Positions 1-38,270 of a stretch of DNA of 38,270 nucleotides are shown one piece after another. The stretch lies in sequence record OM735461.1, one strand, 5' to 3'. The translations under genes were made by a program, and so were the position numbers. The notes under the pieces are model-generated. The model made no database searches. It was given only the letters and a program-made list of their open reading frames with translations, and was not told the origin of the DNA. Each line of letters starts with the position of its first letter. Within the stretch, counting starts at the first letter, position 1. This DNA comes from Escherichia phage BUCT618.

Positions 1-19
1 CCATTCCGGGCCTTTTCTT

Positions 20-2389
20 TTACCATGCTGAAAGGTTGTAGCCGGTGACCAGGTTGTCAGAGATGGCGTCTAGCGTAGGGTCAACCTGGTCGTCGTGCTT
101 TCCGTTAGGGAATACGGAGAATTCACCGATGTAGGCAGGCATCCACGGAGCATCCTTCGGCAGGTGAACAAGGCCCGCCTCAATCTGCGGCAGAACATCC
201 AGGGCGCGGGTGAATTTATCCACCGAGCGCTGAATCGGGATTACCGGCACACCCTCCATTTTCAGCGTCTGAATCAGGCCGGTTCCGCTGGCCTTATCCT
301 CAATCTTCATTCCGCGAACAACGCCACGGTTAATGGGTGATTTGTGCAAATCCCAGAATGCGCGAGCCTGTTTTATGAGGTCCGGCGCCTCCCATTTACC
401 ACGAATCTGGTCGAGCAGATAGGCGTGGCCGTTTTTGAATCCCCAGCACTGGAATACAGACCAGTCGTTGTGCTCTTTTGTTTTGAGAGCGGTATCTGCG
501 TATATAACGCGATAATCCCACTCCGGGTGCACAAAGCTGTTGTCGTACCACTGCCACCAGCTGTCTTTGAAAAGGCCGCCGCCTTTCGGTGCAGGGCGCT
601 GCATGTACTGACCAGCGAATACGTAAGGGTTACTGGCCTCCATCTCTGCCAGCTTCTCACGTGAGTGCTTAAAGGGCCACAAGGCGGTGTCATCTGGGTT
701 TACGGCAGGGATACTAAGTACATGCCACTGCTCGCCATTTCCGCCAGCCTGTAGCCATCCTGCAAGGTCTTCCTCGTGGAGTCTCTGCATGATAACGATA
801 ATTGGCGTATCAGGGCTGTTCAGGCGTGATTCCATCGTGGTCTGGAACCAGTCAATGACATTCTGCCGCATGGTGTCAGAATTGGCCTCGCTTGCCTTAT
901 GCGGGTCATCAATTATGATACAGTTAGATACAACGGCACCTGTTTGTGATAATATGAAGTTGTTGTTATCTTCAACCCCTAAACAATAGGTTTCATCAAC
1001 ATGACCGATATACTCAACGAAACATGGCTGACCATCCCCAACACCAATGGGCTTTACGAGGTTTCCGATGCTGGAAATGTCAGAAGGACACGTCCCATCC
1101 GAGCGCTTAAGCCTTCTGTTGACTCCAAAGGATACTTGAGAGTCAACCTTTCCGTTGGCGGTAAGGTCACCTGCAAATACATCGCTCACCTTGTCGCTGA
1201 GAATTTTATAGGCGAAAGGCCCCATAAGAATGAGGTTAGGCACCTGGACGGGAACCCCATGAATAACACCCTTAGCAATCTCGCGTATGGCACTAAGTCC
1301 GACAACATGCAGGACGCTTTGCGGCATGGAACATTCCCCGTGCTCGAAAGAAGACCAGGAGCAGTCCTCGACAGAGTAAAGGTTGTTGAAATATTCCAGA
1401 GCGCCGATGATGCTAAAACTCTCGCTGCCAGGTACGGAGTTAGCGTCGGGGTTATCAGGCAGATCAAACTCAGACAGACATGGCGTAGCGTCACGAATGG
1501 ATTGCCTGATGCTCGGTGGAATGCAAAGCCAAAGCACTCGAAGGAAGTGATAAAAATCGCCATCGACCGGCGCTACAGCAGGGAAGAGGCTTGCAGACTC
1601 ACCGGACTTTCTTTGCACCAGATTAAGAGGCTTCGCAAGATGAATGGCGGAGACCCATCCGGCATCGGTTAATATTTCATGATCAGGAGTGCACTCAAAT
1701 GAAGACCCATCATCAAAGTGCACTCTTATAATGTCATTGCCAGGGTTTACCCACTTGTGAGTGATCCGCTTAACTTCAGCAACCTGATTATTCTCATTGA
1801 ATGAGTTTACCTCCATGACACCGCTGTGGATTATGTCATAGATGGATAGCTCTCCGTCAGGAGTGGAAATAATCTGGCTAGCTGGGAAGCAACCGCCGAA
1901 GCCTTCACGCAGTTTACCTGCGCCATACCCTGTGATAGTCCCGTCCGAACCGGTGGCATAGACGCAGCCGCCGGTTTTGGTGCGCCACTCGTCTTTAGCC
2001 TTAGCGTCCGGCATCATGCCGATGTCGCCGAATACGGCACGGTACTCTTCAGACATGGCAATGGCGCGGGCCTGGTAGGTGTTATTTGCTGCAAGGCGCT
2101 TGGAGTAGCTGGCGTGGATAAATTCGCAGTCAGGATAGTTCCCGATAGCCCAGGCCATGAAGTTGACCACAGCAAGCTCGGTCTTTGAGTAGCGAGGGGG
2201 GATATTGATAATCAGGCGTTTGTACTGTCCGATAAAGCACCGCTCGAGCGCCTCGCAGATTTTCGCATGATGCCAGTTCTCCACAAAGTCAAAGCCCTTG
2301 CGGGCCTTGAACATGTATTTGGAAAACTCAAGCAGGTCACATCGCAGGGTAGCGATGTCGTCGGCGGAAAGTTTAATCTCTTGAGCCAT
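20..2389 (-). CDS. terL: Terminase large subunit precursor (166-aa N-extein + 323-aa intein + 300-aa C-extein; mature product would be 466 aa)
   Basis: Uninterrupted 789-codon ORF. Walker-A-like IPPRYSKTE and Walker B CIIIDDPHK. C-terminal nuclease-like region. SD GAAGGAAG upstream of the ATG. Start overlaps the TerS stop. Confidence 0.9.
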   Translation of the reverse strand: MAQEIKLSADDIATLRCDLLEFSKYMFKARKGFDFVENWHHAKICEALERCFIGQYKRLIINIPPRYSKTELAVVNFMAWAIGNYPDCEFIHASYSKRLAANNTYQARAIAMSEEYRAVFGDIGMMPDAKAKDEWRTKTGGCVYATGSDGTITGYGAGKLREGFGGCFPASQIISTPDGELSIYDIIHSGVMEVNSFNENNQVAEVKRITHKWVNPGNDIIRVHFDDGSSFECTPDHEILTDAGWVSAIHLAKPLNLVQRKSGESASLFPAVAPVDGDFYHFLRVLWLCIPPSIRQSIRDATPCLSEFDLPDNPDANSVPGSESFSIIGALEYFNNLYSVEDCSWSSFEHGECSMPQSVLHVVGLSAIREIAKGVIHGVPVQVPNLILMGPFAYKILSDKVSDVFAGDLTANGKVDSQVSFGVNRRLKRSDGTCPSDISSIGNLVKPIGVGDGQPCFVEYIGHVDETYCLGVEDNNNFILSQTGAVVSNCIIIDDPHKASEANSDTMRQNVIDWFQTTMESRLNSPDTPIIVIMQRLHEEDLAGWLQAGGNGEQWHVLSIPAVNPDDTALWPFKHSREKLAEMEASNPYVFAGQYMQRPAPKGGGLFKDSWWQWYDNSFVHPEWDYRVIYADTALKTKEHNDWSVFQCWGFKNGHAYLLDQIRGKWEAPDLIKQARAFWDLHKSPINRGVVRGMKIEDKASGTGLIQTLKMEGVPVIPIQRSVDKFTRALDVLPQIEAGLVHLPKDAPWMPAYIGEFSVFPNGKHDDQVDPTLDAISDNLVTGYNLSAW
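945..955 (+). promoter_or_regulatory. Candidate extended -10 promoter (tGTGATAATAT) for the antisense HNH gene
   Basis: TG-n-TAATAT lies 46 nt upstream of the HNH ATG. It shares the GTGATA core with candidate late promoters at 30331-30339 and 23344-23352. Confidence 0.3.
1001..1672 (+). CDS. HNH homing endonuclease (NUMOD4-like N-terminus, HNH_3-like core, two C-terminal HTH-like segments), encoded antisense inside the intein
   Basis: WLTIPNTNGLYEVSDAGNVRR; GYLRVNL..YIAHLVAENFIG..EVRHLDGNPMNNTLSNLAYGTKSDNMQD; ARYGVSVGVIRQIK and ACRLTGLSLHQIKRLRK. Confidence 0.85.
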   Translation: MTDILNETWLTIPNTNGLYEVSDAGNVRRTRPIRALKPSVDSKGYLRVNLSVGGKVTCKYIAHLVAENFIGERPHKNEVRHLDGNPMNNTLSNLAYGTKSDNMQDALRHGTFPVLERRPGAVLDRVKVVEIFQSADDAKTLAARYGVSVGVIRQIKLRQTWRSVTNGLPDARWNAKPKHSKEVIKIAIDRRYSREEACRLTGLSLHQIKRLRKMNGGDPSGIG

Positions 2390-2999
2390 ACTTCCTTCTG
2401 AGCGCCTCAGTTACATCTGAGCCTTGTGGTGACATTGAACCGTCGCTTGAGATGTGGTTGACGGTTTCTTTGTATCCGCCAAGCATCTTGATGAGCATAT
2501 CCTGCGCCTTCTGCTGGTCTGCCATCTCGAACTTCGGACCCATCTTCGTGAAGGTGATGCCTTTGATGAGTCCGCGAATCTCTTCGGGTACTTCATCAGA
2601 TGACATCTTCACGACCGGCACAGCCATCTCACCAATCACCTCGCCGTCCTCGTTCACCATTGGGCGTTTCTCCCATCCGATGAACTGAGTCACGTCGGCA
2701 AACGCCTGAGCCTGGATGCGTGATGCAATTTCGTCAAGGCTCATGAGTTTTGACTTGGCAATAAGCCTGCGAGCCTCGCGGATGTATGGGCCGACTTTTG
2801 GATGGGTCAGCAATTTGCATCCAGCGACTACGGCAGACTTATATGCTACATCTTCGCCATAAGCATGGAGATACGCTCTCGTTGCGTTACCATTAGCAAT
2901 ATAATGATTAGCAAATGTTAAATGGTCTTTACTCAGTTGAGCCGCCATTTCCTCAAGCTCAGGCGTGAAGAAAGGCAGCTTATCGTCTGCCTCTGCCAT
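2373..2999 (-). CDS. terS: Terminase small subunit
   Basis: N-terminal HTH-like FANHYIANGNATRAYLHAYG typical of Terminase_2-type small subunits. SD AAGGAGG. Sits directly upstream of and overlapping terL. Confidence 0.8.
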   Translation of the reverse strand: MAEADDKLPFFTPELEEMAAQLSKDHLTFANHYIANGNATRAYLHAYGEDVAYKSAVVAGCKLLTHPKVGPYIREARRLIAKSKLMSLDEIASRIQAQAFADVTQFIGWEKRPMVNEDGEVIGEMAVPVVKMSSDEVPEEIRGLIKGITFTKMGPKFEMADQQKAQDMLIKMLGGYKETVNHISSDGSMSPQGSDVTEALRRKYGSRD

Positions 3000-3000
3000 G

Positions 3001-3201
3001 TCAATCCTCCTTCACCAGCACCAGTTTAAACCGTGAACGAGCGACTTTCTCGCCATAGTTATGGATGGCGCGCGGGTTTGGTGTATTAAAACTTTTACTG
3101 CGGCCCGGAGTAATGAATACATCCTCGCCATTAGCCGCAGCATCCATTGCTTCCTTCATGCCGTTACGGATAAAGTCACGCGGGGTAAATTGTTTCATCA
3201 T
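3001..3201 (-). CDS. Hypothetical small protein, first gene of the packaging operon
   Basis: 66-aa ORF. SD AAAGGA. Its stop lies 1 nt from the TerS ATG. Confidence 0.55.
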   Translation of the reverse strand: MMKQFTPRDFIRNGMKEAMDAAANGEDVFITPGRSKSFNTPNPRAIHNYGEKVARSRFKLVLVKED

Positions 3202-3224
3202 TAATCCTTTCCGTTGTTTCCCCT

Positions 3225-3253
3225 ATTATCGCCCCGCAATGAAACAGTGTCAA
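3225..3253 (-). promoter_or_regulatory. Sigma70-like promoter of the packaging operon (GGTTGACAC-N17-GATAAT)
   Basis: TTGACA at 3253..3248 and GATAAT at 3230..3225. The -35 box contains the TGA stop of the upstream gene. Confidence 0.6.
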
Positions 3254-3750
3254 CCTCGGTATGATTTGATTTCACTGCGCACCCAGTTGCGGGGGATGGA
3301 GAATGTACCCATCTTCTTGCCTGATTCGGATGCCTCTTTGCACTCCAGTCTTCCATCCTCTTCTCGATACCTTGCATTGTTTACCACCTCTTTCAGCCAG
3401 AAGTCGCCATTGACTTTATGGGTGAAGGTTCGCAGTCCATCTTCGGTTGTGACATCTACGGCCATTTCTACATTGCGCAGGATGTTCACGACAGTTCTCC
3501 AGTCACGGAAGCCGTACTTCTTAACCAGGTCTATAGCGGGGATCAGGTCCGGGTCGATTTTGGTGGCTGCTTCTATGAAAGCCTGCTTATCAACCTCGGC
3601 TGACTCCTTGCGTCCTTTAACTTCACTCCGAAGTGTCCGTACTTCTGACTTAACGGATTTAAGTTCAGTGGTGAGTGATTTTACCTGCTCAATCAGCTTT
3701 TCAACATGAAGGGCCAGGTTTGCGTAGTGCGGGGTTGGTTTGCGTTTCAT
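3250..3750 (-). CDS. Hypothetical protein with N-terminal coiled coil
   Basis: ORF track 3250..3774. Start preferred at the internal ATG 3750 because of SD AAGGAG (MKRKPTPHY..). Heptad-like LIEQVKSLTTELKSVKSEVRTLRSEV. Confidence 0.6.
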   Translation of the reverse strand: MKRKPTPHYANLALHVEKLIEQVKSLTTELKSVKSEVRTLRSEVKGRKESAEVDKQAFIEAATKIDPDLIPAIDLVKKYGFRDWRTVVNILRNVEMAVDVTTEDGLRTFTHKVNGDFWLKEVVNNARYREEDGRLECKEASESGKKMGTFSIPRNWVRSEIKSYRG

Positions 3751-3780
3751 GGTTATCTCCTTAGTGTCATGCATGAGGAG

Positions 3781-3809
3781 AATTTAATATGTAGAAAGGA
3801 AGGTGTCAA
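3781..3809 (-). promoter_or_regulatory. Sigma70-like promoter (TTGACAC-N17-TAAATT)
   Basis: Reverse complement reads gTTGACAccttcctttctacatatTAAATT, just upstream of the 3750 start. Confidence 0.55.
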
Positions 3810-3971
3810 CATTATATTGATGATTCTCAATCACTGCTCTGCGTGGGGGTGTGGGTGAGAGTCATCGAGGCCTCGCCTCCACCCTGTCCCGTAAAGCAGG
3901 GTTTGAGGTTATCATATTTTTTTTATAAAGTCAATAGATGAGAGGCAAAAAACAAAGTATAAAATTAGTGT

Positions 3972-4000
3972 TTGACATAATCACACCAGGCGGGTAGATT
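3972..4000 (+). promoter_or_regulatory. Early promoter, family TTGACAT-N-GGTA(A/G)(A/G)TT
   Basis: TTGACA 3972-3977, 17-nt spacer, TAGATT 3995-4000. The 15 nt tagtgtttgacataa is identical to 32280-32294. Confidence 0.65.
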
Positions 4001-4025
4001 TACTGAAAACAACAGGAGAAACGAA

Positions 4026-4265
4026 ATGACCAACGAATCAATGAAAGAGTACGAAGAAATCCAGCAGCGCCTTATGGATGAGTTCATTAACAACATCTCA
4101 CCGTGGATTGACTGGGTTGGCATGTCTGGTTTTGAAGAAACAATGGCCCGCTCTGCAGTTCGCAGCCTTATCAGCCTTTCTTATTATGAAGGCACGATGA
4201 ATGGCATTCGTGTCATGCAGCAGAATATGAAGGAGTTCCATGATGATGCAATGCGTGACCGTTGA
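4026..4265 (+). CDS. Hypothetical early protein
   Basis: 79-aa ORF, SD AGGAG. Confidence 0.6.
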   Translation: MTNESMKEYEEIQQRLMDEFINNISPWIDWVGMSGFEETMARSAVRSLISLSYYEGTMNGIRVMQQNMKEFHDDAMRDR

Positions 4266-4277
4266 GGTGGCGAGGGT

Positions 4278-4460
4278 ATGAGACTTTATCAGTGCTACAG
4301 ATGCGGAGAATCGAAAGACTGGTATCGGTTCAACCCTGGCCAGAAGTATTGGGCAAGGCAGTGCATCAGATGTGAAATAACACCAGCCGGAATGATGCCG
4401 GTCCCGCAAGAAAGTGAGCACAGGTTCAGGTGCAAAAAGATTAAAAAGGTGTGCAAATGA
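4278..4460 (+). CDS. Small zinc-ribbon-like protein
   Basis: CYRCG ... CIRC cysteine pairs. SD GAGGG. Confidence 0.55.
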   Translation: MRLYQCYRCGESKDWYRFNPGQKYWARQCIRCEITPAGMMPVPQESEHRFRCKKIKKVCK

Positions 4461-4741
4461 AAAGCAGCAGAGAGCAGTTTGAGGAGTGGATTTACAAAAA
4501 TAGGATGCGAGGAGTGCCGTTTGATATTGAAGTTTTCGATGTCGACGGGGCAATTTTCTACAAATCGACAGAAACGCAAGGTCAATGGAATGCATGGCAG
4601 GCCAGCCGTGCGGCGATTGAGATTGAATTGCCAGACAAACTCATGGTTGAAGATGAGTTCGACAATGGGCATAACTGCGCAATCGACTACTGCGCTGATT
4701 CCATCCGTTCCGCTGGCATTACAGTAAAAGGTGATGCATGA
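4457..4741 (+). CDS. Hypothetical protein
   Basis: ATGA start/stop overlap with the previous ORF. The track ORF begins at an alternative GTG at 4451. Confidence 0.55.
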   Translation: MKSSREQFEEWIYKNRMRGVPFDIEVFDVDGAIFYKSTETQGQWNAWQASRAAIEIELPDKLMVEDEFDNGHNCAIDYCADSIRSAGITVKGDA

Positions 4742-4974
4742 ACATCTTCTCAATAATCAATATGGCGCAGGCCGCCAACCCGAAGGCAGAAGTCACCATC
4801 CGCAGCGGTGGTCATGATGCCATCATCATAACCTGGTATTGGGATGGCCAGTACCTGAACCGCAGCTATTGCAAGGCTCGAATGACCGGTCATCGCTTAG
4901 GCGAATATGAGGCGTGGAGAATTGCGTTCAATGCGGTTGCTCAGATTATGGGAGTCGTGGGGTGTGCGAAATGA
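4738..4974 (+). CDS. Hypothetical protein
   Basis: 78-aa ORF, ATGA-coupled on both sides. Confidence 0.5.
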   Translation: MNIFSIINMAQAANPKAEVTIRSGGHDAIIITWYWDGQYLNRSYCKARMTGHRLGEYEAWRIAFNAVAQIMGVVGCAK

Positions 4975-5654
4975 TTATCTGGTCACTATTTGACGGTTCA
5001 GGTCTTATGGTCAAGCCGTGGGCGGAAGCAGGACATACTTGCTATTGTTTCAACTACGACGGAGCTGACCACGGTGACTACGCACGATTGGGCGCAAAAG
5101 TTGAACATGAAAATATCCACTATATAAACGCGTGGATTGATAATAAATTCGACTTCGACGTTGCGCCGGATATTATTTTCGCGTTCCCTCCGTGCACAGA
5201 CTTAGCCGTTAGCGGCGCGTCTCATTTCGAAACGAAGCGTAAGAAGAATGCAACGTTTCAGGTAGAGGCCGTGATTACATGTAAAGTGGCGGCTCGTCTG
5301 GCTAAAAGGTACAACGTACCTTATATGATTGAGAACCCGGTTAGCGTTCTTTCGTCTTTATGGCGCAAGCCTGACTACTCGTTCAATCCGTACGAATACG
5401 GCGGCTATTTACCCGAAGACGACACGCATCCAATGTTCCCTGAATACATAAAACCACGTGACGCATACCCTAAGAAGACATGTATTTGGGCCGGTAACGG
5501 TTTTGTCATGCCTGTTAAATCATGCGTTGCCGTCGGTGACGGGTACTCAAACCAACACAATAAATTAGGCGGTAAATCAGTGAGGACAAAAACAATCCGC
5601 AGCCTGACCCCGCGCGGATTTGCCCGTGCGGTATTTGAGGCTAACAAAGGTTGA
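4971..5654 (+). CDS. Compact DNA cytosine-C5 methyltransferase-like protein
   Basis: Motif I-like SLFDGSG, motif IV-like FPPCTDLAVSG, motif VI-like MIENPVS. ATGA-coupled start at 4971 (track start 4914 is upstream and in frame). Confidence 0.6.
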   Translation: MIIWSLFDGSGLMVKPWAEAGHTCYCFNYDGADHGDYARLGAKVEHENIHYINAWIDNKFDFDVAPDIIFAFPPCTDLAVSGASHFETKRKKNATFQVEAVITCKVAARLAKRYNVPYMIENPVSVLSSLWRKPDYSFNPYEYGGYLPEDDTHPMFPEYIKPRDAYPKKTCIWAGNGFVMPVKSCVAVGDGYSNQHNKLGGKSVRTKTIRSLTPRGFARAVFEANKG

Positions 5655-5709
5655 CCCATCTATAACAGGGCGGGATGATAGCCGCCCCATTTACCTGGAA
5701 TAAATCATC

Positions 5710-7314
5710 ATGGCAGAAGAACAAATAAACAGCCTCGTCAACCTGGCGGCTGAACAGTCACTTATCGGCGGCGTACTGATACTCGGGTTCGATGCAGATT
5801 TTCGTGAGCGCACTGATTACGTTTTCCAGAACGTGCGGGAATCTGATTTCTATGCCGCATCACACCGCATTATCTGGCGTGAAATCTGTGCGATGACCGA
5901 CAAGGCAAAGTCGGTGGATGTGATTACCCTGTTCGACATTATCGAAAGCAAGGGTATGGGTGAAAAGATAGGCGGGTTCGCGTACCTGTCAGAAATAGCC
6001 AAAGGAACGCCCAGCGCCGCAAACATCAATGCCTATGCTGATATTGTGGTTGAGCGTGCAAATGCGCGTGAAGTTCTGCGCCGGATGAATGCCGCCCGTG
6101 AAATCATTACCAAAGAGGACGGTCGTTCGCTGGCTATCCGACTGGCAGAAGCAAGTGACATCACCGCAGGCATCGACAACATATCAGCGGGCCGTATGCT
6201 GTTCAATCCTGTCGATGTGATCGCCTCGCAGCTGGAGACCATTGATGAAGACTATTCCCTTATCGAGAAGATTTTCAATGAATGTATTAAGCACAAAGAT
6301 ATTACTCTGCTTACTGGCGCTGGCGGTACGGGTAAATCCTGGCTCACCATCAAACTTGGCATTTCTGTCGCGCTCGGGCGTCCCGCACTTGGCGGGAAAT
6401 ACAATTTCCTCACTCCCGTGGAGCAGGGGGTGGTGGTCTTCCTGATTGGCGAGGATAGTGTCGATGATTACCGGCATCGCCTGGACAAGCTAATTAAGGC
6501 GGCTGGCATGACCCGTGATGAAAAGGCGCGGATTCTTTCGTCAATCCTGTTCGTTCCACTACGTGATAAGGATATTCGTCTGATTAAGCGCGAGCGTGGT
6601 GGCGACCTGGAGCAGACCGGCGTTATCCGCAATCTTGCAGCATCACTGAAGGCATGTAACTGCCGTCTTGCCATTCTTGACCCGATGAACAAATTCGCCA
6701 GCGGTGAGGAGAACAGTAACAACGAGGCAAACGTATTTATAAACGCTGTGCGGCGCGTGGTTGATTTATCTGGCTCGGCAGTGCTTATGGTCCACCACTC
6801 ATCAAAAACCGACCCTGGAGGCTCGCGCGGGGCTTCTGCGCTGGTGGATGGTGCGCGTTGTCATCTTGCACTGGCAACAATGTCGCAGCTTAAAGGCGAG
6901 AAGGCAGAGGCTGGTGATGATGACATCATTCGCCTGACCATGCCGAAGCATAACAACTTCAAAGGGTGGGACGGACCGGTATGGCTCAAGCGAAGTGACG
7001 CTGGCGATATGCTGACGATTGACCCGCCAGAGATGATTGGTACAGGCGCTATAGCCAAGCGCTTCCATGTGGATACGACGCGCGTTAAATCGCTCATCAT
7101 TGAATGTATCCGCAGCAACTCCAGACCGACAAGCACCAGCGAGTTTATCAACGCGTTTATAGAAGGACCGGGTAAAGAGCTGTGCCCTAACTACGGCAAG
7201 GCAAAGGATATTATCGGCGAGATGCTTAACGACGGCATCCTGGAAGAAGGCACGATGTTCAATCGCAAAGTGTTGCTGGTCGCTGAGCGCGAGAATGATA
7301 ATTTTACCTGGTGA
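5710..7314 (+). CDS. Replicative helicase-like protein (DnaB N-terminal domain + RecA/AAA_25-type ATPase)
   Basis: N-terminal NLAAEQSLIGGVLI (DnaB-N signature). Walker A LTGAGGTGKSWL. Walker B-like LAILDP. Confidence 0.75.
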   Translation: MAEEQINSLVNLAAEQSLIGGVLILGFDADFRERTDYVFQNVRESDFYAASHRIIWREICAMTDKAKSVDVITLFDIIESKGMGEKIGGFAYLSEIAKGTPSAANINAYADIVVERANAREVLRRMNAAREIITKEDGRSLAIRLAEASDITAGIDNISAGRMLFNPVDVIASQLETIDEDYSLIEKIFNECIKHKDITLLTGAGGTGKSWLTIKLGISVALGRPALGGKYNFLTPVEQGVVVFLIGEDSVDDYRHRLDKLIKAAGMTRDEKARILSSILFVPLRDKDIRLIKRERGGDLEQTGVIRNLAASLKACNCRLAILDPMNKFASGEENSNNEANVFINAVRRVVDLSGSAVLMVHHSSKTDPGGSRGASALVDGARCHLALATMSQLKGEKAEAGDDDIIRLTMPKHNNFKGWDGPVWLKRSDAGDMLTIDPPEMIGTGAIAKRFHVDTTRVKSLIIECIRSNSRPTSTSEFINAFIEGPGKELCPNYGKAKDIIGEMLNDGILEEGTMFNRKVLLVAERENDNFTW

Positions 7315-7320
7315 TTGTGG

Positions 7321-7349
7321 TTGACATTATTCAGTGAAGTGGTAAGGTT
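7321..7349 (+). promoter_or_regulatory. Early promoter, same family
   Basis: TTGACA 7321-7326 and GGTAAGGTT 7341-7349. The 15 nt ttgtggttgacatta is identical to 35021-35035. Confidence 0.6.
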
Positions 7350-7376
7350 TAAACGGAATTTTAGCGGGAGCAAAAT

Positions 7377-9143
7377 ATGAAGCAGCCACGATTTTACCAA
7401 ACAGAAGCAAAGGAGGCGGTGATTCACCGCATCCGTGAGAACTCGAAGAAAGGAGTCGCCAGCAGGATACTTGTTGATGCGGCGGCTGGTGCAGGGAAAA
7501 CCATCATGATGGCGATCATTGCCAAACACGTACATGAGCGAGGAGGGCGAGTATTGCAGATTGCGCGTCAGCCAATACTTGCCGAGCAGACCTATCGTGA
7601 GTTCTATGATTTTTCAGTACCGGCGGGGATGTACGCCGCAAAGTTCAATAAGCGCCAGGTATATCAGGTTACCGTAGGCACTGAGGGCACGATTGTTAAT
7701 GGCCTTGCTGACTTCAATAAACCGGTTGATTTGCTTCTTATCGACGAATCGCATCAGGTAGACATTGAGAACGAAGACACGCAATTCATGCGCATAATCA
7801 ATCATCTGGATGGAGTTTCGAAAAAAGCCGGTCGCCTTATGCATATCGTAGGAGTAACAGGTTCTCCATTCCGTGGAACCGCCCACCTTACCACGTTCGA
7901 CTTCTGGCAGGAGGTTGTTTACGACATCGGCGTCGACCGACTGACTGAGATGGGGTTCCTGTCGGTTCCCGTCTATGGGTTCCCTGATGCTGACGATGAC
8001 TCCCTGGATTTCTCCAGCGTGGATACTCGCAGCGGCTCATGGGAGTTCAGCGAAAAGGAACTCGACGAAATCGCCATGTCTGACGCTGGAAAGAAAAAAC
8101 TTGTGCGTATTCTGATGCAGGTCATTGAAAAGACCAAAGACCGGAACCAGCGGATAGTCTTTGCATCGACCAAGCGACACGCCAGGGAGATTCGGCGAAT
8201 CCTCATCGCACTGGGCATCGACAAGTCAAAGATTGGCCTTGTCACTGACGATTCCAGCGAGGCGGAGAAAGACCGCGTAATCAAGCTATCGAAGGAAGGA
8301 AAACTCGACTGGCTGATTAACGTGTCGGTGCTGACTACTGGCTTTAACTCGCCACTGATTGACGTGGTTGTTTACCTGCGCCCGATTGGTTCACTGGTGT
8401 TACTGATTCAGTCTATGGGGCGCGGCGCTCGCTTGCTTGAGGAGTGGATGAAAGAGGCCGGTTTCCATAAAGATAACTATCTGGTTCTGGACTATGCCGG
8501 AGTATTCGACAGGCTTGGGCATTTGCTGGACGACCCGCTTACAGGTGCGGCACTAGCGGAAAAAGGGCGCAAGTCAGGGAAAACAAAGTTATGCCAGCGT
8601 GAAGGTTGCGGGTGCGAAAACGGAATAGGCGCTCGGCGCTGTATCGCAAAGGATCCATCAGAACCTGATGGAAGGTGCTCGTTCTTCTGGGTTTCGCAAA
8701 CATGCCCAGACTGCGGAACAGAAAACGATATAGCAGCTTCTGAGTGCCGCAATCCGAAGTGCAAGCGTGAACTGCGTGACCCTAACAAAGAGCTTTTGCA
8801 TTCCCCATATTCTGATGACCAGCTTGTTGAGGTTAAATCATGGGAGATTACGCCAGCAGAAAACGGAAATGGCATCATGGTTAAGTTCAATCTTAAGGAT
8901 GAGCCAGAGCACGGCAACCCGGTTGTTTTTTATCCCACCGATAGCGAAGGGGCTAAGCGAATAACAATGAAACAGTTCATTGAGGTCTACTGCAGGAATC
9001 CTCGATGGCATCCAGAGTTTAAAGCGCAATTAAATCCACGTGGAATCATGAAATTAAAGCAGGCGTTAACCATGCCATCGCATATCTCTTACCGGATTAA
9101 CGGGCAAAACAAATTTGTTATCGGAAGAAGGCGCTTCTCATGA
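7377..9143 (+). CDS. Superfamily-2 DNA helicase (ResIII/DEAD-like) with C-terminal Cys-rich region
   Basis: Walker A AAAGAGKT, DESH box, helicase-C-like QSMGRGAR. Cys clusters CQREGCGC / CPDCG / CRNPKC. Confidence 0.8.
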   Translation: MKQPRFYQTEAKEAVIHRIRENSKKGVASRILVDAAAGAGKTIMMAIIAKHVHERGGRVLQIARQPILAEQTYREFYDFSVPAGMYAAKFNKRQVYQVTVGTEGTIVNGLADFNKPVDLLLIDESHQVDIENEDTQFMRIINHLDGVSKKAGRLMHIVGVTGSPFRGTAHLTTFDFWQEVVYDIGVDRLTEMGFLSVPVYGFPDADDDSLDFSSVDTRSGSWEFSEKELDEIAMSDAGKKKLVRILMQVIEKTKDRNQRIVFASTKRHAREIRRILIALGIDKSKIGLVTDDSSEAEKDRVIKLSKEGKLDWLINVSVLTTGFNSPLIDVVVYLRPIGSLVLLIQSMGRGARLLEEWMKEAGFHKDNYLVLDYAGVFDRLGHLLDDPLTGAALAEKGRKSGKTKLCQREGCGCENGIGARRCIAKDPSEPDGRCSFFWVSQTCPDCGTENDIAASECRNPKCKRELRDPNKELLHSPYSDDQLVEVKSWEITPAENGNGIMVKFNLKDEPEHGNPVVFYPTDSEGAKRITMKQFIEVYCRNPRWHPEFKAQLNPRGIMKLKQALTMPSHISYRINGQNKFVIGRRRFS

Positions 9144-9556
9144 TAGTCAAAAAGCAGCACGCAGATGGTTATTTTATTTACTGGGATGATGAGGCAAAGG
9201 GAGATTGTCGCCTTGAGGTATCAGAGCAGATTGACGCGATGGCCTGGCTGAAGGAGTTTTACCCTGATGCCAGAAAGGTGACGTTTCATGTGCCCAACGA
9301 GAGCGATTCTAAGCCTCAGCACAGGGCTTCACTTCAACAGCAAGGGGTAACGTCAGGTGTTAGCGACATTGTCACGCTGTGGGGCACTGGCGCGGTTTTT
9401 GAGATGAAGCGAGCCGTCAGGTCGAAGTCATCAGTTAGCAAAGAGCAGAGGGAGTTTCTGAGGCTGTCCCATCAGCAAGGGAAGTTTGCCGCATTGTGCT
9501 ACGGCGCATCAGCTTTTAAGCGGGCATGGGTTGACTATCTCGCCTCTTTTGTTTAA
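9140..9556 (+). CDS. VRR-NUC domain nuclease
   Basis: GVSDIVTLW...AVFEMKR...SKEQREFL (D..E.K PD-(D/E)XK core). ATGA coupling to the helicase gene. Confidence 0.7.
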   Translation: MIVKKQHADGYFIYWDDEAKGDCRLEVSEQIDAMAWLKEFYPDARKVTFHVPNESDSKPQHRASLQQQGVTSGVSDIVTLWGTGAVFEMKRAVRSKSSVSKEQREFLRLSHQQGKFAALCYGASAFKRAWVDYLASFV

Positions 9557-9586
9557 GGTTGACATAATATCAGAAGGAGAACTGAA

Positions 9587-9796
9587 ATGACCCGCGAAGA
9601 ATTTATCCAGAGAAACATCAAGAAGATTTTAATCAGCGAAGGTTTCAGCCATGAGGCGGCGGAGGTTGGCGCAGATGCGGCGCTCGATTTGTATCTGAGA
9701 AAGTCAGACTTCCCGAATGGAAAGGCTTTCGACTTCTGCCTGATGAACGCCCGTCGTGAAGCCAAGATGAAGCAGTCAGCAATGAGGATTAAATAA
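9587..9796 (+). CDS. Hypothetical protein
   Basis: 69-aa ORF, SD AAGGAG. Confidence 0.55.
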   Translation: MTREEFIQRNIKKILISEGFSHEAAEVGADAALDLYLRKSDFPNGKAFDFCLMNARREAKMKQSAMRIK

Positions 9797-10746
9797 TGAC
9801 CACAACACTACTTCCGGCGCTCGTACCGGCGCAACAATTCCTGATGGCACAGGAACAACAGTTTCAGGCCGTGCTTTCAGATGACCGTATTAACTTTGCG
9901 AAAGAATGCCAGTTCGCGTTGCAGCACCTGAGCAACAATGATTTTACCCGCCAGGTGGCGATGAAGAATCAGGAATCATTCCGCAACGCAATTATCAATG
10001 TGGCAGCTATAGGCATCAGCCTTAACCCGGCCGCAAAACTGGCTTACCTTGTTCCACGCAAAGGCTCAGTTTGCCTGGATATCGGATACCTGGGGCTTGA
10101 GCATCTTGCGATTGAATCCGGATCCGTGCTATGGGTGCAGACTAAGCTGGTGCACGCCAATGACACCTACGTTAACACCGGCATCAATACCGCGCCAGAG
10201 CATCAGTATTCTGCATTCGGCAAGCGCGGCGATATCGTCGGCTGTTACTGCGTGGCCAAAGTTCATGACGGTTCATTCCTTACCGAAGAGATGAGCATTG
10301 AGGAAATCCACCGCATTCGCGGGCGCTCAGAGTCATTCTCAAAAGGAGGTATGTCGCCGTGGAAAACAGACGAAGGCGAGATGATTCGCAAAACGGTTAT
10401 CAAGCGAGCGGCAAAGCACTGGCCCAAAAAAGCACGACTTGATGCAGCTATCGACATGCTTAACCGTCAGGGTGAGGGAATCGACTTCCAGCGTGAGCGT
10501 GCGCCAGTGCGCGAGAAGGCAATCAACCCGGCAACCGAAGAGCAGGTGAAGACAATCCGTGAAGGTCTGGAGTTTATCAGCCGACCTGAAGAGGCATTCC
10601 TGAAATACTTCTCTGGCAGCATTGCTAAGCGTGTTATTGAGTCCATTGAGGAGTTGACCGAGGAAGAGGCAATTAAGGCTATCAGCACCATTCAGTCAAT
10701 CATGGATAAGCAGGCAGAGAAGCAATCAAACAGAGAGGTATTCTGA
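9796..10746 (+). CDS. recT: RecT-family single-strand annealing protein
   Basis: RecT-like core AAIGISLNPAAKLAYLVPRKGSVCLDIGYLGL. TAATG coupling. Followed by the exonuclease partner. Confidence 0.8.
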   Translation: MTTTLLPALVPAQQFLMAQEQQFQAVLSDDRINFAKECQFALQHLSNNDFTRQVAMKNQESFRNAIINVAAIGISLNPAAKLAYLVPRKGSVCLDIGYLGLEHLAIESGSVLWVQTKLVHANDTYVNTGINTAPEHQYSAFGKRGDIVGCYCVAKVHDGSFLTEEMSIEEIHRIRGRSESFSKGGMSPWKTDEGEMIRKTVIKRAAKHWPKKARLDAAIDMLNRQGEGIDFQRERAPVREKAINPATEEQVKTIREGLEFISRPEEAFLKYFSGSIAKRVIESIEELTEEEAIKAISTIQSIMDKQAEKQSNREVF

Positions 10747-11429
10747 TGTTAATCGATGAACTACGCACGCGCCTGTCTGCATTCAATGACATATTCGGAT
10801 TTGACTGCGTTACCGTTGAGCAGAGGTCATACCAATGGCACATGATGCGCCTCGGAGTGATAACAGCGTCCGGCATTGACGCAATACTTGCCAAGCCAGG
10901 TAGCGCCACTCGTGATGGGTACATGGCAACACTAATTGCCGAGATTGCAACCGGAGCGCCAGCAGATCCGGTAAGCGCTAAAACACTGCAATGGGGTATT
11001 GACCACGAACCGGCAGCTATTGAAGCATACTCATTCATGACCGGCAATGTAGTAGAGCAAATCCCGTTCGTGTACCGTGATGAAACCATGCGCTGCGGTT
11101 GCTCGCCGGATGGGGTGATGGATGATTTTACTCTTGAGATAAAATGCCCATACATGAGCCGACGACACATTGAGCTGATTGTGGATGGACGCATGGACAA
11201 AGACTACATGGCGCAGACGCAATTCCAGATGTGGGTAATGGGGACGGATAAGGTGGACTTTCACAGCCATGACCCCCGTATGCTGAAACATACGGATCAC
11301 ACCGTAACGGTAGAGCGCTCAGACCTGTTCATGAAGAAATTCGACGATGCTATCCCGCAATTCATCATGGAGATGGATGCCAAACTGGAGCGACTTGGAT
11401 TCAGGTTCGGGGAGCAATTTAAAGCATGA
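10746..11429 (+). CDS. YqaJ/lambda-Exo-type recombination exonuclease
   Basis: SYQWHMMRLGVITASG and SPDGV..LEIKCP (PD-(D/E)XK). TGATG coupling to recT. Confidence 0.75.
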   Translation: MLIDELRTRLSAFNDIFGFDCVTVEQRSYQWHMMRLGVITASGIDAILAKPGSATRDGYMATLIAEIATGAPADPVSAKTLQWGIDHEPAAIEAYSFMTGNVVEQIPFVYRDETMRCGCSPDGVMDDFTLEIKCPYMSRRHIELIVDGRMDKDYMAQTQFQMWVMGTDKVDFHSHDPRMLKHTDHTVTVERSDLFMKKFDDAIPQFIMEMDAKLERLGFRFGEQFKA

Positions 11430-11432
11430 GAA

Positions 11433-11459
11433 AGGGGCCGATTGGCCCCTTATTTTATT
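11433..11459. terminator. Bidirectional rho-independent terminator between the convergent early and tail blocks
   Basis: AGGGGCC-gatt-GGCCCCT flanked by a T-rich run on one side and an A-rich run on the other. Confidence 0.7.
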
Positions 11460-12036
11460 CTGGAATCTCTGGCCATTGTGGATTCGATGTATCCACACGC
11501 ATCAGTAGCACCCGGTACATTTCCCATTCATCGAGTTCTGTCACTTCTTCAGCCGTGGCAATTCCTTTATCAACCGCATACTTTCGCCATGTAATCTCTT
11601 CAGCGGCGGTGGCGAGTAACCGTGCTTTTTTCTGTTCTGCTGAAGCAACGTCAGCCGCATGCTGAGCATCCGCATCCGTTACCCACTCAGATCCATTCCA
11701 TTTGTCATATGGCGTTGCTGGAGCCAGGAGAGTATAAGCATCATCGAGAGGACCAAGAGTGCGAACGGTTTCTGTCGAGCGGTCGCTTTTCTTATATACG
11801 GTTGTTCCCCGTAAATCCTCAATTTGTCTCCATGCAGAGCCATCCCAACAAACTGCATACCCGTCATTAGCCACGGGTGCTGGAATCATAGTGGAGAAGC
11901 CGGGGATGCCGGTACCAACTAAAATACGCACGTCGTAAGTAGCAGTATGCTCGCCAGTGATAGGATCAAACCCACTCACAGTCACTGTTTGCGTTTCTGT
12001 AGCATTTCCGTTCTTATCGAATAACTCAGCCATCAT
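11455..12036 (-). CDS. Tail fibre assembly protein (Tfa-type chaperone)
   Basis: C-terminal ..WNGSEWVTDADAQHAADVASAEQKKARLL..AEEVTELDEWEMYRVLLMRVDTS typical of the Tfa family. Immediately downstream of the fibre gene. Confidence 0.75.
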   Translation of the reverse strand: MMAELFDKNGNATETQTVTVSGFDPITGEHTATYDVRILVGTGIPGFSTMIPAPVANDGYAVCWDGSAWRQIEDLRGTTVYKKSDRSTETVRTLGPLDDAYTLLAPATPYDKWNGSEWVTDADAQHAADVASAEQKKARLLATAAEEITWRKYAVDKGIATAEEVTELDEWEMYRVLLMRVDTSNPQWPEIPE

Positions 12037-12809
12037 TTAGCCCTCACAATCATATTCCACGCAACGTTTCTCATTCTGTTTTCTGCTGCTGTCTGAACTA
12101 CTTTACTGACATCAAGAACCAGTGTCTCGCAACCACCCCAGCCAGGGTCCGAGCCAATTCCGTTTTTTGAGCCGACATTCGTAACAGAAAATGCGCCCGT
12201 TGCCGTTACTGCGTCCCCAATAAACTGCTGACTAGTGTCTGTGCCTCCCGATACCGTACCCGTGATATTTCGAATCGCGTCCTCCTGCGCAGACATAAGA
12301 ACGCGTCCCGTATCAATTCCTCGTCCGTTATCCCATCCGCGGGGAACATATCCTCTCATATCGGATGGTAGTACGTTCGTTGGGTGCAACTGAGAAAGTA
12401 ATGGATATTTAACAGGATCGAACGATTGGGCCATGTACGGGATAAACTCCATTCCGCAGTCTGGCCAGATTTCCTGTGGCATTTTCTGAAGTGGCCACTC
12501 AATCAGCTGACCAATGAGCGGCGACCCATATTTGAGATTTCCCAAACCAAGATTTGTTAGAGCCGTAGAAATCGCTGCTGCTCCATCCGATTTGATGTCT
12601 CCGAATGGGTCTGTTCTTTGTAGCTTATTTGAATACAGCCATTGAGATTTCAGGTCTGATAAATTTTGCAGATAGCTGAAGTCGTTTTTCGTTGGGGGGT
12701 TTGACCCCACAAACTCCCAGCCCTTTGCATAGTTAACATCACCGATTGGCGTTAATCCGCCAGTGGCTGTAGAGCCGAAAATCTTATTGAAATCTTCTGG
12801 CAGAGCCAT
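12033..12809 (-). CDS. Tail fibre protein (short)
   Basis: Position between the baseplate genes and tfa. N-terminus ..INYAKGWEF..PPTKNDFSYLQN.. resembles fibre proteins. Confidence 0.65.
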   Translation of the reverse strand: MALPEDFNKIFGSTATGGLTPIGDVNYAKGWEFVGSNPPTKNDFSYLQNLSDLKSQWLYSNKLQRTDPFGDIKSDGAAAISTALTNLGLGNLKYGSPLIGQLIEWPLQKMPQEIWPDCGMEFIPYMAQSFDPVKYPLLSQLHPTNVLPSDMRGYVPRGWDNGRGIDTGRVLMSAQEDAIRNITGTVSGGTDTSQQFIGDAVTATGAFSVTNVGSKNGIGSDPGWGGCETLVLDVSKVVQTAAENRMRNVAWNMIVRAK

Positions 12810-12820
12810 GCGATCACCTC

Positions 12821-13471
12821 TTAGTTAATAAAATGACCAACATCAAAACCTTTCATTCCTGGCTGGTCAGCGAATCCAAAGATATTGCCGTCACCACTAA
12901 AGAACAAATTAACCTTTATGCCGGCCGCTCTTGGTATGATGTCCGAACCGTTCAGTATAGACTTAATATTATCACTAACCAGGCCGATGATGTAGATATT
13001 GAACTCTGCAGGACTTCCCTGATAAACCAGAACCCGGTCTGCCCGAGTCATATTAAGAACAGATGTTGCGACGCCAACCTCTGACACATCACCATAGTTT
13101 CTGGCTATCTGCCCAATGATAATCACGCGGTAATCATCATCATTAAGGATTGACGAAGCGGTTGTTTTATCATTTTGCTCCCTGAATCTGGCCTGACCAA
13201 ATCCTGTAACATTTTCCTGGTCTGAGAAGCCAAAATAAGTAGGCTGAATCTGCTTGTCAAAAACTCGGCTAACCCCGACAATGTCGCCAATCAAATCAAG
13301 CCAAACCCCTTTGGCCTTCATGATATTAATGTTTTTAGCGACGTAGTCGTAGATGTCGCTGGATGCGTCGAAATCCTCGGCAAGCAATCGAATCACTTCT
13401 ACATAGTTTGGCGAATCCCTTAGCTGGTTAACAATCAGGTCGTGGGAATATTTCTGATAAAACTTACTCAT
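12821..13471 (-). CDS. Baseplate/tail-fibre attachment protein (DUF2612-like by position)
   Basis: 216-aa ORF, translationally coupled downstream of the baseplate J-like gene. Confidence 0.5.
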   Translation of the reverse strand: MSKFYQKYSHDLIVNQLRDSPNYVEVIRLLAEDFDASSDIYDYVAKNINIMKAKGVWLDLIGDIVGVSRVFDKQIQPTYFGFSDQENVTGFGQARFREQNDKTTASSILNDDDYRVIIIGQIARNYGDVSEVGVATSVLNMTRADRVLVYQGSPAEFNIYIIGLVSDNIKSILNGSDIIPRAAGIKVNLFFSGDGNIFGFADQPGMKGFDVGHFIN

Positions 13472-14634
13472 GGCGTCACCGTGATATTGATGTTTTCATC
13501 AGTGATATTCAGCCGCTGATATGCTGTCAGGATAACGCGGTCTGTCCCATTAATCGTTACCGAGTTTATATCAATGCCGGGGACAAGGTTGACAGGCGTA
13601 TAAAGTCTGCTGGCATAAAGCACCTTGCCAATCGGCCAGGCATTAACGAAGTTGACCAACTCATTCTTGATAAGCTGCTGCCCATCTGTCGGGAAGTTTG
13701 CATCCGTGCTTATGTTGATCGCAATCGTCGCCGTGGTGTTTGTTGGTCTTACAAACCAGACCATCACAGGCTGACCATTTGCCGTATTGATCACAGAAAC
13801 GCTTTTCCATGTTGCCGCCGGTATGTCTGAAGACGTAGTAAACTGAATCCCAGCCGCGCGTGTCTCAAGAATGGCAAGCGCAACTTCATTGTCATCACCA
13901 CCATCAACTACCGGCATTATTGAGTGCGGCGGCATACCGGCGTCATTGGTTGTATCGGTGAAGTTCTCCAGCACTGAGGCATAAGTTACGCCATCAACCT
14001 GACTTACAGCAGTGTAAATCCCCTCTGGTGTCCCGCTTGCCGCAGATGAAGTTTGCAGCATACGGAAACGAAGCTGGGCATCAGTTTCACGCGCGCGGCC
14101 AAGCGTCCCATCGTTTGGGTTTGTTACCGATGAAATTCCGTACACGCCAGACTCAAGAACCGTCATTGTCCCTGCTGTTGGCTTGAAGTTGCTGGCCTCT
14201 ATTGCCTCGGCAAGCACTACGCCGCTGCTGTTCGGGGCAACGACCAAATCCTGAGTGGTAGCGAATTTCTTCGTTTTATCCAGTGATGACGAAACGATGG
14301 TCCCATCCGGCACAGTAGCGCCGTTGTTATCAGCATTGAATTGCAGCGTTACCTGGCTGTAGATGCGTGGTAGACGACGCTTGTTCATCAATGGTGCAAG
14401 ATTTGATAGTTGCGCACCTATAGCCGAGAACGGGCTGAATGAGTTGATGATGTACTCAGCCTTTGCGTTCAGGTTGTCATGGATTGCTGATTGTATTGAG
14501 ATGATACGACCAGCCACGCGCGGTGTACTGGTGTCCATGTCAGGGAACGAGTCATTCCAGCGCTTGGCGTTTTCCTCGCGCACATCCTGATACCTGTCTC
14601 TCTGGAATCCAGTTTCGTCAATTTTAGTAGCCAT
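13468..14634 (-). CDS. Baseplate J-like wedge protein
   Basis: Size and synteny (W-like, J-like, I-like, fibre). Assignment mostly by gene order. Confidence 0.6.
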   Translation of the reverse strand: MATKIDETGFQRDRYQDVREENAKRWNDSFPDMDTSTPRVAGRIISIQSAIHDNLNAKAEYIINSFSPFSAIGAQLSNLAPLMNKRRLPRIYSQVTLQFNADNNGATVPDGTIVSSSLDKTKKFATTQDLVVAPNSSGVVLAEAIEASNFKPTAGTMTVLESGVYGISSVTNPNDGTLGRARETDAQLRFRMLQTSSAASGTPEGIYTAVSQVDGVTYASVLENFTDTTNDAGMPPHSIMPVVDGGDDNEVALAILETRAAGIQFTTSSDIPAATWKSVSVINTANGQPVMVWFVRPTNTTATIAINISTDANFPTDGQQLIKNELVNFVNAWPIGKVLYASRLYTPVNLVPGIDINSVTINGTDRVILTAYQRLNITDENINITVTP

Positions 14635-14669
14635 GCCACCCCCGGTAATTTTTAATCATTATATCACGC

Positions 14670-15023
14670 TCAGAGTGATGAGCTGAAAATCTCGCCATCA
14701 TCGGTGATTCCTTCAAATTCGCATGTGGCAATAGCTGAATCAGTATTAACCGCAACCTCAATCCTTGTAAGCTCAATGGCCCCAGGGGTGCTCATAATCA
14801 CATCACGGATAATCTGCTTCTTGGCGGCAATGCTAACCTGTGGGCTTACCATGTCGGTAAGCCACGGCATTCCGATTCTGTTGTCGTCGAAAACCTCACC
14901 CTGAATAAGTTGGAGTGAGAACTTACTATCCTGAGACGTCATGGCTGCATCTTCAATGATGCCAATATCATCGGTGATGACAAGGTCCCATGAATTTCTA
15001 TCAAGTTCGAAATCGCTTCTCAT
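14670..15023 (-). CDS. Small baseplate protein (gpW/gp25-like position)
   Basis: 117-aa ORF between the spike and the J-like gene. Confidence 0.5.
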   Translation of the reverse strand: MRSDFELDRNSWDLVITDDIGIIEDAAMTSQDSKFSLQLIQGEVFDDNRIGMPWLTDMVSPQVSIAAKKQIIRDVIMSTPGAIELTRIEVAVNTDSAIATCEFEGITDDGEIFSSSL

Positions 15024-15718
15024 GAAGTCGGACCTCCTGATGTTCCGCCACCTGTCTCTACGCCTGTATGTTTGTGATTGTTGAACGGAATGCCGTTAAT
15101 CGTCGCGCCATTTGGCATGGTGACAGGTACGCCGAAATTCACGCCTGAAGCCGTTGCGGTCATGGCGTTGGCTCCGCCAACCGAAAGCGAGTAATTAGAT
15201 GCCGACAGGGTGTGGGTAGAATCACCAACCTTTGCCGTGATGGATGACGCATTTACATGAAGGCTGACTGAGCCATCAAGCGAGCGCACGTCAATACCAT
15301 CCTGCACCCCGCCAACAGCGTCAGGAAACGCATTCAGGCCGAAGTAGGCCACAGCGTCATTCATGTTATGGTGCTGGGGACTTTTCGGGTCAACTATGCC
15401 ACCGGTTAGCTTCCATTTAGAGATGTTGCGGTCGCTTATCAGCAACATGCAGACATCGCCAGGGGAAGGATTATGGGTTATGACGAACCCGCCAGCCTGA
15501 TAGAATCCAACAGGCACATCTTTTATCGGCGGGATGTTGCTGACATTCCCGTCAATGTTGGTCTGTAGTAATGGCTGGACGGTGACGCAGTTTCTCCCCG
15601 CATCAAATGACACGCATTCGGCCAGCATCATGGTGCGCAGGGTTAGCGCGTTCTGGTCCATTGAGTACAGGAGAGATTCATCGCTCTCCATTTCGTGCAT
15701 TGAGGTATCAAGTAGCAT
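15020..15718 (-). CDS. Baseplate central spike/hub protein (gpV / Gp138-N-like)
   Basis: OB-fold-like N-terminus ..VQPLLQTNIDGNV..IKDVPVGFYQAGGFVITHNPSPGDVCMLL... Gly-rich C-terminal tip. Confidence 0.6.
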   Translation of the reverse strand: MLLDTSMHEMESDESLLYSMDQNALTLRTMMLAECVSFDAGRNCVTVQPLLQTNIDGNVSNIPPIKDVPVGFYQAGGFVITHNPSPGDVCMLLISDRNISKWKLTGGIVDPKSPQHHNMNDAVAYFGLNAFPDAVGGVQDGIDVRSLDGSVSLHVNASSITAKVGDSTHTLSASNYSLSVGGANAMTATASGVNFGVPVTMPNGATINGIPFNNHKHTGVETGGGTSGGPTS

Positions 15719-16658
15719 CTGGTAACTCTATCGTTTCGAGCCTGCATTCAAATGGGCCGCCAGCGTTATTGCCAACGAATTGAACTGACTGGCAGATATA
15801 AAATCCATTATAGTCTTTGCCGCGCTCAACCGGGTAGGTCTTTTCCTTTTGCACCTGCTGAGTCTTTCCGCTCTTTTTGTCTTTCTTTACCTGTGTGCCA
15901 TCCATCACGCCAGTGCCGCCGGAATCAACGGTCCACGATGATGACTCCAGCTTAACCACCTTGCCCGGCCTTAAATCGGGGTGAAGCTGACACCGTATAT
16001 TTACACCCTTCTCTGATACCGATGGCGCTTCAAGCAAGCCGGATGATGAATCCAGTACGATAGCCTCGCCATCAATCGGCTTAGTGATTGGCGTGACCTG
16101 TAATTCATTGTCCTGAATAGACCACTCACCACCGGCGTTGCGCACAACCTGGTCAAGTGCAAGCTGTGATTTTCCATGCAGGGTAATGGAGCCATCAAGC
16201 AAGCCTTTGAGGATGTTGGCTGACTCTTTCAGCGCGATGCCCATATCGCGCGCTGTCTGCTCAACTATGGTCCTGATCGGCGTTCCTGCTGCGTAATTCC
16301 TGCTGGTAATAGACTGACTGAATGACCGGAATCCATCCCCGGCTTTAATCTCGGTCTTCCAGTCAACATCCTCTTTCACCGTCGAAACGAATACGACATC
16401 ACCCACAAAGATGAGCTTGTTGTCGCCATCGTAACCCGCATACAGCCGAACGGATTTGGCGTCCCGTTCAATGCGTCTGCGGTCGGTTTCTGCCAGGTTA
16501 TAAATCGCAATGACTCCCTGATTTGGCGTCTTGCTGCGGCTCATCTTGATATCGAAATCCACCTGCAACATGCGTCCGGCGTCATTCTTCTGGTCGTAAA
16601 CGATAGCCTCGTTTTCGTAGATAACCTCTAGATATGCCTCGCTCTTGAAATACCTCAT
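15708..16658 (-). CDS. Baseplate hub/tail protein
   Basis: 316-aa ORF in the baseplate cluster. Synteny only. Confidence 0.45.
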   Translation of the reverse strand: MRYFKSEAYLEVIYENEAIVYDQKNDAGRMLQVDFDIKMSRSKTPNQGVIAIYNLAETDRRRIERDAKSVRLYAGYDGDNKLIFVGDVVFVSTVKEDVDWKTEIKAGDGFRSFSQSITSRNYAAGTPIRTIVEQTARDMGIALKESANILKGLLDGSITLHGKSQLALDQVVRNAGGEWSIQDNELQVTPITKPIDGEAIVLDSSSGLLEAPSVSEKGVNIRCQLHPDLRPGKVVKLESSSWTVDSGGTGVMDGTQVKKDKKSGKTQQVQKEKTYPVERGKDYNGFYICQSVQFVGNNAGGPFECRLETIELPDAT

Positions 16659-17044
16659 CGCGCGTACCCGGTATCAGCAACAAATTCATTGTAGTTAACT
16701 TTTGGCACGTACAGCAGCAGATGATCAACTCCGAACGACTCAAACGTTAACTCTTTTTGCTCTGGTGTTACCGAGACAAGAAACAGGCCGCCAAGCGAAT
16801 CCTGAGCGTGAGGCTCAAGAATGTCGCAGCCGCCAGTGATAACTATGCCATAAGCCTCAAATTCATCGTTTGAGATGTCCATATTCCAGCAGCCTTCTGG
16901 AACCCATCCATCATCAGCGGCGAGAGCTGAAAGGCTTTCATCGAAATCAGACCAGTACAGGCGAATGGTTGTCGGCTTTCCGTCCAGGTCCATGCGCATG
17001 GTCTGGTCCGGGTACTGCTCAATTGGTATAAGGATATTGTCCAT
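16655..17044 (-). CDS. Tail/baseplate-associated hypothetical protein
   Basis: 129-aa ORF, overlapping stop/start coupling on both sides. Confidence 0.45.
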   Translation of the reverse strand: MDNILIPIEQYPDQTMRMDLDGKPTTIRLYWSDFDESLSALAADDGWVPEGCWNMDISNDEFEAYGIVITGGCDILEPHAQDSLGGLFLVSVTPEQKELTFESFGVDHLLLYVPKVNYNEFVADTGYAR

Positions 17045-17733
17045 CAGTTAAGCCACCCGTTAATTTTTTTAGCTCCCCATTCACCAGATTGCAGAAGCCA
17101 TGATTTCGACTTCTCTGGCGTAGCTGCGCCAACCTTCTTACCTGCGGCGTTAATCTGTCCTGCGGTATTCGATTTCTTGCCAACATCCTTTTTAGGGGCC
17201 ATCTTCTTAGACCCGCCATTTTTGTTGTCACTCATTGCACTGGCAGGAACCTGAGTGGTTCTCGCTGAGATGATGTTGATGCCAGTCAGCGTGGCGGTGA
17301 AGAATAGCGCGTCACTGGTCGTCAGGTCACGATTGACGGTAATGGGACCATCAAAGAACATATTCTTATAAGTTCCGAGCGATGTCACCAGCGTAAAAGG
17401 CTCGCGCATCTTGCGAATCTCATGCAGCTTGGCGAGCTTGTCCTCCCAAGTGCTCATAGTGGACGGGGTAAATCCGTCGTCCAGTGCTGACTGCACAAGC
17501 TCAATCCCCTTATTCAGTAGCGACTGGTCAGTGAAAATCCCCTGAATGGTCACGCTGTCAGGCTCGATCAGGATGTTATCAGAGATTGTCGCCCCGTCCT
17601 GCACTGGCTTGCGGGTGATGGTGTGGTTAAACGTATGTGTTTCAACCTGAGTCACATCAATCGGAATGACTGAAATCTGGTTATAGTCACTGCCAAACAG
17701 CTTTCTCAGTACGCCGGGTTCGAAAATAAGCAT
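17044..17733 (-). CDS. Tail-associated protein downstream of the tape measure
   Basis: 229-aa ORF. Its ATG (17733-17731) shares one base with the tape-measure TGA stop (17735-17733), reading ATGA on the minus strand. Basic C-terminus. Confidence 0.45.
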   Translation of the reverse strand: MLIFEPGVLRKLFGSDYNQISVIPIDVTQVETHTFNHTITRKPVQDGATISDNILIEPDSVTIQGIFTDQSLLNKGIELVQSALDDGFTPSTMSTWEDKLAKLHEIRKMREPFTLVTSLGTYKNMFFDGPITVNRDLTTSDALFFTATLTGINIISARTTQVPASAMSDNKNGGSKKMAPKKDVGKKSNTAGQINAAGKKVGAATPEKSKSWLLQSGEWGAKKINGWLN

Positions 17734-19298
17734 CAGTATTTAACCCCCGTATCAGTTCCTTTCACTCTTGATGCGTTGTCTCTTCGTAGCTCCTGTCGTA
17801 TAGCCTGTGCAGTTGCTACCGGATTTTCAGCGCCATTGACAATAATCTCGCCAACTGTTGTGTTCCCGCTGTTAGTGGTAATGACGTTTGCTCTACCGGC
17901 ATTAGCTTGTGCCAGTCCCTGAGCCATTGTCGGCGGCGCAATAACAGTATTTCCTGGAATATCTAACTGCCGGTTTGCGCCTTTTACTATTTCCGCATAA
18001 CCCGGGATGCGCTCATGACCTGGAATATCAGGCTGTAGGTTGCTTTGTGTTCTATAATTCCTGTTTGGATTGTACGACCCGCCAGACAATGACGTCATAA
18101 GTTCCTGCATCCATTCAGGCATGGAGTTGTAAATGGCTTTGTCTATCCTTCCCAGCGCACCGATGATGTAATCAACAAGCCCGTCCCATATACCCCTTAT
18201 GCTGGTGTCCATTCCTTTGAAACTTTCAATTATGCGCCCTGTAACTGAGTCTCCGCCGGTGAAGTAGGTATATACATCCTGTATGGCAAGAATGAGCGCG
18301 CCGATTGCAAGTCCTACCAGCGCAGGACCAGCAGCAGCGGCAGCCCACGCCAGCAATGCACCTGCTCGCATTGTGGCGAATGCCGTTGTTAGCGCATTGG
18401 TTAGCGCGATTAGTTTTGCCCATGACGCGATTGCAGCAGAGCCAACCAGGTAAGGCATGGCAATAGCTGCAGCTATGCCCAGGTATTTGATGGAGGCAAT
18501 GAGACCTTTAATCGCAGCGGTAAGGCCATTAACTATCTCATCGCCGTGAAGGTCGAAAAACTCCTTCATCTGGCGTGTTATTCGCGTGAATATCGGCAGC
18601 AGGTTAGAGGCTACGATATTCCATAGTCCTTTGATACGCGCCTGTAACAAGTCCATTTCACGGGTATATTCCCGCGCCATGTCGATGTTTTCCTGGCTAA
18701 TTACCAGCCCGGATTCTCGCGCCTGCTTCTGAAGTGCCGCGATTTTTTCGGATGTCTGCGCAAAAAATTCACCGCCAACATCTGCAAGCCCGCCACCGAA
18801 AAGGGCATCAGCAAGGAATTGCCGCTTGCCCTGCTCTTTAACCTCGCTCAGTTTATTCCTGACAAGCCTAAAAAGCCCTTCGATATTGTTGCCGTACTGT
18901 TTGACCTGGGCCTGCGTGATGCCGATTTCGCCAAACGCATCAGCATTAGCCTTACCGTCAAGCGCAAACTCGCCAGCACGCATCGACAGCTCTTTCATGC
19001 CATCAGCAAGCTGGTCTTGCTCAATACCGAATGATTTTGCGGCGAAGGCGGTGGCCTGGAACGCCTCAGCGTTGACGTTCAGGCGCTTGGTTAACTGGTC
19101 AATCTCTGTTGCTGTATTGGCAAAGTCATTAACCATCGCATAAGCCGCACCGGTGACCGCTGTGGCCGCCGATGCTGCAATGGTGATAAGACCAGCCATA
19201 ACCTTAGTGACGTCCTTAACGGACTGCTCGGCATCGTTAAATGAAGCATCATCAACATCGAGGCCGATGTAACCCAAAAGCTCAGTGACAAATGCCAT
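17733..19298 (-). CDS. Tail tape measure protein
   Basis: 521 aa, Ala/Gly-rich with hydrophobic central helices (AAIAMPYLVGSAAIASWAKLIALTNALTTAFATM..). Follows the frameshifted chaperone. Confidence 0.8.
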   Translation of the reverse strand: MAFVTELLGYIGLDVDDASFNDAEQSVKDVTKVMAGLITIAASAATAVTGAAYAMVNDFANTATEIDQLTKRLNVNAEAFQATAFAAKSFGIEQDQLADGMKELSMRAGEFALDGKANADAFGEIGITQAQVKQYGNNIEGLFRLVRNKLSEVKEQGKRQFLADALFGGGLADVGGEFFAQTSEKIAALQKQARESGLVISQENIDMAREYTREMDLLQARIKGLWNIVASNLLPIFTRITRQMKEFFDLHGDEIVNGLTAAIKGLIASIKYLGIAAAIAMPYLVGSAAIASWAKLIALTNALTTAFATMRAGALLAWAAAAAGPALVGLAIGALILAIQDVYTYFTGGDSVTGRIIESFKGMDTSIRGIWDGLVDYIIGALGRIDKAIYNSMPEWMQELMTSLSGGSYNPNRNYRTQSNLQPDIPGHERIPGYAEIVKGANRQLDIPGNTVIAPPTMAQGLAQANAGRANVITTNSGNTTVGEIIVNGAENPVATAQAIRQELRRDNASRVKGTDTGVKY

Positions 19299-19839
19299 TA
19301 GTCGGCCTCATAAAGTGATTCGTTGATTCTGCGATTAATCTCAGCTTCGACGTGAAGTGATTCGCAGCAGTCCAGGAACATTTGATAAGTCCATTTGTTC
19401 AGTACGTCATCCGGGCTTGCATAGTATGCTTTGGCTACGCGCATCACCGCCGCCATCTCATCAGAGTATGACGGCTGGATGTCACGCGTGTAAATCAGCT
19501 TTCCGCCGACCCTGAGTTCTCCGCCATCTTGCGTTGAAACATAGCGGTCGCCTTCCCCAAAAAACTTGGGTACATCTCCTTGACGTAAGCAAAGAAAACG
19601 GTATCGGCAAGGTCAATCTGGCCTTCAAAGAATTTGTCGAAATCAAGCGGCTGGTTATCGACTTCCGCGCCGTTCAGCATAGATTTTAGCAGTTCGTACT
19701 GCTCATCGCCTTGCAGTTTTCCCTGATAGGTCAGCGCCGCGATGTTCATCAGCTTGGCCTGAATGCGGAAGCCTTCGCGTGTGGTTGGCATGACTACGCT
19801 GAAAGTGTGTTCGCCTGCTTTGATGTCTTTGAGTTGCAT
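19298..19839 (-). CDS. Tail assembly chaperone, -1 frameshift-extended (GT-like) product
   Basis: Slippery heptamer T TTT TTG at 19564..19558. The -1 frame is open from there to the TAA at 19300..19298, which overlaps the tape-measure ATG (TAATG). Confidence 0.65.
19495..19839 (-). CDS. Tail assembly chaperone (short, G-like product)
   Basis: 114-aa ORF directly upstream of the tape measure. SD GGAG. Confidence 0.7.
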   Translation of the reverse strand: MQLKDIKAGEHTFSVVMPTTREGFRIQAKLMNIAALTYQGKLQGDEQYELLKSMLNGAEVDNQPLDFDKFFEGQIDLADTVFFAYVKEMYPSFLGKATAMFQRKMAENSGSAES

Positions 19840-19866
19840 GGTATGTCTCCGTGTTTGGTTGACATA

Positions 19867-19876
19867 ATTATAACAC
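19867..19876 (-). promoter_or_regulatory. Extended -10 promoter (TGTTATAAT) for the chaperone/tape-measure/baseplate operon
   Basis: Reverse complement reads ccgTGtTATAATtatg, about 28 nt upstream of the ATG at 19839. It lies immediately after the terminator at 19892-19911. Confidence 0.55.
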
Positions 19877-19891
19877 GGAGGGAGGGGAATG

Positions 19892-19911
19892 AAAAAAGCC
19901 CCGTTAGGGGC
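19892..19911 (-). terminator. Rho-independent terminator ending the accessory island
   Basis: Minus strand GCCCC-taac-GGGGC followed by TTTTTT, directly after the stop at 19912. Confidence 0.75.
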
Positions 19912-20160
19912 CTAGAATTTCACTACTTTTGCTGATTTCACATTTGGTGGGTCAAAGTCAGGTACAAATATTGGCATCCAGTGGGTTGCTTCCCTTATGA
20001 CATATCCACCTATCTCCTTGAATCTTGGCCTGGAGAATCTTTCTGTCCCTGCTCTTTTACTGACCTCATATATGCAAAATGGCTGAATGTATGCGCCATT
20101 AAAAACGTGAACTATTTCCCCAACGGCAGGCAATCTCTCACTGCACTTAATCCATTCCAT
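19912..20160 (-). CDS. DUF551-like protein
   Basis: MEWIKCSERLP.. signature N-terminus of DUF551 phage proteins. Confidence 0.65.
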   Translation of the reverse strand: MEWIKCSERLPAVGEIVHVFNGAYIQPFCIYEVSKRAGTERFSRPRFKEIGGYVIREATHWMPIFVPDFDPPNVKSAKVVKF

Positions 20161-20163
20161 CAG

Positions 20164-20292
20164 TCAACCCTCATCTTCATAATCAGAAAAACACTTAGCA
20201 GAAAGGTTATCCCCATCGCAAAGCGTTGCTTTCCCGTACACCTCAAATATCCATTTTGCAAAATCCAGCGTAAATTCGTCATATGCTGTCAT
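20164..20292 (-). CDS. Hypothetical 42-aa protein (below the ORF-track cutoff)
   Basis: MTAYDEFTLDFAKWIFEVYGKATLCDGDNLSAKCFSDYEDEG. ATGA coupling with the upstream gene. Its stop lies 3 nt before the next ATG. Confidence 0.45.
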   Translation of the reverse strand: MTAYDEFTLDFAKWIFEVYGKATLCDGDNLSAKCFSDYEDEG

Positions 20293-20588
20293 TTCTTCAC
20301 CCCATACTTACGGTTAATATCATACTCACTGGTACACAGCAGGATAATGAACTCGATAAACGCAACGAAAAAGGTGATTCCAGTCCAGCAGAACAGAATG
20401 TACATCACCCCGGAAAACGGTCGCCCCAGGTAGAAGCGGTGAATGCCAATAAAACCGAAGAAGAAGCAAAGCAGCACCGCGGTAACTTTGCTCTTCGTGT
20501 AAACCTGTTGCTTCGCGCCGCAGTTAGGGCAATCGGTCGCTGATTCGTGGATTTGTGTGCCGCAAGCGCGGCAGTAAGTGTTGCTCAT
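20289..20588 (-). CDS. Zinc-ribbon + TM2-domain membrane protein
   Basis: CRACGTQ..CPNCG zinc ribbon, followed by two hydrophobic helices with GIHRFYLG (TM2-domain signature). Confidence 0.7.
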   Translation of the reverse strand: MSNTYCRACGTQIHESATDCPNCGAKQQVYTKSKVTAVLLCFFFGFIGIHRFYLGRPFSGVMYILFCWTGITFFVAFIEFIILLCTSEYDINRKYGVKK

Positions 20589-20824
20589 TTACCCTCCCAT
20601 GATATGTATTTTGCGTGAAGTTTGTTTCTCATTTCCTGTAAATGAAATTCTGGAACTGTTACAAAGTGCTCACTGTTATCGTCTCCCTCTGGTATGAACT
20701 CAAAAAGAACGCCGTCAATCCATCTCATGGTTGCCGACCAAATCTGTCCATTGTGGCACCAAATTGAAACAAACTGACCACTGCCGGGAAGTTCATCAAG
20801 AAAATCAATTGTGCTTTCAGTCAT
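20585..20824 (-). CDS. Hypothetical protein
   Basis: 79-aa ORF, ATGA-type coupling downstream. Confidence 0.5.
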   Translation of the reverse strand: MTESTIDFLDELPGSGQFVSIWCHNGQIWSATMRWIDGVLFEFIPEGDDNSEHFVTVPEFHLQEMRNKLHAKYISWEGK

Positions 20825-20854
20825 TTGTTAACCCTCGTAAAAACAGACCCATCA

Positions 20855-20881
20855 CTAAGCGCGGCAGTAGATGTTGCTCAT
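20855..20881 (-). pseudogene. Truncated 5' remnant (MSNIYCRA*) of a paralogue of the zinc-ribbon/TM2 gene
   Basis: ATGAGCAACATCTACTGCCGCGCTT differs at two positions from the start of the gene at 20588 (ATGAGCAACACTTACTGCCGCGCTT). It has its own SD-like GGGTGA. Confidence 0.5.
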
Positions 20882-20897
20882 TTTAATCACCCTTGTA

Positions 20898-21161
20898 TCA
20901 AATTTTACCTTCAGCCATCAGCCCTTCGACTAATGTCATTTTATAAGTCGCAGGCTTCCATGACTGCATTGCCCTTTCAGCGCCTTTGCGTGTTTTGTAA
21001 GGCTTAATGGATGGAACTATAGCGCTCACAACCCCCTGCCCATAACCTCTGTCTGTCTCCTGGAACACCCTGAAAAAGCCGGAGTCTTCTTTGACAACGA
21101 GTCGTTTAAAGGCATAAACACCAGTATCTTTGTTTAGGTAACGGCTAAGTATGATTTCCAT
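20898..21161 (-). CDS. Hypothetical protein, first gene of the accessory island
   Basis: 87-aa ORF, SD AAGGAG. Confidence 0.55.
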   Translation of the reverse strand: MEIILSRYLNKDTGVYAFKRLVVKEDSGFFRVFQETDRGYGQGVVSAIVPSIKPYKTRKGAERAMQSWKPATYKMTLVEGLMAEGKI

Positions 21162-21344
21162 GATTACTCCTTGTGGTGTTATTGGTGGGGTGGCGTGCTT
21201 CGTCGGTAGCCTCGGTTAAGTAACCGCACTAGCGTTCTCCGTTTCCGGTAGTGTGTGCGTTCTGGCCTCACGGTTGGGAATCCTGACACTACGATCAAGC
21301 CCCTGCGTTGCTCCTCTCCTGCTGCATCCTGCCGCCTCCCTATG
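21162..21344 (-). promoter_or_regulatory. Long GC-rich structured 5' leader (candidate cis-regulatory RNA / leader-peptide attenuator)
   Basis: About 180 nt between a strong promoter and the first island gene. Contains a GNRA hairpin CCG-GAAA-CGG and hairpin CGGTT-ACTT-AACCG. Pairings GTAGTGT/ACACTAC and CACTA/TAGTG are mutually exclusive. A 10-codon ORF with a good SD sits at 21327..21295. Confidence 0.4.
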
Positions 21345-21350
21345 TGTTGA

Positions 21351-21378
21351 ACTATACACCACATTTCTATTGTGTCAA
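21351..21378 (-). promoter_or_regulatory. Strong sigma70-like promoter (GGTTGACAC-N16-TATAGT)
   Basis: TTGACA at 21378..21373 and TATAGT at 21356..21351, immediately after the tail-tube terminator. Confidence 0.65.
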
Positions 21379-21391
21379 CCATTACATGCGT

Positions 21392-21411
21392 AAAAAAGGG
21401 GCCGAAGCCCC
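21392..21411 (-). terminator. Rho-independent terminator after the tail tube gene
   Basis: Minus strand GGGGC-ttcg-GCCCC followed by TTTTTT. Confidence 0.75.
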
Positions 21412-21418
21412 AATTTGT

Positions 21419-21832
21419 TTAATCCAGTGCCTGACCTGTATGGATGATATAGCCATCCACAAACTTGAAGGTGAATTGCACGATGGTTAACTCCTGCGCC
21501 TTCACCAGGGCCGGAGGCCGCGCCAGCATCGCCTCTTTTGCGCCGGCAACCTCGCCAGTGCTGTTTCGGTCAATCAACAGGAGTGGCAGCGGTTTGCCAG
21601 CCTCATAAAGCGCCTGCCATGCCGCCTTTGTCGGGCTTACGTCCTGCAAGGAGACAACGCAAGTGCCTGTTTTATCAAGGGATTTGACGAAAGCGCCACC
21701 ACCTTTAATGGAAGCGTAGGTGTTCCAGATGTCATTGTTAAATGTAAAGTTGAACATCTCGCCATTGGCTACAGCTCTTGCCGCCACTCCGCCCCAGCTT
21801 AATGTAACTTTCTCAGGGTTATAAATTGGCAC
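21419..21832 (-). CDS. Tail tube protein
   Basis: 137-aa ORF directly downstream of the sheath gene. Assigned by synteny. Confidence 0.7.
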   Translation of the reverse strand: MPIYNPEKVTLSWGGVAARAVANGEMFNFTFNNDIWNTYASIKGGGAFVKSLDKTGTCVVSLQDVSPTKAAWQALYEAGKPLPLLLIDRNSTGEVAGAKEAMLARPPALVKAQELTIVQFTFKFVDGYIIHTGQALD

Positions 21833-21834
21833 GA

Positions 21835-23307
21835 TTAGATACCCCCAATTGACCAGGTGCCGCGAACAACCCAGCCATCAATGGCGGAGTTTAGCGTTGC
21901 CTGATATACGTCGTTAAATGTTGCCTGACCGGATTTACGCACAGACGCAGGAATGCTGTCAGGGTCTGGCAGTGATACGGTGTAATCTTCCAGGATAATA
22001 CGGCGGTCTACCGCTCTCTCCAGCCACTCACGAATCAGCGCTTCAGCATCCGTGAACGTTTCTTCGTCGAATGCCATCAGCGGCGTGCGGAATGCGTAAT
22101 TCGCCAGGCTTGCCTGCAGATTGTTATCGAACCAGTCTGCACCCCACTGAATACGGATTTCCCTGTCGGTACAGGTGCGCCCTTTGAACAGGTGCGTGAA
22201 CGTTGTATTCGTGAATGTTTCCACGAAGTTGTAACCCTTAGCCCGAAGGTTATTCTGCTCTGTTGGGCTTAATCCTGAGTCGCTGGCGGTGGTCAGGGTT
22301 TTATAATCCCACTGCTGAGCGCCCGGGTCAGTCCAGAGCATTCGACCAAGAATCGCAGCGTCAGGACGCTGACCGGTCATGTCCACACCATTAACCACGC
22401 CAGTGGGGTGATAGATTACTGACGACCGCTCCATGCTGGTATTGCGCAACTGATAGCCGATGTCACTCGTTGCAGTGTTAAGCACAGCATTTTGGTCGGT
22501 AGTCATGAACATGGCCTGAGCCTTGTTCTCCGTGCTTGACTGAACCCATGCTGCGATTGTTTTCTGGTCTGCAATAGCATCAGCATTAACGCCAGCGTAA
22601 GCGTAGAAATAAGCGTTTCCACCACGTGAGTAGAAATCATTCATGACATCAGGGAATGACTCGCCAGTGGTTTGAGCGGTTCCGGTAGTTGACACCGAGC
22701 CAGCAGATGTTGCCAGTTTCATCGCCTGCGACAGAGCGGTATCTCCGCCAGTGATGGTGACGCTTGATGCGCTGCCAGTTGTCGCAGAGGTTACGATAAA
22801 TTGCGCGGTTCCTGCCGCCCATGCAACGGTGGCCACAGGCGTGGTCTTGTTGTTAAGCGCGGTAGCAACGTCATCCATAGAAGCGACACTGGAAAGGTCA
22901 ACTCCAGTAATGGCCTTTGGCGTGCCGTCGATGGTCAGGCTCATGGCACCATCACTAATGCCGGTGAATTTTGCCAGCGCCTGCTCTTCAGAAGAAAGCA
23001 CGCCGCCGGTGAGTTTGCCAGCAGTTGCCGGAGTGTTTAAGGCGGTCTTGTTCCAGTAAATCACTGCAACGTCAGCAGGCGCGCCACCTTCCTGCGAGAA
23101 GTGGGTTTGCAGCCACTTGAACTCAACAGGATGCGACACCGCATCAACCTCGTCAGCATAGGAGTCAGGGGTGAGGATGCGATAACGCTCACCGCTGAAT
23201 AAATCGTTTGTTGTTATAAAGCCTGCGCGGTTCAGCACATCGACAGTGGCTACTTTATCGTTCAGCAGCGTATCGACCGCGAAACGGCGGCGAATCGGAG
23301 TAGGCAT
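21835..23307 (-). CDS. Contractile tail sheath protein
   Basis: 490 aa, upstream of the tube gene. The conserved C-terminal half resembles DUF3383-type sheath proteins (from memory). Confidence 0.75.
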   Translation of the reverse strand: MPTPIRRRFAVDTLLNDKVATVDVLNRAGFITTNDLFSGERYRILTPDSYADEVDAVSHPVEFKWLQTHFSQEGGAPADVAVIYWNKTALNTPATAGKLTGGVLSSEEQALAKFTGISDGAMSLTIDGTPKAITGVDLSSVASMDDVATALNNKTTPVATVAWAAGTAQFIVTSATTGSASSVTITGGDTALSQAMKLATSAGSVSTTGTAQTTGESFPDVMNDFYSRGGNAYFYAYAGVNADAIADQKTIAAWVQSSTENKAQAMFMTTDQNAVLNTATSDIGYQLRNTSMERSSVIYHPTGVVNGVDMTGQRPDAAILGRMLWTDPGAQQWDYKTLTTASDSGLSPTEQNNLRAKGYNFVETFTNTTFTHLFKGRTCTDREIRIQWGADWFDNNLQASLANYAFRTPLMAFDEETFTDAEALIREWLERAVDRRIILEDYTVSLPDPDSIPASVRKSGQATFNDVYQATLNSAIDGWVVRGTWSIGGI

Positions 23308-23343
23308 GTTTAAATCCTCGTTTTGGCAAGTACTTGCCTGGTA

Positions 23344-23352
23344 ATAATATCA
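23344..23352 (-). promoter_or_regulatory. Candidate extended -10 promoter (GTGATATTAT) upstream of the sheath gene
   Basis: TG-a-TATTAT on the minus strand. Followed by palindrome GGCAAGTACTTGCC (23325-23338) and SD GAGGA. Confidence 0.35.
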
Positions 23353-23357
23353 CAGCC

Positions 23358-23885
23358 TCACAGCGCTGGCGAAGATGGCGCCACTGTTTCAATAGTAAGC
23401 ACATCGTCAGTTGATACCCACTGCCCTGTGACGTAAAACTGGCGCAGTCGGTAATCGTCAAATTCCGTCATTGGCGAGATATGGAAAACAACGTCTGACT
23501 GCCAGCGGGTGCGGTAAGCCTCATCACCCAACTCTGAAAGGTTTCTGGCCTGCCCGATGCTGATCAGCGCCATTCCCTCTGCTGCCAGTGCTCCGCGCGC
23601 CTCATAATAGTTTTTTAGTCCATGAAGCCCCATCAGCAAAGAATAGCCACCAGGACCATAAGCGTTCACGCTAACGGTTAGCTCTGAGTGGAACCAGTTT
23701 GTTTCCGTGAACGTCTCGTTATCAGCCTGCAGCACTCGCCTCTTCATCGGGCTGCGTTGCGGGATGATGGCCATTGGCTGAAACGTCATGTATACGCCAG
23801 TTGGACGCGGCCCGTTGTATGGCGCTTGCTTAACGACAGGCGTGAGGCGCTTAAGGAGTGCAGTCAATGCTGATTCAATACTCAC
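23358..23885 (-). CDS. Tail completion/neck protein (by position)
   Basis: 175-aa ORF between the head-tail joining genes and the sheath gene. Confidence 0.45.
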   Translation of the reverse strand: MSIESALTALLKRLTPVVKQAPYNGPRPTGVYMTFQPMAIIPQRSPMKRRVLQADNETFTETNWFHSELTVSVNAYGPGGYSLLMGLHGLKNYYEARGALAAEGMALISIGQARNLSELGDEAYRTRWQSDVVFHISPMTEFDDYRLRQFYVTGQWVSTDDVLTIETVAPSSPAL

Positions 23886-24274
23886 GAATCCCCCTGAATT
23901 TTCCGCACGGTGGCTTTGTAGTAATTGCCGAGGATGTCGCGGGTTTCCACCTTGATAACCTCGTATTCCTGACCCTCAAACTGGAAGCGGTCGGCATTAA
24001 CCTCATCAGTCCTGACGCGGACCGGAAAGGAGGTATAAATCTTCTGGATGTCCTGAATCTTCTGCCCGTCCGTGAATTGCATCAGTTCCTTTTCATTCAG
24101 TGGCTGCGGCGGCATTCCCTGGATTGTTTGCGTGGTCGACGTGCCTGGAACGTAAACCCCCTCGGAATTATCAGCCCCGGCAGAATATCGTATTAGGGTG
24201 TAGTTAATAAACTGATCGCCCCACACCTGATTAAAATCAAATAACATTATTCCTCCGGCTTGACGTATGCCCAT
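23882..24274 (-). CDS. Neck/tail terminator-like protein (by position)
   Basis: 130-aa ORF, coupled on both sides. Confidence 0.4.
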   Translation of the reverse strand: MGIRQAGGIMLFDFNQVWGDQFINYTLIRYSAGADNSEGVYVPGTSTTQTIQGMPPQPLNEKELMQFTDGQKIQDIQKIYTSFPVRVRTDEVNADRFQFEGQEYEVIKVETRDILGNYYKATVRKIQGDS

Positions 24275-24729
24275 CTGATTGAGCTTACCAGTTGCCCGGT
24301 ATCAATCAGCGGGTTATCTGATTTCTTCTTATCAATTGTGCTTTGCGCGTTTGGCGGTGACTTCAGTTGCACGATTGCCCGCTGCACATCCTGCTGCGCA
24401 ACCTCGCCAAGCCTGCCCATTGCCTGCCGCAGATTATAATTCTGTTCATTCATCACGCGAGCGGTAATCTTCCCCATGATGCCGATGTACTTCGCTTTCT
24501 CTTTCGCAAAGGTCGGTCGCAGCGTCGGGCGCTCAGGAATGCGTGATGTGCCAAATTCGTTCCACCAGTACACCTCTGCAACCGTTGTCCCAGTGGCGTG
24601 ACCCTGCTCATCCTTATGCGCTCCAGCGTCACCATGAACGCCAACAGCTACAGCGTGCGCACCGATGCGCCGCTGAATGTCGCGGATAGCGTTAGGATTG
24701 CGAATGACCAGTTTGTTTTTAGCAGCCAT
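24247..24729 (-). CDS. HK97 gp10-family head-tail joining protein
   Basis: WWNEFGTSRIPERPTLRPTF motif typical of the gp10 family. Confidence 0.65.
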   Translation of the reverse strand: MAAKNKLVIRNPNAIRDIQRRIGAHAVAVGVHGDAGAHKDEQGHATGTTVAEVYWWNEFGTSRIPERPTLRPTFAKEKAKYIGIMGKITARVMNEQNYNLRQAMGRLGEVAQQDVQRAIVQLKSPPNAQSTIDKKKSDNPLIDTGQLVSSIRWAYVKPEE

Positions 24730-25108
24730 AACCGGTTGCCGCTTCTGTCAGATATGGCCCAGCCCCGAACATGGTAATCAGGTTTTTGAACATCTGCCCG
24801 TAAGTCGTCCCATCCCACATTGAGCCATCAGAGCCAACGCCAATTGCCTGCCCTGATACGCTGACGTCACCAACCGTCCGCCCGGTAGTGACAACCGTAA
24901 CCGAACCGCCACCAGACTGACCAGTCGTCAGGTTGTAATTTGTCGCCAGCATGTGCGCCACATAGTAACCCTGCAGCACGTCGTAATATTCACCGTAGCA
25001 GCCGGTATATAAAACTGCGAACTCAGCAAGGTATCGCTGAATTACTTCATCCGGTACGTTAACAAACTCAGGGTATGAAGCACGAAATTTCGCAAGGTCT
25101 AGAGCCAT
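24719..25108 (-). CDS. Head-tail connector/adaptor protein (DUF4054-like)
   Basis: N-terminal LAKFRASYPEFVNVPDEVIQRYL resembles DUF4054 proteins. Position after the capsid genes. Confidence 0.5.
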   Translation of the reverse strand: MALDLAKFRASYPEFVNVPDEVIQRYLAEFAVLYTGCYGEYYDVLQGYYVAHMLATNYNLTTGQSGGGSVTVVTTGRTVGDVSVSGQAIGVGSDGSMWDGTTYGQMFKNLITMFGAGPYLTEAATGYGC

Positions 25109-25119
25109 ATTCCACCTGT

Positions 25120-25143
25120 AAAAAAGGGACGCCGTAGCATCCC
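25120..25143 (-). terminator. Rho-independent terminator/attenuator after the capsid genes
   Basis: Minus strand GGGATGC-tacg-GCGTCCC followed by TTTTTT. Confidence 0.7.
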
Positions 25144-25165
25144 TTTATTTTAACACGTCACCGGA

Positions 25166-25348
25166 TTATTTCTTAATCACGATGTAACCGGCATCAACGA
25201 GGTGCTTTTCGTTGCTTTCGATGAACGCCAGTTGTTCGGCAGTCACTTCGGTTTCAACGCCAGGAAGCAGACGCAGGTCGCCGGAGTAGTGAATGTTAGC
25301 GCGCTGGTTGGTAGCGGTAACTTTCTTGGTTGCTTTTACTTCAGCCAT
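25166..25348 (-). CDS. Small hypothetical head-associated protein
   Basis: 60-aa ORF immediately downstream of the major capsid gene. Confidence 0.5.
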   Translation of the reverse strand: MAEVKATKKVTATNQRANIHYSGDLRLLPGVETEVTAEQLAFIESNEKHLVDAGYIVIKK

Positions 25349-25350
25349 GA

Positions 25351-26379
25351 TTAAATCCCGTTAGTTACAGTAACAGACAGCGGGAAGTATACCACAACGC
25401 CAGCGGTTGCCAGGTAGCCATCCACCACAGTTGCCAGGTTGCGAGCTTCTGGCGGCATCATGGTAAACGGTTTTGGAACCTCAACGCCGAGCTTCTCGGA
25501 ATCGTTGCGATAGTGAATCATAGCGCTGTTGGTCTGACCGGTTCCCTGCGGACCCAGCCATTCCACGGTTTCAACCGTGATTTCCGGGTAGGATTTCTTG
25601 AAGCGCTCCATCGCATTCTCGCCGGTGTTATCGGTGAAGAATGTGGTGCGGGCACGCTCATAGCTCGCAGATGTCATGACGACGGTATCAGGACGCTCAG
25701 CGCCGATGGTGTCTGTCGCCTGCTGGGTAATTGGGTAAACCAGGTCAGCATAGATTTCTTCTGCTGTTTTAGTTGCCCAGGTCGATGTACCCTTCGCGCC
25801 GTTTGTTGCGGTGCGAGTGGTAACGTTCGGCGCGTTATACAGACCGGTAAGACCAGTTTCAGCATCGCCAACCCAGATGATCTGGTCCAGCTTCTGCTCT
25901 GCTGCATTTCGGATCGCCATACCCTTACGGTCAACGATATTCATGCCAGCAACGGTTGCTTTGGCGATTTCGAATACGCTGTAAATAATCGAGCCACCGA
26001 ATGCACGGATGTTTACAACCTTCTTCTCGCCAGTGACCTCGATGTTTGGCAGGTCGTCGGCGTAGTTGGTGATGTGCTCCAGCATACCAACGCGGTCAGC
26101 GACAGTGTAGGCAAACTCTTCAGCACCGAATGGCGCTTCGTTCTGCATAGGCAGCAGGTTTTTACCCTTGAATTGCGGGTATGCCTTCTCCCGGATGCGG
26201 TTAGACATCGCCTGCAACTGCTGCGCAAAGATAACACCGGTTGCGGCATCAGCACGGAAGCCAAGCTGTTGCACATCCAGCGCTTTAGATACCAGGCTCG
26301 CCAGCATGGTAGGAGTGGTTTCCCAGCCCGCATCCAGCTTCACGCCCTTAAGATGATCCAGTCGTAAATTGATATTCAT
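25351..26379 (-). CDS. Major capsid protein
   Basis: 342 aa. Position after the scaffold and decoration genes and before a terminator. No TTA/CTA/TCA across codons 5-288, the span covered by the register-frame antisense ORF 25513-26367. Confidence 0.75.
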   Translation of the reverse strand: MNINLRLDHLKGVKLDAGWETTPTMLASLVSKALDVQQLGFRADAATGVIFAQQLQAMSNRIREKAYPQFKGKNLLPMQNEAPFGAEEFAYTVADRVGMLEHITNYADDLPNIEVTGEKKVVNIRAFGGSIIYSVFEIAKATVAGMNIVDRKGMAIRNAAEQKLDQIIWVGDAETGLTGLYNAPNVTTRTATNGAKGTSTWATKTAEEIYADLVYPITQQATDTIGAERPDTVVMTSASYERARTTFFTDNTGENAMERFKKSYPEITVETVEWLGPQGTGQTNSAMIHYRNDSEKLGVEVPKPFTMMPPEARNLATVVDGYLATAGVVVYFPLSVTVTNGI

Positions 26380-26392
26380 TTATAATCCCCTG

Positions 26393-26866
26393 TTAGGCAG
26401 CTGGTGCGGTGGTGGCAGGTTTCAGGTTGACAATCGCAACGCCTGCACCAGTGGTGGAGGTGTCGAAGATGCCTACCGGTCGTGTTGCTGCTGAGGCTGC
26501 AACGTTGGTGAATCCAGAGCCATCAGTGAGGGCGTAGGCCAGCTCACCCTGATTCACAGCTGCCTTAACAGTTACCCACACCGGGCCATCGGTCACAACA
26601 GAAACGTCTTTGCCGATTGCGTGAACCTGCTCGGTTGCGCCATCAGCGGCAACCCAGGTGGCTTCCCAGCGAACCACGCCGATAACCACATCGTTGGCAG
26701 AAGATACCGGCTTAACTTTGTGGTCGTTGTTATCACGCACAGCAGCCTGACCTGCTTTGATAGCAGCAGATGCGATACGGCTGACGGTCTGCGTCATTCG
26801 TGCGTCCGCAACCATGCCAGGGGAGTACGGCTGTGGAGTTAAGGAATAGGTGTTATTAAGCGCCAT
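26393..26866 (-). CDS. Head decoration/structural protein (DUF2190-like by position)
   Basis: 157-aa ORF between the scaffold and capsid genes. Confidence 0.5.
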   Translation of the reverse strand: MALNNTYSLTPQPYSPGMVADARMTQTVSRIASAAIKAGQAAVRDNNDHKVKPVSSANDVVIGVVRWEATWVAADGATEQVHAIGKDVSVVTDGPVWVTVKAAVNQGELAYALTDGSGFTNVAASAATRPVGIFDTSTTGAGVAIVNLKPATTAPAA

Positions 26867-28137
26867 TATGCTTTCCCCGCGTAGAATTTAGCGTTATATG
26901 CGGCCTGACCAGACTCTTCGCGAGAGTTGAACATGCCATCAAGATTCAGACCCTGGCGCTGAGTGCGCAGGCTGTCGGTGCGATTCTTCAGGCCATCTAC
27001 TGCGGCATCGAATCGACCGCTGATATAGGCATCGGACTTGCCATCAGCATTGAAGCCGGATTTTGCGGCAATGAGCGCCTCAACCTGGATTTCGCGAGCA
27101 GTTTTCACGCGCTTGCCATCCATGTGGCTGATGCCCGGTTTCAGTTTTTTGGCATCCTCGATGATTCGCAGCATTTTGCTGAGGGAGTCGGTTTTCTGCT
27201 CCGGGTCGGTGTCGGTGTCTTCATCCACCTTATCCGGGCATTCTTCATCCATTAAGGAATCAGGAGTGTCGCCGCTTACCGCGTCAGCCAGCTCATCCAG
27301 CTGAGCCTGAAGGGTGTCTACCGCTTCGGAAACGCTGGCTACTGCGTTTTCTACCGCCGGAACATCGACTTCCACCACTTCCTTGTTCTCGTCGTCGGCA
27401 TCTTTAATGATGTCGTCAGCGTCTAGCTTAAGTTTTGGAGCGATGGCTTTTACCAGCTTTTTCAGCTGACCTGTAGCGGAATCAAGGCGCTTGCCCTGCT
27501 TCGCCAGCGCCGCGTTGATGGTCGCTGCCGTAGCTGCATCTGCAACTTCAACAGTGCCGCCGCCGGGCAGTTTGATTTGAGTCATTGATTTCTCCTCGTT
27601 ATTCGGCACATGTGCGCCATCAAAACGCAGTGAACAGATTGAGCCACCTCGCGCGGCATCCACGATGGCCTGATGGTTATAGCGCCGATTGCGCTGGACA
27701 CGGTCATACTTCTGGCCCTGCCATTCGCCCGGCGTTTCATCAAGGTCAACGGAATAACCCGGAGAAAGCTCAGTTACACCGCCGTATTCTACAGCATGTA
27801 AAGCCTCGTTGCCAATTACCAGCATTGACGCAACAAGATTGTCACCATCACGCTTTGGCATCCCGTTAACGCTGCCCTGTGAATACTGTTTGTAATTGGA
27901 TGGCGTAACCATTTCAGGTGGGTGCTGCAAAGTCACCGGAGCGCCAGCCAGGGACTTCAGCGATTCCTCATCAAACAGCGTCTCCTCTGGCACAAATTCA
28001 CGGATAATCGTGCCATCATCTTCCATATACTCAAGAATGCCGACATGAGCCACCACGCCATCAATGCGCAGGTATCCGTTTTCGTCAATCTTTGAGGTGA
28101 TTCTACCGCCTTTGTCGATGCGATAATCTTTTTTCAT
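26866..28137 (-). CDS. Scaffolding/prohead protease-like protein (DUF2213-like)
   Basis: N-terminal GYLRIDGVVAHVGILEY.. and ..LSPGYSVDL... Acidic coiled-coil centre. Confidence 0.6.
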   Translation of the reverse strand: MKKDYRIDKGGRITSKIDENGYLRIDGVVAHVGILEYMEDDGTIIREFVPEETLFDEESLKSLAGAPVTLQHPPEMVTPSNYKQYSQGSVNGMPKRDGDNLVASMLVIGNEALHAVEYGGVTELSPGYSVDLDETPGEWQGQKYDRVQRNRRYNHQAIVDAARGGSICSLRFDGAHVPNNEEKSMTQIKLPGGGTVEVADAATAATINAALAKQGKRLDSATGQLKKLVKAIAPKLKLDADDIIKDADDENKEVVEVDVPAVENAVASVSEAVDTLQAQLDELADAVSGDTPDSLMDEECPDKVDEDTDTDPEQKTDSLSKMLRIIEDAKKLKPGISHMDGKRVKTAREIQVEALIAAKSGFNADGKSDAYISGRFDAAVDGLKNRTDSLRTQRQGLNLDGMFNSREESGQAAYNAKFYAGKA

Positions 28138-28145
28138 TTTTTACC

Positions 28146-28991
28146 TCAGAACTCAATTACATTACTTGCGTAGCAGCGGCAGTTTATTGCCTGCCCTGGA
28201 AAAGTATCGCGAGCACCAGCACCATCTGACCAGTTATACGTCTTGCCGTTACGCGCATAGTGCGATGGTTTGGCTTTCGGGTATCGGCCTGATGGGTTTC
28301 CTCGCACCCGCTGGTCTTCCATCGTGCGCCATACGAATTGCTTGATTTCCAGGTCTGCCGCACGTTGCTTTGTTACCTGCATATTCATAGTGGCGACCTG
28401 GTCACGGGCAATCAGGTCGGCGCGTCGTTTAGCAACCCCGGTTTCGGCCCGAATGTTTTTGCTGATGTCGCGCCATGACAGGCCATCGCGAAATCCAGAG
28501 TTAACGGCAGTTGTAATCTTGCTCAGGTAGCTTTGCGTCAGATTGGTAATCAGCGCAGTATTTTCCTCAGCCCATGCGTCAATATTTGCGCTCATGTCAG
28601 TTCCTGGCAATGCCACGTTGACGCCAATGGCCTGGTTGATTGCTTTCTGCCAGTTACCATCAATTGCCGAACGAATAGAATCGCCAATGTTGCGCACGAA
28701 TGACAGTCCCGGAATATTACCCGTTGCCAGTGAGCGAATAGCTCGCAGAACAGCAGACAGGTCATCAACCCGATAACCATCCTCACGCGCCGCAATCTCT
28801 GCTTTTAATTCATCAGCGATGCGGGTTTTCAGCTCGGCATTAATGCCGTCAATGATGCCGCGCAGCATCTTCGCGTACTGCTGTTCAATCCGTACAGGGT
28901 GACGGGCTGGCAGCAGAACCTTACGCTTCCGCTTGTCAGGCTTCAGTGCTTCCAGTTGTTTCTGAAATTCCGTTTGTGCCATTTTCGCCAC
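28146..28991 (-). CDS. Head morphogenesis protein (SPP1 gp7 / Mu F family)
   Basis: C-terminal ..FPGQAINCRCYA signature. Follows the portal gene and overlaps its 3' end. Confidence 0.75.
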   Translation of the reverse strand: MAKMAQTEFQKQLEALKPDKRKRKVLLPARHPVRIEQQYAKMLRGIIDGINAELKTRIADELKAEIAAREDGYRVDDLSAVLRAIRSLATGNIPGLSFVRNIGDSIRSAIDGNWQKAINQAIGVNVALPGTDMSANIDAWAEENTALITNLTQSYLSKITTAVNSGFRDGLSWRDISKNIRAETGVAKRRADLIARDQVATMNMQVTKQRAADLEIKQFVWRTMEDQRVRGNPSGRYPKAKPSHYARNGKTYNWSDGAGARDTFPGQAINCRCYASNVIEF

Positions 28992-30303
28992 CGAGTGAGT
29001 TAAGACCTAACGGATCCTGTTCTTCTTCATCCTCCGGCAATTCTTCCAGCGAGAACAGGCCAGTATCGTTGGCCAGATTGCGCACCTCGTTAGGCGTGAG
29101 CGCAGCAGATTGCTCAAGCGTTGAAATTGCCGTCGCTACCGATGCCATCGAGGTTGCTTTCTTGTCTGGTGACATCGCACTAAGTTCTGCCCACCGCCAG
29201 TCGAAGTCCAGTCCGGTCTGCATCTTCACGTTATCAATGCATGACTGCACCAGCGCAGACGGATCGCCTTCCTGAATCGCGGCAATCTTGTCGTAGTAAA
29301 CCGACAGGATTTCCTCCTGGCTGGCATTCAGCCCTGCAGGAGATTTCCCGAACAGCATCATTTCGGAAAGGCCAGTCGCGCCAGCTACCGCAGTGGCAAA
29401 GCGGTCAACGAAGTCGGGGATTCCCTGGAGTGATCGGTTAACGAACTCGAATGACTCTTCCTTATCGACAACCGCCGCCCGGTAGATTGACTTACCCTGG
29501 TTGAAGGCGTTTGCACGGTTCATTACTGCCTGCGATGCCGTCATCCCCATTGATTGCGCAGCTGTCAGGTTAGGCACGGAAAGAATGCCAACCCCTGACT
29601 CTTTCAGCAGGAATGAAGCATCCTGTAATGTCTCGTTGTATGCGGCAATTGCCGACCATGCCATCGCAACATAAGAGCCACCCCATCCCTGCAGTTCAAT
29701 CTGGGTATCGTAAGGAACCGGGCAGCCATAGAAAGGCGCAATGCGGTCGCGGTGATACGTCACGCCGTTGCGAGCCACATAATTCAGTGCACGCCCATAA
29801 TGCGGGGACTCAGGGTCAAGGTCGATTTCATCAACACTTAATGACCAGCGGTCGAGCGGCACCAGGTCAATGATGGCCGCCGTTTCTGATGGGGGTGATT
29901 CTGGCGGGCGAGAATCGTCGTAAACCTTCAGCACGCCAGCACCACCGAACAGGCGTGACCAGGCGATACCCTTGCGAACTGCCGCGCGCAGACCAATCTC
30001 ATCAAGCATGGTTTCAACGCGCTTTTTGTCCTCACCATCCAGACCGGTGATTTCGATAAACTTGCGTGTCGCATCCTCTGCGGGGAGGTCGCAGATTTTA
30101 CGCGCCAGCCAGTCCGACAAATAGATGTTAGTCAGCACCTGCTGATTGTTGTGCATCAGGTGCGCAAATGCAGGAGACAGAACTTGCCCGAGGCTCTTGT
30201 CGATGCCAGGAATACCCTGCCCGGATATTGGGTTAGCCCACGCATCAACGCGGTAAGACATGCTGCCGTCATTATGCAGCTTGAGGTGGGGCTTCTTAGC
30301 CAT
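28936..30303 (-). CDS. Portal protein (DUF1073-type)
   Basis: 455 aa, first gene of the head module, acidic C-terminus. SD GAGGGA. Confidence 0.75.
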   Translation of the reverse strand: MAKKPHLKLHNDGSMSYRVDAWANPISGQGIPGIDKSLGQVLSPAFAHLMHNNQQVLTNIYLSDWLARKICDLPAEDATRKFIEITGLDGEDKKRVETMLDEIGLRAAVRKGIAWSRLFGGAGVLKVYDDSRPPESPPSETAAIIDLVPLDRWSLSVDEIDLDPESPHYGRALNYVARNGVTYHRDRIAPFYGCPVPYDTQIELQGWGGSYVAMAWSAIAAYNETLQDASFLLKESGVGILSVPNLTAAQSMGMTASQAVMNRANAFNQGKSIYRAAVVDKEESFEFVNRSLQGIPDFVDRFATAVAGATGLSEMMLFGKSPAGLNASQEEILSVYYDKIAAIQEGDPSALVQSCIDNVKMQTGLDFDWRWAELSAMSPDKKATSMASVATAISTLEQSAALTPNEVRNLANDTGLFSLEELPEDEEEQDPLGLNSLGGENGTNGISETTGSTEA

Positions 30304-30330
30304 TATCAGTCCCTCATGAAAATTAACGTC

Positions 30331-30339
30331 AGTATATCA
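30331..30339 (-). promoter_or_regulatory. Candidate extended -10 promoter (GTGATATACT) for the head operon
   Basis: TG-a-TATACT on the minus strand, about 28 nt upstream of the portal ATG and just after the terminator at 30355-30382. Confidence 0.4.
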
Positions 30340-30354
30340 CGGAGGATTGGATAA

Positions 30355-30382
30355 GAAAAAACCCGCCGAAGCGGGTCTTTTT
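30355..30382. terminator. Rho-independent terminator (bidirectional shape) ending the tRNA transcription unit
   Basis: AAAAAA-ACCCGC-cgaa-GCGGGT-CTTTTT. On the minus strand it follows the tRNA CCA end by 5 nt. Confidence 0.75.
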
Positions 30383-30386
30383 GATT

Positions 30387-30463
30387 TGGCGCACACGGAC
30401 GGATTTGAACCTTCAATCAGCCGATTATAAGTCGGTTGCTTTAACCAATTAAGCTACGCATGC
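30387..30463 (-). tRNA. tRNA with anticodon UAU (Ile, AUA codon), CCA encoded
   Basis: Manual cloverleaf. Acceptor GCAUGCG/CGUGUGC (two G-U pairs). D arm GCUU/AAGC with GG in the loop. Anticodon loop C-U-UAU-A-A. T loop UUCAAAU. One A-C mismatch and one A-G mismatch in the stems. Confidence 0.8.
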
Positions 30464-30498
30464 GAAATTTGCTGGTTTAAGCATTGCCAGCGTGCTTT

Positions 30499-30564
30499 CT
30501 TAATATCCAGCCCCGTAACCCATACATACCCCTACATATGATTGCGATAACGCTGGATATTAAG
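30499..30564. repeat. 13-bp perfect inverted repeat (CTTAATATCCAGC / GCTGGATATTAAG) with a 40-nt loop, 35 nt upstream of the tRNA
   Basis: Arms at 30499-30511 and 30552-30564. The loop (minus-strand sense) contains the tandem TATGTAGGGG TATGTATGGG and three or four G-tracts. Confidence 0.7.
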
Positions 30565-30793
30565 TGTTGCGGCGTTTCGCGATTAACTGAAACTGGCATA
30601 ACAATGGATGCAACCCTATCAAAATAATCAATTTGGCATTACCACAACGGCAAGAGCACTGCATGGTTTTACCATTACATCCGAAGATTTATCTGGTGTA
30701 GTCAATGCCCTTGCCTGTTGTGTGCCGGTTACGCGTCCGGCGTCAACCAAGTTGACCGATTCACAGACACAACGGGAGCAACGTTGTGATGTA

Positions 30794-30822
30794 AGTATCA
30801 CCCAATCTGATTATCGTGTCAA
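30794..30822 (-). promoter_or_regulatory. Sigma70-like promoter of the tRNA unit (GGTTGACAC-N17-GATACT)
   Basis: TTGACA at 30822..30817 (contains the o-spanin TGA stop) and GATACT at 30799..30794. Confidence 0.55.
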
Positions 30823-31049
30823 CCTTTCCGCGATGGCATTTTGTCGTCGTTGCACTTTTTCTTCCACGTTTCGTTGTGGGTCAGAATCTGGCGCAGCGTA
30901 CCATCGGTCATATGGTCGATTTCAGTGCGGTCCAGCCAGATTGGGTGCACCCAGTAGCAGCTGGTGTCAATTACCTGGACGGGTCCATTCGTCGCGCAGC
31001 TTGTCGCGGACAGAGCCAGGATTGCTGCGCAGAACTTCATCTTTAACAT
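30819..31049 (-). CDS. Outer-membrane spanin (Rz1-like lipoprotein), overlapped arrangement
   Basis: Signal-like MKFCAAILALSATS-C. Starts inside the i-spanin gene in another frame and extends past its stop. Confidence 0.55.
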   Translation of the reverse strand: MLKMKFCAAILALSATSCATNGPVQVIDTSCYWVHPIWLDRTEIDHMTDGTLRQILTHNETWKKKCNDDKMPSRKG

Positions 31050-31230
31050 CGTTTGCCACCTTAACGGATTCTGTGCGGGCTTTCTCTTGTGCCAATGCCT
31101 GTTGCGCCTGCTGGATGTATGATTTAGATTTCTGCTCTGACTTACCGCGAGACTTACCGCCGAGCCAGAGTCCGACAGCGCCGATGATTAGCGCGGTGAT
31201 TGCGCCGATGATGGTGCTCAGGGTTATCAT
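30967..31230 (-). CDS. Inner-membrane spanin (Rz-like)
   Basis: N-terminal TM helix IIGAITALIIGAVGLWLGG followed by a charged coiled coil. Last position in the lysis cassette. Confidence 0.65.
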   Translation of the reverse strand: MITLSTIIGAITALIIGAVGLWLGGKSRGKSEQKSKSYIQQAQQALAQEKARTESVKVANDVKDEVLRSNPGSVRDKLRDEWTRPGN

Positions 31231-31263
31231 TTATCAGCCTCCTGAAACCTTTCTGCCTTCCGG

Positions 31264-31488
31264 TTATCCAGCGGTCGAATCATCTTTCTTCTCCCTCACG
31301 GCAATCAGCTTGTTAACGGAGTTGCCAGCAACGACGACGGCGAGGTAAATGCCGAACATATCTGTCGTCAGCGTGTTCTGATATGCCTGCCAGACGATGA
31401 CGCCTGACGCAATCATGACGCCGATGAACTGGCATGTTTTTGACAGAGAAAAGTCGCCGACTGGCGAGGTTAGCAGGTCTTTAAGCAT
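31264..31488 (-). CDS. Holin (two predicted TM helices, charged C-terminus)
   Basis: 74 aa with CQFIGVMIASGVIVWQAY and MFGIYLAVVVAGNSV. Sits between the endolysin and the spanins. Confidence 0.6.
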   Translation of the reverse strand: MLKDLLTSPVGDFSLSKTCQFIGVMIASGVIVWQAYQNTLTTDMFGIYLAVVVAGNSVNKLIAVREKKDDSTAG

Positions 31489-31552
31489 CGGTTCCCCAGA
31501 ATAGCGCGACCAGGATTAGCACTACTGTAGCACCAATACAGACCTCGACCAA
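31481..31552 (-). CDS. Possible 23-aa single-TM peptide between endolysin and holin (TTG start)
   Basis: (M)VEVCIGATVVLILVALFWGTDA. Its TAA overlaps the holin ATG region. No clear SD. Confidence 0.2.
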   Translation of the reverse strand: MVEVCIGATVVLILVALFWGTDA

Positions 31553-31556
31553 ATAA

Positions 31557-32105
31557 TCAAAGGGAAATGCGATTGGCAATCCAGCCATATGCGAAAGCCT
31601 CGTTATCCTGACGGCCTTCCGCCAGCTCAATATACCGCGCACCCTGGAGGCAGTTCAGTGCCTTGAGCATCACAGTTTCACCTTGCTTGCCGCGCAACCC
31701 CAGATAGCTTTTAAGGGCTGAAGCAGTAGCAGGGCCAACCTTTCCGTCGACAGCAATATCAGCGTATGTCTTGCCCTGGTTGTTAAAGGCGTTCAGGCAG
31801 CGCTGAAGGAACTTTCCCGCCACTGATGGCCCCATGTTAACCCCTGTATCAACCACTTTGGCAGCGATGGATTCAGACAGCGGAATAAGCAGGTCAAACT
31901 TTGGCTTCGATACGTATTGAGTGTAGTAGATGTTTTCGGCAAGTGAGATGGGGAGGTCTTTCATTGCGCCGGTGTAACCATTGGCAACAGCTACCGACTT
32001 TGTAATGCCGTACATCGTTTCGCCGCCGGAGTCGTTTGGGTTATTTGAGTAACCACCTTCGACTTTGATGATGTCGTCAATAATTGACTTTACAGCCGGG
32101 GTCAT
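31557..32105 (-). CDS. Endolysin, glycoside hydrolase family 108 N-terminal domain + PG_binding_3-like C-terminal domain
   Basis: IIKVEGGYSNNPNDSGGETMYGIT signature of GH108. Confidence 0.8.
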   Translation of the reverse strand: MTPAVKSIIDDIIKVEGGYSNNPNDSGGETMYGITKSVAVANGYTGAMKDLPISLAENIYYTQYVSKPKFDLLIPLSESIAAKVVDTGVNMGPSVAGKFLQRCLNAFNNQGKTYADIAVDGKVGPATASALKSYLGLRGKQGETVMLKALNCLQGARYIELAEGRQDNEAFAYGWIANRISL

Positions 32106-32209
32106 AAAAACCTCATTATTAAGTTTTGGCTCGATTTCGCTCTAGCGGGTTCGTCGTGGCATACTTGCCTGTCGGCGATGCCCCGCTTCCTATCCAGGAA
32201 AGCGAAGCC

Positions 32210-32238
32210 AATTTAACATATAAAAAAGCAAAAGTCAA
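32210..32238 (-). promoter_or_regulatory. Sigma70-like promoter of the lysis cassette (TTGACT-N17-TAAATT)
   Basis: Reverse complement reads TTGACTtttgcttttttatatgtTAAATT. It precedes a leader of about 100 nt containing hairpins. Confidence 0.5.
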
Positions 32239-32285
32239 AAGAAGGAGCACAAAATGACGCTGGTGGAAATAGATTGTTATAGTGT

Positions 32286-32314
32286 TTGACATAAGGCATA
32301 GATGCGGTAAGATT
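32286..32314 (+). promoter_or_regulatory. Early promoter, same family as 3972-4000
   Basis: TTGACA 32286-32291 and GGTAAGATT 32306-32314. Confidence 0.65.
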
Positions 32315-32343
32315 TAGCCATCACCAACAAGTGGAGCAATAAC

Positions 32344-32649
32344 ATGAAAGAGTTTAAAGGTACGCCTGGGCCGTGGGTTGCAGATAAGACATCTCGCGCG
32401 ATAGGCCCAATTAGCCATGATGATGACCAGTCTTACGGAATTTTAATTCCTGTTGCCTGGGTGGAGTTTGACCAAGATGAGGGGATTAAGGCGTCAAACC
32501 AACGCCTCATCGCTGCAGCGCCTGAGTTGCTGGAGGCCTTGAAGAAAATGGTCAGCAAAGCGTATAAGCAAAACTGGAATGATGCATACCCAGAAGAGAT
32601 TCAATCAGCACAGGCAGCAATCAACAAAGCACTGGGAGAAAAACAATGA
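32344..32649 (+). CDS. Hypothetical protein
   Basis: 101 aa, SD GTGGAG. ..NQRLIAAAPELLEALK.. motif is common in small phage early proteins. Confidence 0.6.
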   Translation: MKEFKGTPGPWVADKTSRAIGPISHDDDQSYGILIPVAWVEFDQDEGIKASNQRLIAAAPELLEALKKMVSKAYKQNWNDAYPEEIQSAQAAINKALGEKQ

Positions 32650-33527
32650 AACTTATCGACTTGCTGGTTAAAGAGTTACCGCAGTGGGGCGGGTGGCCTG
32701 AAGGTGCGATAAATGCTACACAAGATAAAGATGGGGTGGTGAATTTCTATGAAGGTGCAACACCTGTATTTGCCTCGGTCGCCTGGCTTGGTGGTGACTG
32801 GTGCGGAAATGAGTTTAACACAATTACGGCCAGCGACTACGACACCGCCATTGTCACCCGAGAACAATACGAATCCGCGCTCGCAGCCAGTAAAGCCGTT
32901 GTTGGCCATGACGGATGGATTCAATGGGCTGGCGGTGAGTGCCCGGTTGATAGTGACGCAATTGTTGAAGTCAAATACCGAAATCCGAGCCGGAACAAAT
33001 TCAATAATGATCGTGCTGGCGATTTTACCTGGTCACATGATGGATTTGGCGGTGACATCATCGCCTACCGCCTGCAACAGCCGACGAAATCAGAACAGGC
33101 TTGCGATGACGCTGCGGAAGCTGATGACGAAGCAGACCTGAACGAGTGCATTGGTCAGGATATTGATATTCCGGAATGGAATGGTGAAGGGTTGCCGCCA
33201 GTTGGCACTATCTGCCAGGCCAAAGTCCCGCGCTCAATTACTGGGTGGGAATGGCGAAGGGTGAAGGTTGTCGAGTCTGGCATCCCAGGCGCAGAGAAAG
33301 AGGTGCTTGTTTATGACCTGGAGACAACAATCCCATCATGGGCAGATGAATTCCGACCACTCCGCACCGAAGCGGAAAAGGCGCGTGAGAAATTGGCCGC
33401 GTCGCTTCATATTGCGGCTGGCGCCAGTCCAATCGAATTAAACGGCATAGGGACTTTATACTTCAAGCTGGCTGATGCCATCATTTCAGGAAGCGTTTTC
33501 GGAACTACATTCAAGGCGGGTAAATAA
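32646..33527 (+). CDS. Hypothetical protein
   Basis: 293 aa, ATGA-coupled. Confidence 0.6.
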   Translation: MKLIDLLVKELPQWGGWPEGAINATQDKDGVVNFYEGATPVFASVAWLGGDWCGNEFNTITASDYDTAIVTREQYESALAASKAVVGHDGWIQWAGGECPVDSDAIVEVKYRNPSRNKFNNDRAGDFTWSHDGFGGDIIAYRLQQPTKSEQACDDAAEADDEADLNECIGQDIDIPEWNGEGLPPVGTICQAKVPRSITGWEWRRVKVVESGIPGAEKEVLVYDLETTIPSWADEFRPLRTEAEKAREKLAASLHIAAGASPIELNGIGTLYFKLADAIISGSVFGTTFKAGK

Positions 33528-33751
33528 TGGATATTGACGTAGTTAACCATCCATCGCACTACACTAAGGGCAGAATCGAGTGCATTGATGCCATTGATTC
33601 AGCCACCACCGGAAAATCAGGAATCGAAGCCGTATGCGTGGCAAATATCATTCGTTACCTGTGGCGCTACGAAGAAAAAGGTGGCCTTGAAAGTGTAAGG
33701 AAGGCGCAGTGGTATCTTAACAAATTAATCTCTGAACTGGAGTCAAAATAA
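33527..33751 (+). CDS. DUF3310-like protein
   Basis: NHPSHYT..IECIDAI...[21 protein letters not shown]. Confidence 0.65.
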
Positions 33752-34275
33752 TGGCATCGAGAGGCGTTAACCGTGTAACAATCCTGGGCAACCTCGGCAA
33801 TGACCCGGATGTAAAATACACCGCATCAGGAAGCGCAATCGCAAACCTGACGGTGGCAACATCTGAGTCATGGAATGACAAGGCAACCGGTGAGAAGAAG
33901 GATTTGACCGAATGGCATCGCGTCGTGCTGTTCGGCAAACTGGCAGAGGTGGCAGGTGAATACCTCCGAAAAGGTTCGCAAGTCTATATTGAAGGCCAGC
34001 TTCGAACCCGCAAATGGACCGACCAATCCGGCCAGGAGAAATACACCACAGAGATTGTTGTCGGCATGAATGGGGTGATGCAGATGATTGGCGGAAAGCA
34101 GGATAGCAAGCCTCAGCAACAAAGCGGATGTGGGCAGCCTCAACAACCAAAGCCGCAGCAGCAGAGCAAGCCAGCACCAGCCGGGCATAATGTTCCTCCA
34201 GTGGACTTTTCTGACGACATTCCGTTCGCTACCATTGGTTTGCAGTACGGGAAATCGAGAATCTACGCCCTATAA
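33751..34275 (+). CDS. ssb: Single-stranded DNA-binding protein
   Basis: [58 protein letters not shown].. with a Gln/Pro-rich linker and an acidic DDIPF tail motif. Confidence 0.9.
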
Positions 34276-34294
34276 TTATCACCATATCAACCAA

Positions 34295-34313
34295 CCCGCT
34301 ACGGCGGGTTTTT
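34295..34313 (+). terminator. Rho-independent terminator after ssb
   Basis: CCCGC-tacg-GCGGG followed by TTTTT. Confidence 0.75.
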
Positions 34314-34331
34314 CATCTTTTACGCAATCTG

Positions 34332-34360
34332 TTACAATTTCAAGATTGTTCCAGTATATT
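34332..34360 (+). promoter_or_regulatory. Candidate promoter (TTACAA-N17-TATATT)
   Basis: Located between the ssb terminator and the 34409 gene. Confidence 0.4.
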
Positions 34361-34408
34361 CACTCAAAGGCAGGCGTGTACCCTAAGGAAAGAAGAAAGG
34401 GGGTGCAT

Positions 34409-34726
34409 ATGCCAAACAGGATGAACATGTCTACAGTCGAAGAGCGGCTAACGAAAGTTGAGACGAATCTTGCGAACCTTGCAGATGCACAAAGGGATGT
34501 TAGCCAGGCTTTAAACAAGGTGTCTGAGTCCATCCACGCCATCCAGATTAGCATTGAGCGCCAGAACGCGAGTATTCATCAGATAGTTGAGTTGCGTCGT
34601 GATGTTGATGCAATGTCGAAGGATGTGGATAAGCTAAAAGGCAAGGTGTGGTGGTTAGGCGGCGTGGCAGCCGCCTGTACTTTCATTATCGTGAACTTCT
34701 CGCGCATGAAAGACTTCTTTCACTGA
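34409..34726 (+). CDS. Coiled-coil protein with C-terminal TM anchor (XhlA-like architecture)
   Basis: Start chosen at the ATG with SD AAGGGGG (track ORF extends upstream in frame). Coiled coil LTKVETNLANLADAQRDV.. followed by WWLGGVAAACTFIIVNF. Confidence 0.55.
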   Translation: MPNRMNMSTVEERLTKVETNLANLADAQRDVSQALNKVSESIHAIQISIERQNASIHQIVELRRDVDAMSKDVDKLKGKVWWLGGVAAACTFIIVNFSRMKDFFH

Positions 34727-34853
34727 TGCGGATTATATCCATGTCGCGCATGGTTGCATGACGTGCGCGGGCGAAGTAGTATCGCGCGAATGTGAATCCA
34801 TAGCGGCGCAATCCGCCAGCAAATCCCCACCGTTCAATCAGCCACCATTTCAT
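34686..34853 (-). CDS. Possible 55-aa basic/aromatic protein
   Basis: MKWWLIERWGFAGGLRRYGFTFARYYFARARH... In frame with track ORF 34686..34973. Its 3' end overlaps the convergent 34409-34726 gene by 41 nt. Confidence 0.3.
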   Translation of the reverse strand: MKWWLIERWGFAGGLRRYGFTFARYYFARARHATMRDMDIIRISERSLSCARSSR

Positions 34854-34981
34854 TTCATCCTCCCCAGATAGAAGCATACTCCCGCCGCACTGAGATATAT
34901 TGCCGCTGAAATATCGCGGTTGATAGCTGCCGAGAATATTGCCGACAGCACCAGGAAAAGCATTGGCATCCACTTGATCAT
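34850..34981 (-). CDS. Possible 43-aa hydrophobic membrane peptide
   Basis: MIKWMPMLFLVLSAIFSAAINRDISAAIYLSAAGVCFYLGRMK. SD GAGGGG 9 nt upstream. ATGA-coupled to the next small ORF. Confidence 0.35.
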   Translation of the reverse strand: MIKWMPMLFLVLSAIFSAAINRDISAAIYLSAAGVCFYLGRMK

Positions 34982-35026
34982 TTTTTTACCCCTCATCATA
35001 TTTCGCCTCAAATCCACAGATTGTGG

Positions 35027-35054
35027 TTGACATTACCATGATACATGGTAACCT
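35027..35054 (+). promoter_or_regulatory. Early promoter with an embedded palindromic operator candidate
   Basis: TTGACA 35027-35032 and GGTAACCTT 35047-35055. The spacer is the palindrome TTACCATG-ata-CATGGTAA (35033-35051). Confidence 0.55.
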
Positions 35055-35079
35055 TATCCATATCAACACGGGAGGTAGT

Positions 35080-35196
35080 ATGAATCAGCAGAAATTTGAA
35101 TCAGCACAACGGGCGGCAAGACTGGCAGTTAAGTGTAGAAGCAAAGGCGCATGGAAAGAGGCGATGCGCCTGCTTCGGGAGGCTATTTATGCTTGA
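35080..35196 (+). CDS. Hypothetical 38-aa protein
   Basis: MNQQKFESAQRAARLAVKCRSKGAWKEAMRLLREAIYA. SD GGGAGG. Confidence 0.4.
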   Translation: MNQQKFESAQRAARLAVKCRSKGAWKEAMRLLREAIYA

Positions 35197-35335
35197 CCGT
35201 CATTGCCCAATCGACCGCGACGAACGCATCCACGCCGACAGCTGGCAGGATGAGCCAACAGAGGAAGATATTGAGCGCCAGCGCTCAATCATCGAAGCAC
35301 AGGCAGACTTAGAGGAGATGTACAATGGCTGGTGA
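35189..35335 (+). CDS. Hypothetical 48-aa acidic protein
   Basis: MLDRHCPIDRDERIHADSWQDEPTEEDIERQRSIIEAQADLEEMYNGW. Its ATG overlaps the previous stop (ATGCTTGA). Confidence 0.4.
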   Translation: MLDRHCPIDRDERIHADSWQDEPTEEDIERQRSIIEAQADLEEMYNGW

Positions 35336-35501
35336 ATTTGCAGTTTACACATCGGTAGCTGTCGGCGGGAAGAGTGGCCGACAAACCAAGCAAGAAACAC
35401 GCGAGCAGGTCATCGCTCGCAATAGTTTCCCTGGTCCAGACCAGAATCGTTACATTGATAAGTTTTTAGCGGAGCAGAAGAAAAATGAGCAACTGGCATA
35501 A
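35325..35501 (+). CDS. Hypothetical 58-aa protein
   Basis: MAGEFAVYTSVAVGGKSGRQTKQETREQVIARNSF... Overlaps the previous ORF by 11 nt. Confidence 0.4.
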   Translation: MAGEFAVYTSVAVGGKSGRQTKQETREQVIARNSFPGPDQNRYIDKFLAEQKKNEQLA

Positions 35502-35568
35502 CGAACACATCATGCAGTGGCATCGCCGTCGCATTAAGTCAATCATTAACCCTTGTGAGGTTTAACAA

Positions 35569-35955
35569 ATGGCAAAAACTACATATAGTCGAGAAGAACT
35601 TGAGCGCCAACTAGCAGAATCACGCCGCGAGTTCTGGGCAGCAGACGCTACCATTAGCAATCTTGAAATGAAGCTCGCAGACATGGCGGCACAGCTCGCT
35701 AACGCAGAGAACAAGTGCGCAGCGCCGGTATCTGTGCCTGCTGAGCGTGCAGCATTTGAAACCTTCATGGAGAAACGCTTTAAAGACCTTATCGACCGTC
35801 GCCTGGTGAAGAATGGTGATGGTGAATACTTCGCGTGGGACATGCAGGTTGCATGGATTGTCTGGCAAGAGCGCGCCGCTATGCTTAAGTGCTCCGAACC
35901 TGTAACGGACAACACGAATCAGCAATTCGAATCTCTAAGCAGAGGCGACAAATGA
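35569..35955 (+). CDS. Hypothetical protein (coiled-coil N-terminus; Ead/Ea22-like feel)
   Basis: 128 aa, SD GTGAGG. Confidence 0.6.
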   Translation: MAKTTYSREELERQLAESRREFWAADATISNLEMKLADMAAQLANAENKCAAPVSVPAERAAFETFMEKRFKDLIDRRLVKNGDGEYFAWDMQVAWIVWQERAAMLKCSEPVTDNTNQQFESLSRGDK

Positions 35956-36356
35956 ACGGAAAAATAGCACTTCGCGACATCATAAAAGCAATTGTTATTC
36001 TTAAACCTGGCGTTACGATGGCGGTAATTCAGCGGATGATATGGACAAAAACACCAAGCGCAACAATTGGGACGGCGCTGCACTGCATGTCAGCACAAGG
36101 GTTATTTACGACAAGGAGGGTTGAAAACAAAGGAAGGCGAGGATTCAAATGCAATGCCTACTATCCAACGAAGAAGCTACTGGACTCGTTCACGGTTACG
36201 AGCGAGATGCGGGAGTATCTTGGGCTGACGGATGGCGACCTTAACCCAGGGAAGGTGAAGCGCAAGTGCAACACTGTCTTTGAGTCATGTAAACAAAGCC
36301 CGGCAACGAAACGCATCCTTTGGTTTTATGGGCGCGGTGAATTGCCAGCCATCTGA
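35952..36356 (+). CDS. Hypothetical protein
   Basis: ATGA-coupled start at 35952 (track ORF extends upstream in frame). 134 aa. Confidence 0.55.
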   Translation: MNGKIALRDIIKAIVILKPGVTMAVIQRMIWTKTPSATIGTALHCMSAQGLFTTRRVENKGRRGFKCNAYYPTKKLLDSFTVTSEMREYLGLTDGDLNPGKVKRKCNTVFESCKQSPATKRILWFYGRGELPAI

Positions 36357-36395
36357 TTGGTTAAGCGAGGTTATGACGATTATGGAGAAGTTTCG

Positions 36396-38258
36396 ATGAT
36401 TACAAATGATGGTGTTAAGTTAATTCATGGTGATTGCCTGGAGGTGCTGAAGGGAATGCCAGACAATTCCGTGGATAGCATAGTCACAGACCCGCCTTAT
36501 GGACTTTCATTCATGGGGAAGAAATGGGACTACGAAGTTCCTGACCAGGCTATCTGGGAGGAATGCCTACGCGTCCTTAAGCCTGGTGGTCATCTGCTGG
36601 CCTTTGCTGGTACACGAACGCAGCACCGCATGGCTGTTCGCATTGAGGACGCTGGGTTCGAGATACGGGACATGATTGCATGGGTATATGGCAGCGGGTT
36701 TCCTAAAAGTGCGAACGTTTCAAAGCAGATAGACCAGCAAGAAAGAAACAGATGGGTTAAAATCATCAAGGCGATTGATAAAACAAACCTTTCTGAAATG
36801 GCTGAACTATGGATAAACTCAAGAAATGCGAATGCTGCGGGGCTTTCATTCCAAAGGAATCAAACCGAAGCTGGGCTCAATACGCAAAAAAACGGTTTTG
36901 CTCACGGAAGTGTTCTGCTTCAAGTCAGTCACAAAAACTGCGATGCGCTTGCAGTCATTGCGGAACTAAATTCGACCGAAGCCCATCCCACAAGCGAGGG
37001 GAATTGCAGTTCTGCACAATCGAATGCCGAAAGCACTATCACGGCATCGAAAAGCCATGCGACCACTGCGGAAAAATCACCAGAAAACCGCGAAGCAACG
37101 CTGTGCATGGTGGATTTTTCTGCTCTACACAGTGCATGGGGCTGGCAAGGCGAAAGCAGGGCGGACAAACTCAAGGCCGTCGAAGCCCTGAAGATTTGGC
37201 TTGGAAGAAAGCCATCCTCAAGGCGGGAGGCTACAAGTGCGCTATGTGCGGCACTGACAGACGACTTGAAGCGCATCACGTTAAGCCAATCAAAGACTTT
37301 CCTGAGCTACGACACGACACGTCAAATGGCTTGTGCGTCTGCCATCAGTGCCACTATTACGGAATCCACGGCGGCAAGCCTAATTTCATTCACGGCAGGT
37401 ACTCTAAAAAGTAAGGCCATCGACAAGGCGGCTGGTGCGGAGCGCGAGGTGGTCGGCAGCTACGAGGTGACTCGCGACATGTCTGGCGGATCATGGGCGG
37501 AACTTCACGGAAAACCGAACAGCGCCAAGATGCACAACATAACCGCACCAGCCACCGACGCCGCAAAACAGTGGCAAGGCTGGGGTACAGCCCTAAAGCC
37601 AGCACTTGAACCAATCACCGTAGCACGCAAGCCGTTCAAAGGCACTGTGGCGGCTAACGTGATGGAGTGGGGAACGGGGGCGCTGAATATTGATGGGTGC
37701 AGGGTGGTGGGGGATGTTTGGACTAGAAGAACACCTTATAAAGACAACATCAAAGGCGGACAGCTTCACGCCGCAAAAAGTGAATCAACCTACGCATGCG
37801 GCCCTCAATCTTGCAATGAATTGGGGCGCTGGCCCGCGAACCTGATTCACGACGGAAGCCATGAGGTGATGTCGGAGTTTCCTGCAAATGTTGTCGCGAA
37901 CGGAGGTAGCGGCGTATTTAACCAGCACGCATGGATGCGCTACGAGACGCCGCAGAACATCAATCGCAGCAAAGGCAGCGCAGCTCGCTTCTTCTACTGC
38001 GCTAAGGCCAGCAAGAAAGACCGAGGCGAAGGTAATAACCACCCTACCGTCAAGCCAACCGACCTCATGGCGTACCTTTGCCGCCTTGTAACGCCTCCTG
38101 GTGGCGTGGTTCTCGACCCGTTCATGGGCAGCGGTAGCACCGGCAAGGCAGCCGTGCGCGAAGGCTTCCGCTTCATCGGCATTGAAATGGACGCGGAGTA
38201 CCTTGCAATCGCTGAGGCGAGAATTGCGCATGATGCAGGGAAGCAGACTGAGAAATAA
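36396..38258 (+). CDS. Beta-class N6-adenine/N4-cytosine DNA methyltransferase carrying a 215-codon read-through insertion
   Basis: Motif IV SIVTDPPYGL near the N-terminus. Motif I VLDPFMGSGSTGKAA near the C-terminus. ATG 36396 with SD GGAGAAG (track ORF starts at an upstream TTG). The frame is open across 36768-37427. Confidence 0.8.
   Translation: MITNDGVKLIHGDCLEVLKGMPDNSVDSIVTDPPYGLSFMGKKWDYEVPDQAIWEECLRVLKPGGHLLAFAGTRTQHRMAVRIEDAGFEIRDMIAWVYGSGFPKSANVSKQIDQQERNRWVKIIKAIDKTNLSEMAELWINSRNANAAGLSFQRNQTEAGLNTQKNGFAHGSVLLQVSHKNCDALAVIAELNSTEAHPTSEGNCSSAQSNAESTITASKSHATTAEKSPENREATLCMVDFSALHSAWGWQGESRADKLKAVEALKIWLGRKPSSRREATSALCAALTDDLKRITLSQSKTFLSYDTTRQMACASAISATITESTAASLISFTAGTLKSKAIDKAAGAEREVVGSYEVTRDMSGGSWAELHGKPNSAKMHNITAPATDAAKQWQGWGTALKPALEPITVARKPFKGTVAANVMEWGTGALNIDGCRVVGDVWTRRTPYKDNIKGGQLHAAKSESTYACGPQSCNELGRWPANLIHDGSHEVMSEFPANVVANGGSGVFNQHAWMRYETPQNINRSKGSAARFFYCAKASKKDRGEGNNHPTVKPTDLMAYLCRLVTPPGGVVLDPFMGSGSTGKAAVREGFRFIGIEMDAEYLAIAEARIAHDAGKQTEK
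36768..37427 (+). mobile_element. In-frame HEG-bearing insertion in the methyltransferase gene, bounded by duplicated KAIDK codons
   Basis: aag gcg att gat aaa (36768-36782) versus aag gcc atc gac aag (37413-37427). Same peptide, four synonymous differences, spaced exactly 645 nt apart. Confidence 0.6.
36809..37414 (+). CDS. HNH endonuclease with three N-terminal zinc-ribbon repeats, nested in the +1 frame of the methyltransferase ORF
   Basis: Three repeats: CECCG..FCSRKC / CSHCG..FCTIEC / CDHCG..FCSTQC. HNH core YKCAMCGTDRRLEAHHVKPIKDFPELRHDTSNGLCVCHQCH. Confidence 0.8.
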   Translation: MDKLKKCECCGAFIPKESNRSWAQYAKKRFCSRKCSASSQSQKLRCACSHCGTKFDRSPSHKRGELQFCTIECRKHYHGIEKPCDHCGKITRKPRSNAVHGGFFCSTQCMGLARRKQGGQTQGRRSPEDLAWKKAILKAGGYKCAMCGTDRRLEAHHVKPIKDFPELRHDTSNGLCVCHQCHYYGIHGGKPNFIHGRYSKK

Positions 38259-38270
38259 AATAAACAAGGC

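Follow-up and report, generated by a model that had tools for sequence, protein, structure and literature searches.

An intein in the terminase gene of a tailed phage with an HNH homing-endonuclease gene in antisense: a candidate composite mobile element

How can a gene for the large subunit of a phage terminase remain open over 789 codons if the opposite strand of its middle part encodes a complete endonuclease? The question is raised by Escherichia phage BUCT618 (sequence record OM735461.1), of which a stretch of 38,270 nucleotides, hereafter referred to as the window, was analysed. The data support the view that the terL region consists of a contiguous intein within which a homing-endonuclease gene lies antisense, and the reading that we favor, with a probability of about 0.8, is that the two constitute a composite mobile element in the terL of a tailed phage, made up of an intein predicted to splice and of a predicted antisense homing endonuclease. 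The features of the locus are collected in Table 1.

Table 1. Position of the terL, intein and endonuclease features within the window
Feature	Position	Strand	Remarks
terL precursor ORF (N-extein, intein, C-extein)	20..2389	-	789 codons + stop, 789 aa; from the ORF list
N-extein, 166 aa, N-terminal part of the ATPase	1892..2389	-	ends ..KLREGFGG; aligned with intein-less TerL
Intein, 323 codons	923..1891	-	precise 969-nt insertion vs L050/L051; family alignment
Intein Cys1 codon	1889-1891	-	
N-terminal splicing region, residues 1-88	1628..1891	-	block A CFPASQ.., block B CTPDHEILT; Pfam Intein_splicing match, residues 17-80
Intein linker, residues 89-296	1004..1627	-	motif-less read-through of the antisense HNH gene; without family match
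C-terminal splicing region, residues 297-323	923..1003	-	block F ETYCLGVEDNNNF, block G AVVSN; mini-intein profile alignment
Intein terminal Asn323 codon	923-925	-	
+1 Cys codon (TGT), first C-extein residue	920..922	-	Ala (GCA) in intein-less alleles
C-extein, 300 aa + stop	20..922	-	Walker B CIIIDDPHK onward + nuclease domain
Nested homing-endonuclease gene, 223 aa	1001..1672	+	NUMOD4, HNH_3 core and C-terminal helical modules for DNA binding; in codon register with intein residues 74-297, on the opposite strand
Putative Shine-Dalgarno TAGGT	987..991	+	10 nt before the HNH ATG; antisense of block F Thr-Tyr codons
Putative HNH promoter TAGATA-17-GATAAT with TG extension	925..953	+	consensus scan; lies in the complement of blocks F and G

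The interrupted ORF matches the terminase large subunit family of PHROG (phrog_38) at 1e-121 and also Pfam Terminase_6C. A sequence-only reading of the window had placed a 323-codon interruption just before the Walker B motif, and alignment with the intein-less TerL of Pseudomonas phage MR14, Idiomarinaceae phage 1N2-2 and Yersinia phage fEV-1 does resolve a single clean insertion of 323 residues, between ..FGG and (A→C)IIIDDPHK. The same precise insertion of 969 nt is obtained vis-à-vis the intein-less loci L050 and L051, whose terL DNA is 93.5% identical to that of the window and whose empty site reads GAAGGCTTCGGCGGC / GCAATCATAATTGATGAT. The intein-less alleles L050-L054, having N-exteins 92-100% identical to that of the window, read GFGG/AIIIDDPHK across the site. 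An Rfam scan of positions 1-3200 yielded no family match and hence no sign of an intron.

The Pfam Intein_splicing match of the window's intein covers the N-terminal part only and, at 29.5 bits, is below the gathering score of 35.8; the profile of the intein family, on the other hand, matches the NrdJ-1, DnaE, DnaX and RecA inteins of the PDB at 1e-15 to 1e-10, and the N- and C-terminal parts, freed of the linker, make up a complete HINT profile whose entire length aligns with mini-inteins of known structure (7qil at 1.4e-15, 7cfv and PI-MtuI). The TxxH of block B, present as CTPDH, falls on block B of the NrdJ-1 and DnaE inteins, and the mini-intein profile pairs the C-terminal splicing region with blocks F and G in the mini-inteins of DnaE, DnaX and RecA. 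Among 18 family members with identities of 23-49%, C1, T68, H71, N323 and Cys+1 never vary; the intein ends with ..ETYCLGVEDNNNFILSQTGAVVSN followed by Cys, and this Cys+1 is present at every locus with a mapped splice junction.

These residues are those of a class 1 intein, of which a first-residue nucleophile, the block B TxxH, a terminal Asn with Cys+1 and an in-frame insertion at a conserved site are all found. Apart from the Pfam threshold, what is lacking is the penultimate His, replaced by Ser322 in the window and present in 5 of 18 relatives, and the Asp usual at block F position 4, where an invariant Cys is found instead, yet neither is universal among working inteins (PMC2807308); the block F His is also absent from the window, which has NNNF instead of NHNF. 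Class 3 inteins are characterized by a WCT triplet (Trp at position 12 of block B, Cys at position 4 of block F and Thr at position 5 of block G) and usually lack an N-terminal nucleophile (PMC2807308). Assignment to this class was considered and rejected: of the triplet only the block F Cys fits, position 12 of block B being Ile, Val or Phe and position 5 of block G Val or Leu, and Cys1 is invariant. The minus-strand linker, described as motif-less in the sequence-only reading, has no family match in the profile search and no endonuclease domain was recognised in it. The structure model of the precursor, built from a 3-sequence alignment, has a pLDDT of 34, so that the HINT fold and a disordered linker are without structural support.

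One might suppose that the inserted segment does not splice at all: TerL might tolerate it as a loop on its surface, as phage methylases do with the ShiLan insertion, or terL might be dead and the element defective. Indeed, a methylase gene of this very window has an insertion that is free of stops, is not an intein and conceals an HNH in another frame. This is nevertheless very improbable for terL: the insertion interrupts the Walker B β-strand of the ATPase core, the splicing nucleophiles and the block B Thr and His do not vary, blocks A, B, F and G are under strong purifying selection, and the Ala+1 of the empty alleles has become Cys exactly where splicing needs a Cys. Furthermore, splicing of TerL inteins located at Walker B has been observed with reporters (PMC5050341).

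The plus-strand ORF is above the Pfam gathering scores for both NUMOD4 (40.1 bits vs 23.4) and HNH_3 (37.6 bits vs 24.8) and matches the HNH endonucleases of phrog_59 at 3e-46; the NUMOD4-like start and the HNH_3-like core that had been read from the letters were thereby recovered, whereas the matches to the two HTH segments proposed along with them stayed below threshold. The AlphaFold model of the protein (mean pLDDT 87.6) has I-HmuI (1u3e) as its best PDB match (Foldseek E 5e-9, probability 1.0, 167 aligned columns). H81, N93 and N102 (catalytic His, metal-binding Asn, ββα-metal core) are invariant in 34 homologues, and the ORF of the window is full length with all invariant catalytic residues kept. 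By its profile matches and predicted structure the nested protein is an I-HmuI-like NUMOD4/HNH endonuclease.

The exact codon register of the two ORFs was confirmed, as were all the other sequence details given in the sequence-only reading, the HNH ATG (1001-1003) being the complement of the intein His297 codon and its TAA stop (1670-1672) that of the Leu74 codon. In this register only the HNH codons TTA, CTA and TCA produce stops in the terL frame and, since all three have synonyms, the intein frame can be kept open with the endonuclease protein unconstrained; the choice of this antisense register is accounted for by the genetic code. The HNH ORF of the window contains none of the three codons, for which the chance is 0.022 with the codon usage of the exteins of this terL and about 5e-4 to 1e-3 with window-wide usage; because a capsid gene in the window has a run of 337 codons without TTA, CTA or TCA, this absence represents, by itself, only moderately strong evidence. 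In the nested HNH genes of 21 loci, however, the three codons number 0 in about 5000, compared to 62 in 1882 (3.3%) for the free-standing HNH relatives, and, with the frame kept open throughout the family, a chance origin is untenable.

Indeed, the same layout recurs in about 35 metagenomic phage loci (L005-L019, L023-L031, L035, L038, L043-L047, L075 and L087-88), with HNH identities of 30 to 97%. In all of them the HNH gene lies antisense, in register 0, within the TerL ORF, and in the complete loci this ORF has 750-1250 codons and the intein is at Walker B. Stops in the minus frame of relatives, which the sequence-only reading had named as an argument against the arrangement, occur across the HNH gene in none of these loci. 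An exhaustive HMMER search with the intein gave 323 cluster representatives, several dozen of which match all 323 aa including the linker; no family member was found among 50,697 records of isolate phages. In L005 and L006 the gene callers split terL at the intein and report an HNH gene and a truncated terL, and only two full-length precursors can be retrieved from a catalogue of 5.8 billion proteins, compared to the hundreds given by the exhaustive search: a blind spot of annotation.

The split calls of L005 and L006 could suggest a fractured gene, that is, two terL halves and a split intein with a free-standing endonuclease gene in between, the continuous minus-strand ORF being a coincidence, and arrangements of this kind do occur in metagenomes (PMC2677866). 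This explanation is scarcely credible, given a minus frame that runs uninterrupted across the HNH gene in every one of about 35 loci, the avoidance of TTA, CTA and TCA just described, and a C-terminal half that neither needs nor conserves a start codon or a ribosome-binding site.

Along the contiguous intein, purifying selection changes strand: the splicing blocks are constrained as terL sequence and the linker as HNH sequence, the linker peptide itself being neutral. In the relatives, the minus frame of the N-terminal splicing region shows purifying selection, and the minus-frame dN/dS of the C-terminal splicing region is 0.03-0.12; in the linker, substitutions occur mostly at position 3 of the HNH codons, which is position 1 of the minus-frame codons, with a dN/dS of 0.07-0.2 for the HNH frame as against about 1 (0.8-3.3) for the intein frame. 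The pair L027/L029 illustrates the switch, with 7, 2 and 22 substitutions at minus codon positions 1, 2 and 3 of the N-splice block (minus dN/dS 0.09) and 53, 5 and 7 in the linker (HNH-frame dN/dS 0.07, minus-frame 3.3). The pattern is clear in 13 of the 15 pairs, this one among them (12 of the 14 others), and weak in the closest pair (window/L007) and in the most divergent one (L030/L035); the frame asymmetry is weak in window/L007 and window/L043 because of the few substitutions. The proposal that the intein linker is merely the reverse-frame read-through of the HNH gene is supported.

The distribution of the element is patchy, L050-L054 being devoid of it and the window and L043 possessing it, and the intein is younger than its exteins: between the window and L043, silent-site divergence concerns 10 of 224 HNH codons as opposed to 107 of 466 extein codons (Fisher p 6e-11), a difference for which dual coding could in part provide a second explanation. 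No co-conversion gradient was seen vis-à-vis the intein-less alleles. The precise absence from close relatives, together with the age of the intein, points to a mobile element.

HNH genes are common next to terminase genes (PMC3592412), and free-standing relatives of the window's HNH are located directly upstream of terL, in divergent orientation, in L020, L022 and L032; hence the thought that the nested protein is a packaging accessory, like the HNH helpers of the terminases of HK97-like phages, and sits inside terL for co-regulation and not for homing. A packaging function is, however, quite improbable for a gene missing at this site in phages with a 93.5% identical terL and whose product has the fold and domains of the intron-encoded nickase I-HmuI (NUMOD4, HNH_3 and a helical DNA-binding tail) instead of those of the small zinc-ribbon HNH of cos phages.

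As to expression of the nested gene, an A/G-rich xAGG(T/A) motif is found at the place of the putative Shine-Dalgarno sequence in nearly all nested loci, and the HNH ATG is conserved. Sigma-70-like sites occur within 110 nt upstream of this ATG in 15/21 nested loci vs 5.4% of the background windows and, with at least 10/12 matches, in 8/21 vs 1.2%, figures that are not independent since the loci share ancestry and TATGAT, the -10 hexamer, falls on the conserved Asn-His-Asn codons. The window is without the TATGAT found in most relatives and its best site has 9/12 matches. Finally, a terminator hairpin arises when the ends of the window are joined, which would block read-through from upstream plus-strand genes.

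The loss of the TATGAT element may also be taken as a sign that the HNH of the window is an inactive relic, no longer expressed or cutting, in an intein that is inherited vertically and is effectively a mini-intein with a long junk linker. Decay of this type occurs in the family, the HNH frame having a single nonsense codon (AAA→TAA) in L019 and ending after 58 codons in L045 with the intein frame nonetheless open, and the closest pairs display little frame asymmetry. We consider a relic unlikely, given that the ORF of the window is intact and 96-97% identical to two independent intact copies (P0001/L007 and L043), that phages of 93% identity differ in whether they carry the element, which is younger than its exteins, and that the HNH-frame dN/dS is 0.07-0.2 family-wide.

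The composite element that we favor would operate as follows. The minus-strand terL would be translated into a 789-aa precursor in which intein residues 1-88 and about 297-323 would fold jointly into a HINT splicing domain, the roughly 200 residues in between forming a loop without function, in the position normally taken by the endonuclease domain or split site of an intein. Class-1 type splicing via Cys1, the block B Thr/His, the terminal Asn323 and Cys+1 would free the 323-aa intein and restore the Walker B strand (GFGG-CIIIDDPHK) of a 466-aa TerL. The plus strand of the loop would encode the separate 223-aa I-HmuI-like NUMOD4/HNH endonuclease, probably expressed from a promoter and ribosome-binding site of its own, both within the antisense of the block F/G codons; this enzyme would nick or cut, within the sequence coding for Walker B, the intein-less terL of relatives infecting the same cell, and recombinational repair would copy both intein and endonuclease gene into the cut allele.

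The identities spanning 30 to 97% indicate that an intein and an endonuclease of free-standing type persist long term as opposite-strand genes on the same DNA. The family is larger than the few published cases and is suited to the study of how inteins acquire endonucleases (“splicing first” models) and of how overlapping antisense genes are maintained; the empty-site alleles represent a substrate at hand for a predicted new site-specific HNH nickase, and the two nested genes can be separated by recoding, with mutations silent in one frame. A further, tentative reading, to which we give somewhat less than an even chance, is that of an old, widespread and interlocked lineage instead of a transient invasion, with the HNH gene permanently antisense in the one register free of amino-acid cost, its -10 element, ribosome-binding site and start codon lying in the antisense of blocks F and G, and neither partner being easily lost or replaced alone. 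If so, the conserved His297, the Thr-Phe/Tyr preceding the block F Cys and the Asn-His-Asn would be, in part, imprints of the expression signals of the endonuclease, and this would be the first HNH-type case and the first outside actinophages and cyanobacteria, systematically mis-called as split terL in metagenomes.

The novelty implied by the sequence-only reading did not survive comparison with the literature: antisense or out-of-frame endonuclease genes within contiguous inteins have already been described (bioRxiv 10.1101/2025.01.02.630785; 10.64898/2026.09.14.751524), and earlier non-canonical inteins are those of Gorbalenya 1998 and Gogarten 2002, as cited in the former preprint. The enzymes of the published cases are LAGLIDADG, VSR-like or EndoVII (Gorbalenya 1998; Gogarten-lab preprints 2025-26), and the searchable literature yielded no antisense HNH case from beyond actinophages and cyanobacteria.

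The insertion in Walker B of the TerL ATPase is shared with the mycobacteriophage TerL1-e inteins (Kelley et al. 2016, PMC5050341), which splice in reporter assays but belong to class 3 and to a different splicing-domain lineage; the accessible part of that report describes no antisense endonuclease gene for them. The nested protein resembles, in its model, I-HmuI and I-HmuII, the intron-encoded HNH nickases of Bacillus phages SPO1 and SP82 (1u3e), in the arrangement of N-terminal β region, HNH core and C-terminal helical DNA-binding part, whereas I-HmuI resides in the sense strand of a group I intron and is only 23% identical to it. Stop-free host ORFs hiding an HNH in another frame are also known from the ShiLan-type insertions of phage DNA methylases (Arsenault et al. 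2025, PMC11855218), which, unlike the complete intein with opposite-strand gene in terL, have no splicing domain and use the same strand; a probable example of this type is present in the window at 36357-38258 and 36809-37414. With fractured genes (Dassa et al. 2009, PMC2677866) the locus has in common a free-standing-type endonuclease gene between N- and C-terminal splicing parts, but there the host gene and intein are split and splice in trans, whereas here a single ORF is open through the endonuclease gene.

The distinguishing features of inteins with nested endonucleases (Gorbalenya 1998; Gosselin et al. 2025) are also found here, namely a complete out-of-frame ORF with an open intein frame, frame-dependent selection and patchiness. 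The cyanobacterial DnaX intein with a LAGLIDADG in the overlapping +2 frame (Phillips, DeSimone & Gogarten, bioRxiv 10.64898/2026.09.14.751524) likewise displays, over its overlap, an omega that is low for the endonuclease frame and high for the intein frame, and intein-free alleles side by side with intein-bearing ones; its overlap, however, is on the same strand in another frame, its enzyme is of another family and its host gene is cellular, not of a phage. The antisense LAGLIDADG/VSR-like inteins of actinobacteriophages (Gosselin, Arsenault & Gogarten, bioRxiv 10.1101/2025.01.02.630785) share the contiguous intein with intact splicing blocks, the opposite-strand endonuclease gene between these blocks, the host gene (often terL), the patchy distribution suggestive of ongoing transfer and the proposed origin, in which a free-standing endonuclease gene invaded an intein. 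The present family differs from them in having an I-HmuI-like NUMOD4/HNH enzyme, HNH being reported in that preprint only as the in-frame type, in its uncultured non-actinophage hosts and in its insertion at Walker B, and adds to the picture the strict codon register, the stop-avoidance statistic and the putative expression signals within blocks F and G.

Both ORFs of the sequence-only reading, 789 and 223 codons long, are present and lie in codon register, the ATG and the TAA of the plus-strand ORF being the complements of the intein codons His297 (CAT) and Leu74 (TTA), respectively. The identity of the long ORF as terL is indicated by its matches to phrog_38 (terminase large subunit, 1e-121) and to Pfam Terminase_6C, and, when it is aligned with TerL proteins that lack the intein (Pseudomonas phage MR14, Idiomarinaceae phage 1N2-2, Yersinia phage fEV-1), one clean insertion of 323 residues is seen, placed between ..FGG and the strand IIIDDPHK of the ATPase motif Walker B, the next residue being Cys where intein-less TerL has Ala. 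In profile searches the plus-strand ORF matches NUMOD4 and HNH_3 above the Pfam gathering scores as well as phrog_59 (HNH endonuclease, 3e-46), and the minus-strand linker that joins the splicing parts matches no family, so that it is motif-less as claimed; the Pfam Intein_splicing match covers intein residues 17-80 only, with a score under threshold. The statements of that reading on the sequence are all confirmed, and its interpretation, an intein hosting an endonuclease gene in antisense, is supported. The idea that the insertion could instead be a group I or group II intron was dropped in view of the continuity of the ORF and of the lack of any Rfam match in 1-3200, which leaves no sign of an intron. 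The joint claim of this architecture and of selection acting on both strands can be made with very high confidence.

Coordinates of the features in the window and in related loci
Feature	Sequence	Position	Strand
terL precursor ORF	window	20-2389	-
Intein	window	923-1891	-
Linker	window	1004-1627	-
HNH ORF	window	1001-1672	+
HNH start codon (ATG)	window	1001-1003	+
HNH stop codon (TAA)	window	1670-1672	+
Promoter-like site with TG extension	window	925-953	+
GATAAT hexamer of this site	window	948-953	+
Major capsid gene	window	25351-26379	-
284-aa antisense ORF of the capsid gene	window	25513-26367	+
DNA methyltransferase ORF, 633 aa	window	36357-38258	+
201-aa ORF within the methyltransferase	window	36809-37414	+
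Terminator-like hairpin	window, ends joined	38240-38270 + 1-30	
Free-standing HNH gene	L020	2405-2986	
Free-standing HNH gene	L022	4004-4606	
Free-standing HNH gene	L032	4001-4537	
HNH frame with nonsense codon	L019	4001-4714	
HNH frame stopping early	L045	3501-3674	
Second intein of terL	L031	about 2180-3030	-

In the alignment of 18 family inteins, 23-49% identical, the residues C1, F2, G13, N49, C67, T68, H71, T75, C303, L304 and N323 are invariant. The N-terminal part of the family profile matches solved inteins, namely NrdJ-1 (5e-16) and also DnaE, DnaX, RecA and DnaB, and the linker-free profile of 127 positions aligns end to end with mini-inteins (7qil 10-136, 7cfv 6-137, PI-MtuI 17-139), so that the antisense gene occupies the usual place of the endonuclease domain or of the split site. 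The HINT fold rests on these profile matches, since the structure model of the precursor, made from a 3-row alignment, has a pLDDT of 34 and is useless. In the window the penultimate position of the intein is occupied by Ser, whereas 5 of the 18 relatives have His there; block F, one of the C-terminal splicing motifs, reads NNNF in the window as opposed to NHNF in most relatives, and its position 4 is a Cys as invariant as Cys1, Asp being the common pattern. Assignment to the class 3 inteins was rejected, only the Cys of their WCT triplet (PMC2807308) being matched. There is good confidence that the intein would splice. Other, different inteins are seen in the TerL nuclease domain of two related loci, L031 (junctions ..HDDS/CFVAG...ILVSN/CDAAS) and L080, where about 340 aa, including an in-frame domain, are inserted in the downstream part of terL; two inteins can thus reside in one terL gene of this group.

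Metagenomes contain proteins homologous to the HNH endonuclease, with identities from 97% down to about 35%. Related loci were obtained from contigs coding for these homologues and from a viral-contig scan with the HNH alignment (L005-L042), from genome bins of bacteria and archaea, which were scanned likewise (L043-L049), and from a scan for TerL relatives (L075 and L087-88). The antisense layout recurs, in register 0, in about 35 loci and is always accompanied, where the flanks are complete, by a minus-strand ORF of 750-1250 codons; this ORF codes for TerL, and its intein, 323-364 aa long except in L038 (440 aa), starts with CF(P/S/G), ends with Asn, is followed by Cys and is located at Walker B. 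When the 323-aa intein served as the query of an exhaustive HMMER search, 323 cluster representatives were obtained at E <= 1e-3, and several dozen matches are proteins of 770-1160 aa covering the entire intein including the linker. Isolate phages, 50,697 records in all, yielded no family member; in these phages, DNA searches with 1-3000 and with 923-1891 gave no match, and tblastn with the intein gave generic N-terminal intein matches only. A word-index protein search returned no match with the intein alone and two full precursors only with the family profile, probably because gene callers split terL; in L005 and L006 the HNH gene is annotated together with only a C-terminal terL piece. A first viral scan with intein peptides retrieved only L001, an unrelated intein with in-frame HNH. 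No host is deduced from genome matches, all seven of which are metagenome bins with inconsistent taxon labels.

The insertion point of the same intein family varies within Walker B between the window and L018, L023-L026, L030 and L035, the variants being GFGG/CIIIDDP (before the hydrophobic strand), GGAII/CDDP and GDRVI/CDDPHS (after it) and YGGC/CLVDDP; the site has moved by 3-4 residues between TerL subfamilies. In a NJ tree too rough to settle whether the nested HNH genes are monophyletic, four non-nested sequences fall inside the nested clade: three are free-standing, i.e., outside the intein (L020, L022, L032), and in L048 the intein frame is open over part of the HNH only. These three free-standing relatives are found directly and divergently upstream of a terL gene, so that the endonuclease lineage is tied to terminase genes, free and nested alike.

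Could the open frame opposite to the HNH gene be due to chance? In this register a stop in the minus frame arises only from a TTA, CTA or TCA codon of the plus strand, and none of these occurs among the 20 Leu and 13 Ser codons of the HNH ORF in the window, the probability of such an absence being about 5e-4 to 1e-3 with the window-wide codon usage and 0.022 with the usage of terL's own exteins. The major capsid gene also displays a run of 337 codons without TTA, CTA or TCA, and its antisense strand contains an in-register ORF with no family match that is, in all likelihood, a shadow ORF produced by chance. Taken alone, an open antisense frame is therefore weak evidence and, in light of the capsid gene run and of the value of 0.022, the stop statistic of the single window is suggestive only. 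The decisive evidence that the frame is not open by chance is comparative: the nested HNH genes of 21 loci contain no TTA, CTA or TCA in about 5000 codons, as opposed to 62 in the 1882 codons (3.3%) of free-standing relatives, and in 10 free-standing relatives taken as a control the antisense frame is closed every few dozen codons. The choice of the register is explained by the fact that the genetic code bars only three codons to the endonuclease gene, all having synonyms; according to the code table, certain amino-acid pairs, e.g., Phe directly before a residue having an A-initial codon, would be barred in the other two antisense registers.

Substitution patterns were compared in 15 locus pairs, 13 of which are summarized by the following dN/dS ranges. 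In the splicing blocks the changes gather at minus-strand codon position 3, dN/dS being 0.03-0.2 in the intein frame and about 1 or more in the HNH frame; in the linker they gather at minus position 1, which is HNH position 3, with dN/dS of 0.8-3.3 and 0.07-0.2, respectively. In the clearest pair, L027/L029, minus positions 1, 2 and 3 are substituted 7, 2 and 22 times in the N-splice block and 53, 5 and 7 times in the linker, and little frame difference is seen in two pairs, the closest (window/L007) and the most divergent (L030/L035). It follows that the linker peptide, on which the sole constraint is to have no stop, is a neutral read-through and that purifying selection acts on the endonuclease protein. 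The C-terminal tail of this protein (about residues 209-223), variable and modeled with low confidence, overlaps HINT residues 74-88, and here the intein frame dominates. The AlphaFold model of the HNH protein (34 homologues) has a mean pLDDT of 87.6, its only strong PDB match being the homing nickase I-HmuI (1u3e, E 5e-9, probability 1.0), and H81, N93 and N102 are invariant. Confidence in the activity of the endonuclease of this particular phage is moderate.

Five viral contigs (L050-L054), whose N-exteins are 92-100% identical to that of the window, read ..GFGG/AIIIDDPHK.. and have no intein. The terL DNA of L050 and L051 is colinear with that of the window and 93.5% identical, the sole structural difference being the 969-nt insertion, which is thus as precise as had been proposed; their empty site is GAAGGCTTCGGCGGC|GCAATCATAATTGATGAT and the +1 codon, the first of the C-extein, is GCA (Ala) instead of the TGT (Cys) of the window. 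In comparison with the intein-bearing L043, 92.5% identical over 1-2458, silent positions are changed in 107 of 466 extein codons and in 10 of 224 codons of the HNH gene (Fisher p 6e-11). Because of this low silent divergence, and since the linker frame is otherwise neutral, the common ancestor of the element appears to be more recent than that of the host genes. This younger age and the absence of the intein from close relatives both point to mobility of the element. No co-conversion tract is detectable beside the insertion site, the mismatches with the intein-less alleles being evenly spread. In L019 the HNH frame is broken by one nonsense codon (AAA to TAA with respect to L016) and in L045 it stops after 58 codons, the intein frame being open in both; the former looks like, and the latter probably is, an endonuclease gene in decay with the intein frame kept, a situation that fits the homing cycle.

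terL alleles that have no intein at Walker B but have Cys rather than Ala at +1 (GFGG-C(I/V)(I/L)(I/V)DDP) are found in L056, L063, L071, L080 and L084; they could be traces of an intein that was lost precisely, or could already be permissive for its insertion. The ATPase part beside the intein is 63-73% identical between window/L009 and L006, L008, L010, L011 and L013, and past about 100 C-extein residues the nuclease domains of these loci are of two unrelated types (about 30% vs 62% identity), so that terL is mosaic downstream of the intein site.

As to the expression of the HNH gene, its ATG is complementary to the codon of an intein His (GH..) that is nearly invariant and has no counterpart in standard inteins, and 8-11 bases upstream of the ATG lies a purine-rich, SD-like xAGG(T/A), antisense of the Thr/Ser-Phe/Tyr codons directly preceding the block F Cys. 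Since His297 and this Thr-Phe/Tyr (980-1003) coincide with the antisense ATG and SD-like motif, what looks like "intein conservation" may in part be imprinted by the other strand. Promoter-like sites with at least 9 of 12 matches occur on the plus strand within 110 nt upstream of the ATG in 15 of 21 nested loci (5.4% of background windows), and with at least 10 of 12 matches in 8 of 21 (1.2%); the loci being homologous and the samples not independent, this enrichment is a lead and not a proof. Most clades have, 34 nt before the ATG, a -10 hexamer TATGAT that is complementary to the Asn-His-Asn codons of block F, with near-consensus -35 elements (TTGACA, TTGACT) 17 nt upstream of the hexamer; the window has lost this hexamer and has TAGATA-17-GATAAT. 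The joined ends of the window form AGGCCC-AUUCC-GGGCCU, then UUUUCUUUU (-12.8 kcal/mol, z -2.4); this GC hairpin with its U-run, to which the methylase (+) and terL (-) genes converge, has the look of a terminator acting in both directions, and the window would accordingly seem to be a complete, circularly permuted genome of 38.3 kb. As the hairpin would stop read-through into the terL antisense strand, an internal promoter is the simplest source of HNH mRNA, and such a putative promoter is tentatively proposed.

The element could operate as follows. terL would be translated as a precursor, the two splicing parts of which would fold round a functionless loop of about 200 residues, and splicing of class-1 type would rebuild the Walker B strand. 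Separately, the plus strand would give an I-HmuI-like nickase targeting the Walker B coding sequence of intein-less terL alleles, and repair would carry the whole element into the cut allele.

The DNA methyltransferase ORF of the same window matches N6_N4_Mtase in two stretches and carries a motif-less, Ser/Ala/Thr-rich insertion of about 290 aa in which no intein blocks are seen; a Cylindrospermopsis virus has a homologue of about 345 aa that lacks the insertion. The 201-aa ORF, read in a different frame of this strand, contains CxxC repeats together with an HNH motif (in Pfam, HNH_2 at 24.2 bits vs 21 and HNH at 22.0 vs 21.4). The insertion is similar to the one known as "ShiLan", which hides an HNH in actinophage methylases (PMC11855218), and this phage may thus have a second nested endonuclease gene, different from that of the terL element.

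According to Kelley et al. 2016 (PMC5050341), TerL inteins do splice and are known from the Walker B site, and split inteins may have a free-standing endonuclease gene between the halves (Dassa et al. 2009, PMC2677866). In the cyanobacterial DnaX intein, frame-dependent selection has been described with a LAGLIDADG gene in the +2 frame (Phillips et al., bioRxiv 10.64898/2026.09.14.751524). Antisense LAGLIDADG inteins go back to Gorbalenya 1998 and Gogarten 2002, as cited by Gosselin, Arsenault & Gogarten (bioRxiv 10.1101/2025.01.02.630785), who describe actinophage inteins, many in TerL, having antisense LAGLIDADG or VSR-like endonucleases or an EndoVII-like endonuclease in another sense frame. 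The novelty implied by the sequence-only reading is thereby reduced, antisense endonuclease genes in inteins being already published. Full-text searches of literature outside the subscription journals brought up no intein described as having a NUMOD4/HNH gene in antisense; in the actinophage inteins HNH is in frame only, whereas here it is antisense. The present finding is not a new principle; it is a larger, older and better resolved case than those published.

What the first reader, a model, noticed from the sequence alone, without database searches (positions are those of the whole stretch)
1001..1672. Codon-level signature of dual-strand coding in the HNH gene
The two genes overlap codon for codon, with position 1 opposite position 3. 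In this register the only sense codons that create antisense stops are TTA, CTA and TCA.

By my manual reading:
- None of the HNH gene's 20 Leu codons is TTA or CTA; they are CTT, CTC, CTG or TTG.
- None of its 13 Ser codons is TCA.
- 14 of its 22 Arg codons are AGA/AGG, which looks unusual beside the surrounding phage genes.

This fits a foreign gene whose synonymous sites are constrained to keep the essential terL frame open. It does not prove that. The major capsid gene in this window also lacks these three codons over 284 codons, purely through codon bias (see rejected items). A quantitative test is therefore needed.
Basis: seen in the sequence. Interest (0 to 1): 0.6.

Follow-up and report, generated by a model that had tools for sequence, protein, structure and literature searches.

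The report
Terminase intein carrying antisense HNH gene
The phage's essential DNA-packaging gene is interrupted by a self-splicing protein element (intein) whose homing nuclease is encoded on the opposite DNA strand. That nuclease gene avoids the three codons that would put stop codons into the packaging gene, both here and in dozens of related phages.

Summary

- **What it is:** window 20-2389(-) is the 789-aa TerL of Escherichia phage BUCT618. It carries a 323-aa class-1 intein (923-1891) just before Walker B. The NUMOD4/HNH_3 gene (1001-1672, +), which resembles I-HmuI, lies antisense and codon-for-codon where an intein normally holds its endonuclease domain.
- **Within this genome:** under this genome's codon usage, the chance of an open antisense frame is 3-6e-4.
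- **Comparative evidence (decisive):** 51 related loci (52 with the window), falling into at least 26 lineages and down to 32% HNH identity, have zero TTA/CTA/TCA. This includes AT-rich phages whose exteins use TTA heavily. Free-standing relatives carry 1-14 such codons.
- **Which frame is selected:** substitutions show purifying selection on the HNH frame (dN/dS 0.07-0.27) and none on the antisense peptide. AlphaFold gives that peptide no confident fold.
- **Mobility:** near-identical TerL alleles lack the intein. The intein is more similar between phages than its exteins are.
- **Expression signals:** the HNH promoter-like site, Shine-Dalgarno and ATG lie inside the Hint C-terminal blocks.
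- **AGA/AGG excess:** real, but unrelated to stop avoidance.

Antisense LAGLIDADG and VSR-like endonucleases in inteins are already known. I found no report of an antisense HNH.

The parts
20..2389 (-). terL ORF: 789 codons plus a stop at 20-22. This is the precursor of the large terminase subunit with its intein. It equals UOK17883.1 of Escherichia phage BUCT618.
   Evidence: ORF list. Pfam Terminase_6C hit at E = 4e-12. 100% match to P0038, 'terminase large subunit [Escherichia phage BUCT618]', on a 38,270-nt contig.
1892..2389 (-). N-extein, TerL residues 1-166, ending ...GKLREGFGG.
   Evidence: Boundaries. Colinear with intein-less alleles L001-L005.
923..1891 (-). Intein of 323 aa (TerL residues 167-489). 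It starts at Cys1 (CFPASQ...) and ends ...AVVSN. It is an exact 969-nt insertion relative to the empty alleles.
   Evidence: for boundaries and for the empty alleles (GFGG|A-IIIDDPHK). A family profile hits solved inteins: NrdJ-1 at 7.7e-18 and Npu DnaE at 6e-16. All 18 members tested hit Pfam Intein_splicing.
1634..1891 (-). Hint N-terminal subdomain (blocks A and B). It contains Cys1, the invariant C67-T68-x-x-H71 (TPDH), and GWVSAIHL.
   Evidence: Alignment A2 invariants. AlphaFold pLDDT about 70-85.
1025..1633 (-). Intein interior, about 200 aa, that is simply the reverse-complement reading of the HNH gene. It is not conserved as protein and has no domain.
   Evidence: No Pfam domain in this frame in any of 18 members. 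Antisense-frame dN/dS is 0.6-2.7. pLDDT is 25-45 for residues 256-436, with 34 intein-bearing sequences in the alignment.
923..1027 (-). Hint C-terminal subdomain (blocks F and G): ...PCFVEYIGH-VDETYCLGVEDNNNFILSQTGAVVSN. The His at 1001-1003 (CAT) is the antisense of the HNH start codon ATG.
   Evidence: A2 invariants C303, L304, N323 and nearly invariant H297. Upstream alignments.
920..922 (-). +1 Cys codon (TGT), the first residue of the C-extein. Intein-less alleles have Ala (GCA/GCC) here.
23..922 (-). C-extein, TerL residues 490-789. It begins C-IIIDDPHK (Walker B) and carries the nuclease domain.
1001..1672 (+). HNH homing-endonuclease gene (223 aa plus a stop at 1670-1672), antisense to the intein and in codon-for-codon register. 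Domains: NUMOD4 (aa 7-51, nt 1019-1153), HNH_3 (aa 63-104, nt 1187-1312), and C-terminal helical DNA-binding modules (aa 125-215).
   Evidence: Pfam NUMOD4 at 40.1 bits and HNH_3 at 37.6 bits, both above gathering. AlphaFold pLDDT 82. The best solved fold is I-HmuI 1u3e at E = 3e-8, and the profile-to-sequence match is E = 2e-21. R80, H81, N93 and N102 are invariant.
925..953 (+). Sigma-70-like promoter candidate for the HNH gene: TAGATA, 17 nt, then TGtGATAAT. The -10 element ends 47 nt upstream of the ATG. It lies inside the last intein codons (the antisense of ...ILSQTGAVVSN).
   Evidence: One search found 5 sites in 500-2000 against 1.3 +/- 1.2 in shuffles. The same site is present in L018. 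12 other lineages have TTGACt-17-TATGAT ending 34 nt upstream. 14 of 21 lineages have a site against 3.7 expected under synonymous recoding. This is a consensus match only, not shown to function.
988..990 (+). Weak Shine-Dalgarno-like AGG (tAGGt) 10 nt upstream of the HNH ATG. It is the antisense of the block F codons Thr-Tyr. An in-frame TAA at 980-982 is the antisense of the invariant block F Leu (TTA).
   Evidence: Direct reading. Relatives carry AAGG or AGGAGG at the same place.

Best explanation
This is a mobile intein in the large terminase gene. Its homing endonuclease is a free-standing-type HNH gene of the I-HmuI kind, lying on the opposite strand between the intein's splicing blocks.

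**Shown**
- terL is one continuous 789-codon frame.
- Residues 167-489 have all the sequence hallmarks of a class-1 Hint domain: Cys1, TxxH, blocks F and G, terminal Asn, and +1 Cys. They are inserted precisely before Walker B.
- The roughly 200 residues between the two Hint halves are only the reverse-complement reading of the HNH gene.
- The HNH gene is under purifying selection. It never uses TTA, CTA or TCA, the only codons that would stop the terL frame in this register.

**Inferred**
- The ribosome reads terL straight through the 'nonsense' stretch, which acts as a floppy linker.
- The Hint domain then splices the whole 323-aa insert out, giving a 466-aa active terminase.
- The HNH protein is made from a separate antisense transcript. 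Its promoter-like site, ribosome-binding site and ATG are embedded in the intein's C-terminal splicing blocks, so the whole cassette travels as one 969-nt unit.
- In mixed infections the HNH enzyme nicks or cuts intein-less terL alleles near the Walker B codons. Repair then copies the intein, the HNH gene and the +1 Cys codon into them.

The codon-for-codon antisense register is the one arrangement in which keeping the other frame open costs the HNH protein no amino-acid change, because Leu and Ser have other codons.
For: **Anatomy**
- Boundaries and register.
- Empty alleles at 81-98% TerL amino-acid identity lack exactly 969 nt and have Ala instead of the +1 Cys.

**Intein identity**
- The profile hits solved inteins at E = 7.7e-18.
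- 18 of 18 members hit Intein_splicing, with no endonuclease domain in that frame.
- Invariant residues are C1, T68, H71, C303, L304 and N323.

**HNH identity and integrity**
- Pfam hits are above threshold.
- pLDDT is 82 and the best fold match is I-HmuI.
- Catalytic residues are invariant.

**Stop avoidance**
- Probability for the window alone is 2e-4 to 6e-4.
- All 46 intein-resident relatives in IMG/VR and metagenomes, in at least 26 lineages down to 32% identity, have zero such codons. Summed log10 P is about -104 if lineages are treated as independent.
- AT-rich lineages switch from TTA (for example 31 of 63 extein Leu in L065) to CTT or TTG.
- Of 25 free-standing loci, 22 carry 1-14 such codons. 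The 3 exceptions are one GC-rich sequence.
- A held-out test in GTDB contigs gave 5 of 5 full-length relatives open and 2 of 2 short relatives closed.

**Selection**
- Differences at HNH codon positions 1, 2 and 3 are 8, 5, 53; 16, 10, 50; and 62, 23, 93.
- dN/dS is 0.07-0.27 for the HNH frame and 0.6-2.7 for the antisense frame.

**Linker**
- pLDDT is 25-45, against 70-95 for the Hint halves and exteins.

**Mobility**
- Window against L053: HNH pS 0.084, extein pS 0.36-0.45.
- L037 against L039: HNH pN 0.03, extein pN 0.15-0.18.

**Expression signals**
Against: - Nothing here shows protein splicing, HNH expression or cleavage. All of this is sequence inference.
- The window's own Pfam Intein_splicing score (29.5 bits) is below the gathering score (35.8).
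- The penultimate intein residue is Ser, not the usual His.
- The window's SD is weak (AGG). Its promoter-like site is a 9-of-12 consensus match, displaced 13 nt from the family's commonest position.
- In the closest pairs (window against L017 and L053) changes are equal at HNH positions 1 and 3 (8, 1, 8 and 12, 1, 9). Purifying selection on HNH is therefore not demonstrable within this particular clade from so few changes.
- The lineages are related, so the combined probabilities and the promoter test overstate independence.
- One relative, L060, has a single TTA in the frame. Its 98.9% identical twin has ATA, and the contig has 2.8x coverage.
Confidence: 0.85

Rival explanations
1. The open antisense frame is a by-product of codon bias or base composition. 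No selection is needed.
For: The capsid gene has only 1 TTA/CTA/TCA codon in 342 and carries a spurious 284-aa antisense ORF. A GC-rich free-standing relative (L046, L075, L076) is open by chance over 181 codons.
Against: - P is 2e-4 to 6e-4 for the window under three different nulls.
- TCA is the commonest Ser codon in this genome.
- All 51 intein-resident relatives stay open across GC contents of 29-63%, while their own exteins use these codons at 1-6.6%.
- Free-standing relatives are closed.
Confidence: 0.01
2. In BUCT618 the HNH ORF is a relic. The intein is fixed and inherited vertically, the endonuclease is no longer expressed or active, and only the terL frame is still under selection.
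For: - The window clade shows equal numbers of changes at HNH positions 1 and 3.
- The ORF has lost the family's usual stop and runs 8-10 codons further into the Hint sequence.
- The SD is weak, and the family's TATGAT -10 element is replaced by TGTTGT.
- GenBank does not annotate the ORF.
Against: - The ORF is intact over 223 codons, although a neutral sequence would acquire stops.
- All catalytic and nearly invariant residues are kept.
- pN/pS is about 0.2 in the HNH frame even in the closest pairs.
- An alternative TG-extended -10 promoter is present and shared with L018.
- The intein is 4-5 times closer at synonymous sites than the exteins between the window and L053, and closer TerL alleles lack it. 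Both point to recent movement.
Confidence: 0.1
3. The stretch read in the terL frame is itself a functional intein domain, and the plus-strand HNH ORF is incidental or secondary.
For: The frame is open and is translated as part of an essential protein. AlphaFold draws some helices there.
Against: - No Pfam domain in that frame in 18 members.
- pLDDT is 25-45.
- Column conservation is very low in A2.
- dN/dS in that frame is 0.6-2.7, and substitutions concentrate on its first codon position.
- The opposite frame gives above-threshold NUMOD4 and HNH_3 hits and a confident I-HmuI-like model.
Confidence: 0.03
4. The insert is removed at the RNA level (a group I or II intron carrying an antisense HEG), or the HNH is a packaging-associated HNH working with terminase rather than a homing enzyme.
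For: HNH_3/NUMOD4 enzymes such as I-HmuI are typically intron-encoded. Many phages place an HNH gene next to the terminase genes.
Against: - There is no Rfam family hit (including introns) in window 1-3000 at E <= 1.
- The frame is continuous, and the Hint blocks are conserved as protein.
- TerL alleles 95-98% identical lack the HNH altogether. Their contigs were not returned by the HNH scan of IMG/VR, so the gene is dispensable for packaging.
Confidence: 0.01

Closest known systems
Non-canonical inteins with an endonuclease on the antisense strand. Examples are the anti-sense LAGLIDADG type (Synechocystis DnaX and Chloroflexus SpoVR-like inteins; Gorbalenya 1998 and Gogarten 2002, as cited in bioRxiv 10.1101/2025.01.02.630785) and the anti-sense VSR-like/EDxHD type in actinophage inteins (same preprint).
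   Same: - An intact Hint domain, with the endonuclease ORF on the opposite strand between the splicing blocks.
- The intein frame stays open through it.
- Found in phage terminase large subunits, among other exteins.
- A sporadic distribution that suggests ongoing homing.
- A proposed origin by invasion of an intein by a free-standing HEG.
   Different: - The endonuclease here is a NUMOD4/HNH_3 (I-HmuI-like) enzyme. The preprint lists HNH only as an in-frame intein domain.
- The hosts are Escherichia and diverse uncultured phages, not actinophages.
- This report adds a codon-level test: avoidance of TTA, CTA and TCA across at least 26 lineages.
- It also adds evidence that the promoter, SD and ATG are embedded in blocks F and G.
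I-HmuI (PDB 1u3e), the HNH homing endonuclease of the group I intron in the Bacillus phage SPO1 DNA polymerase gene.
   Same: - The N-terminal beta-sheet (NUMOD4) plus the HNH beta-beta-alpha-metal motif plus helical DNA-binding modules.
- Profile E = 2e-21 and fold E = 3e-8.
- Catalytic His and Asn are conserved.
   Different: - I-HmuI is encoded inside an RNA intron on the sense strand. Here the carrier is a protein intron, and the gene is antisense.
- About 26% identity.
- There is an extra C-terminal helical module.
- Nicking activity has not been tested here.
Hidden out-of-frame HNH insertions: the ShiLan element in phage DNA methylases (PMC11855218), and endonuclease VII-like HENs in another frame of actinophage inteins.
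   Same: - An HNH gene nested inside a host ORF that stays free of stops when read in the host frame.
- Evidence of active homing.
- The question of how the nested gene is expressed.
   Different: - ShiLan is on the same strand in another frame and has no detectable splicing domain. Here the gene is antisense and flanked by a complete Hint domain.
- A same-strand out-of-frame HNH does occur in a second intein of relatives such as L041.
Fractured genes / split inteins with a free-standing HEG between the halves (Dassa et al. 2009, PMC2677866).
   Same: A free-standing-type endonuclease gene sits at the endonuclease insertion point of an intein. This fits the same evolutionary model, in which a HEG invades an intein.
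   Different: In fractured genes the host gene and intein are broken into two ORFs that splice in trans. Here the frame is continuous and splicing would be in cis.

Membership tests
Intein (class 1 Hint domain) | In-frame insertion at a conserved site of a host protein, absent from close homologues. | tested here: met
   An exact 969-nt (323-codon) insertion before Walker B. L001-L005 (81-98% TerL identity) read GFGG-A-IIIDDPHK without it.
Intein (class 1 Hint domain) | N-terminal Cys/Ser/Thr nucleophile and the block B TxxH motif. | tested here: met
   Cys1, Thr68 and His71 are invariant in 18 diverse members.
Intein (class 1 Hint domain) | Blocks F and G, a C-terminal Asn, and a +1 Cys/Ser/Thr. 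| tested here: met
   ...YCL..(D/E)N(H/N)NF...VSN|C. Asn323 is invariant and the +1 residue is Cys in all members.
Intein (class 1 Hint domain) | Penultimate His (block G). Common, but not universal. | tested here: not met
   The window has Ser (VVSN). Relatives have Ser, His, Ala or Lys.
Intein (class 1 Hint domain) | Significant similarity to Hint or intein models. | tested here: met
   The family profile hits PDB inteins at E = 7.7e-18 (NrdJ-1) and 6e-16 (Npu DnaE). All 18 members hit Pfam Intein_splicing, best E = 1.8e-13. The window alone scores 29.5 bits, below the 35.8 gathering score.
Intein (class 1 Hint domain) | Protein splicing activity. | not testable with these tools
   Inferred only from the essentiality of TerL and the position of the insert inside the ATPase core.
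HNH homing endonuclease, I-HmuI type (NUMOD4 + HNH_3) | Domain models above curated thresholds. | tested here: met
   NUMOD4 scores 40.1 against 23.4, and HNH_3 scores 37.6 against 24.8.
HNH homing endonuclease, I-HmuI type (NUMOD4 + HNH_3) | Catalytic His/Asn of the beta-beta-alpha-metal motif, and the fold. | tested here: met
   R80, H81, N89, N93 and N102 are invariant. The model has pLDDT 82, and the top PDB match is 1u3e.
HNH homing endonuclease, I-HmuI type (NUMOD4 + HNH_3) | Behaves as a mobile element: sporadic presence, and more similar between genomes than its flanks. | tested here: met
HNH homing endonuclease, I-HmuI type (NUMOD4 + HNH_3) | Site-specific nicking or cleavage of the empty allele. 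| not testable with these tools
   Needs biochemistry.
Inteins with an antisense-encoded endonuclease (Gorbalenya 1998; Gosselin et al. 2025 preprint) | The endonuclease ORF lies on the opposite strand between the splicing blocks, while the intein frame stays open. | tested here: met
Inteins with an antisense-encoded endonuclease (Gorbalenya 1998; Gosselin et al. 2025 preprint) | The endonuclease is of the LAGLIDADG or VSR-like/EDxHD type, the types described so far. | tested here: not met
   It is NUMOD4/HNH_3. The preprint lists HNH only in-frame.
Group I/II intron carrying a HEG | A ribozyme core detectable at the RNA level, with the reading frame interrupted. | tested here: not met
   No Rfam hit at E <= 1 in window 1-3000. 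The frame is continuous.
Fractured gene / split intein | The host gene is split into two ORFs with the intein halves. | tested here: not met
   There is a single 789-codon ORF.

The most novel reading that the evidence does not exclude
The intein and the HNH gene form one bidirectional, three-layer coding cassette.

- The Hint C-terminal splicing blocks (F and G) simultaneously encode, on the other strand, the -35 and -10 promoter elements, the Shine-Dalgarno and the ATG of the endonuclease. The His before block F is CAT/ATG, and the NHN motif gives TATGAT.
- Synonymous sites in those blocks would then be selected for promoter quality.
- Synonymous sites of the HNH gene are selected for an open intein frame.
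- Antisense transcription from this internal promoter might also time or damp terL expression.

This would be a previously undescribed family of HNH-bearing antisense inteins. It is widespread in terminases of enteric, gut and environmental phages.
Probability: 0.45. Interest if true: 0.7.

Novelty: new variant of a known kind. Interest (0 to 1): 0.62.

Why it matters
- **A natural experiment in overlapping coding.** It shows, with a clean statistical signature repeated in dozens of independent lineages, how two genes on opposite strands can share about 670 nt. The codon-for-codon register forbids only three codons, all of which can be replaced synonymously. An entire enzyme can therefore be hidden inside an essential gene at no protein cost.
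- **More endonuclease types can be captured by inteins.** This adds the I-HmuI-type HNH to those found in the antisense arrangement. It supports the view that inteins acquire endonucleases by invasion of free-standing HEGs.
- **A practical annotation point.** The nuclease gene is not annotated in the GenBank record of this phage. Gene callers either miss it or split terL, so such elements are systematically overlooked.
- **A possible tool.** The roughly 200-aa tolerated 'nonsense' insert and a compact self-contained splicing-plus-homing cassette could be useful for intein engineering.

Tried and rejected
- **Megablast of window 1-2400 against the phage collection** found nothing, so no annotated close relative was available there.
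- **A protein search with the intein alone** returned no hit at E <= 1e-3. The full TerL query later showed that many intein-bearing TerLs are in the database, so that blank was a sensitivity artefact, not absence.
I used full-length TerL proteins instead.
I replaced it with genome usage, extein usage and the gene's own third-position composition.
- **AGA/AGG enrichment as a consequence of the overlap** is rejected. AGA and CGA both read as Ser, and AGG and CGG both read as Pro, on the other strand, and none makes a stop.
- **Low HNH pS relative to exteins as synonymous suppression** is rejected as the main cause. Third positions change freely in other pairs, and the antisense peptide is unconstrained.
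- **An RNA intron** is rejected.
- **A packaging-associated HNH** is rejected.
- **Literature searches** for an antisense HNH or NUMOD4 endonuclease in an intein, and for BUCT618, found no description. The library lacks most subscription journals, so this is not proof of absence.


Full report
**1. The observation**

The ORF at 1001-1672(+) has 223 codons plus a stop. The long ORF at 20-2389(-) shares its codon phase, so the two are read codon-for-codon, with position 1 opposite position 3.

- Leu = 20, with no TTA or CTA.
- Ser = 13, with no TCA.
- Arg = 22, of which 14 are AGA or AGG.
- The antisense register frame has no stops. The other two antisense frames have 4 and 18.

**2. What the two genes are**

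The plus-strand ORF matches Pfam NUMOD4 and HNH_3 above their gathering scores.

The minus-strand ORF is a 789-aa large terminase. It is 100% identical to UOK17883.1 of Escherichia phage BUCT618, and the contig length equals the window length.

TerL residues 167-489 are an intein.
- It begins CFPASQ...
- It contains ...CTPDH... (block B).
- It ends ...ETYCLGVEDNNNFILSQTGAVVSN, followed by Cys and then IIIDDPHK (Walker B).

A profile of 18 diverse relatives of this segment hits solved inteins: NrdJ-1 at E = 7.7e-18, Npu DnaE at 6e-16, and also Mtu RecA and DnaB. All 18 match Pfam Intein_splicing, and none matches an endonuclease domain in this frame.

The HNH ORF covers TerL residues 240-463. 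That is exactly the place between blocks B and F where canonical inteins carry their endonuclease domain, but here the gene is on the other strand.
- Its stop region overlaps the Hint motif GWVSAIHL.
- Its ATG is the antisense of a nearly invariant His (CAT) just before block F.

No Rfam family, including introns, matches window 1-3000.

**3. Is the open frame chance? Within this genome**

TTA, CTA and TCA make up 2.9% of 10,653 codons in the other genes, and TCA is the commonest Ser codon (28%).

| Null model | P(frame stays open) |
|---|---|
| Genome codon usage (6.6 stops expected) | 6e-4 |
| TerL extein usage | 3.4e-4 |
| Gene's own third-position composition | 2.0e-4 |

The capsid gene shows that strong codon bias can do the same thing. 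It has 1 such codon in 342 and a spurious 284-aa antisense ORF.

**4. Comparative test**

Searching with the HNH protein found close and distant relatives. Pattern scans of IMG/VR, JGI/ENA metagenomes and GTDB genomes returned 77 loci.

- **Intein-resident relatives.** Every relative that matches the full-length HNH, down to 32% identity, lies antisense inside a 750-1250-aa open frame. That frame is a TerL with an intein at the Walker B site, reading ...GG|C...(S/H/A/K)N|C...DDP.
- **Number of lineages.** Besides the window there are 51 such loci. The loci examined fall into 26 clusters below 90% HNH identity.
- **Result.** All 51 have zero TTA, CTA or TCA codons in the HNH gene.
- **One exception.** L060, a further locus not counted among the 51, has one TTA where its 98.9% identical twin has ATA. 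It sits on a contig with 2.8x coverage.
- **Per-lineage probabilities.** Under local extein codon usage they range from 0.2 to 1e-10. The summed log10 is about -104, an overstatement to the extent that lineages are not independent.
- **AT-rich lineages.** The signal is strongest here (GC 29-40%). The exteins use TTA for up to half of their Leu codons, while the HNH gene uses CTT or TTG and never TTA.
- **Free-standing relatives.** Shorter relatives of the same family are not in inteins. They carry 1-14 of these codons in 22 of 25 loci. The three open ones are a single GC-rich sequence.
- **Held-out check.** The GTDB scan was run after the hypothesis was formed. It gave 5 of 5 full-length relatives open and 2 of 2 short relatives closed.

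**5. Which frame is selected?**

In pairs of intermediate divergence the differences fall mainly on HNH third positions.

| Pair | Differences at HNH positions 1, 2, 3 |
|---|---|
| L037-L039 | 8, 5, 53 |
| L026-L027 | 16, 10, 50 |
| L038-L065 | 45, 27, 64 |
| L015-L016 | 62, 23, 93 |

This gives dN/dS of 0.07-0.27 in the HNH frame and 0.6-2.7 in the antisense frame. The HNH protein is therefore conserved. The peptide read in the terL frame is free to vary as long as it contains no stop.

Structure predictions agree.
- The HNH model is confident (pLDDT 82). It resembles I-HmuI by fold (E = 3e-8) and by sequence profile (E = 2e-21), and its catalytic residues are invariant.
- Full TerL was modelled with an alignment that included 34 intein-bearing homologues. 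Exteins scored pLDDT about 85-95, the two Hint halves 65-85, and residues 256-436 only 25-45.

In the three closest sequences (the window, L017, L053) the few changes are split equally between positions 1 and 3. Selection cannot be resolved within that clade.

**6. Mobility**

- Five IMG/VR phages with 81-98% identical TerL lack exactly the 969-nt insert. They have Ala instead of the +1 Cys.
- L053 carries the intein at 94-97% nt identity, but its exteins are only 88-91% identical. Synonymous divergence is 0.084 in HNH against 0.36-0.45 in the exteins.
- L037 against L039 shows the same pattern. HNH pN is 0.03 against 0.15-0.18 in the exteins.
- The family occupies two insertion points 3-4 residues apart, GG|C-IIIDD and xxI|C-DDP.

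This is the pattern expected of a homing element.

**7. Expression signals (suggestive only)**

- A sigma-70-like site (TAGATA-17-TGtGATAAT, 925-953) lies 47 nt upstream of the ATG, inside the last intein codons.
- In 12 other lineages a TTGACt-16/17-TATGAT site ends exactly 34 nt upstream. The TATGAT element is the antisense of the block F motif N-H-N.
- Fourteen of 21 lineages have such a site. Only 3.7 are expected if the Hint codons are recoded synonymously with local usage.
- Most lineages have AAGG or AGGAGG 8-14 nt upstream of the ATG. The window has only AGG.

These are consensus matches in related sequences, not proof of function.

**8. AGA/AGG**

The excess is real. It is 14 of 22 here against 20% genome-wide (P = 1.2e-5), and 53% against 26% in exteins across the family.

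It cannot be due to the overlap. AGA and CGA both read as Ser, and AGG and CGG both read as Pro, on the other strand. Its cause is unexplained. Possibilities are HEG-typical codon usage or attenuation of translation.

**9. Relation to what is known**

A 2025 preprint on actinophage inteins (10.1101/2025.01.02.630785) describes the following.
- Inteins with anti-sense LAGLIDADG endonucleases, first noted by Gorbalenya in 1998.
- Inteins with anti-sense VSR-like endonucleases.
- HNH only as an in-frame domain.

The ShiLan element is an out-of-frame, same-strand HNH without splicing domains (PMC11855218).

I found no report of an antisense HNH in an intein. The library is incomplete, so this is not proof of absence. 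The exact HNH protein of this phage is absent from the protein collection, so it is apparently not annotated in GenBank.

**10. Verdict**

The element is a new variant (HNH type, widespread in terminases) of a known but rare architecture. Splicing, expression and cleavage remain untested.

Noticed in passing
L041:1177-2032 (also L065, L069-L072): Some relatives carry a second intein near the TerL C-terminus, at the nuclease motif HDD|(S)C...VSN|C. Inside it is a 178-aa HNH ORF (L041:1286-1822, minus strand) on the same strand as terL but in another frame. One terminase gene therefore hosts both an antisense HNH and an out-of-frame sense HNH.
   Followed up: partly
L033:1819-5571: This 1251-aa TerL has an additional N-terminal intein near the P-loop (INVPPG|...). 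It has what looks like an in-frame LAGLIDADG-type region, as well as the Walker B intein with the antisense HNH.
   Followed up: no
window 25351-26379 (-) and 25513-26367 (+): The major capsid gene has only one TTA/CTA/TCA codon in 342 (a run of 337). This creates a spurious 284-aa antisense ORF. It is a useful in-genome control showing that codon bias alone can open this frame.
   Followed up: yes
window 1001-1672 and family loci: AGA/AGG make up 53% of Arg codons in the intein-resident HNH genes, against 26% in their own exteins. The HNH value is higher in most of the 25 lineages tabulated, and in the window it is 64% against 12%. The overlap does not explain this, and the cause is unknown.
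   Followed up: partly
window 920-922; L024-L067 junctions: Homologous inteins occupy two insertion points 3-4 residues apart in the Walker B strand, GG|C-IIIDD and xxI|C-DDP. The +1 Cys replaces an Ala of the empty alleles.
   Followed up: partly
window 1001-1672: The exact HNH protein is absent from the 15-billion-protein collection, while the 789-aa TerL is present as an NCBI entry. The deposited BUCT618 annotation therefore apparently omits the nuclease gene. In short metagenomic contigs, gene callers instead call the HNH and truncate terL.
   Followed up: partly
window 1643-1672: The window's HNH ORF runs 8-10 codons past the position of the stop codon in most relatives (...KMNR*). This extends the two-strand overlap into the conserved Hint motif LTDAGWVSAIH.
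   Followed up: partly
L060:613-615: This is the only intein-resident relative with an antisense stop: TTA where its 98.9% identical twin L024 has ATA. The contig has 2.8x coverage, so it may be a sequencing error or a dead allele.
   Followed up: partly
window 3065-3709 (+) vs 3250-3774 (-): Two long ORFs overlap on opposite strands downstream of terS. The plus-strand one has 8.4% TTA/CTA/TCA codons. Which of the two is the real gene was not examined.
   Followed up: no

Follow-up and report, generated by a model that had tools for sequence, protein, structure and literature searches.

Endonuclease genes lying antisense within inteins have been described before. In bioRxiv 10.1101/2025.01.02.630785, their first report is credited to Gorbalenya (1998), for the DnaX intein of Synechocystis. 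In that preprint, Gosselin, Arsenault & Gogarten describe inteins of actinobacteriophages that carry LAGLIDADG or VSR-like endonucleases in antisense, some of these inteins being located in terminase large subunits. A second architecture is the ShiLan domain, an out-of-frame, 'hidden' HNH endonuclease in a mycobacteriophage DNA methylase (Arsenault, Gosselin & Gogarten 2025, PMC11855218). In fractured genes, a free-standing endonuclease gene lies between the halves of a split intein (Dassa et al. 2009, PMC2677866).

The window analysed here is the whole stretch of 38,270 nt from Escherichia phage BUCT618 (OM735461.1). It contains two unrelated selfish HNH genes, HNH1 and HNH2, which are nested in the terminase large subunit gene (terL) and in a DNA methylase gene, on the other strand or in another frame. 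Both are unannotated, and both host frames are open. The two inserts are probably composite selfish elements, in which an HNH gene of the free-standing type sits within a coding gene and the host frame is selected to be stop-free. The initial annotation had assigned the endonucleases to different HNH subfamilies, and this agrees with their Pfam domains, the I-HmuI match of HNH1 and the lack of similarity between the two proteins in BLASTP (E=3.6). It had also expected standard annotation to miss both genes, and GenBank indeed lists one 789-aa TerL (UOK17883.1) and one 620-aa methylase (UOK17941.1). The exact sequences of HNH1 and HNH2 were absent among about 15 billion predicted proteins.

The terL gene is located at 20..2389 on the minus strand. 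The ORF encodes a 789-aa precursor including the intein and matches Terminase_6C and TIGR01630. An exact match to the BUCT618 TerL was found in the protein collection, within a 113-member 90% cluster. Alignment with intein-less relatives (L001–L005) placed the insert at 923..1891 (minus strand; 323 aa, from Cys167 to Asn489). These are exactly the coordinates given in the initial annotation, which also had the endonuclease gene on the opposite strand. With respect to the intein-less relatives L001–L004 (95–98% amino acid identity), the insertion is in-frame and precise (aa 167–489). The site is the Walker B motif of TerL, GFGG/(A to C)IIIDDP, where the slash marks the insertion point. The +1 residue Cys490 (920–922) replaces the Ala of the intein-less alleles, and four nucleotide changes are clustered at the junction (GGC/GCA to GGT/TGT).

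The N-terminal splicing region (1667..1891, minus strand; aa 167–241, with Cys1 and block B CTPDHEIL) scored 30.0 bits with the NCBIfam model intein_Nterm (TIGR01445), above the curated cut-off of 24.5. The C-terminal splicing region (920..994, minus strand; aa 466–490, ...GHVDETYCL...VVSN/C) scored 23.9 bits with intein_Cterm (TIGR01443; curated cut-off 15.6). The former region is kept in L095, L096, L122, L123 and L097, and the latter across the lineages. The Pfam model Intein_splicing (PF14890) gave 25.8, under its threshold of 35.8. A Ser, not a His, precedes the terminal Asn; the penultimate His is not obligatory in inteins. With Cys167 as Cys1, the TxxH of block B (CTPDH), the C-terminal Asn489 and the +1 Cys490, the insert appears to be a class-1-type intein that interrupts the Walker B motif of TerL. 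The precision of the insertion, the splicing residues and the curated models all argue for an intein, and its splicing activity is suggested by the essential host gene and by the conservation of the residues in nine lineages. The splicing regions are joined by a read-through linker (995..1666, minus strand; about aa 242–465), which is the antisense translation of HNH1 and matched no Pfam or NCBIfam family. TerL would be translated through this roughly 220-aa meaningless linker, and protein splicing would then excise intein and linker together.

HNH1 (1001..1672, plus strand; 223 aa) has Pfam matches to NUMOD4 (4e-10) and HNH_3 (2e-9), followed by a C-terminal HTH, and it is similar to I-HmuI (PDB 1U3E; E=2e-10 over residues 9–129). 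It appears to occupy, on the opposite strand, the place between the splicing blocks where canonical inteins hold their endonuclease domain. The gene is the codon-aligned antisense of intein aa 240–463 and runs from block F to block B. It starts with an ATG that lies opposite the His codon of the block GHVDET, and it ends with a TAA opposite the Leu codon TTA of block B. In this register, only the sense codons TTA, CTA and TCA would create antisense stops. As all three have synonyms, HNH1 could keep the intein open without amino-acid cost, and it contains none of them. By its domains and similarity, HNH1 is probably an I-HmuI-like HNH homing endonuclease, and the presence or absence of the element among close relatives points to cleavage of the insert-free allele. 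HNH1 would cut or nick the intein-less terL of co-infecting phages, and repair would copy in the intein together with HNH1.

HNH1 would have a transcript and a ribosome-binding site of its own. A candidate promoter (TAGATA-17-GATAAT with an upstream TG; 925..953, plus strand) is located about 47 nt 5' of the ATG; L096 has TTGACA-17-GATAAC at this position, and L095 has TAGAGA-17-GATAAT. Because it overlaps conserved antisense codons of intein block G, its conservation is not creditable to promoter function. Three AT-rich lineages have the Shine-Dalgarno arrangement GGAGG-N7 before an ATG or GTG. In BUCT618 there is only a Shine-Dalgarno-like AGG, which is weak and distant.

The terL element resembles the antisense-endonuclease inteins in many respects. 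The intein is contiguous, with conserved splicing blocks and an opposite-strand ORF between them, and its frame is open. The host gene is often terL, and the distribution is disjunct, which suggests ongoing invasion: intein-less terL alleles are 93.6% identical to the BUCT618 terL at the nucleotide level, and the intein is also found in TerLs that are merely 41–66% identical. The endonuclease, however, is of the NUMOD4/HNH_3 type, while HNH occurs only in-frame in bioRxiv 10.1101/2025.01.02.630785. Moreover, the hosts here include an E. coli phage along with metagenomic phages that are uncultured (HNH G+C 29–55%), and are not actinobacteriophages; the present work also puts numbers on the codon-aligned register and on the avoidance of TTA, CTA and TCA, which is complete. 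HNH1 shares the NUMOD4 and HNH_3 domains and sequence similarity with I-HmuI, but the latter is encoded in a group I intron of Bacillus phage SPO1, whereas HNH1 is antisense within an intein. As in fractured genes, an endonuclease gene of the free-standing type stands in place of the endonuclease domain of the intein; there, however, the host gene is split and rejoined by trans-splicing, whereas the terL frame of BUCT618 is continuous. The cyanophage psbA intron is one case of collaborative (trans) homing. Another is T4 mobE with I-TevIII, in which an endonuclease-less splicing element is moved by a separate endonuclease (PMC2790892). Here too, the splicing element renders the insertion harmless and mobility comes from an endonuclease that is translated separately, but the BUCT618 partners are nested and overlap base for base.

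The second host gene encodes an N6/N4 DNA methyltransferase (36357..38258, plus strand; 633-aa ORF, with the GenBank start at 36396). Its N6_N4_Mtase domain is split into an N-terminal and a C-terminal part, and the DPPY and FMGSGSTG motifs are intact. In insert-free homologues, ...GFPKSxDVSK is directly joined to AIDKAAGAEREV..., and alignment with them placed an insert of 690 nt (230 codons) at 36726..37415 (plus strand), which is read through in the methylase frame. Its 3' end is ...AAAAAGTAAG/GCC, and its last 4 nt are TAAG. The initial annotation had recognised this insert, with limits at 36768–37427; these are shifted because the boundary is ambiguous by one repeat unit.

The target motif is present in three copies on the plus strand. 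VSKQID (36717..36734) is at the 5' junction. IKAIDK (36765–36782) overlaps the −35 position of HNH2 and was paired by hhalign with the native VSKAIDK. SKAIDK (37410..37427) is at the 3' junction, where the native methylase resumes and the HNH2 stop lies inside the S-K codons (AGTAAG). The start of the insert mimics the residues downstream of it (QIDQQE and IKAIDK vs. AIDKAA). The read-through peptide had no Pfam or NCBIfam match and no intein motifs. An AF2 model of the methylase had low confidence at residues 150–260 and a fairly confident helical bundle at 270–350, which suggests that the peptide may not be entirely inert. The site is permissive: in other members of the methylase family it is occupied by a native insert of about 65 aa, and L058 has a canonical-looking intein 12 aa upstream of it. 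We rejected the idea that the read-through insert is a diverged form of the native 65-aa HTH-like insert (hhalign probability 24%, with only the SKAIDK repeat aligned). The element would be of the ShiLan type, lodged in a surface loop (...GFPKSxDVSK to AIDKAAGAEREV) that tolerates insertions, and its 230-codon read-through peptide, having no splicing motifs, most likely stays in a still-functional methylase.

HNH2 (36809..37414, plus strand; 201 aa) is a zinc-ribbon HNH endonuclease gene with Pfam matches to HNH and HNH_2, and its stop codon lies within the last 4 nt of the insert. It had been described as being on the strand of the methylase in the +1 frame; the strand was right, but the offset of 452 nt from the methylase frame puts it in frame +2 (the third frame). 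No characterised homologue of HNH2 was found. A tblastn search against 50,697 phage genomes gave zero matches and, therefore, no direct link to the ShiLan HNH.

The architecture has several points in common with ShiLan. Both host genes are of the same N6_N4 methylase family (the BUCT618 methylase matches those of Taj, Wee, OwlsT2W and others), and both carry a third-frame HNH with zinc-ribbon modules, whose stop is in the last 4 nt (TAAC in ShiLan, TAAG in BUCT618). In both, the insert opens with residues that resemble those downstream of it, signatures of an intein or intron are absent, and the host frame stays open. The insertion sites differ: VSK/AIDKAAGAEREV in BUCT618 and TALKP/AFEPIVVARKP in OwlsT2W are about 45 aa apart. 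The HNH proteins are marginally similar (pairwise E=3e-4 over the zinc-ribbon repeat), and HNH2 has three N-terminal ribbons followed by the HNH, whereas the order in ShiLan is ribbon–HNH–ribbon. An ATG and a sigma-70 consensus promoter are present in the relatives of HNH2, in contrast to the leaderless GTG start proposed in Mycobacterium. By these comparisons, the BUCT618 methylase element is classed as analogous or distantly related, and not as the ShiLan domain itself.

Megablast of both host genes gave zero matches in 50,697 phage and 5,426 E. coli genomes. A protein search with the intein by itself also gave no match, although the collection contains the full TerL; we take this to reflect the word filter of the search and not to indicate that the intein is rare. 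Relatives were found via the HNH protein. As the loci were retrieved in this way, the sample is unbiased for the host frame. The methylase frame was open at all 18 loci with HNH2 homologues (58–94% amino acid identity; 14 from IMG/VR, three from protein look-ups and one from a MAG). HNH1 homologues down to 31% identity were antisense within a Walker B terL intein with an open frame in nine of nine lineages. None of these nine (HNH G+C 29% to 55%) had a TTA, CTA or TCA codon (P from 2e-2 to 3e-6). The antisense frames of more distant, free-standing HNH1 homologues were closed.

P values were computed with the codon usage of the flanking genes. For BUCT618, zero stops had a probability of 0.0145 in the methylase frame and of 0.008 in that of the intein; over the individual sequences, the value for the methylase frame ranged from 0.0145 down to below 2.5e-4. 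The host frames had no stops, compared with 3–26 in other alternative frames. For BUCT618, a within-gene synonymous shuffle gave P=0.017 for the methylase frame, and shuffles of this kind understate significance because the codon usage of the gene has already been shaped by the constraint. The initial annotation had proposed a survey of relatives for decaying host frames and for frames kept open more often than expected: no decaying frame was found, and the frames were open beyond expectation, with per-sequence chance P values from 0.02 to below 1e-5.

Substitutions between relatives clustered at the wobble positions of the HNH genes. Pairwise differences at codon positions 1/2/3 were 0.31/0.19/0.54 for HNH1 and 0.25/0.22/0.43 for HNH2. 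The HNH1 frame was 66–69% identical between lineages vs. 38–44% for the intein-linker frame, and the HNH2 frame 60–94% vs. 30–88% for the methylase frame. In the terL overlap, these values point to purifying selection on the HNH1 frame and not on the intein frame. The pattern of open host frames in terL and the methylase is real and under selection.

Four other readings were weighed. The one that survives best, although we consider it improbable, is that the methylase is dead and its frame is open for another reason, such as ribosome traffic against Rho-dependent termination or mRNA decay, or a need for the C-terminal part alone. The methylase is dispensable in so far as two close relatives (L001 and L003) lack any long methylase ORF over 3 kb downstream of terL, which is its place if the genome is circular (no terminal repeats were found at the ends of the 38,270-nt stretch), and AF2 confidence is mostly low across the insert. 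Yet the catalytic DPPY, the AdoMet motif FxGxG and the whole C-terminal half are conserved in all invaded genes, and of the 120 best clusters of methylase homologues, at least 48 have the insert motifs, 45 of these being at least 569 aa long. HNH2 has its own promoter in relatives, and the native 65-aa insert is tolerated at the site.

It is slightly less probable still that the methylase insert is lost before translation or skipped in its course, for example through a self-splicing intron that went unrecognised or through translational bypassing, so that no read-through peptide arises. At its 5' end, the insert resembles the downstream exon codons, a feature that the ShiLan authors found reminiscent of group I introns (PMC11855218). 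Rfam, which covers described families only, gave no group I or II intron and no credible RNA family in either insert at E≤10; splicing at the RNA level had been named in the initial annotation as a point to check. Removal would lift selection from the host frame, but this frame is stop-free at 18 of 18 loci (P to below 2.5e-4), and the length of the insert is a multiple of 3. As an intron gives no reason for an open host frame, and both host frames are open far beyond chance, an intron is disfavoured in either insert.

Similarly doubtful, and by a small step more so, is that the HNH genes are domesticated phage functions, such as a packaging-associated HNH beside the terminase or an anti-defence nuclease, and not homing genes. 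Zinc-ribbon HNH enzymes beside the cos site and terminase genes are commonplace in phages, according to PMC3592412. HNH2 is about 850 nt from the genome end and adjoins terL on a circular map, and in L145 the gene before the invaded methylase is small-terminase-like and the one after it encodes at least 507 aa. However, the close relatives with 93.6% identical terL have neither the intein nor HNH1, and the 3-kb region mentioned above is devoid of a long methylase ORF in L001 and L003; therefore, neither HNH looks required. HNH1 belongs to the family of I-HmuI, a bona fide intron homing enzyme. HNH2 always accompanies the methylase insert, regardless of the neighbours of the gene, and the insert is far more alike between genomes than its flanks (94% nucleotide identity between BUCT618 and L015 vs. 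72% and 52–66%).

Coincidence, i.e. two recent insertions that left the host frames open without selection, has in its favour that the shuffle P=0.017 for BUCT618 alone, although low, is not compelling when one genome is considered, but it is already refuted by the comparative sequence data and can be set aside as extremely improbable, as the frames are open in all 18 loci and all nine lineages despite 30–70% protein divergence, with nucleotide identity down to 61% (the loci are not near-clonal), per-sequence P values down to 3e-6 and 3–26 stops in other alternative frames.

At nine of 14 HNH2 loci, TTGACA-16-TATAAT was matched at 11 or 12 of 12 positions, and 6 nt separate the −10 box from the ATG. 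The −35 box of the relatives lies in the duplicated target codons (KALDN, GCA CTT GAC AAT). The corresponding position in BUCT618 (36775..36802, plus strand) reads TTGATA-16-AATGGC, a degenerate form with a 7/12 match, and HNH2 has no Shine-Dalgarno sequence there. As the sigma-70 promoter of the relatives ends 6 nt before the HNH2 ATG, the first transcribed base should be the A of the ATG, and the mRNA would be leaderless. BUCT618 HNH1 and HNH2 may be poorly expressed because of their weak promoter or Shine-Dalgarno signals. We tentatively propose, at somewhat less than even odds, that a methylase-embedded sigma-70 promoter drives a leaderless HNH2 mRNA independently of methylase translation and that this, together with the avoidance of TTA, CTA and TCA, makes up the rules of 'stop-free overprinting'.

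The initial annotation had proposed overlap as a third route for the persistence of homing endonuclease genes. This is supported as a reading, but it is not novel, being already the thesis of PMC11855218 and bioRxiv 10.1101/2025.01.02.630785. Both architectures have been described (Gorbalenya 1998; Gosselin 2025; Arsenault 2025), and the idea is not new. What is new is the antisense HNH-type case, the second methylase site and the sigma-70 promoter placed for a leaderless HNH mRNA in relatives.

The results are an independent confirmation outside actinobacteriophages, with statistics, that homing endonuclease genes persist in coding genes by overlapping them in another register, with the host frame selected to be stop-free. 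Dozens of uncultured phages show the ShiLan-like design again, at a second site in the N6_N4 methylase family. The ShiLan paper (PMC11855218) asked how the hidden HNH is expressed; an internal consensus promoter with a leaderless mRNA is a possible answer. There is also an annotation gap, as gene callers systematically hide this overprinted HNH class. If true, the rules of stop-free overprinting would be usable for finding such elements systematically. BUCT618 is a cultured coliphage with both architectures, and because it infects E. coli, the published questions become directly testable. If true, it would be the first E. coli-tractable model for the splicing, expression and homing of both architectures.

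The ORF and alignment evidence confirmed that terL and the methylase gene each carry an overprinted HNH gene while the host frame stays open. TerL is encoded on the minus strand (20–2389; UOK17883.1 of Escherichia phage BUCT618, 789 aa) and the N6_N4 methylase on the plus strand (36357–38258, 633 aa; GenBank start 36396), with an ORF matching UOK17941.1 of the same phage at 100%. Megablast against phage and E. coli genome collections returned no match, and the literature searched did not mention phage BUCT618. The sole Rfam match at the gathering threshold in the whole window was a tRNA gene (30390–30463, minus strand).

The window TerL aligned end to end with those of its intein-less relatives, the sole exception being a 323-aa block (aa 167–489; 923–1891, minus strand) missing in all five. 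In four relatives (L001–L004, from IMG/VR) TerL was 95–98% identical to that of the window, and in the fifth (L005) 85%; their TerL measures 466 aa (~460 aa in L005). The block lies within the Walker-B motif (GFGG|AIIIDDP). The empty site reads ...GGCTTCGGCGGCGCAATCATAATTGATGA... in L001, and directly after the block the window has Cys, the empty alleles Ala. The block has intein ends (Cys first, block B CTPDHEIL, C-terminal ...VVSN|C), and NCBIfam intein models scored above their curated cut-offs at the N-terminal (aa 167–241) and C-terminal (aa 466–490) splicing regions. The Pfam intein model scored under its threshold on this intein.

On the opposite strand of the intein lies HNH1 (1001–1672, plus strand), a 223-aa NUMOD4 and HNH_3 gene product that aligned to the intron homing endonuclease I-HmuI (PDB 1U3E; E=2e-10). 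Gene and intein overlap codon for codon: the HNH1 ATG is the reverse complement of a His codon in intein block GHVDET, and its TAA stop is that of a Leu TTA codon in block B. HNH1 therefore occupies the endonuclease-domain space of canonical inteins.

In this codon-aligned antisense register, stops arise only from sense TTA, CTA and TCA. None of these occurred among the 20 Leu and 13 Ser codons of HNH1, with 4.5 antisense stops expected from terL extein codon usage (P(0)=0.008). The remaining two antisense registers had 3 and 18 stops. IMG/VR and metagenomes were searched by HNH1 protein, so the openness of the host frame played no part in the sampling. Nine lineages were found (HNH identity from 96% down to 31%), among them the window, L117, L095/L118-121, L096, L122, L123, L097/L124 and L125. 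In every lineage, the HNH gene ran antisense within a terL intein at Walker B, the frame was open over the whole gene, and TTA, CTA and TCA were absent. The inteins showed Cys1...Asn|Cys; the available L125 sequence is without the intein N-terminus. P(0 antisense stops) ranged from 2e-2 to 3e-6. The three AT-rich lineages (HNH G+C 29–32%) also lacked these codons, and TTA plus CTA made up 43–56% of their host Leu codons. Antisense frames were closed in more distant, free-standing homologues (L126–L129).

In the three closest lineages, differences at HNH1 codon position 3 reached 0.54 vs 0.31 and 0.19 elsewhere, and the same DNA was 66–69% identical in the HNH frame vs 38–44% in the intein-frame translation. 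Given the position-3 excess and the higher HNH-frame identity, the endonuclease is the constrained reading, and the intein frame is just kept from closing.

Canonical ribosome-binding sites (GGAGG-N7-ATG or GTG) preceded HNH1 in the three AT-rich lineages. The window has a distant AGG only, and a promoter-like TAGATA-17-GATAAT ~47 nt 5' of HNH1 that doubles as the constrained antisense of intein block G.

Window extein DNA was 93.6% identical to that of the intein-less L001 and L002, with four changes clustered exactly at the intein junction (GGC|GCA to GGT|TGT). The same intein with its HNH gene was found in TerLs just 41–66% identical, and the 90% cluster of the intein-bearing TerL allele had 113 members. 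Such a patchy occurrence is consistent with homing, or with precise loss, rather than with vertical descent alone. At the junctions of the window (920–940), L095, L096 and L001–L004, the 14–18 nt 3' of the intein site (ATCATAATTGATGA) had nearly identical synonymous positions, in TerLs sharing only 41–66% protein identity; the conserved ATCATAATTGATGA could stem from an endonuclease recognition site or from co-conversion tracts. In L123 (1120–4446, minus strand), the AT-rich TerL contains, besides the Walker-B intein with antisense HNH, another intein-like insert close to the C-terminus (DDV|CLAGNTLIS...ILVSN|CDT).

A DPPY motif stands close to the N-terminus of the methylase and FMGSGSTG close to the C-terminus. 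Alignment with insert-free homologues (...GFPKSLDVSKAIDKAAGAEREV..., site sequence ...GTTTCAAAGGCCATCGACAAGGCG...) placed an insert of 690 nt at 36726–37415 (plus strand), the order in the window being ...GFPKSANVSK, QIDQQERNRWVKIIKAIDK...TLKSK, AIDKAAGAEREV.... Its exact boundary is ambiguous, since three copies of the target motif, degenerate ones among them, lie in and around the insert, all on the plus strand: VSKQID (36717–36734), IKAIDK (36765–36782) and SKAIDK (37410–37427). HNH2 (36809–37414, plus strand) encodes 201 aa, in which an HNH core comes after three CxxC...C zinc-ribbon repeats. The initial annotation had placed this endonuclease out of frame on the same strand; the hidden ORF is there, and counted from the methylase frame it lies in +2 instead of +1.

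Family-model searches found no intein motif and no family match in the read-through peptide, and an Rfam scan of the insert (E<=10) found no intron. AlphaFold2 (42 homologues) modelled the methylase core confidently; residues 150–260 had pLDDT <50, and helices were predicted at 270–350 (pLDDT 72–89). A native HTH-like insert of ~65 aa (TAWMRTTGLTARQINE.TGTNMGGHY...) occupies the same loop in another branch of the methylase family (L027, L059, L076; P0080, P0089, P0096, P0114), exactly at SKAIDK|AEREV. Its homology with the HNH insert peptide was rejected (hhalign probability 24%). One IMG/VR methylase (3300047564_003366; L058:3001-5139) carries a canonical-looking intein that lies 12 aa before the HNH site, with junctions ...MIAWVYG|CLSEDTEIL...VFVTGN|SGFPKSLDVSKAIDK. 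Given the native insert and this upstream intein, the insertion site is a conserved motif beside a permissive loop. We infer that the insert peptide is retained in a working methylase, because otherwise there would be no selection for an open frame.

Across HNH2, the methylase frame had no stops, and the four other alternative frames had 6–12. For all HNH2 homologues recovered, the surrounding methylase ORF continues across the HNH gene or as far as the contig goes: 14 separate IMG/VR loci (58–94% identity), 3 found by protein look-ups and 1 Bacteroidales MAG. When synonymous codons were redrawn from each locus's own methylase flanks, P(0 stops) in the methylase frame was between 0.0145 (window) and <2.5e-4. 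Codon position 3 differences in HNH2 were 0.43 vs 0.25 and 0.22 at the other positions, and identity across the loci was 60–94% for HNH vs 30–88% for the methylase-frame peptide. The comparative survey and the statistics support the interpretation given in the initial annotation.

Insert motifs occurred in at least 48 clusters among the best 120 methylase homologues in a large protein collection, 45 of them with at least 569 aa. Nucleotide identity between the window and L015, one of its nearest relatives here, was 94% in the insert vs 72% in the N-flank and 52–66% in the C-flank; for L102 it was 78% vs 44–60% in the flanks. The closest relative just downstream of the site was the insert-free L020 (86% aa). 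In L145 (1024–5106), the invaded methylase is flanked by a small-terminase-like gene (weak Sf6_terminase match) and, downstream, by one encoding at least 507 aa, so a methylase with HNH can sit within the packaging module. Five IMG/VR contigs (L033, L064, L071, L080, L093) carried two adjacent methylase genes or partial copies of the same family.

Alignment of the 90 nt 5' of the HNH2 ATG showed a fixed arrangement, TTGACA-16 nt-TATAAT-6 nt-ATG, matching the promoter consensus at 12/12 in five loci and 11/12 in four; the 12/12 promoter of L018 was reported independently by a scan tool. Because the -10 element stops 6 nt before the ATG, transcription would begin at or beside its A, and a leaderless mRNA would be expected. 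E. coli has a precedent in lambda cI transcribed from PRM. The -35 box coincides with the codons of the internal target-motif copy (KALDN). The middle (V)SKAIDK copy in relatives reads GCA CTT GAC AAT, the source of the -35 TTGACA.

The boxes are degenerate in BUCT618 (window 36775–36802) and in L015 and L016, its two nearest relatives (7–9/12, against 11–12/12 in most other lineages); there, a TG stands one base 5' of the -10 position, and no Shine-Dalgarno sequence precedes HNH2. With weak boxes and no Shine-Dalgarno sequence, HNH2 expression in BUCT618 is uncertain. The degenerate boxes could mean early endonuclease decay or a switch of expression mode.

A similar design is known from the ShiLan domain, an insert in mycobacteriophage methylases (Arsenault, Gosselin and Gogarten 2025, PMC11855218). 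There, the methylase frame has no stop, an HNH with zinc fingers is hidden in the third frame and ends within the last four bases (TAAC), the first 11 insert residues mimic the downstream residues, and neither an intein nor an intron signature was found; how the HNH is translated was left as an open question, with leaderless initiation proposed. The window methylase shares family and design with ShiLan, but the insertion site is unlike (TALKP|AFEPIVVARKP in OwlsT2W), and the HNH proteins are barely similar. In OwlsT2W (L116), the annotation splits the methylase with its ShiLan insert into gp66, gp67 and gp68; in the methylase of mycobacteriophage Taj (gp79, L115), FMAKTWD is followed by a lone LAGLIDADG insert.

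In the catalogue of Gosselin et al. (bioRxiv 10.1101/2025.01.02.630785), actinobacteriophage inteins, some of them in terL, carry LAGLIDADG or VSR-like endonucleases in antisense, or EndoVII-like ones out of frame. HNH is in-frame only in that catalogue, whereas HNH1 is antisense. Its authors credit the first antisense case to Gorbalenya 1998; a 2026 preprint took up the cyanobacterial dnaX intein again.

The initial annotation had proposed a third route of endonuclease persistence in coding sequence. Both window cases fit it; in view of the ShiLan and antisense-intein publications, the idea is already published and these cases are added members, so the novelty is modest. Splicing, cleavage and homing are inferred, as is the activity of a methylase that keeps its insert. 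The most useful additions are the proposed internal promoter with its leaderless transcript and the explicit rules of codon avoidance. The antisense-intein class gains an endonuclease family, a second methylase site and non-actinobacterial hosts are added, and both architectures stand side by side in one culturable coliphage.

Follow-up and report, generated by a model that had tools for sequence, protein, structure and literature searches.

Morons of lambdoid and other tailed phages comprise one or more genes with their own promoter and terminator, inserted between conserved genes, whereas in T4-type phages promoter-early stem-loop (PeSL) modules flank the ORFs of hyperplastic regions. At the RNA level, the put RNAs of phage HK022 and the Bacillus EAR element are cis-acting RNAs that confer processive antitermination. 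Here we analysed a 38,270-nt stretch of Escherichia phage BUCT618 DNA (OM735461.1; hereafter, the window), in which a region of about 1.5 kb separates the tail tube gene from the tail chaperone gene. An earlier note, based on the sequence alone, had proposed that this region is an independently transcribed moron or accessory cassette. All the features listed in that note, namely, the tube terminator, a near-consensus sigma-70 promoter, a leader, five small ORFs, a gene remnant, an island terminator and an extended -10 promoter, were confirmed at, or within a few bases of, the positions given, although the promoters and terminators are consensus matches rather than mapped transcript ends. The island consists of the following parts:

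21398-21411, minus strand: intrinsic terminator hairpin after the tail tube gene, GGGGCTTCGGCCCC followed by T6, with the T-run extending to ~21392; identical in the relative L016.
21351-21378, minus strand: sigma-70 promoter TTGACA-16-TATAGT (11/12 matches), with the predicted +1 at ~21343-21344.
21188-21343, minus strand: predicted conserved structured RNA (~155 nt), with helix P1 (21340-21333 with 21195-21188), hairpin P2 with GGA in the loop (21332-21324), long-range helix Pa (21314-21310 with 21210-21205), P3 (21303-21276), P4 (21259-21255 with 21229-21225) and the GNRA hairpin P5 (21251-21237).
21162-21187, minus strand: G-poor, C/A-rich tail (CACCAAUAACACCACA), then the Shine-Dalgarno sequence AAGGAG (21172-21167) before the first ORF.
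20898-21161, minus strand: o87, variable cargo ORF of 87 aa (phrog_27467, unknown function).
20857-20883, minus strand: remnant, the duplicated 5' end of the TM2 gene, ending in a stop.
20585-20824, minus strand: o79, variable cargo ORF of 79 aa (phrog_6314).
20289-20588, minus strand: zinc-ribbon and TM2-domain membrane protein of 99 aa (TM2, PF05154, E=2.8e-18; Zn_ribbon, E=3.7e-5), constant cargo.
20164-20292, minus strand: o42, small ORF of 42 aa and doubtful coding status with no recognizable family, inserted at the junction of the TM2 stop and the DUF551 start.
19912-20160, minus strand: DUF551 protein of 82 aa (PF04448, E=1.6e-9), constant in position but divergent in sequence.
19896-19913, minus strand: island terminator (AGGCCCCTAACGGGGCTT and T-run), conserved in L016.
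19867-19895, minus strand: extended -10 promoter TTTTCA-17-(TG)TATAAT (10/12 matches, with TG) upstream of the tail chaperone gene (19495-19839), identical in L016.

The flanking genes encode the sheath (DUF3383, phrog_205), the tube (phrog_280), the chaperone, which was assigned from weak TAC hits in Pfam and PHROG and from its position, and the tape measure protein. The promoter at the head of the island is one of only two sites with at least 11/12 matches in the entire window, compared to 0.44 expected by chance. The GC content is about 0.41-0.48 across the cargo ORFs, although one window over the TM2 gene reaches 0.54, against mostly 0.50-0.57 in the flanks. The leader extends for about 183 nt from the predicted +1 (~21343) to the ATG at 21161.

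Comparative genomics supports the accessory cassette interpretation. In four to five relatives whose tube and chaperone are 93-99% identical, the borders (terminator, promoter, leader, terminator and promoter) remain constant, whereas the cargo differs. The window carries o87, the remnant, o79, TM2, o42 and DUF551; relative L016, which another relative, L039, matches over the part compared, encodes a 55-aa protein, TM2 and DUF551; relative L041 encodes a 117-aa DUF551 protein, o79, TM2 and DUF551; and relative L035 encodes TM2, proteins of 93 aa and 138 aa, and DUF551. In particular, o87 is missing from L016, L035 and L041 but has 60-68% identical homologues in 57 unrelated phages, whereas a 77% identical copy of o79 sits at the same place in L041 but is absent from L016 and L035. 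The stretch containing o42 is absent in L016, where the DUF551 ATG overlaps the TM2 stop. Further away, in Vibrio phage 13VT501A, a distant relative, the tube gene is followed directly by the chaperone-position gene, then a 45-aa ORF and the tape measure gene, whereas PY100-like Yersinia phages carry a single unrelated 146-aa ORF at this position; both the island and the RNA are absent in distant relatives. The remnant is a 27-nt direct repeat (93% identity, spacing 293 nt) of the TM2 gene start at 20564-20590, is identical over ATGAGCAACATCTACTGCCGCGCTT to the TM2 start of L016 and brackets o79 as a recombination scar. Thus, the ORF content is reshuffled between otherwise near-identical phages by recombination at gene-boundary microhomologies. 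Nevertheless, TM2 is found in L016, L039, L041 (95%) and L035 (59%), and DUF551 ORFs of 64-75 aa end the island in L016, L041 and L035, so that a lineage-specific role of these two constant genes is not excluded. The earlier note considered the TM2 protein a candidate for superinfection exclusion or interference with host defence; PADLOC gave no defence-system hit for the five island proteins. The cargo proteins appear to be accessory host-interaction factors of unknown activity. The cassette as such is an ordinary, if well documented, example of a plastic accessory locus inside a tail operon.

Notably, the earlier note treated the leader as a plain 5' UTR and thereby missed the most notable feature of the island. 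The leader was the only part of the region tested (19300-21900) with nucleotide matches in other phages: 31 phage records matched at 83-96% identity, and 171 records were retrieved with a Dhillonvirus query, although these phages share essentially nothing else at the nucleotide level. The carriers are virulent enterobacterial phages, including Dhillonvirus, Jilinvirus, Sortsnevirus, Warwickvirus, Changchunvirus, other Drexlerviridae and the PY100-like myovirus lineage of the window. The element occurs once in each of the four complete carrier genomes and in the window. By contrast, it is absent from 5,426 E. coli genomes, and only one true hit was found in 185k species genomes, in a 42.8-kb contig with a copy nearly identical to that of Sortsnevirus, which is probably a mis-binned phage genome; a further hit, to a Syntrophomonadaceae contig, is a chance 20-mer. 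A scan of 241 M metagenome records yielded only 14 contigs, mostly of 39-52 kb, like phage genomes, with three short fragments of 1-9 kb, which provided relatives of the window phage but no new RNA lineage. No Rfam 15 family matched the element at the gathering threshold or at E<=10, either in the window or in five other lineages. Literature searches, which covered phage structured-RNA screens, the TLS/T1-like genome paper and the KpAvs2/Ksap1 paper (Ksap1 lies elsewhere in the genome), found no description of it.

The structure of this RNA rests on covariation. The minimum-free-energy fold of the single sequence is no better than that of shuffled sequences (z=-0.06), single-sequence folds were inconsistent, and RNAalifold on a MAFFT alignment missed P4 because of register shifts, whereas a hand-derived structure combined with a covariance model resolved these discrepancies. 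The covariance model matches the window at 21173-21346 with 178.9 bits. In the predicted helices, 87% of cells are paired, compared to 76% in shuffles, and the covariation score is 0.283, against <=0.064 for slid partners, with 0/500 shuffles reaching the observed value. Four helices show compensatory changes. P4 has 5/5 compensatory pairs with up to 5 pair types, P5 has 4/5, Pa switches from A-U to G-C (16:13), and P1 is re-formed with different sequences in each lineage. However, this evidence derives from roughly 8 lineages, and the alignment used for counting was fitted to the model. An all-against-all column scan for additional pairs or pseudoknots was swamped by lineage-coupled changes, with one pair extending P4 being the only plausible addition. 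The G-U pairs, which are invariant in P3 and present in P1 and P4, would be A-C on the other strand, which fixes the sense strand. Overall, the first ~155 nt of the predicted transcript appear to form a closed multi-helix RNA, in which P1 joins the two ends and encloses a small GGA-loop hairpin, a long-range helix and three further helices, with a core of ~50 nt that is almost invariant across unrelated phages.

The genomic contexts tie the element to promoters. In every lineage read by eye, a sigma-70-like -10 hexamer, in several lineages accompanied by a -35, ends 6-8 nt before the conserved start, and the scan for promoters confirmed one such site in one lineage (L031). The tail ACC(A/U)...UAAC recurs after P1 in most lineages, and the first start codon lies 34-43 nt after the invariant CGACGARG in 23 of 32 distinct contexts (29 scored), typically at about 41 nt, even though the first ORFs are unrelated. 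The fixed spacing might only mean that the RNA was inserted at the +1 of an ordinary 35-40-nt leader; homologous ORFs in Webervirus manage without it. No protein is shared by all five carrier genomes, apart from ORFs that overlap the element itself in different frames, which is compatible with a host partner. In Dhillonvirus, a genus in the BASEL model collection (Bas18 carries the RNA), the element heads a 13-kb replication operon in which a strong terminator-like hairpin follows the first ORF and another lies 6 kb further on, with no strong promoter between them. Terminators also follow in Jilinvirus and in the window, but downstream terminators are common in phage operons and hence represent weak evidence for read-through.

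With moderate confidence, we conclude that the island is a moron-like accessory cassette set into the tail operon and headed by an uncatalogued, horizontally moving RNA family. We infer that host RNA polymerase starts at ~21343, probably early and independently of the late tail promoter, and that the nascent RNA folds and acts in cis as a generic 5' module securing the expression of whatever follows, by binding a conserved host component. A cis-acting role of some kind appears slightly more likely than not. Within this class, the mechanism we favour, albeit only tentatively, is a put/EAR-like modification of the elongating polymerase that enables it to read through downstream terminators, whereas 5'-end protection and ribosome loading are weaker alternatives. 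Antitermination does not fit the window itself well, where the island ends in a terminator followed by a fresh promoter, as expected if termination works there. It is also possible, although somewhat less likely than not, that the leader represents a previously uncharacterised class of phage-specific structured RNA, a mobile 5' module attached to the +1 of host-type promoters in order to hijack a conserved host machine, such as RNA polymerase, the ribosome, an RNA-processing enzyme or, through its acceptor-like ACCA end, a tRNA-handling enzyme or defence nuclease, thereby controlling a whole replication operon in Dhillonvirus and an accessory island here. If the element proves to be an RNA-only antiterminator, a ribosome- or RNase-directed module, or an anti-defence decoy, it would add a new tool to phage gene-expression control and a compact part for synthetic biology, and a function in Dhillonvirus would affect how these phages run their early programme on host RNA polymerase.

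Among the alternatives, the most viable, although unlikely on present evidence, is that the element is a trans-acting stable RNA, such as a decoy or sponge for a host protein or an anti-defence RNA, which merely rides on the 5' end of an mRNA and is released by cleavage in the A/U-rich tail. Consistent with this possibility, P1 pairs the 5' and 3' ends with <=3 unpaired 5' nucleotides, as in stable RNAs, and in most lineages is followed by ACC(A/U) and an A/U-rich stretch, reminiscent of a tRNA acceptor end with a 3' trailer, where RNase E would be expected to cut. Furthermore, the distribution is accessory, the element being present in Warwickvirus but absent before an 85% identical ORF in Webervirus; the 96.5% identity between this myovirus and Salmonella phage PT1 points to very recent horizontal transfer; and AGGA motifs, which seem to resemble CsrA-type sites, sit in the P2 loop in all lineages. 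However, in all ~8 independent genomic contexts, the element lies between a promoter and an RBS, and it is never found with its own terminator, promoterless, antisense, inside an operon or in a 3' UTR. ARAGORN made no tRNA or tmRNA call on it, finding only tRNA-Ile(UAU) at 30387-30463, the element is unrelated to T4 rnaC and rnaD, and the CCA-like tail is not universal (ACCU in Dhillonvirus and ACAA in Arya).

A riboswitch sensing a small molecule that reports host state appears less likely still. The location in the 5' UTR, the closure by P1, the multi-stem junctions with near-invariant unpaired purine-rich strands (GGAGA, AACGCA, AACCGUGA and CGACGAAG) and the aptamer-like size are compatible with this interpretation, but no expression platform was recognized: in most lineages no terminator-like stem follows P1, the linker to the Shine-Dalgarno sequence is G-poor and unstructured, and the latter lies exposed ~15-20 nt beyond P1. 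It is also very unlikely that the island is a functional part of tail morphogenesis, for example, tail-associated proteins or an insulator that sets the stoichiometry of sheath and tube versus chaperone and tape measure. The retention of TM2, DUF551 and the terminator/promoter pairs in the window, L016, L041 and L035 could be taken in its favour, as could the terminator after the tube gene, which would lower expression of the downstream tail genes, but the variable ORFs come and go between phages with 93-99% identical tail genes, the Vibrio relative lacks the island, the o87, TM2 and DUF551 families are spread over unrelated phages without structural annotation, and a consensus sigma-70 promoter is presumably atypical for late structural genes. 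Finally, a small protein-coding gene or a DNA-level site, such as a replication origin or protein-binding site, is very unlikely, because, although short CDSs are annotated over the block in Bas97, PT1 and Oekolampad, it lies next to primase or helicase genes in Jilinvirus and Dhillonvirus, and it contains a GATC site, the annotated ORFs are on different strands and frames in different phages, lineages differ by 1-2-nt indels and paired compensatory substitutions while a GNRA tetraloop is maintained, G-U pairs favour one strand, GATC is lost in KMI8 through a compensated G:C to A:U change, and in the window the block lies in the tail operon, far from replication genes.

The element is the same kind of object as the >10,000 csRNAs from IMG/VR reported in a large virus screen (PMC10690425), that is, a covariation-supported phage RNA motif upstream of genes, and may well be among those candidates; that catalogue gives no function or context analysis for such a motif. 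With riboswitch aptamers and orphan riboswitch candidates, it shares the location in the 5' UTR, the P1-closed multi-helix junction with invariant junction nucleotides and the covariation-supported helices, but it lacks a recognizable expression platform, precedes functionally unrelated genes, is apparently confined to phages and matches no Rfam riboswitch. Similar to put and EAR, it is predicted to be a promoter-proximal nascent RNA with no dedicated phage protein evident, heterogeneous downstream genes and terminators in the same operon; however, there is no sequence or architectural similarity, put apparently consisting of two hairpins of ~70 nt, and EAR, which is likely represented in Rfam, did not match, and antitermination by the element is only inferred. 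As with the PeSL modules, a promoter-bearing sequence precedes variable small ORFs, and cargo shuffling uses short repeats at gene boundaries, but whereas PeSLs seem to be short promoter-plus-hairpin units repeated many times in one genome, here there is a single copy per genome, the conserved part is a complex RNA fold downstream of +1, and the promoter itself is not conserved between lineages. Like morons, the island lies between genes that are adjacent in a relative, has its own predicted promoter and terminator, deviates in base composition from the flanks and varies in content among close relatives. It differs in being multi-gene, with a conserved core (TM2 and DUF551) plus shuffling inserts; in residing in a phage that looks virulent, given that no match was found in E. 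coli genomes for the leader, the only part compared with them, and that no integrase was noticed in the window, albeit without a systematic search; and in being headed by a ~155-nt conserved, predicted structured RNA, which is not part of the classical moron description.

All genes in this region lie on the minus strand, in the order sheath, tube, the island, a chaperone-position gene, a 52-aa ORF and the tape measure. The island contains exactly what the earlier note had listed for it, and the individual features are as follows.

21835-23307, minus strand: sheath gene (DUF3383, phrog_205)
21419-21832, minus strand: tube gene (phrog_280)
21411-21398, minus strand: GC-rich hairpin plus T-run following the tube gene
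21378-21351, minus strand: promoter TTGACA-16-TATAGT, followed by a stretch of about 183 nt to the first ATG
Between the first ATG and the second terminator, minus strand: ORFs of 87, 79, 99 (Zn-ribbon + TM2, E=2.8e-18), 42 and 82 aa (DUF551, E=1.6e-9)
20857-20883, minus strand: gene remnant
19913-19896, minus strand: second terminator
19895-19867, minus strand: extended -10 promoter
19495-19839, minus strand: chaperone-position gene (weak TAC hits)
17733-19298, minus strand: tape measure gene

The island promoter is one of only two matches of >=11/12 in the 38-kb window, against 0.44 expected. The other, TTGACA-17-GATAAT at 3225-3253 (minus strand, with the first hexamer starting at 3253), lies within or near the 174-aa minus-strand ORF at 3250-3774. 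The GC content falls to about 0.41-0.48 across the cargo ORFs, although one window over the TM2 gene reaches 0.54, against mostly 0.50-0.57 outside. The remnant is a 27-nt direct repeat of the TM2 gene start (20857-20883 against 20564-20590, 93% identity) and brackets the 79-aa ORF.

To assess whether the island is an inserted accessory cassette, we compared the locus with those of related phages. The phage belongs to a lineage with no cultured isolate in the phage collection, and the closest sequenced isolates are distant, with sheath identity of 54% to Yersinia PY100-like phages and about 50% to Vibrio phage 13VT501A. In the Vibrio phage, the tube gene is followed directly by the chaperone-position gene, whereas PY100-like phages have one unrelated 146-aa ORF at this place. 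Pattern scans for the leader recovered uncultured close relatives, designated L016, L039, L041, L035 and L034; contigs of about 39-40 kb from several metagenomes match the window closely. In L016, L039, L041 and L035, the tube and chaperone proteins, where available, are 93-99% identical to those of the window. The borders in L016 are base-for-base the same as those of the window, namely, terminator, promoter, leader, terminator and promoter. By contrast, the cargo differs among these phages.

Table. Cargo following the RNA in the window and in close relatives.
Window: o87 (the 87-aa ORF), TM2 remnant, o79 (the 79-aa ORF), TM2, o42 (the 42-aa ORF), DUF551
L016 (L039 matches it over the part available): 55 aa (phrog_35278), TM2, DUF551 (64 aa)
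L041: 117-aa DUF551 protein, o79 (77%), TM2, DUF551
L035: TM2 (59% identity) directly after the leader, 93 aa, 138 aa, DUF551

The junctions fall at start/stop overlaps. For instance, the remnant in the window equals the L016-type TM2 start, and o42 sits between the ATGAC and GGAATGG that are contiguous in L016. Homologues of o87 with 60-68% identity are found in 57 unrelated phages, and none of the five island proteins hits a PADLOC model. Thus, the interpretation of the island as a moron, proposed in the earlier note, is supported, with two refinements: the locus is a recombination hot spot, and it has a conserved core consisting of the leader, Zn-ribbon/TM2 and DUF551. The window phage also encodes a tRNA-Ile with the anticodon UAU, which reads AUA (30387-30463, minus strand), just upstream, in transcription order, of the 455-aa ORF at 28936-30303, which weakly matches a portal protein.

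The key finding beyond the earlier note, which had listed a leader of about 180 nt, is that this leader is a conserved structured RNA. A megablast search of the 2.6-kb region against 50,697 phage records matched only the window segment ~21360-21174. The 31 matching records, with 83-96% identity, mostly in unannotated intergenic DNA, include Alux-21 and Bas97 (unclassified in their records), Salmonella phage PT1 and Enterobacter phage Arya (Jilinvirus), IME279 and sortkaff (Sortsnevirus), Serratia MQ-4, a set of ~50-kb T1-like phages, of which JK16 is classified as Warwickvirus, and Pseudomonas phage Motto. When a Dhillonvirus copy was used as the query, 171 records were found, most of them ~44-kb phages of the Dhillonvirus type. 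By contrast, there is no match in 5,426 complete E. coli genomes, and among 185,579 species genomes there is only one true hit, a 42.8-kb contig whose copy is nearly identical to the Sortsnevirus one and which is, accordingly, probably a mis-binned phage genome. Among 241 M metagenome records, 14 contigs were found, most of them 39-52 kb, like phage genomes. The covariance model finds exactly one copy in each of four complete carrier genomes and one in the window. Notably, the Dcm-like methyltransferase, helicase and SSB ORFs of the window (4914-5654, 7377-9143 and 33751-34275, respectively, all on the plus strand) are each shared with three of the four other RNA-carrying phage genomes compared, at 26-62% amino-acid identity over the comparisons listed, suggesting gene exchange within the same enterobacterial phage pool.

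Alignments of the RNA show compensatory changes that are visible by eye. P4 takes the forms CGCAC/GUGCG, CUAUC/GAUAG, CAUUGG/CCAAUG, CCAGGU/ACCUGG, CCUGGU/ACCAGG and CCCGGU/ACCGGG, whereas P5 is a mostly GNRA-capped hairpin (CCG-GAAA-CGG, GCC-GAAA-GGC, CUC-GAAA-GAG). The long-range helix Pa is GGAGC/GCUACC or GGGGC/GCCACC, and in P3, G:C becomes A:U in KMI8. We wrote a nested structure of six helices, located in the window as follows.

21340-21333 with 21195-21188, minus strand: helix P1
21332-21324, minus strand: hairpin P2
21314-21310 with 21210-21205, minus strand: long-range helix Pa
21303-21276, minus strand: helix P3
21259-21255 with 21229-21225, minus strand: helix P4
21251-21237, minus strand: hairpin P5

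A covariance model (R1) was built from this structure and used to realign 31 copies. Standard pairs are formed in 87% of the cells, compared to 76% in shuffles and <=51% with the partners slid; the covariation score is 0.283, compared to <=0.064 with the partners slid, and 0/500 shuffles reach the observed score. It should be noted that the alignment is fitted to the model, that only about 8 lineages contribute, and that P1 and P2 of Dhillonvirus are out of register in that alignment. A separate duplex calculation shows that P1 is re-formed in every lineage from different sequences: GGGCGGCG/CGCCGCCC, GACGGGC/GCCCGUC, GACGGGUG/CACCUGUC, GUCGAC/GUCGAC, GAGACGG/CCGUCU and UGAGGCG/CGCCUUA. The G-U pairs, which are invariant in P3 and present in P1 and P4, would be A-C on the other strand, so the sense strand is the functional one. 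AGGA/CAGGA motifs, seemingly reminiscent of CsrA/RsmA-type binding sites, are invariant in the P2 hairpin loop (21324-21332) and recur in P3 (CAGGAU; 21281-21285), and the RNA has 7 GGA triplets in ~155 nt by a hand count.

Annotated or possible ORFs across the conserved block lie on different strands and in different frames in different phages, and the lineages differ by 1-2-nt indels; the block is therefore not coding. GenBank CDS annotations that overlap the structured RNA, namely, bas18_0048 of Oekolampad (positions 3035-3748 of the locus L031), QIG65642.1 of PT1 (2990-3196 of the locus L003, opposite strand) and Bas97_0052 (3063-3182 of the locus L002), are probably mis-calls. In Oekolampad, the likely true start of bas18_0048 is the ATG located 41 nt after CGACGAAG, which gives a protein of 177 aa rather than 237 aa. 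No Rfam 15 family matches at E<=10, either in the window or in five other lineages.

The genomic context of the RNA follows several rules. In every lineage, a sigma-70-like -10 hexamer ends 6-8 nt before the conserved start, and several lineages also show a -35, although the promoter sequences themselves are not conserved between lineages. The RNA therefore begins at the predicted +1 with <=3 unpaired nucleotides. In Drexlerviridae, the T1-type 21-nt repeat (ATAGCACnnnTTGnTAAAA; PMC11447400; loci L004, ~2455-2500; L030, ~2440-2480; L053, 1215-1240 and 1418-1440) sits directly upstream of the -10 that drives the RNA and also upstream of RNA-less homologous units in Rogunavirus Jk06, which fits the repeat being a promoter-associated element. 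At the other end, P1 is followed by a semi-conserved, G-poor tail, ACC(A/U) ... UAAC. In most lineages, the terminal helix is followed by N-C-C-A/U (ACCA, GCCA or ACCU; window 21183-21187 and equivalent positions in other loci) and then by an A/U-rich stretch, resembling a tRNA acceptor end plus 3' trailer, but no cloverleaf was found. The first ORF starts 34-43 nt (mode 41) after the invariant CGACGARG in 23 of 32 distinct contexts (29 scored), although those ORFs are unrelated.

Table. Position of the RNA in the genomes of different lineages.
Dhillonvirus: heads the 13-kb replication operon
Jilinvirus-type phages: follows the primase terminator
Warwickvirus: lies among early small ORFs
Window phage: heads the tail-operon island

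The RNA appears to be optional. As a case in point, the 60-aa first ORF of JK16 has 85% identical homologues in about 140 Klebsiella phage records, and in the one inspected, PKP126, a Webervirus, the upstream gap is 58 nt and the model finds nothing. In one record, Klebsiella phage Roth72 (positions 1308-1493 of the locus L054), this homologue is annotated as 'anti-RM protein stp1'; we found no supporting paper, but if the annotation is right, the RNA heads an anti-defence gene in Warwickvirus. Furthermore, no protein is shared by all five carrier genomes.

The RNA is mobile and structured, it is attached to promoters, and it is independent of the identity of the cargo. Although its function is unresolved, the strict promoter-RNA-RBS arrangement in about 8 independent contexts argues for a role in cis, which we consider somewhat more likely than not, and the near-invariant core, together with the lack of a common phage protein, points to a conserved host partner. 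Within the cis class, we tentatively favour put/EAR-like processive antitermination, even though this particular mechanism is far from certain. The element is the first thing transcribed, and co-oriented terminator-like hairpins lie between it and genes that have no strong promoter of their own, at 35749-35730 and 29607-29591 in Oekolampad, at locus positions 4854-4871 in Alux-21 and at 19913-19896 in the window. However, such terminators are common, the window provides a fresh promoter after its terminator, and the fold is unlike put. Alternatively, the RNA might act in 5'-end protection or ribosome loading. A released stable RNA, as could be suggested by the paired ends and the acceptor-like ACCA followed by an A/U-rich trailer, is possible but less likely than a cis role; the T4 RNAs rnaC and rnaD are unrelated. 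A riboswitch appears unlikely, given the absence of an expression platform and the incoherent downstream genes.

We found no description of this RNA, although it may be among the anonymous candidates of a large IMG/VR screen (PMC10690425). The cassette fulfils the sequence-level criteria of a moron, and the shuffling of its cargo resembles T4 hyperplastic regions. On the features tested, the leader does not qualify as a member of any Rfam family or of the riboswitch and tRNA-like classes. We therefore regard the locus as a moron headed by an uncatalogued RNA module, with a substantial chance that the RNA represents a new functional class.

Follow-up and report, generated by a model that had tools for sequence, protein, structure and literature searches.

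A predicted structured RNA family borne at the 5′ end of sigma70 transcripts in Enterobacterales phages

Promoter, leader and accessory island in phage BUCT618

The window analysed here is the whole stretch of 38,270 nucleotides from Escherichia phage BUCT618 (OM735461.1), and the features of the locus all lie on its minus strand. The tail-tube gene ends in an intrinsic terminator (21398..21411; GGGGCTTCGGCCCC followed by TTTTTT) that isolates the transcription unit downstream, and in several other phages a terminator is also found just 5′ of their copy of the element. A near-consensus sigma70 promoter follows at 21351..21378, in which TTGACA and TATAGT are separated by a 16-nt spacer (11/12 match), in agreement with an earlier sequence-only reading of this DNA. 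The transcription start predicted from the position of the -10 box and a short unpaired 5′ leader, CACAUA, occupy 21341..21346; ACAUA of this leader is kept in sequence types A, B, C and E. The conserved RNA domain begins about 5 nt past the predicted start and ends about 15 nt 5′ of the SD of the first accessory gene. It is followed by a C/A-rich, G-poor and unstructured linker, CACCAAUAACACCACA (21162..21187), which contains the SD AAGGAG at 21167-21172. The untranslated leader of about 180 nt, reaching the ATG at 21161, and its GC enrichment (0.58 at 21175-21324 vs 0.39-0.51 in the flanks) had both been correctly described by the earlier reading, as had the long ORF at 21179..21382 (67 aa), which indeed begins upstream of the -35 box.

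The leader opens into an accessory island (19912..21161) with ORFs of 87, 79, 99, 42 and 82 aa, of which the 99-aa ORF carries a zinc ribbon plus TM2 and the 82-aa ORF is a DUF551 protein. The island is closed by an intrinsic terminator (19896..19913; a 7-bp stem followed by TTTTT) that immediately precedes the tail assembly chaperone gene. In two close relatives, L028 and L190, different genes stand behind the same promoter and RNA.

Fold of the RNA domain

The whole conserved domain, from the 5′ to the 3′ strand of P1, spans 153 nt (21188..21340) and is the sole match in the window to the covariance model R1 (171.5 bits, E=4e-45). In the predicted fold, helix P1 closes the domain; inside it lie the small hairpin P2, whose AGGA loop is invariant, helix P3, hairpin H3 and an arm of P3b, P4 and P5 that holds a large invariant internal loop. 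The closing helix is formed by GGGAGGCG (21333..21340) and CGCCACCC (21188..21195) and displays both-sided changes in 7/8 pairs, its variants including GGGCGGCG/CGCCGCCC, GACGGGC/GCCCGUC, GUCGAC/GUCGAC and GGCAG/CUGCC, while in L022 an A-U replaces the terminal G-C. The sequence CCACCCC, which the earlier reading had taken as a 3′ part abutting the downstream SD, is instead the 3′ strand of this helix. The P2 hairpin GCA-GGA-UGC (21324..21332) presents a conserved A(A)GGA(Y) loop, and AGGA is retained throughout stems as different as GCA/UGC, GCAA/UUGC, UGC/GCA and UAUA/UAUA. At the DNA level the P2 loop is CAGGAT, which conforms to the -10-like NANNAT and lies at about +15..+20. Junction J2/3 (21315..21323) comprises AGCA and the invariant GGAGA, and GGAGAGG is invariant across all copies.

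The 5′ strand of P3, GGAGC (21310..21314), pairs with GCU-A-CC (21205-21210); the helix is 100% paired, and 23 copies have A-U and 16 have G-C as its central pair. The 3′ strand GCUACC is contiguous with the invariant junction GACGAAG (together 21198..21210), and AGGCYACCGACGARG is kept in all copies. P3 competes with an alternative helix Z, which uses GGGGC. The 3′ strand GCYACC can pair with either GGRGC (P3) or GGGGC (helix Z) but not with both, each pairing being at least 99.5% compatible in all copies, and helix Z displays one-sided GU/GC changes only. Hairpin H3 (21276..21303) is built from GGG/CCC, an internal loop, CUUGA/UCAGG and an 8-nt loop, UCGUAGUG. Four independent compensatory changes are found in H3b, namely A-U to U-A in KA2-1, G-C to A-U in KMI8, U-A to G-U in Lumpael and C-G to U-A in L201. 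The junction strand that follows, AACCGUGA (21268..21275), is invariant in 39/39 aligned copies.

In the distal arm, the P3b 5′ strand CAG (21262..21264) faces 21218-21220 (CUU in the window, leaving a C.U mismatch at its end, and CUG in relatives); the helix is 95.9% paired, with variants CAG/CUG, CGA/UCG, UAUAU/AUAUG and CGUA/UAUG. P4 joins CGCAC (21255..21259) to GUGCG (21225-21229) and is 100% paired with up to five pair types per position, including U.G in L184. P5 (21239..21248), a 3-bp helix with a tetraloop, is the GNRA hairpin CCG-GAAA-CGG noticed previously and proves to be a true helix, 100% paired and with both-sided changes in 3/3 pairs (CCG/CGG, GCC/GGC, CCC/GGG, CUC/GAG). The internal loop between P4 and P5 is formed by (A)CACU on the 5′ side (21250..21254), where CACU is invariant, and by the invariant AGAACGC on the 3′ side (21232..21238). 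CACU is complementary to AGUG of the H3 loop (98% paired, no variation), a possible pseudoknot on which covariation is uninformative since the pairing is invariant. This AGUG/CACU core is what remains of the GTAGTGT/ACACTAC pairing of the earlier reading, the rest of which is not kept. Its competing CACTA/TAGTG pairing is specific to the window/Jilinvirus sequence type, and so is the proposed CGGTT-ACTT-AACCG hairpin, which overlaps the covarying P4 and P3b.

The fold was evaluated on a curated alignment of 39 distinct copies with helices P1, P2, P3, H3, P3b, P4 and P5, in which 95.6% of the cells are paired, a percentage inflated by the alignment having been made with the structure in mind. 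Both-sided changes occur at 23 pairs (0/500 shuffles), and the covariation score of 0.408 compares with 0.122 for shuffles (0/500) and with no more than 0.072 when the partners are slid. A model-made alignment gave 87% paired cells and a covariation score of 0.383 vs 0.134. The occurrence of G.U at 10 pair positions and of A.C at 3 fixes the transcribed strand, and about 45 junction and loop nucleotides are without any variation across the aligned copies. R1 matches every genuine copy, scoring 41 copies outside the window at 141-183 bits, and matches none of about 27 decoy loci.

Thermodynamics gave a different picture. The MFE of the window shows no stability gain over shuffled sequence (z-score 0.02) in the folding check proposed earlier, the MFE folds disagree among sequence types, and the covariation-supported fold is not the MFE in the window (-30.8 vs -45.9 kcal/mol). 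On thermodynamics alone the element would have been wrongly dismissed. RNAalifold, applied to the raw MAFFT alignment, missed P1 and P4 because these helices are misaligned there, and proposed the long-range helix Z and a hairpin H3′; the latter is contradicted by the compensatory changes in KA2-1, KMI8, Lumpael and L201. The homology search for covarying pairs, another of the checks proposed, returned some 170 phage records and strong covariation. This conservation and covariation in unrelated phages lend strong support to the earlier suggestion that the leader contains a functional structured RNA. On the aligned sequences, the region 21340..21188 is near certain to be a real and new structured RNA, a member of a previously undescribed family.

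Distribution, genomic setting and relation to known RNA families

Two blastn searches matched the 150-180 nt stretch in 171 and 168 phage records, mostly in unannotated intergenic DNA, although some records annotate CDSs across the region. Among these roughly 170 records the copies are 79-96% identical, and the carriers, which include Dhillonvirus, Warwickvirus, Changchunvirus, Jilinvirus, Sortsnevirus and Murrayvirus, are only phages that look lytic, comprising unrelated sipho- and myoviruses of Enterobacterales. The element was not found in the PLSDB plasmids or in 5,426 complete E. coli genomes, and pattern scans of viral and metagenome sequence added one further type only, L201; the family looks sequence-narrow. 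In every phage type a -10 box lies about 7 nt 5′ of P1, aligned at equal distance, and P1 begins 2-6 nt from the predicted 5′ end; the HK578 record itself annotates a promoter at the element. The element is always on the coding strand, ahead of a co-oriented ORF, and no copy is uncoupled from a promoter. In every copy the RNA is predicted to be transcribed among the first nucleotides made from a sigma70 promoter. Between the window and Jilinvirus, similarity (94-96%) sets in near the -10 box and does not reach beyond P1, and the sequence comparison shows that the -10 box plus RNA moves among unrelated lytic Enterobacterales phages as a portable unit.

Conservation ends within about 3 nt of P1. 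N-CCA or N-CCU stands directly 3′ of P1 in many copies, and this CCA-like tail differs among close relatives (ACCA vs AUCA; ACCA vs ACUCA). A comparable A/C-rich linker follows P1 in all types, often with WWAAC; as a boxA-like signal this motif was rejected, the GCUC half of boxA being missing, and is kept as a weak lead only. No copy has a terminator 3′ of P1, a hairpin plus U tract being absent from the next 130 nt; conserved anti-SD pairing is likewise lacking, the SD sitting in the unstructured linker. The first ORF starts 35-60 nt past GACGAAG in most copies; PT1 and Bas97 depart from this, their first long ORF lying at a distance of 111 nt, beyond an additional hairpin. The ORFs that come first downstream are unrelated from one phage group to the next, which speaks against both a metabolite riboswitch of the classical kind and attenuation by a leader peptide. 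The window, and most other loci where enough downstream sequence is available, have a strong same-strand terminator 0.5-3 kb downstream, whereas none was found within 6 kb downstream of the element in IME279. In HK578 the element heads a 22-gene, ~15-kb operon, with a strong terminator-like hairpin 482 nt downstream, directly after the first gene. A phage-encoded partner protein was sought and rejected: the window phage and HK578 have only one protein in common, a widespread DNA methyltransferase.

The element is unmatched by the 4,227 covariance models of Rfam 15 at the gathering threshold or at E<=10, in keeping with the earlier failure to match it to a riboswitch. In the whole window the gathering scan reported only a tRNA at 30390-30463, and the permissive scan (E<=10) of 20800-21700 gave one chance snoRNA match, outside the element. 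ARAGORN, run on the correct strand with default and relaxed settings, found no tRNA-like or tmRNA structure, and with the Rfam tRNA and tmRNA models also negative, a tRNA or tmRNA likeness was discarded. A resemblance to 5S rRNA (GAUNGUAGUGU) is not significant, 142/500 shuffles scoring equally well. The candidate CsrA-type motifs of the element are one invariant hairpin-loop AGGA (P2) and the single-stranded invariant GGAGAGG, a GGA in H3 being lost in L201. In the literature on these phage genera, structured RNAs, CsrA and antitermination, no description of the element was found.

Modes of action and comparison with known systems

The preferred reading, to which we give a probability of roughly 35%, is a put-like nascent-RNA element acting in cis on the host RNA polymerase or on the fate of the transcript. 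The element is self-contained, with neither a linked phage protein nor a riboswitch platform, and would therefore act through a conserved host component; its fixed 5′-terminal position makes action in cis, while the RNA is nascent, most likely. By the model of HK022 putL, the element would fold right behind the promoter, possibly aided by a sigma70 pause at the -10-like CAGGAT in P2, and the folded RNA may attach to the host RNA polymerase during elongation, or to a different host factor. The transcript could then be elongated through terminators or Rho sites, or be otherwise protected, and expression of any downstream genes would thereby be guaranteed. Several observations count against the put-like reading. 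The promoter-genes-terminator layout is also that of an ordinary transcription unit, and in the window read-through would extend an early-type transcript into tail genes of the late class, with no obvious benefit. The AGGA loop suits a -10-like pause signal and a site of the CsrA type alike, the end-joining by P1 and the stop of conservation at P1 suit a discrete released RNA equally well, and IME279 lacks a terminator within the 6 kb inspected.

The main rival, possible if doubtful, is a stand-alone trans-acting stable RNA, cut from the 5′ end of the operon transcript to serve as sponge or decoy for a host protein. Release would occur, for example, by RNase E in the A/C-rich linker 3′ of P1, and targets would include CsrA or a defence or RNA-processing factor. 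As in tRNA, 6S RNA and Y RNA, the two ends are joined, here by P1, conservation gives way to unstructured linker within about 3 nt of it, often through N-CCA or N-CCU, the unit carries its own promoter with the downstream genes irrelevant, and the carriers are only phages that look lytic. CsrA sites are A(N)GGA motifs, preferably in hairpin loops, and the invariant AGGA loop with GGAGAGG 12-14 nt away resembles a pair of them; one or two conserved GGA sites are, however, few for a sponge. Moreover, every copy is promoter-coupled with a co-oriented ORF downstream and lacks a terminator of its own, the CCA-like tail varies between close relatives, and ARAGORN finds nothing tRNA-like. An Hfq-type sRNA gene was rejected, its own Rho-independent 3′ terminator being missing in every copy. 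Less likely is a 5′ stabiliser and translation-enhancing leader, in which the 5′-terminal P1 and compact fold would block 5′-end-dependent attack by RppH/RNase E, and the CA-rich linker would leave the ribosome-binding site accessible. Binding of a host protein, for instance CsrA, may add to this, as has been reported for CsrA at the 5′ end of flhDC mRNA. The start of P1 in all types at 2-6 nt from the predicted 5′ terminus, the unstructured linker before the SD with the first ORF 35-60 nt past GACGAAG in most copies, and a portable cassette that suits any downstream gene agree with such a role. A simple hairpin would nevertheless be enough for it, leaving some 45 invariant unpaired nucleotides and seven helices at 79-96% identity unexplained, and in PT1 and Bas97 the 111 nt with an intervening hairpin fit poorly.

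The anatomy of the domain, a multi-helix junction with covarying helices and an invariant core, is that of an aptamer, and P3 and helix Z are mutually exclusive on the 3′ strand GCYACC, as a riboswitch sensing a metabolite or second messenger for the downstream genes would have it. That reading is improbable nonetheless: no terminator or SD sequestration overlaps the element to serve as expression platform, no terminator lies within 130 nt, conserved anti-SD pairing is absent, the downstream genes share no function or single pathway, and Rfam riboswitch models remain unmatched even at E<=10. Very unlikely is a replication primer or origin transcript, a structured promoter-proximal RNA forming a persistent hybrid in the manner of ColE1 RNA II or the T4/T7 origin promoters. 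The element does lie 3′ of primase in Jilinvirus and of DNA helicase in KA2-1 and MQ-4, adjoins helicase-primase in Dhillonvirus and is near helicase in PHB17. In the window and its relatives, however, it belongs to a tail-gene accessory island far from replication genes, the association may just reflect early regions that hold both sigma70 promoters and replication genes, and no AT-rich unwinding element or repeats occur 3′ of it. Scarcely credible at all is the model of the earlier reading, an attenuator driven by translation of a 10-codon uORF with two exclusive hairpins, or else a protein-coding stretch. The mini-ORF does exist in the window (ATG 21327 to TGA 21295) and, with its upstream GGGAGG, in types A and B, and CDSs are annotated over the region in some records. 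It is not conserved: the ATG is missing in Dhillonvirus copies, which have a different ATG in another frame, Warwickvirus and Changchunvirus have TTG, and 1-2 nt indels in P2, junctions and linkers break the frame. Substitutions fall as compensatory pairs, not at third codon positions, the alternative hairpins are type-specific, and a terminator is absent. The leader-peptide attenuator was rejected on these grounds, and the riboswitch-like mechanism suggested with it is left without a conserved upstream ORF, switch, terminator or SD-sequestering platform.

A wider proposal is that the element represents a new class of large, portable, promoter-coupled RNA, a cassette that lytic Enterobacterales phages would pass among themselves and that would reprogram a host machine without a phage protein; we regard this as tentative, at somewhat under an even chance. 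The evidence is compatible with two forms of it: a processive antiterminator or anti-Rho device that consists of RNA only and far exceeds put in size, or a decoy RNA that would neutralise a conserved defence or RNA-binding factor of the host. Extreme conservation, transfer as a unit and absence from the plasmids and E. coli genomes searched point to a conserved host component that is important in lytic infection. If confirmed, the element would define a new family of large structured RNAs, strongly backed by covariation, in well-studied, tractable coliphages, its carriers including HK578, SECphi18 and several BASEL collection phages such as Bas84 and Bas97, in which it has so far been overlooked or mis-annotated as hypothetical CDSs. 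Either leading mechanism, if true, would provide phages with a protein-independent RNA device, for nascent-RNA control of RNAP or as a decoy, and synthetic biology could gain a compact insulating or antiterminating 5′ cassette. At minimum, the annotation of some 170 phage genomes is corrected, and an Rfam entry can draw on a covariance model and a structure.

Among known systems, HK022 put offers the closest guide to the preferred reading. The put RNAs (putL and putR) of this lambdoid phage are processive antitermination RNAs that suppress termination and pausing in cis, in dependence on the zinc-binding domain of RNAP beta′. putL lies just 3′ of PL, carries a -10-like NANNAT and affects, in cis, terminators many kb further downstream, and HK022 put RNA measures about 70 nt with two stem-loops (PMC9378689). 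Similarly, the present element is phage-encoded, lies directly 3′ of a sigma70 promoter, as putL does of an early promoter, has a -10-like NANNAT early in its transcribed region, needs no linked phage protein, and heads operons with downstream terminators, standing 3′ of the promoter and ahead of terminators in most loci. In contrast, its sequence is unlike that of put and much more conserved, its 153 nt and seven helices depart from the put size, and its hosts are lytic sipho- and myoviruses rather than lambdoid temperate phages. Riboswitch aptamers share with the element a 5′ UTR position, a closing P1, covarying helices around invariant junction nucleotides and the alternative pairing of one 3′ strand (P3 vs helix Z), and differ in having a terminator/SD platform, related downstream genes and Rfam models that match.

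CsrB and CsrC are CsrA sponges with many GGA sites, and the flhDC 5′ leader is protected by CsrA. The element resembles such CsrA/RsmA-binding RNAs in a hairpin loop A(N)GGA kept despite a stem wholly replaced in L201, in a second invariant GGA 12-14 nt downstream and in its location at the transcript 5′ end. It differs in offering a single conserved hairpin-loop GGA, a candidate site, against the many of the sponges, and the bulk of its conserved structure is without counterpart in Csr RNAs. Phage tRNAs and the T4 species 1/2 RNAs are stable phage RNAs embedded in operons. With these the element shares a terminal helix that joins the ends, frequent N-CCA/N-CCU and the lack of its own terminator, while it is set apart by the absence of a cloverleaf or T-arm, by its variable CCA-like tail and by its constant coupling to a promoter.

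The leader and its conserved RNA domain

All features of this locus lie on the minus strand of the window. An intrinsic terminator (21411-21398) marks the end of the tail-tube gene (21832..21419, phrog_280) and is followed by a near-consensus sigma70 promoter, TTGACA-16-TATAGT (21378-21351, 11/12 match), and, after an untranslated stretch, by the ATG (21161) of an 87-aa ORF, the first of the accessory island. The GC content of the leader is 0.58 vs 0.39-0.51 in the surroundings; the promoter, leader length and GC contrast described in the sequence-only reading are thus physically there. The island (19912-21161) holds five genes (phrog_27467, phrog_6314, a zinc-ribbon/TM2 membrane protein, a 42-aa ORF and a DUF551 protein) and is closed by a second terminator (19913-19896) just ahead of the tail assembly chaperone gene, so that it sits between the tail tube and chaperone genes with one terminator on each side. 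Its gene content varies among close relatives (window vs loci L028 and L190); what stays constant is the promoter with its RNA, plus the TM2/zinc-ribbon gene and a DUF551 gene. For the 99-aa zinc-ribbon and TM2 protein, a role in superinfection exclusion or defence is possible. The phage is a novel small myovirus with only distant likeness to Yersinia phage PY100.

The earlier failure to recognise a known riboswitch was confirmed by cmscan with all 4,227 Rfam 15 families, which left the leader blank even at E<=10. Over the whole window the sole match was a phage-encoded tRNA-Ile with anticodon UAU (30387-30463, -, 61 bits), with which ARAGORN concurs; this tRNA decodes the rare AUA codon.

The element is a 153-nt domain (21340..21188); the transcription start and the 5' and 3' ends of the RNA are predicted positions. 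It was modelled from an alignment anchored on invariant blocks with helices derived by hand, and the model was then put to three tests. RNAalifold on the MAFFT alignment recovered the fold only partly because MAFFT misaligned the variable helices. The covariance model R1, which combines the MAFFT alignment with the hand-derived structure, recovered 36/36 distinct copies then collected (159-183 bits), four more INPHARED copies (152-177 bits) and the divergent locus L201 (141 bits), hit one site only in the window (21176-21343) and gave no match at E<=1 on ~27 decoy loci. Pairing holds for 87% of cells in the model-made alignment, with a covariation score of 0.383 vs 0.134 shuffled (0/500) and <=0.097 for slid partners. 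The curated alignment A4 (39 distinct copies, each row verified as genuine sequence) has 95.6% of cells paired, both-side changes in 23 of 43 pairs and a score of 0.408 vs 0.122 shuffled (0/500) and <=0.072 for slid partners; it was shaped with the structure in mind, and analyses A3 and A2, which are less biased, point the same way at lower percentages. Since the sequences represent about seven lineages, independent compensatory events are fewer than the cell counts suggest. Ten pair positions show G.U and three A.C, which settles that the functional strand is the transcribed one. The proposal of a structured leader is therefore borne out by covariation and by homology (~170 matching phage records), whereas the folding energy of the 196-nt leader, -48.5 vs -48.6 kcal/mol for dinucleotide shuffles (z = 0.02), does not set it apart. 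The supported fold is not the minimum-energy one (-30.8 vs -45.9 kcal/mol in the window), as is usual where tertiary contacts or a partner hold RNA junctions.

P1 (21340-21333 with 21195-21188) is compensatory in seven of eight pairs and occurs as GGGCGGCG/CGCCGCCC, GACGGGC/GCCCGUC, GUCGAC/GUCGAC and GGCAG/CUGCC, with A-U replacing the terminal G-C in L022. The stem of P2 (21332-21324) is wholly replaceable (GCA/UGC, GCAA/UUGC, UAUA/UAUA) around an invariant A(A)GGA(Y) loop. P3 (21314-21310 with 21210-21205) and P4 (21259-21255 with 21229-21225) are 100% paired, the former with one pair A-U in 23 copies and G-C in 16, the latter with <=5 pair types per position. H3 (21303-21276) shows four independent compensatory events (KA2-1, KMI8, Lumpael, L201) and P3b (21264-21262 with 21220-21218) four sequence versions. 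P5 (21248-21239), also 100% paired, is the GNRA hairpin CCG-GAAA-CGG noticed earlier. About 45 unpaired nucleotides are invariant in A4 (GGAGA, RACGCA, AACCGUGA, CACU, AGAACGC, GACGARG). In type D copies (L008 1989-2010 and other Dhillonvirus copies) two AGGA motifs stand side by side, ACAGGAUGCAGGACGCA, with AGGAC now forming the P2 loop and AGGAU directly 5' of it; to judge by these motifs, type D looks as if it retains both the loop GGA and the NANNAT sequence considered below.

The other strings singled out from sequence alone are present in the window, but the mini-ORF (21327..21295), the CGGTT-ACTT-AACCG hairpin and the CACTA/TAGTG pairing lack conservation across types. The mini-ORF was rejected: its ATG is missing in Dhillonvirus, where another ATG opens a different frame, and is TTG in Warwickvirus and Changchunvirus, and its frame is wrecked by 1-2 nt indels in P2, junctions and linkers. 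The CGGTT hairpin and CACTA/TAGTG, which overlap P4 and P3b, are confined to the window/Jilinvirus type, and CCACCCC, from the 3' part described as abutting the downstream SD, proves to be the 3' strand of P1. From the proposed GTAGTGT/ACACTAC pairing a conserved core survives, the full strings not being kept: base pairing is possible between the H3-loop AGUG and the invariant CACU in the internal loop of P4/P5, a pairing beyond the reach of covariation whose fourth pair is weakened by a G-to-A change in three lineages. The alternative helix Z (GGGGC with the 3' strand GCYACC) reaches 99.5% compatibility, but all its changes are one-sided (GU/GC), and the H3' hairpin that goes with it was discarded, being broken by the compensatory changes in H3. 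Deposited CDSs over the element were rejected as well, namely QIG65642.1 of PT1 (L003 1990-2196, opposite strand), Bas97_0052 (L002 2063-2182) and the N-terminal extension of Bas84_0050 (L010 1999-2682); these and the overlapping 3' end of the PHB17 methyltransferase (L009 1340-2098) are probably spurious or over-extended annotations.

Distribution and genomic context

A blastn search of 50,697 phage records with the leader as query returned 150-180 nt matches at 79-96% identity, covering window ~21360..21174 and lying mostly in unannotated intergenic DNA of the carriers, which are mutually unrelated phage groups. Most are Dhillonvirus (e.g. HK578, SECphi18, several BASEL phages); the rest include Drexlerviridae such as Warwickvirus (swan01, tunus, JK16) and KMI8, Changchunvirus PHB17, KA2-1, Serratia phage MQ-4, the Jilinvirus myoviruses PT1, Alux-21, HeidiAbel_Bas97 and Arya, Sortsnevirus IME279 and sortkaff, and Murrayvirus Lumpael. 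Window-Jilinvirus similarity reaches 94-96% only from about the -10 box to the element end. In PQ843332.1 (Escherichia phage P-GXEC-L2P5, 88.6 kb) the element matched at three places, which need not mean a true multi-copy genome, as the record may have been concatenated or assembled from a mixture. Pattern scans of IMG/VR and metagenomes added ~30 copies. Those at L028/L188, L184 and L190 belong to phages closely related to the window phage, and L201 (IMGVR_UViG_3300030464_000002, 7953-8124, -) represents a single new, divergent type. This most divergent copy has its P2 stem swapped for UAUA/UAUA with the AGGA loop intact, and new variants of P1, P4 and H3b; its existence suggests still more distant relatives, out of reach of exact-pattern scans. 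Window-type and Dhillonvirus-type sequences had zero matches in 72,556 PLSDB plasmids and in 5,426 complete E. coli genomes with their prophages, so that absence from bacterial genomes refers to E. coli and plasmid collections only.

In every group the -10 box is aligned ~7 nt 5' of the first conserved nucleotide, often with a terminator just upstream, and in HK578 the depositors' own, independent promoter annotation coincides exactly with it. The element always follows the strand of the downstream genes, which are unrelated between groups and different even among the window phage's close relatives. No copy has a terminator directly after the element; the stretch up to the first ORF's SD is an A/C-rich, G-poor linker, which in PT1, Bas97, Alux-21 and MQ-4 contains an extra GC hairpin with no U tract. 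Most copies have N-CCA or N-CCU right behind P1 (window linker 21176-21187), and a recurring WWAAC (UUUAAC, AUUAAC, AAUAAC) weakly resembles the boxA 3' half and also looks like single-stranded RNA of the rut or RNase E type. The element stands at the head of a 22-gene, ~15-kb early operon in HK578. There, 482 nt downstream and right behind the first gene, lies a strong terminator-like hairpin (L202 34712-34731, -; GGCCCGC...GCGGGCC, seven GC pairs, then a U tract), an arrangement resembling lambda N-tL1. Strong terminators also occur 0.5-3 kb downstream in the window, its relatives, the Jilinviruses, L039, L022, L201 and PHB17. The window phage and HK578 have no common protein besides the common-type DNA methyltransferase phrog_757 (window 4914-5654, +, 62% identical to HK578_032), and hence no phage-encoded partner is apparent.

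Class, candidate mechanisms and comparison with put

Being absent from Rfam and without description in full-text literature searches by sequence, phage genus and topic, the element is classed as a new RNA family. Its large sequence-invariant core, fixed extreme-5' position on a sigma70 transcript, horizontal mobility as '-10 box plus RNA', indifference to downstream genes, lack of an expression platform or linked phage protein, and restriction to lytic-looking Enterobacterales phages jointly point to a conserved host partner. By analogy with putL of phage HK022, our tentative preference (probability about 0.35) is for an RNA that would act in cis while nascent, either on the elongation complex or by influencing what becomes of the transcript that carries it.

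A domain freed by linker cleavage and then acting in trans as a sponge or decoy is possible, if doubtful: P1 brings both ends together, conservation ends at P1, the AGGA hairpin and GGAGAGG look like CsrA sites and N-CCA or N-CCU is frequent at the 3' side, but this CCA-like tail differs among close relatives. It is unlikely that the element serves as a 5' stabiliser and translation enhancer. A riboswitch, for which neither an Rfam match nor an expression platform was found in the leader, is improbable, and a replication primer RNA more improbable still; an upstream-ORF attenuator or a coding sequence, given start codons and frames that change between types, has a negligible chance. Against the preferred cis-acting, putL-like reading, the promoter-to-terminator layout fits an ordinary transcription unit too.

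HK022 putL lies directly downstream of PL, is protein-independent and suppresses terminators many kb distant, and its -10-like NANNAT is thought to give a sigma-dependent pause aiding folding (PMC9378689). Every element type likewise has CAGGAT or AAGGAT at ~+10 to +20 from the predicted start, with the exceptions in form that it lies just 5' of P2 in type D and reads CAGAAT in L012. The likeness extends to the HK578 operon, with its terminator-like hairpin after the first gene, and to the strong terminators downstream of the element in the window and the other loci listed with it above. In contrast, the element is twice the size of put and has no sequence relation to it. Tests for put and for riboswitches each showed defining features to be missing, so it is placed in neither family; in functional likeness it stands closest to put or a riboswitch aptamer.
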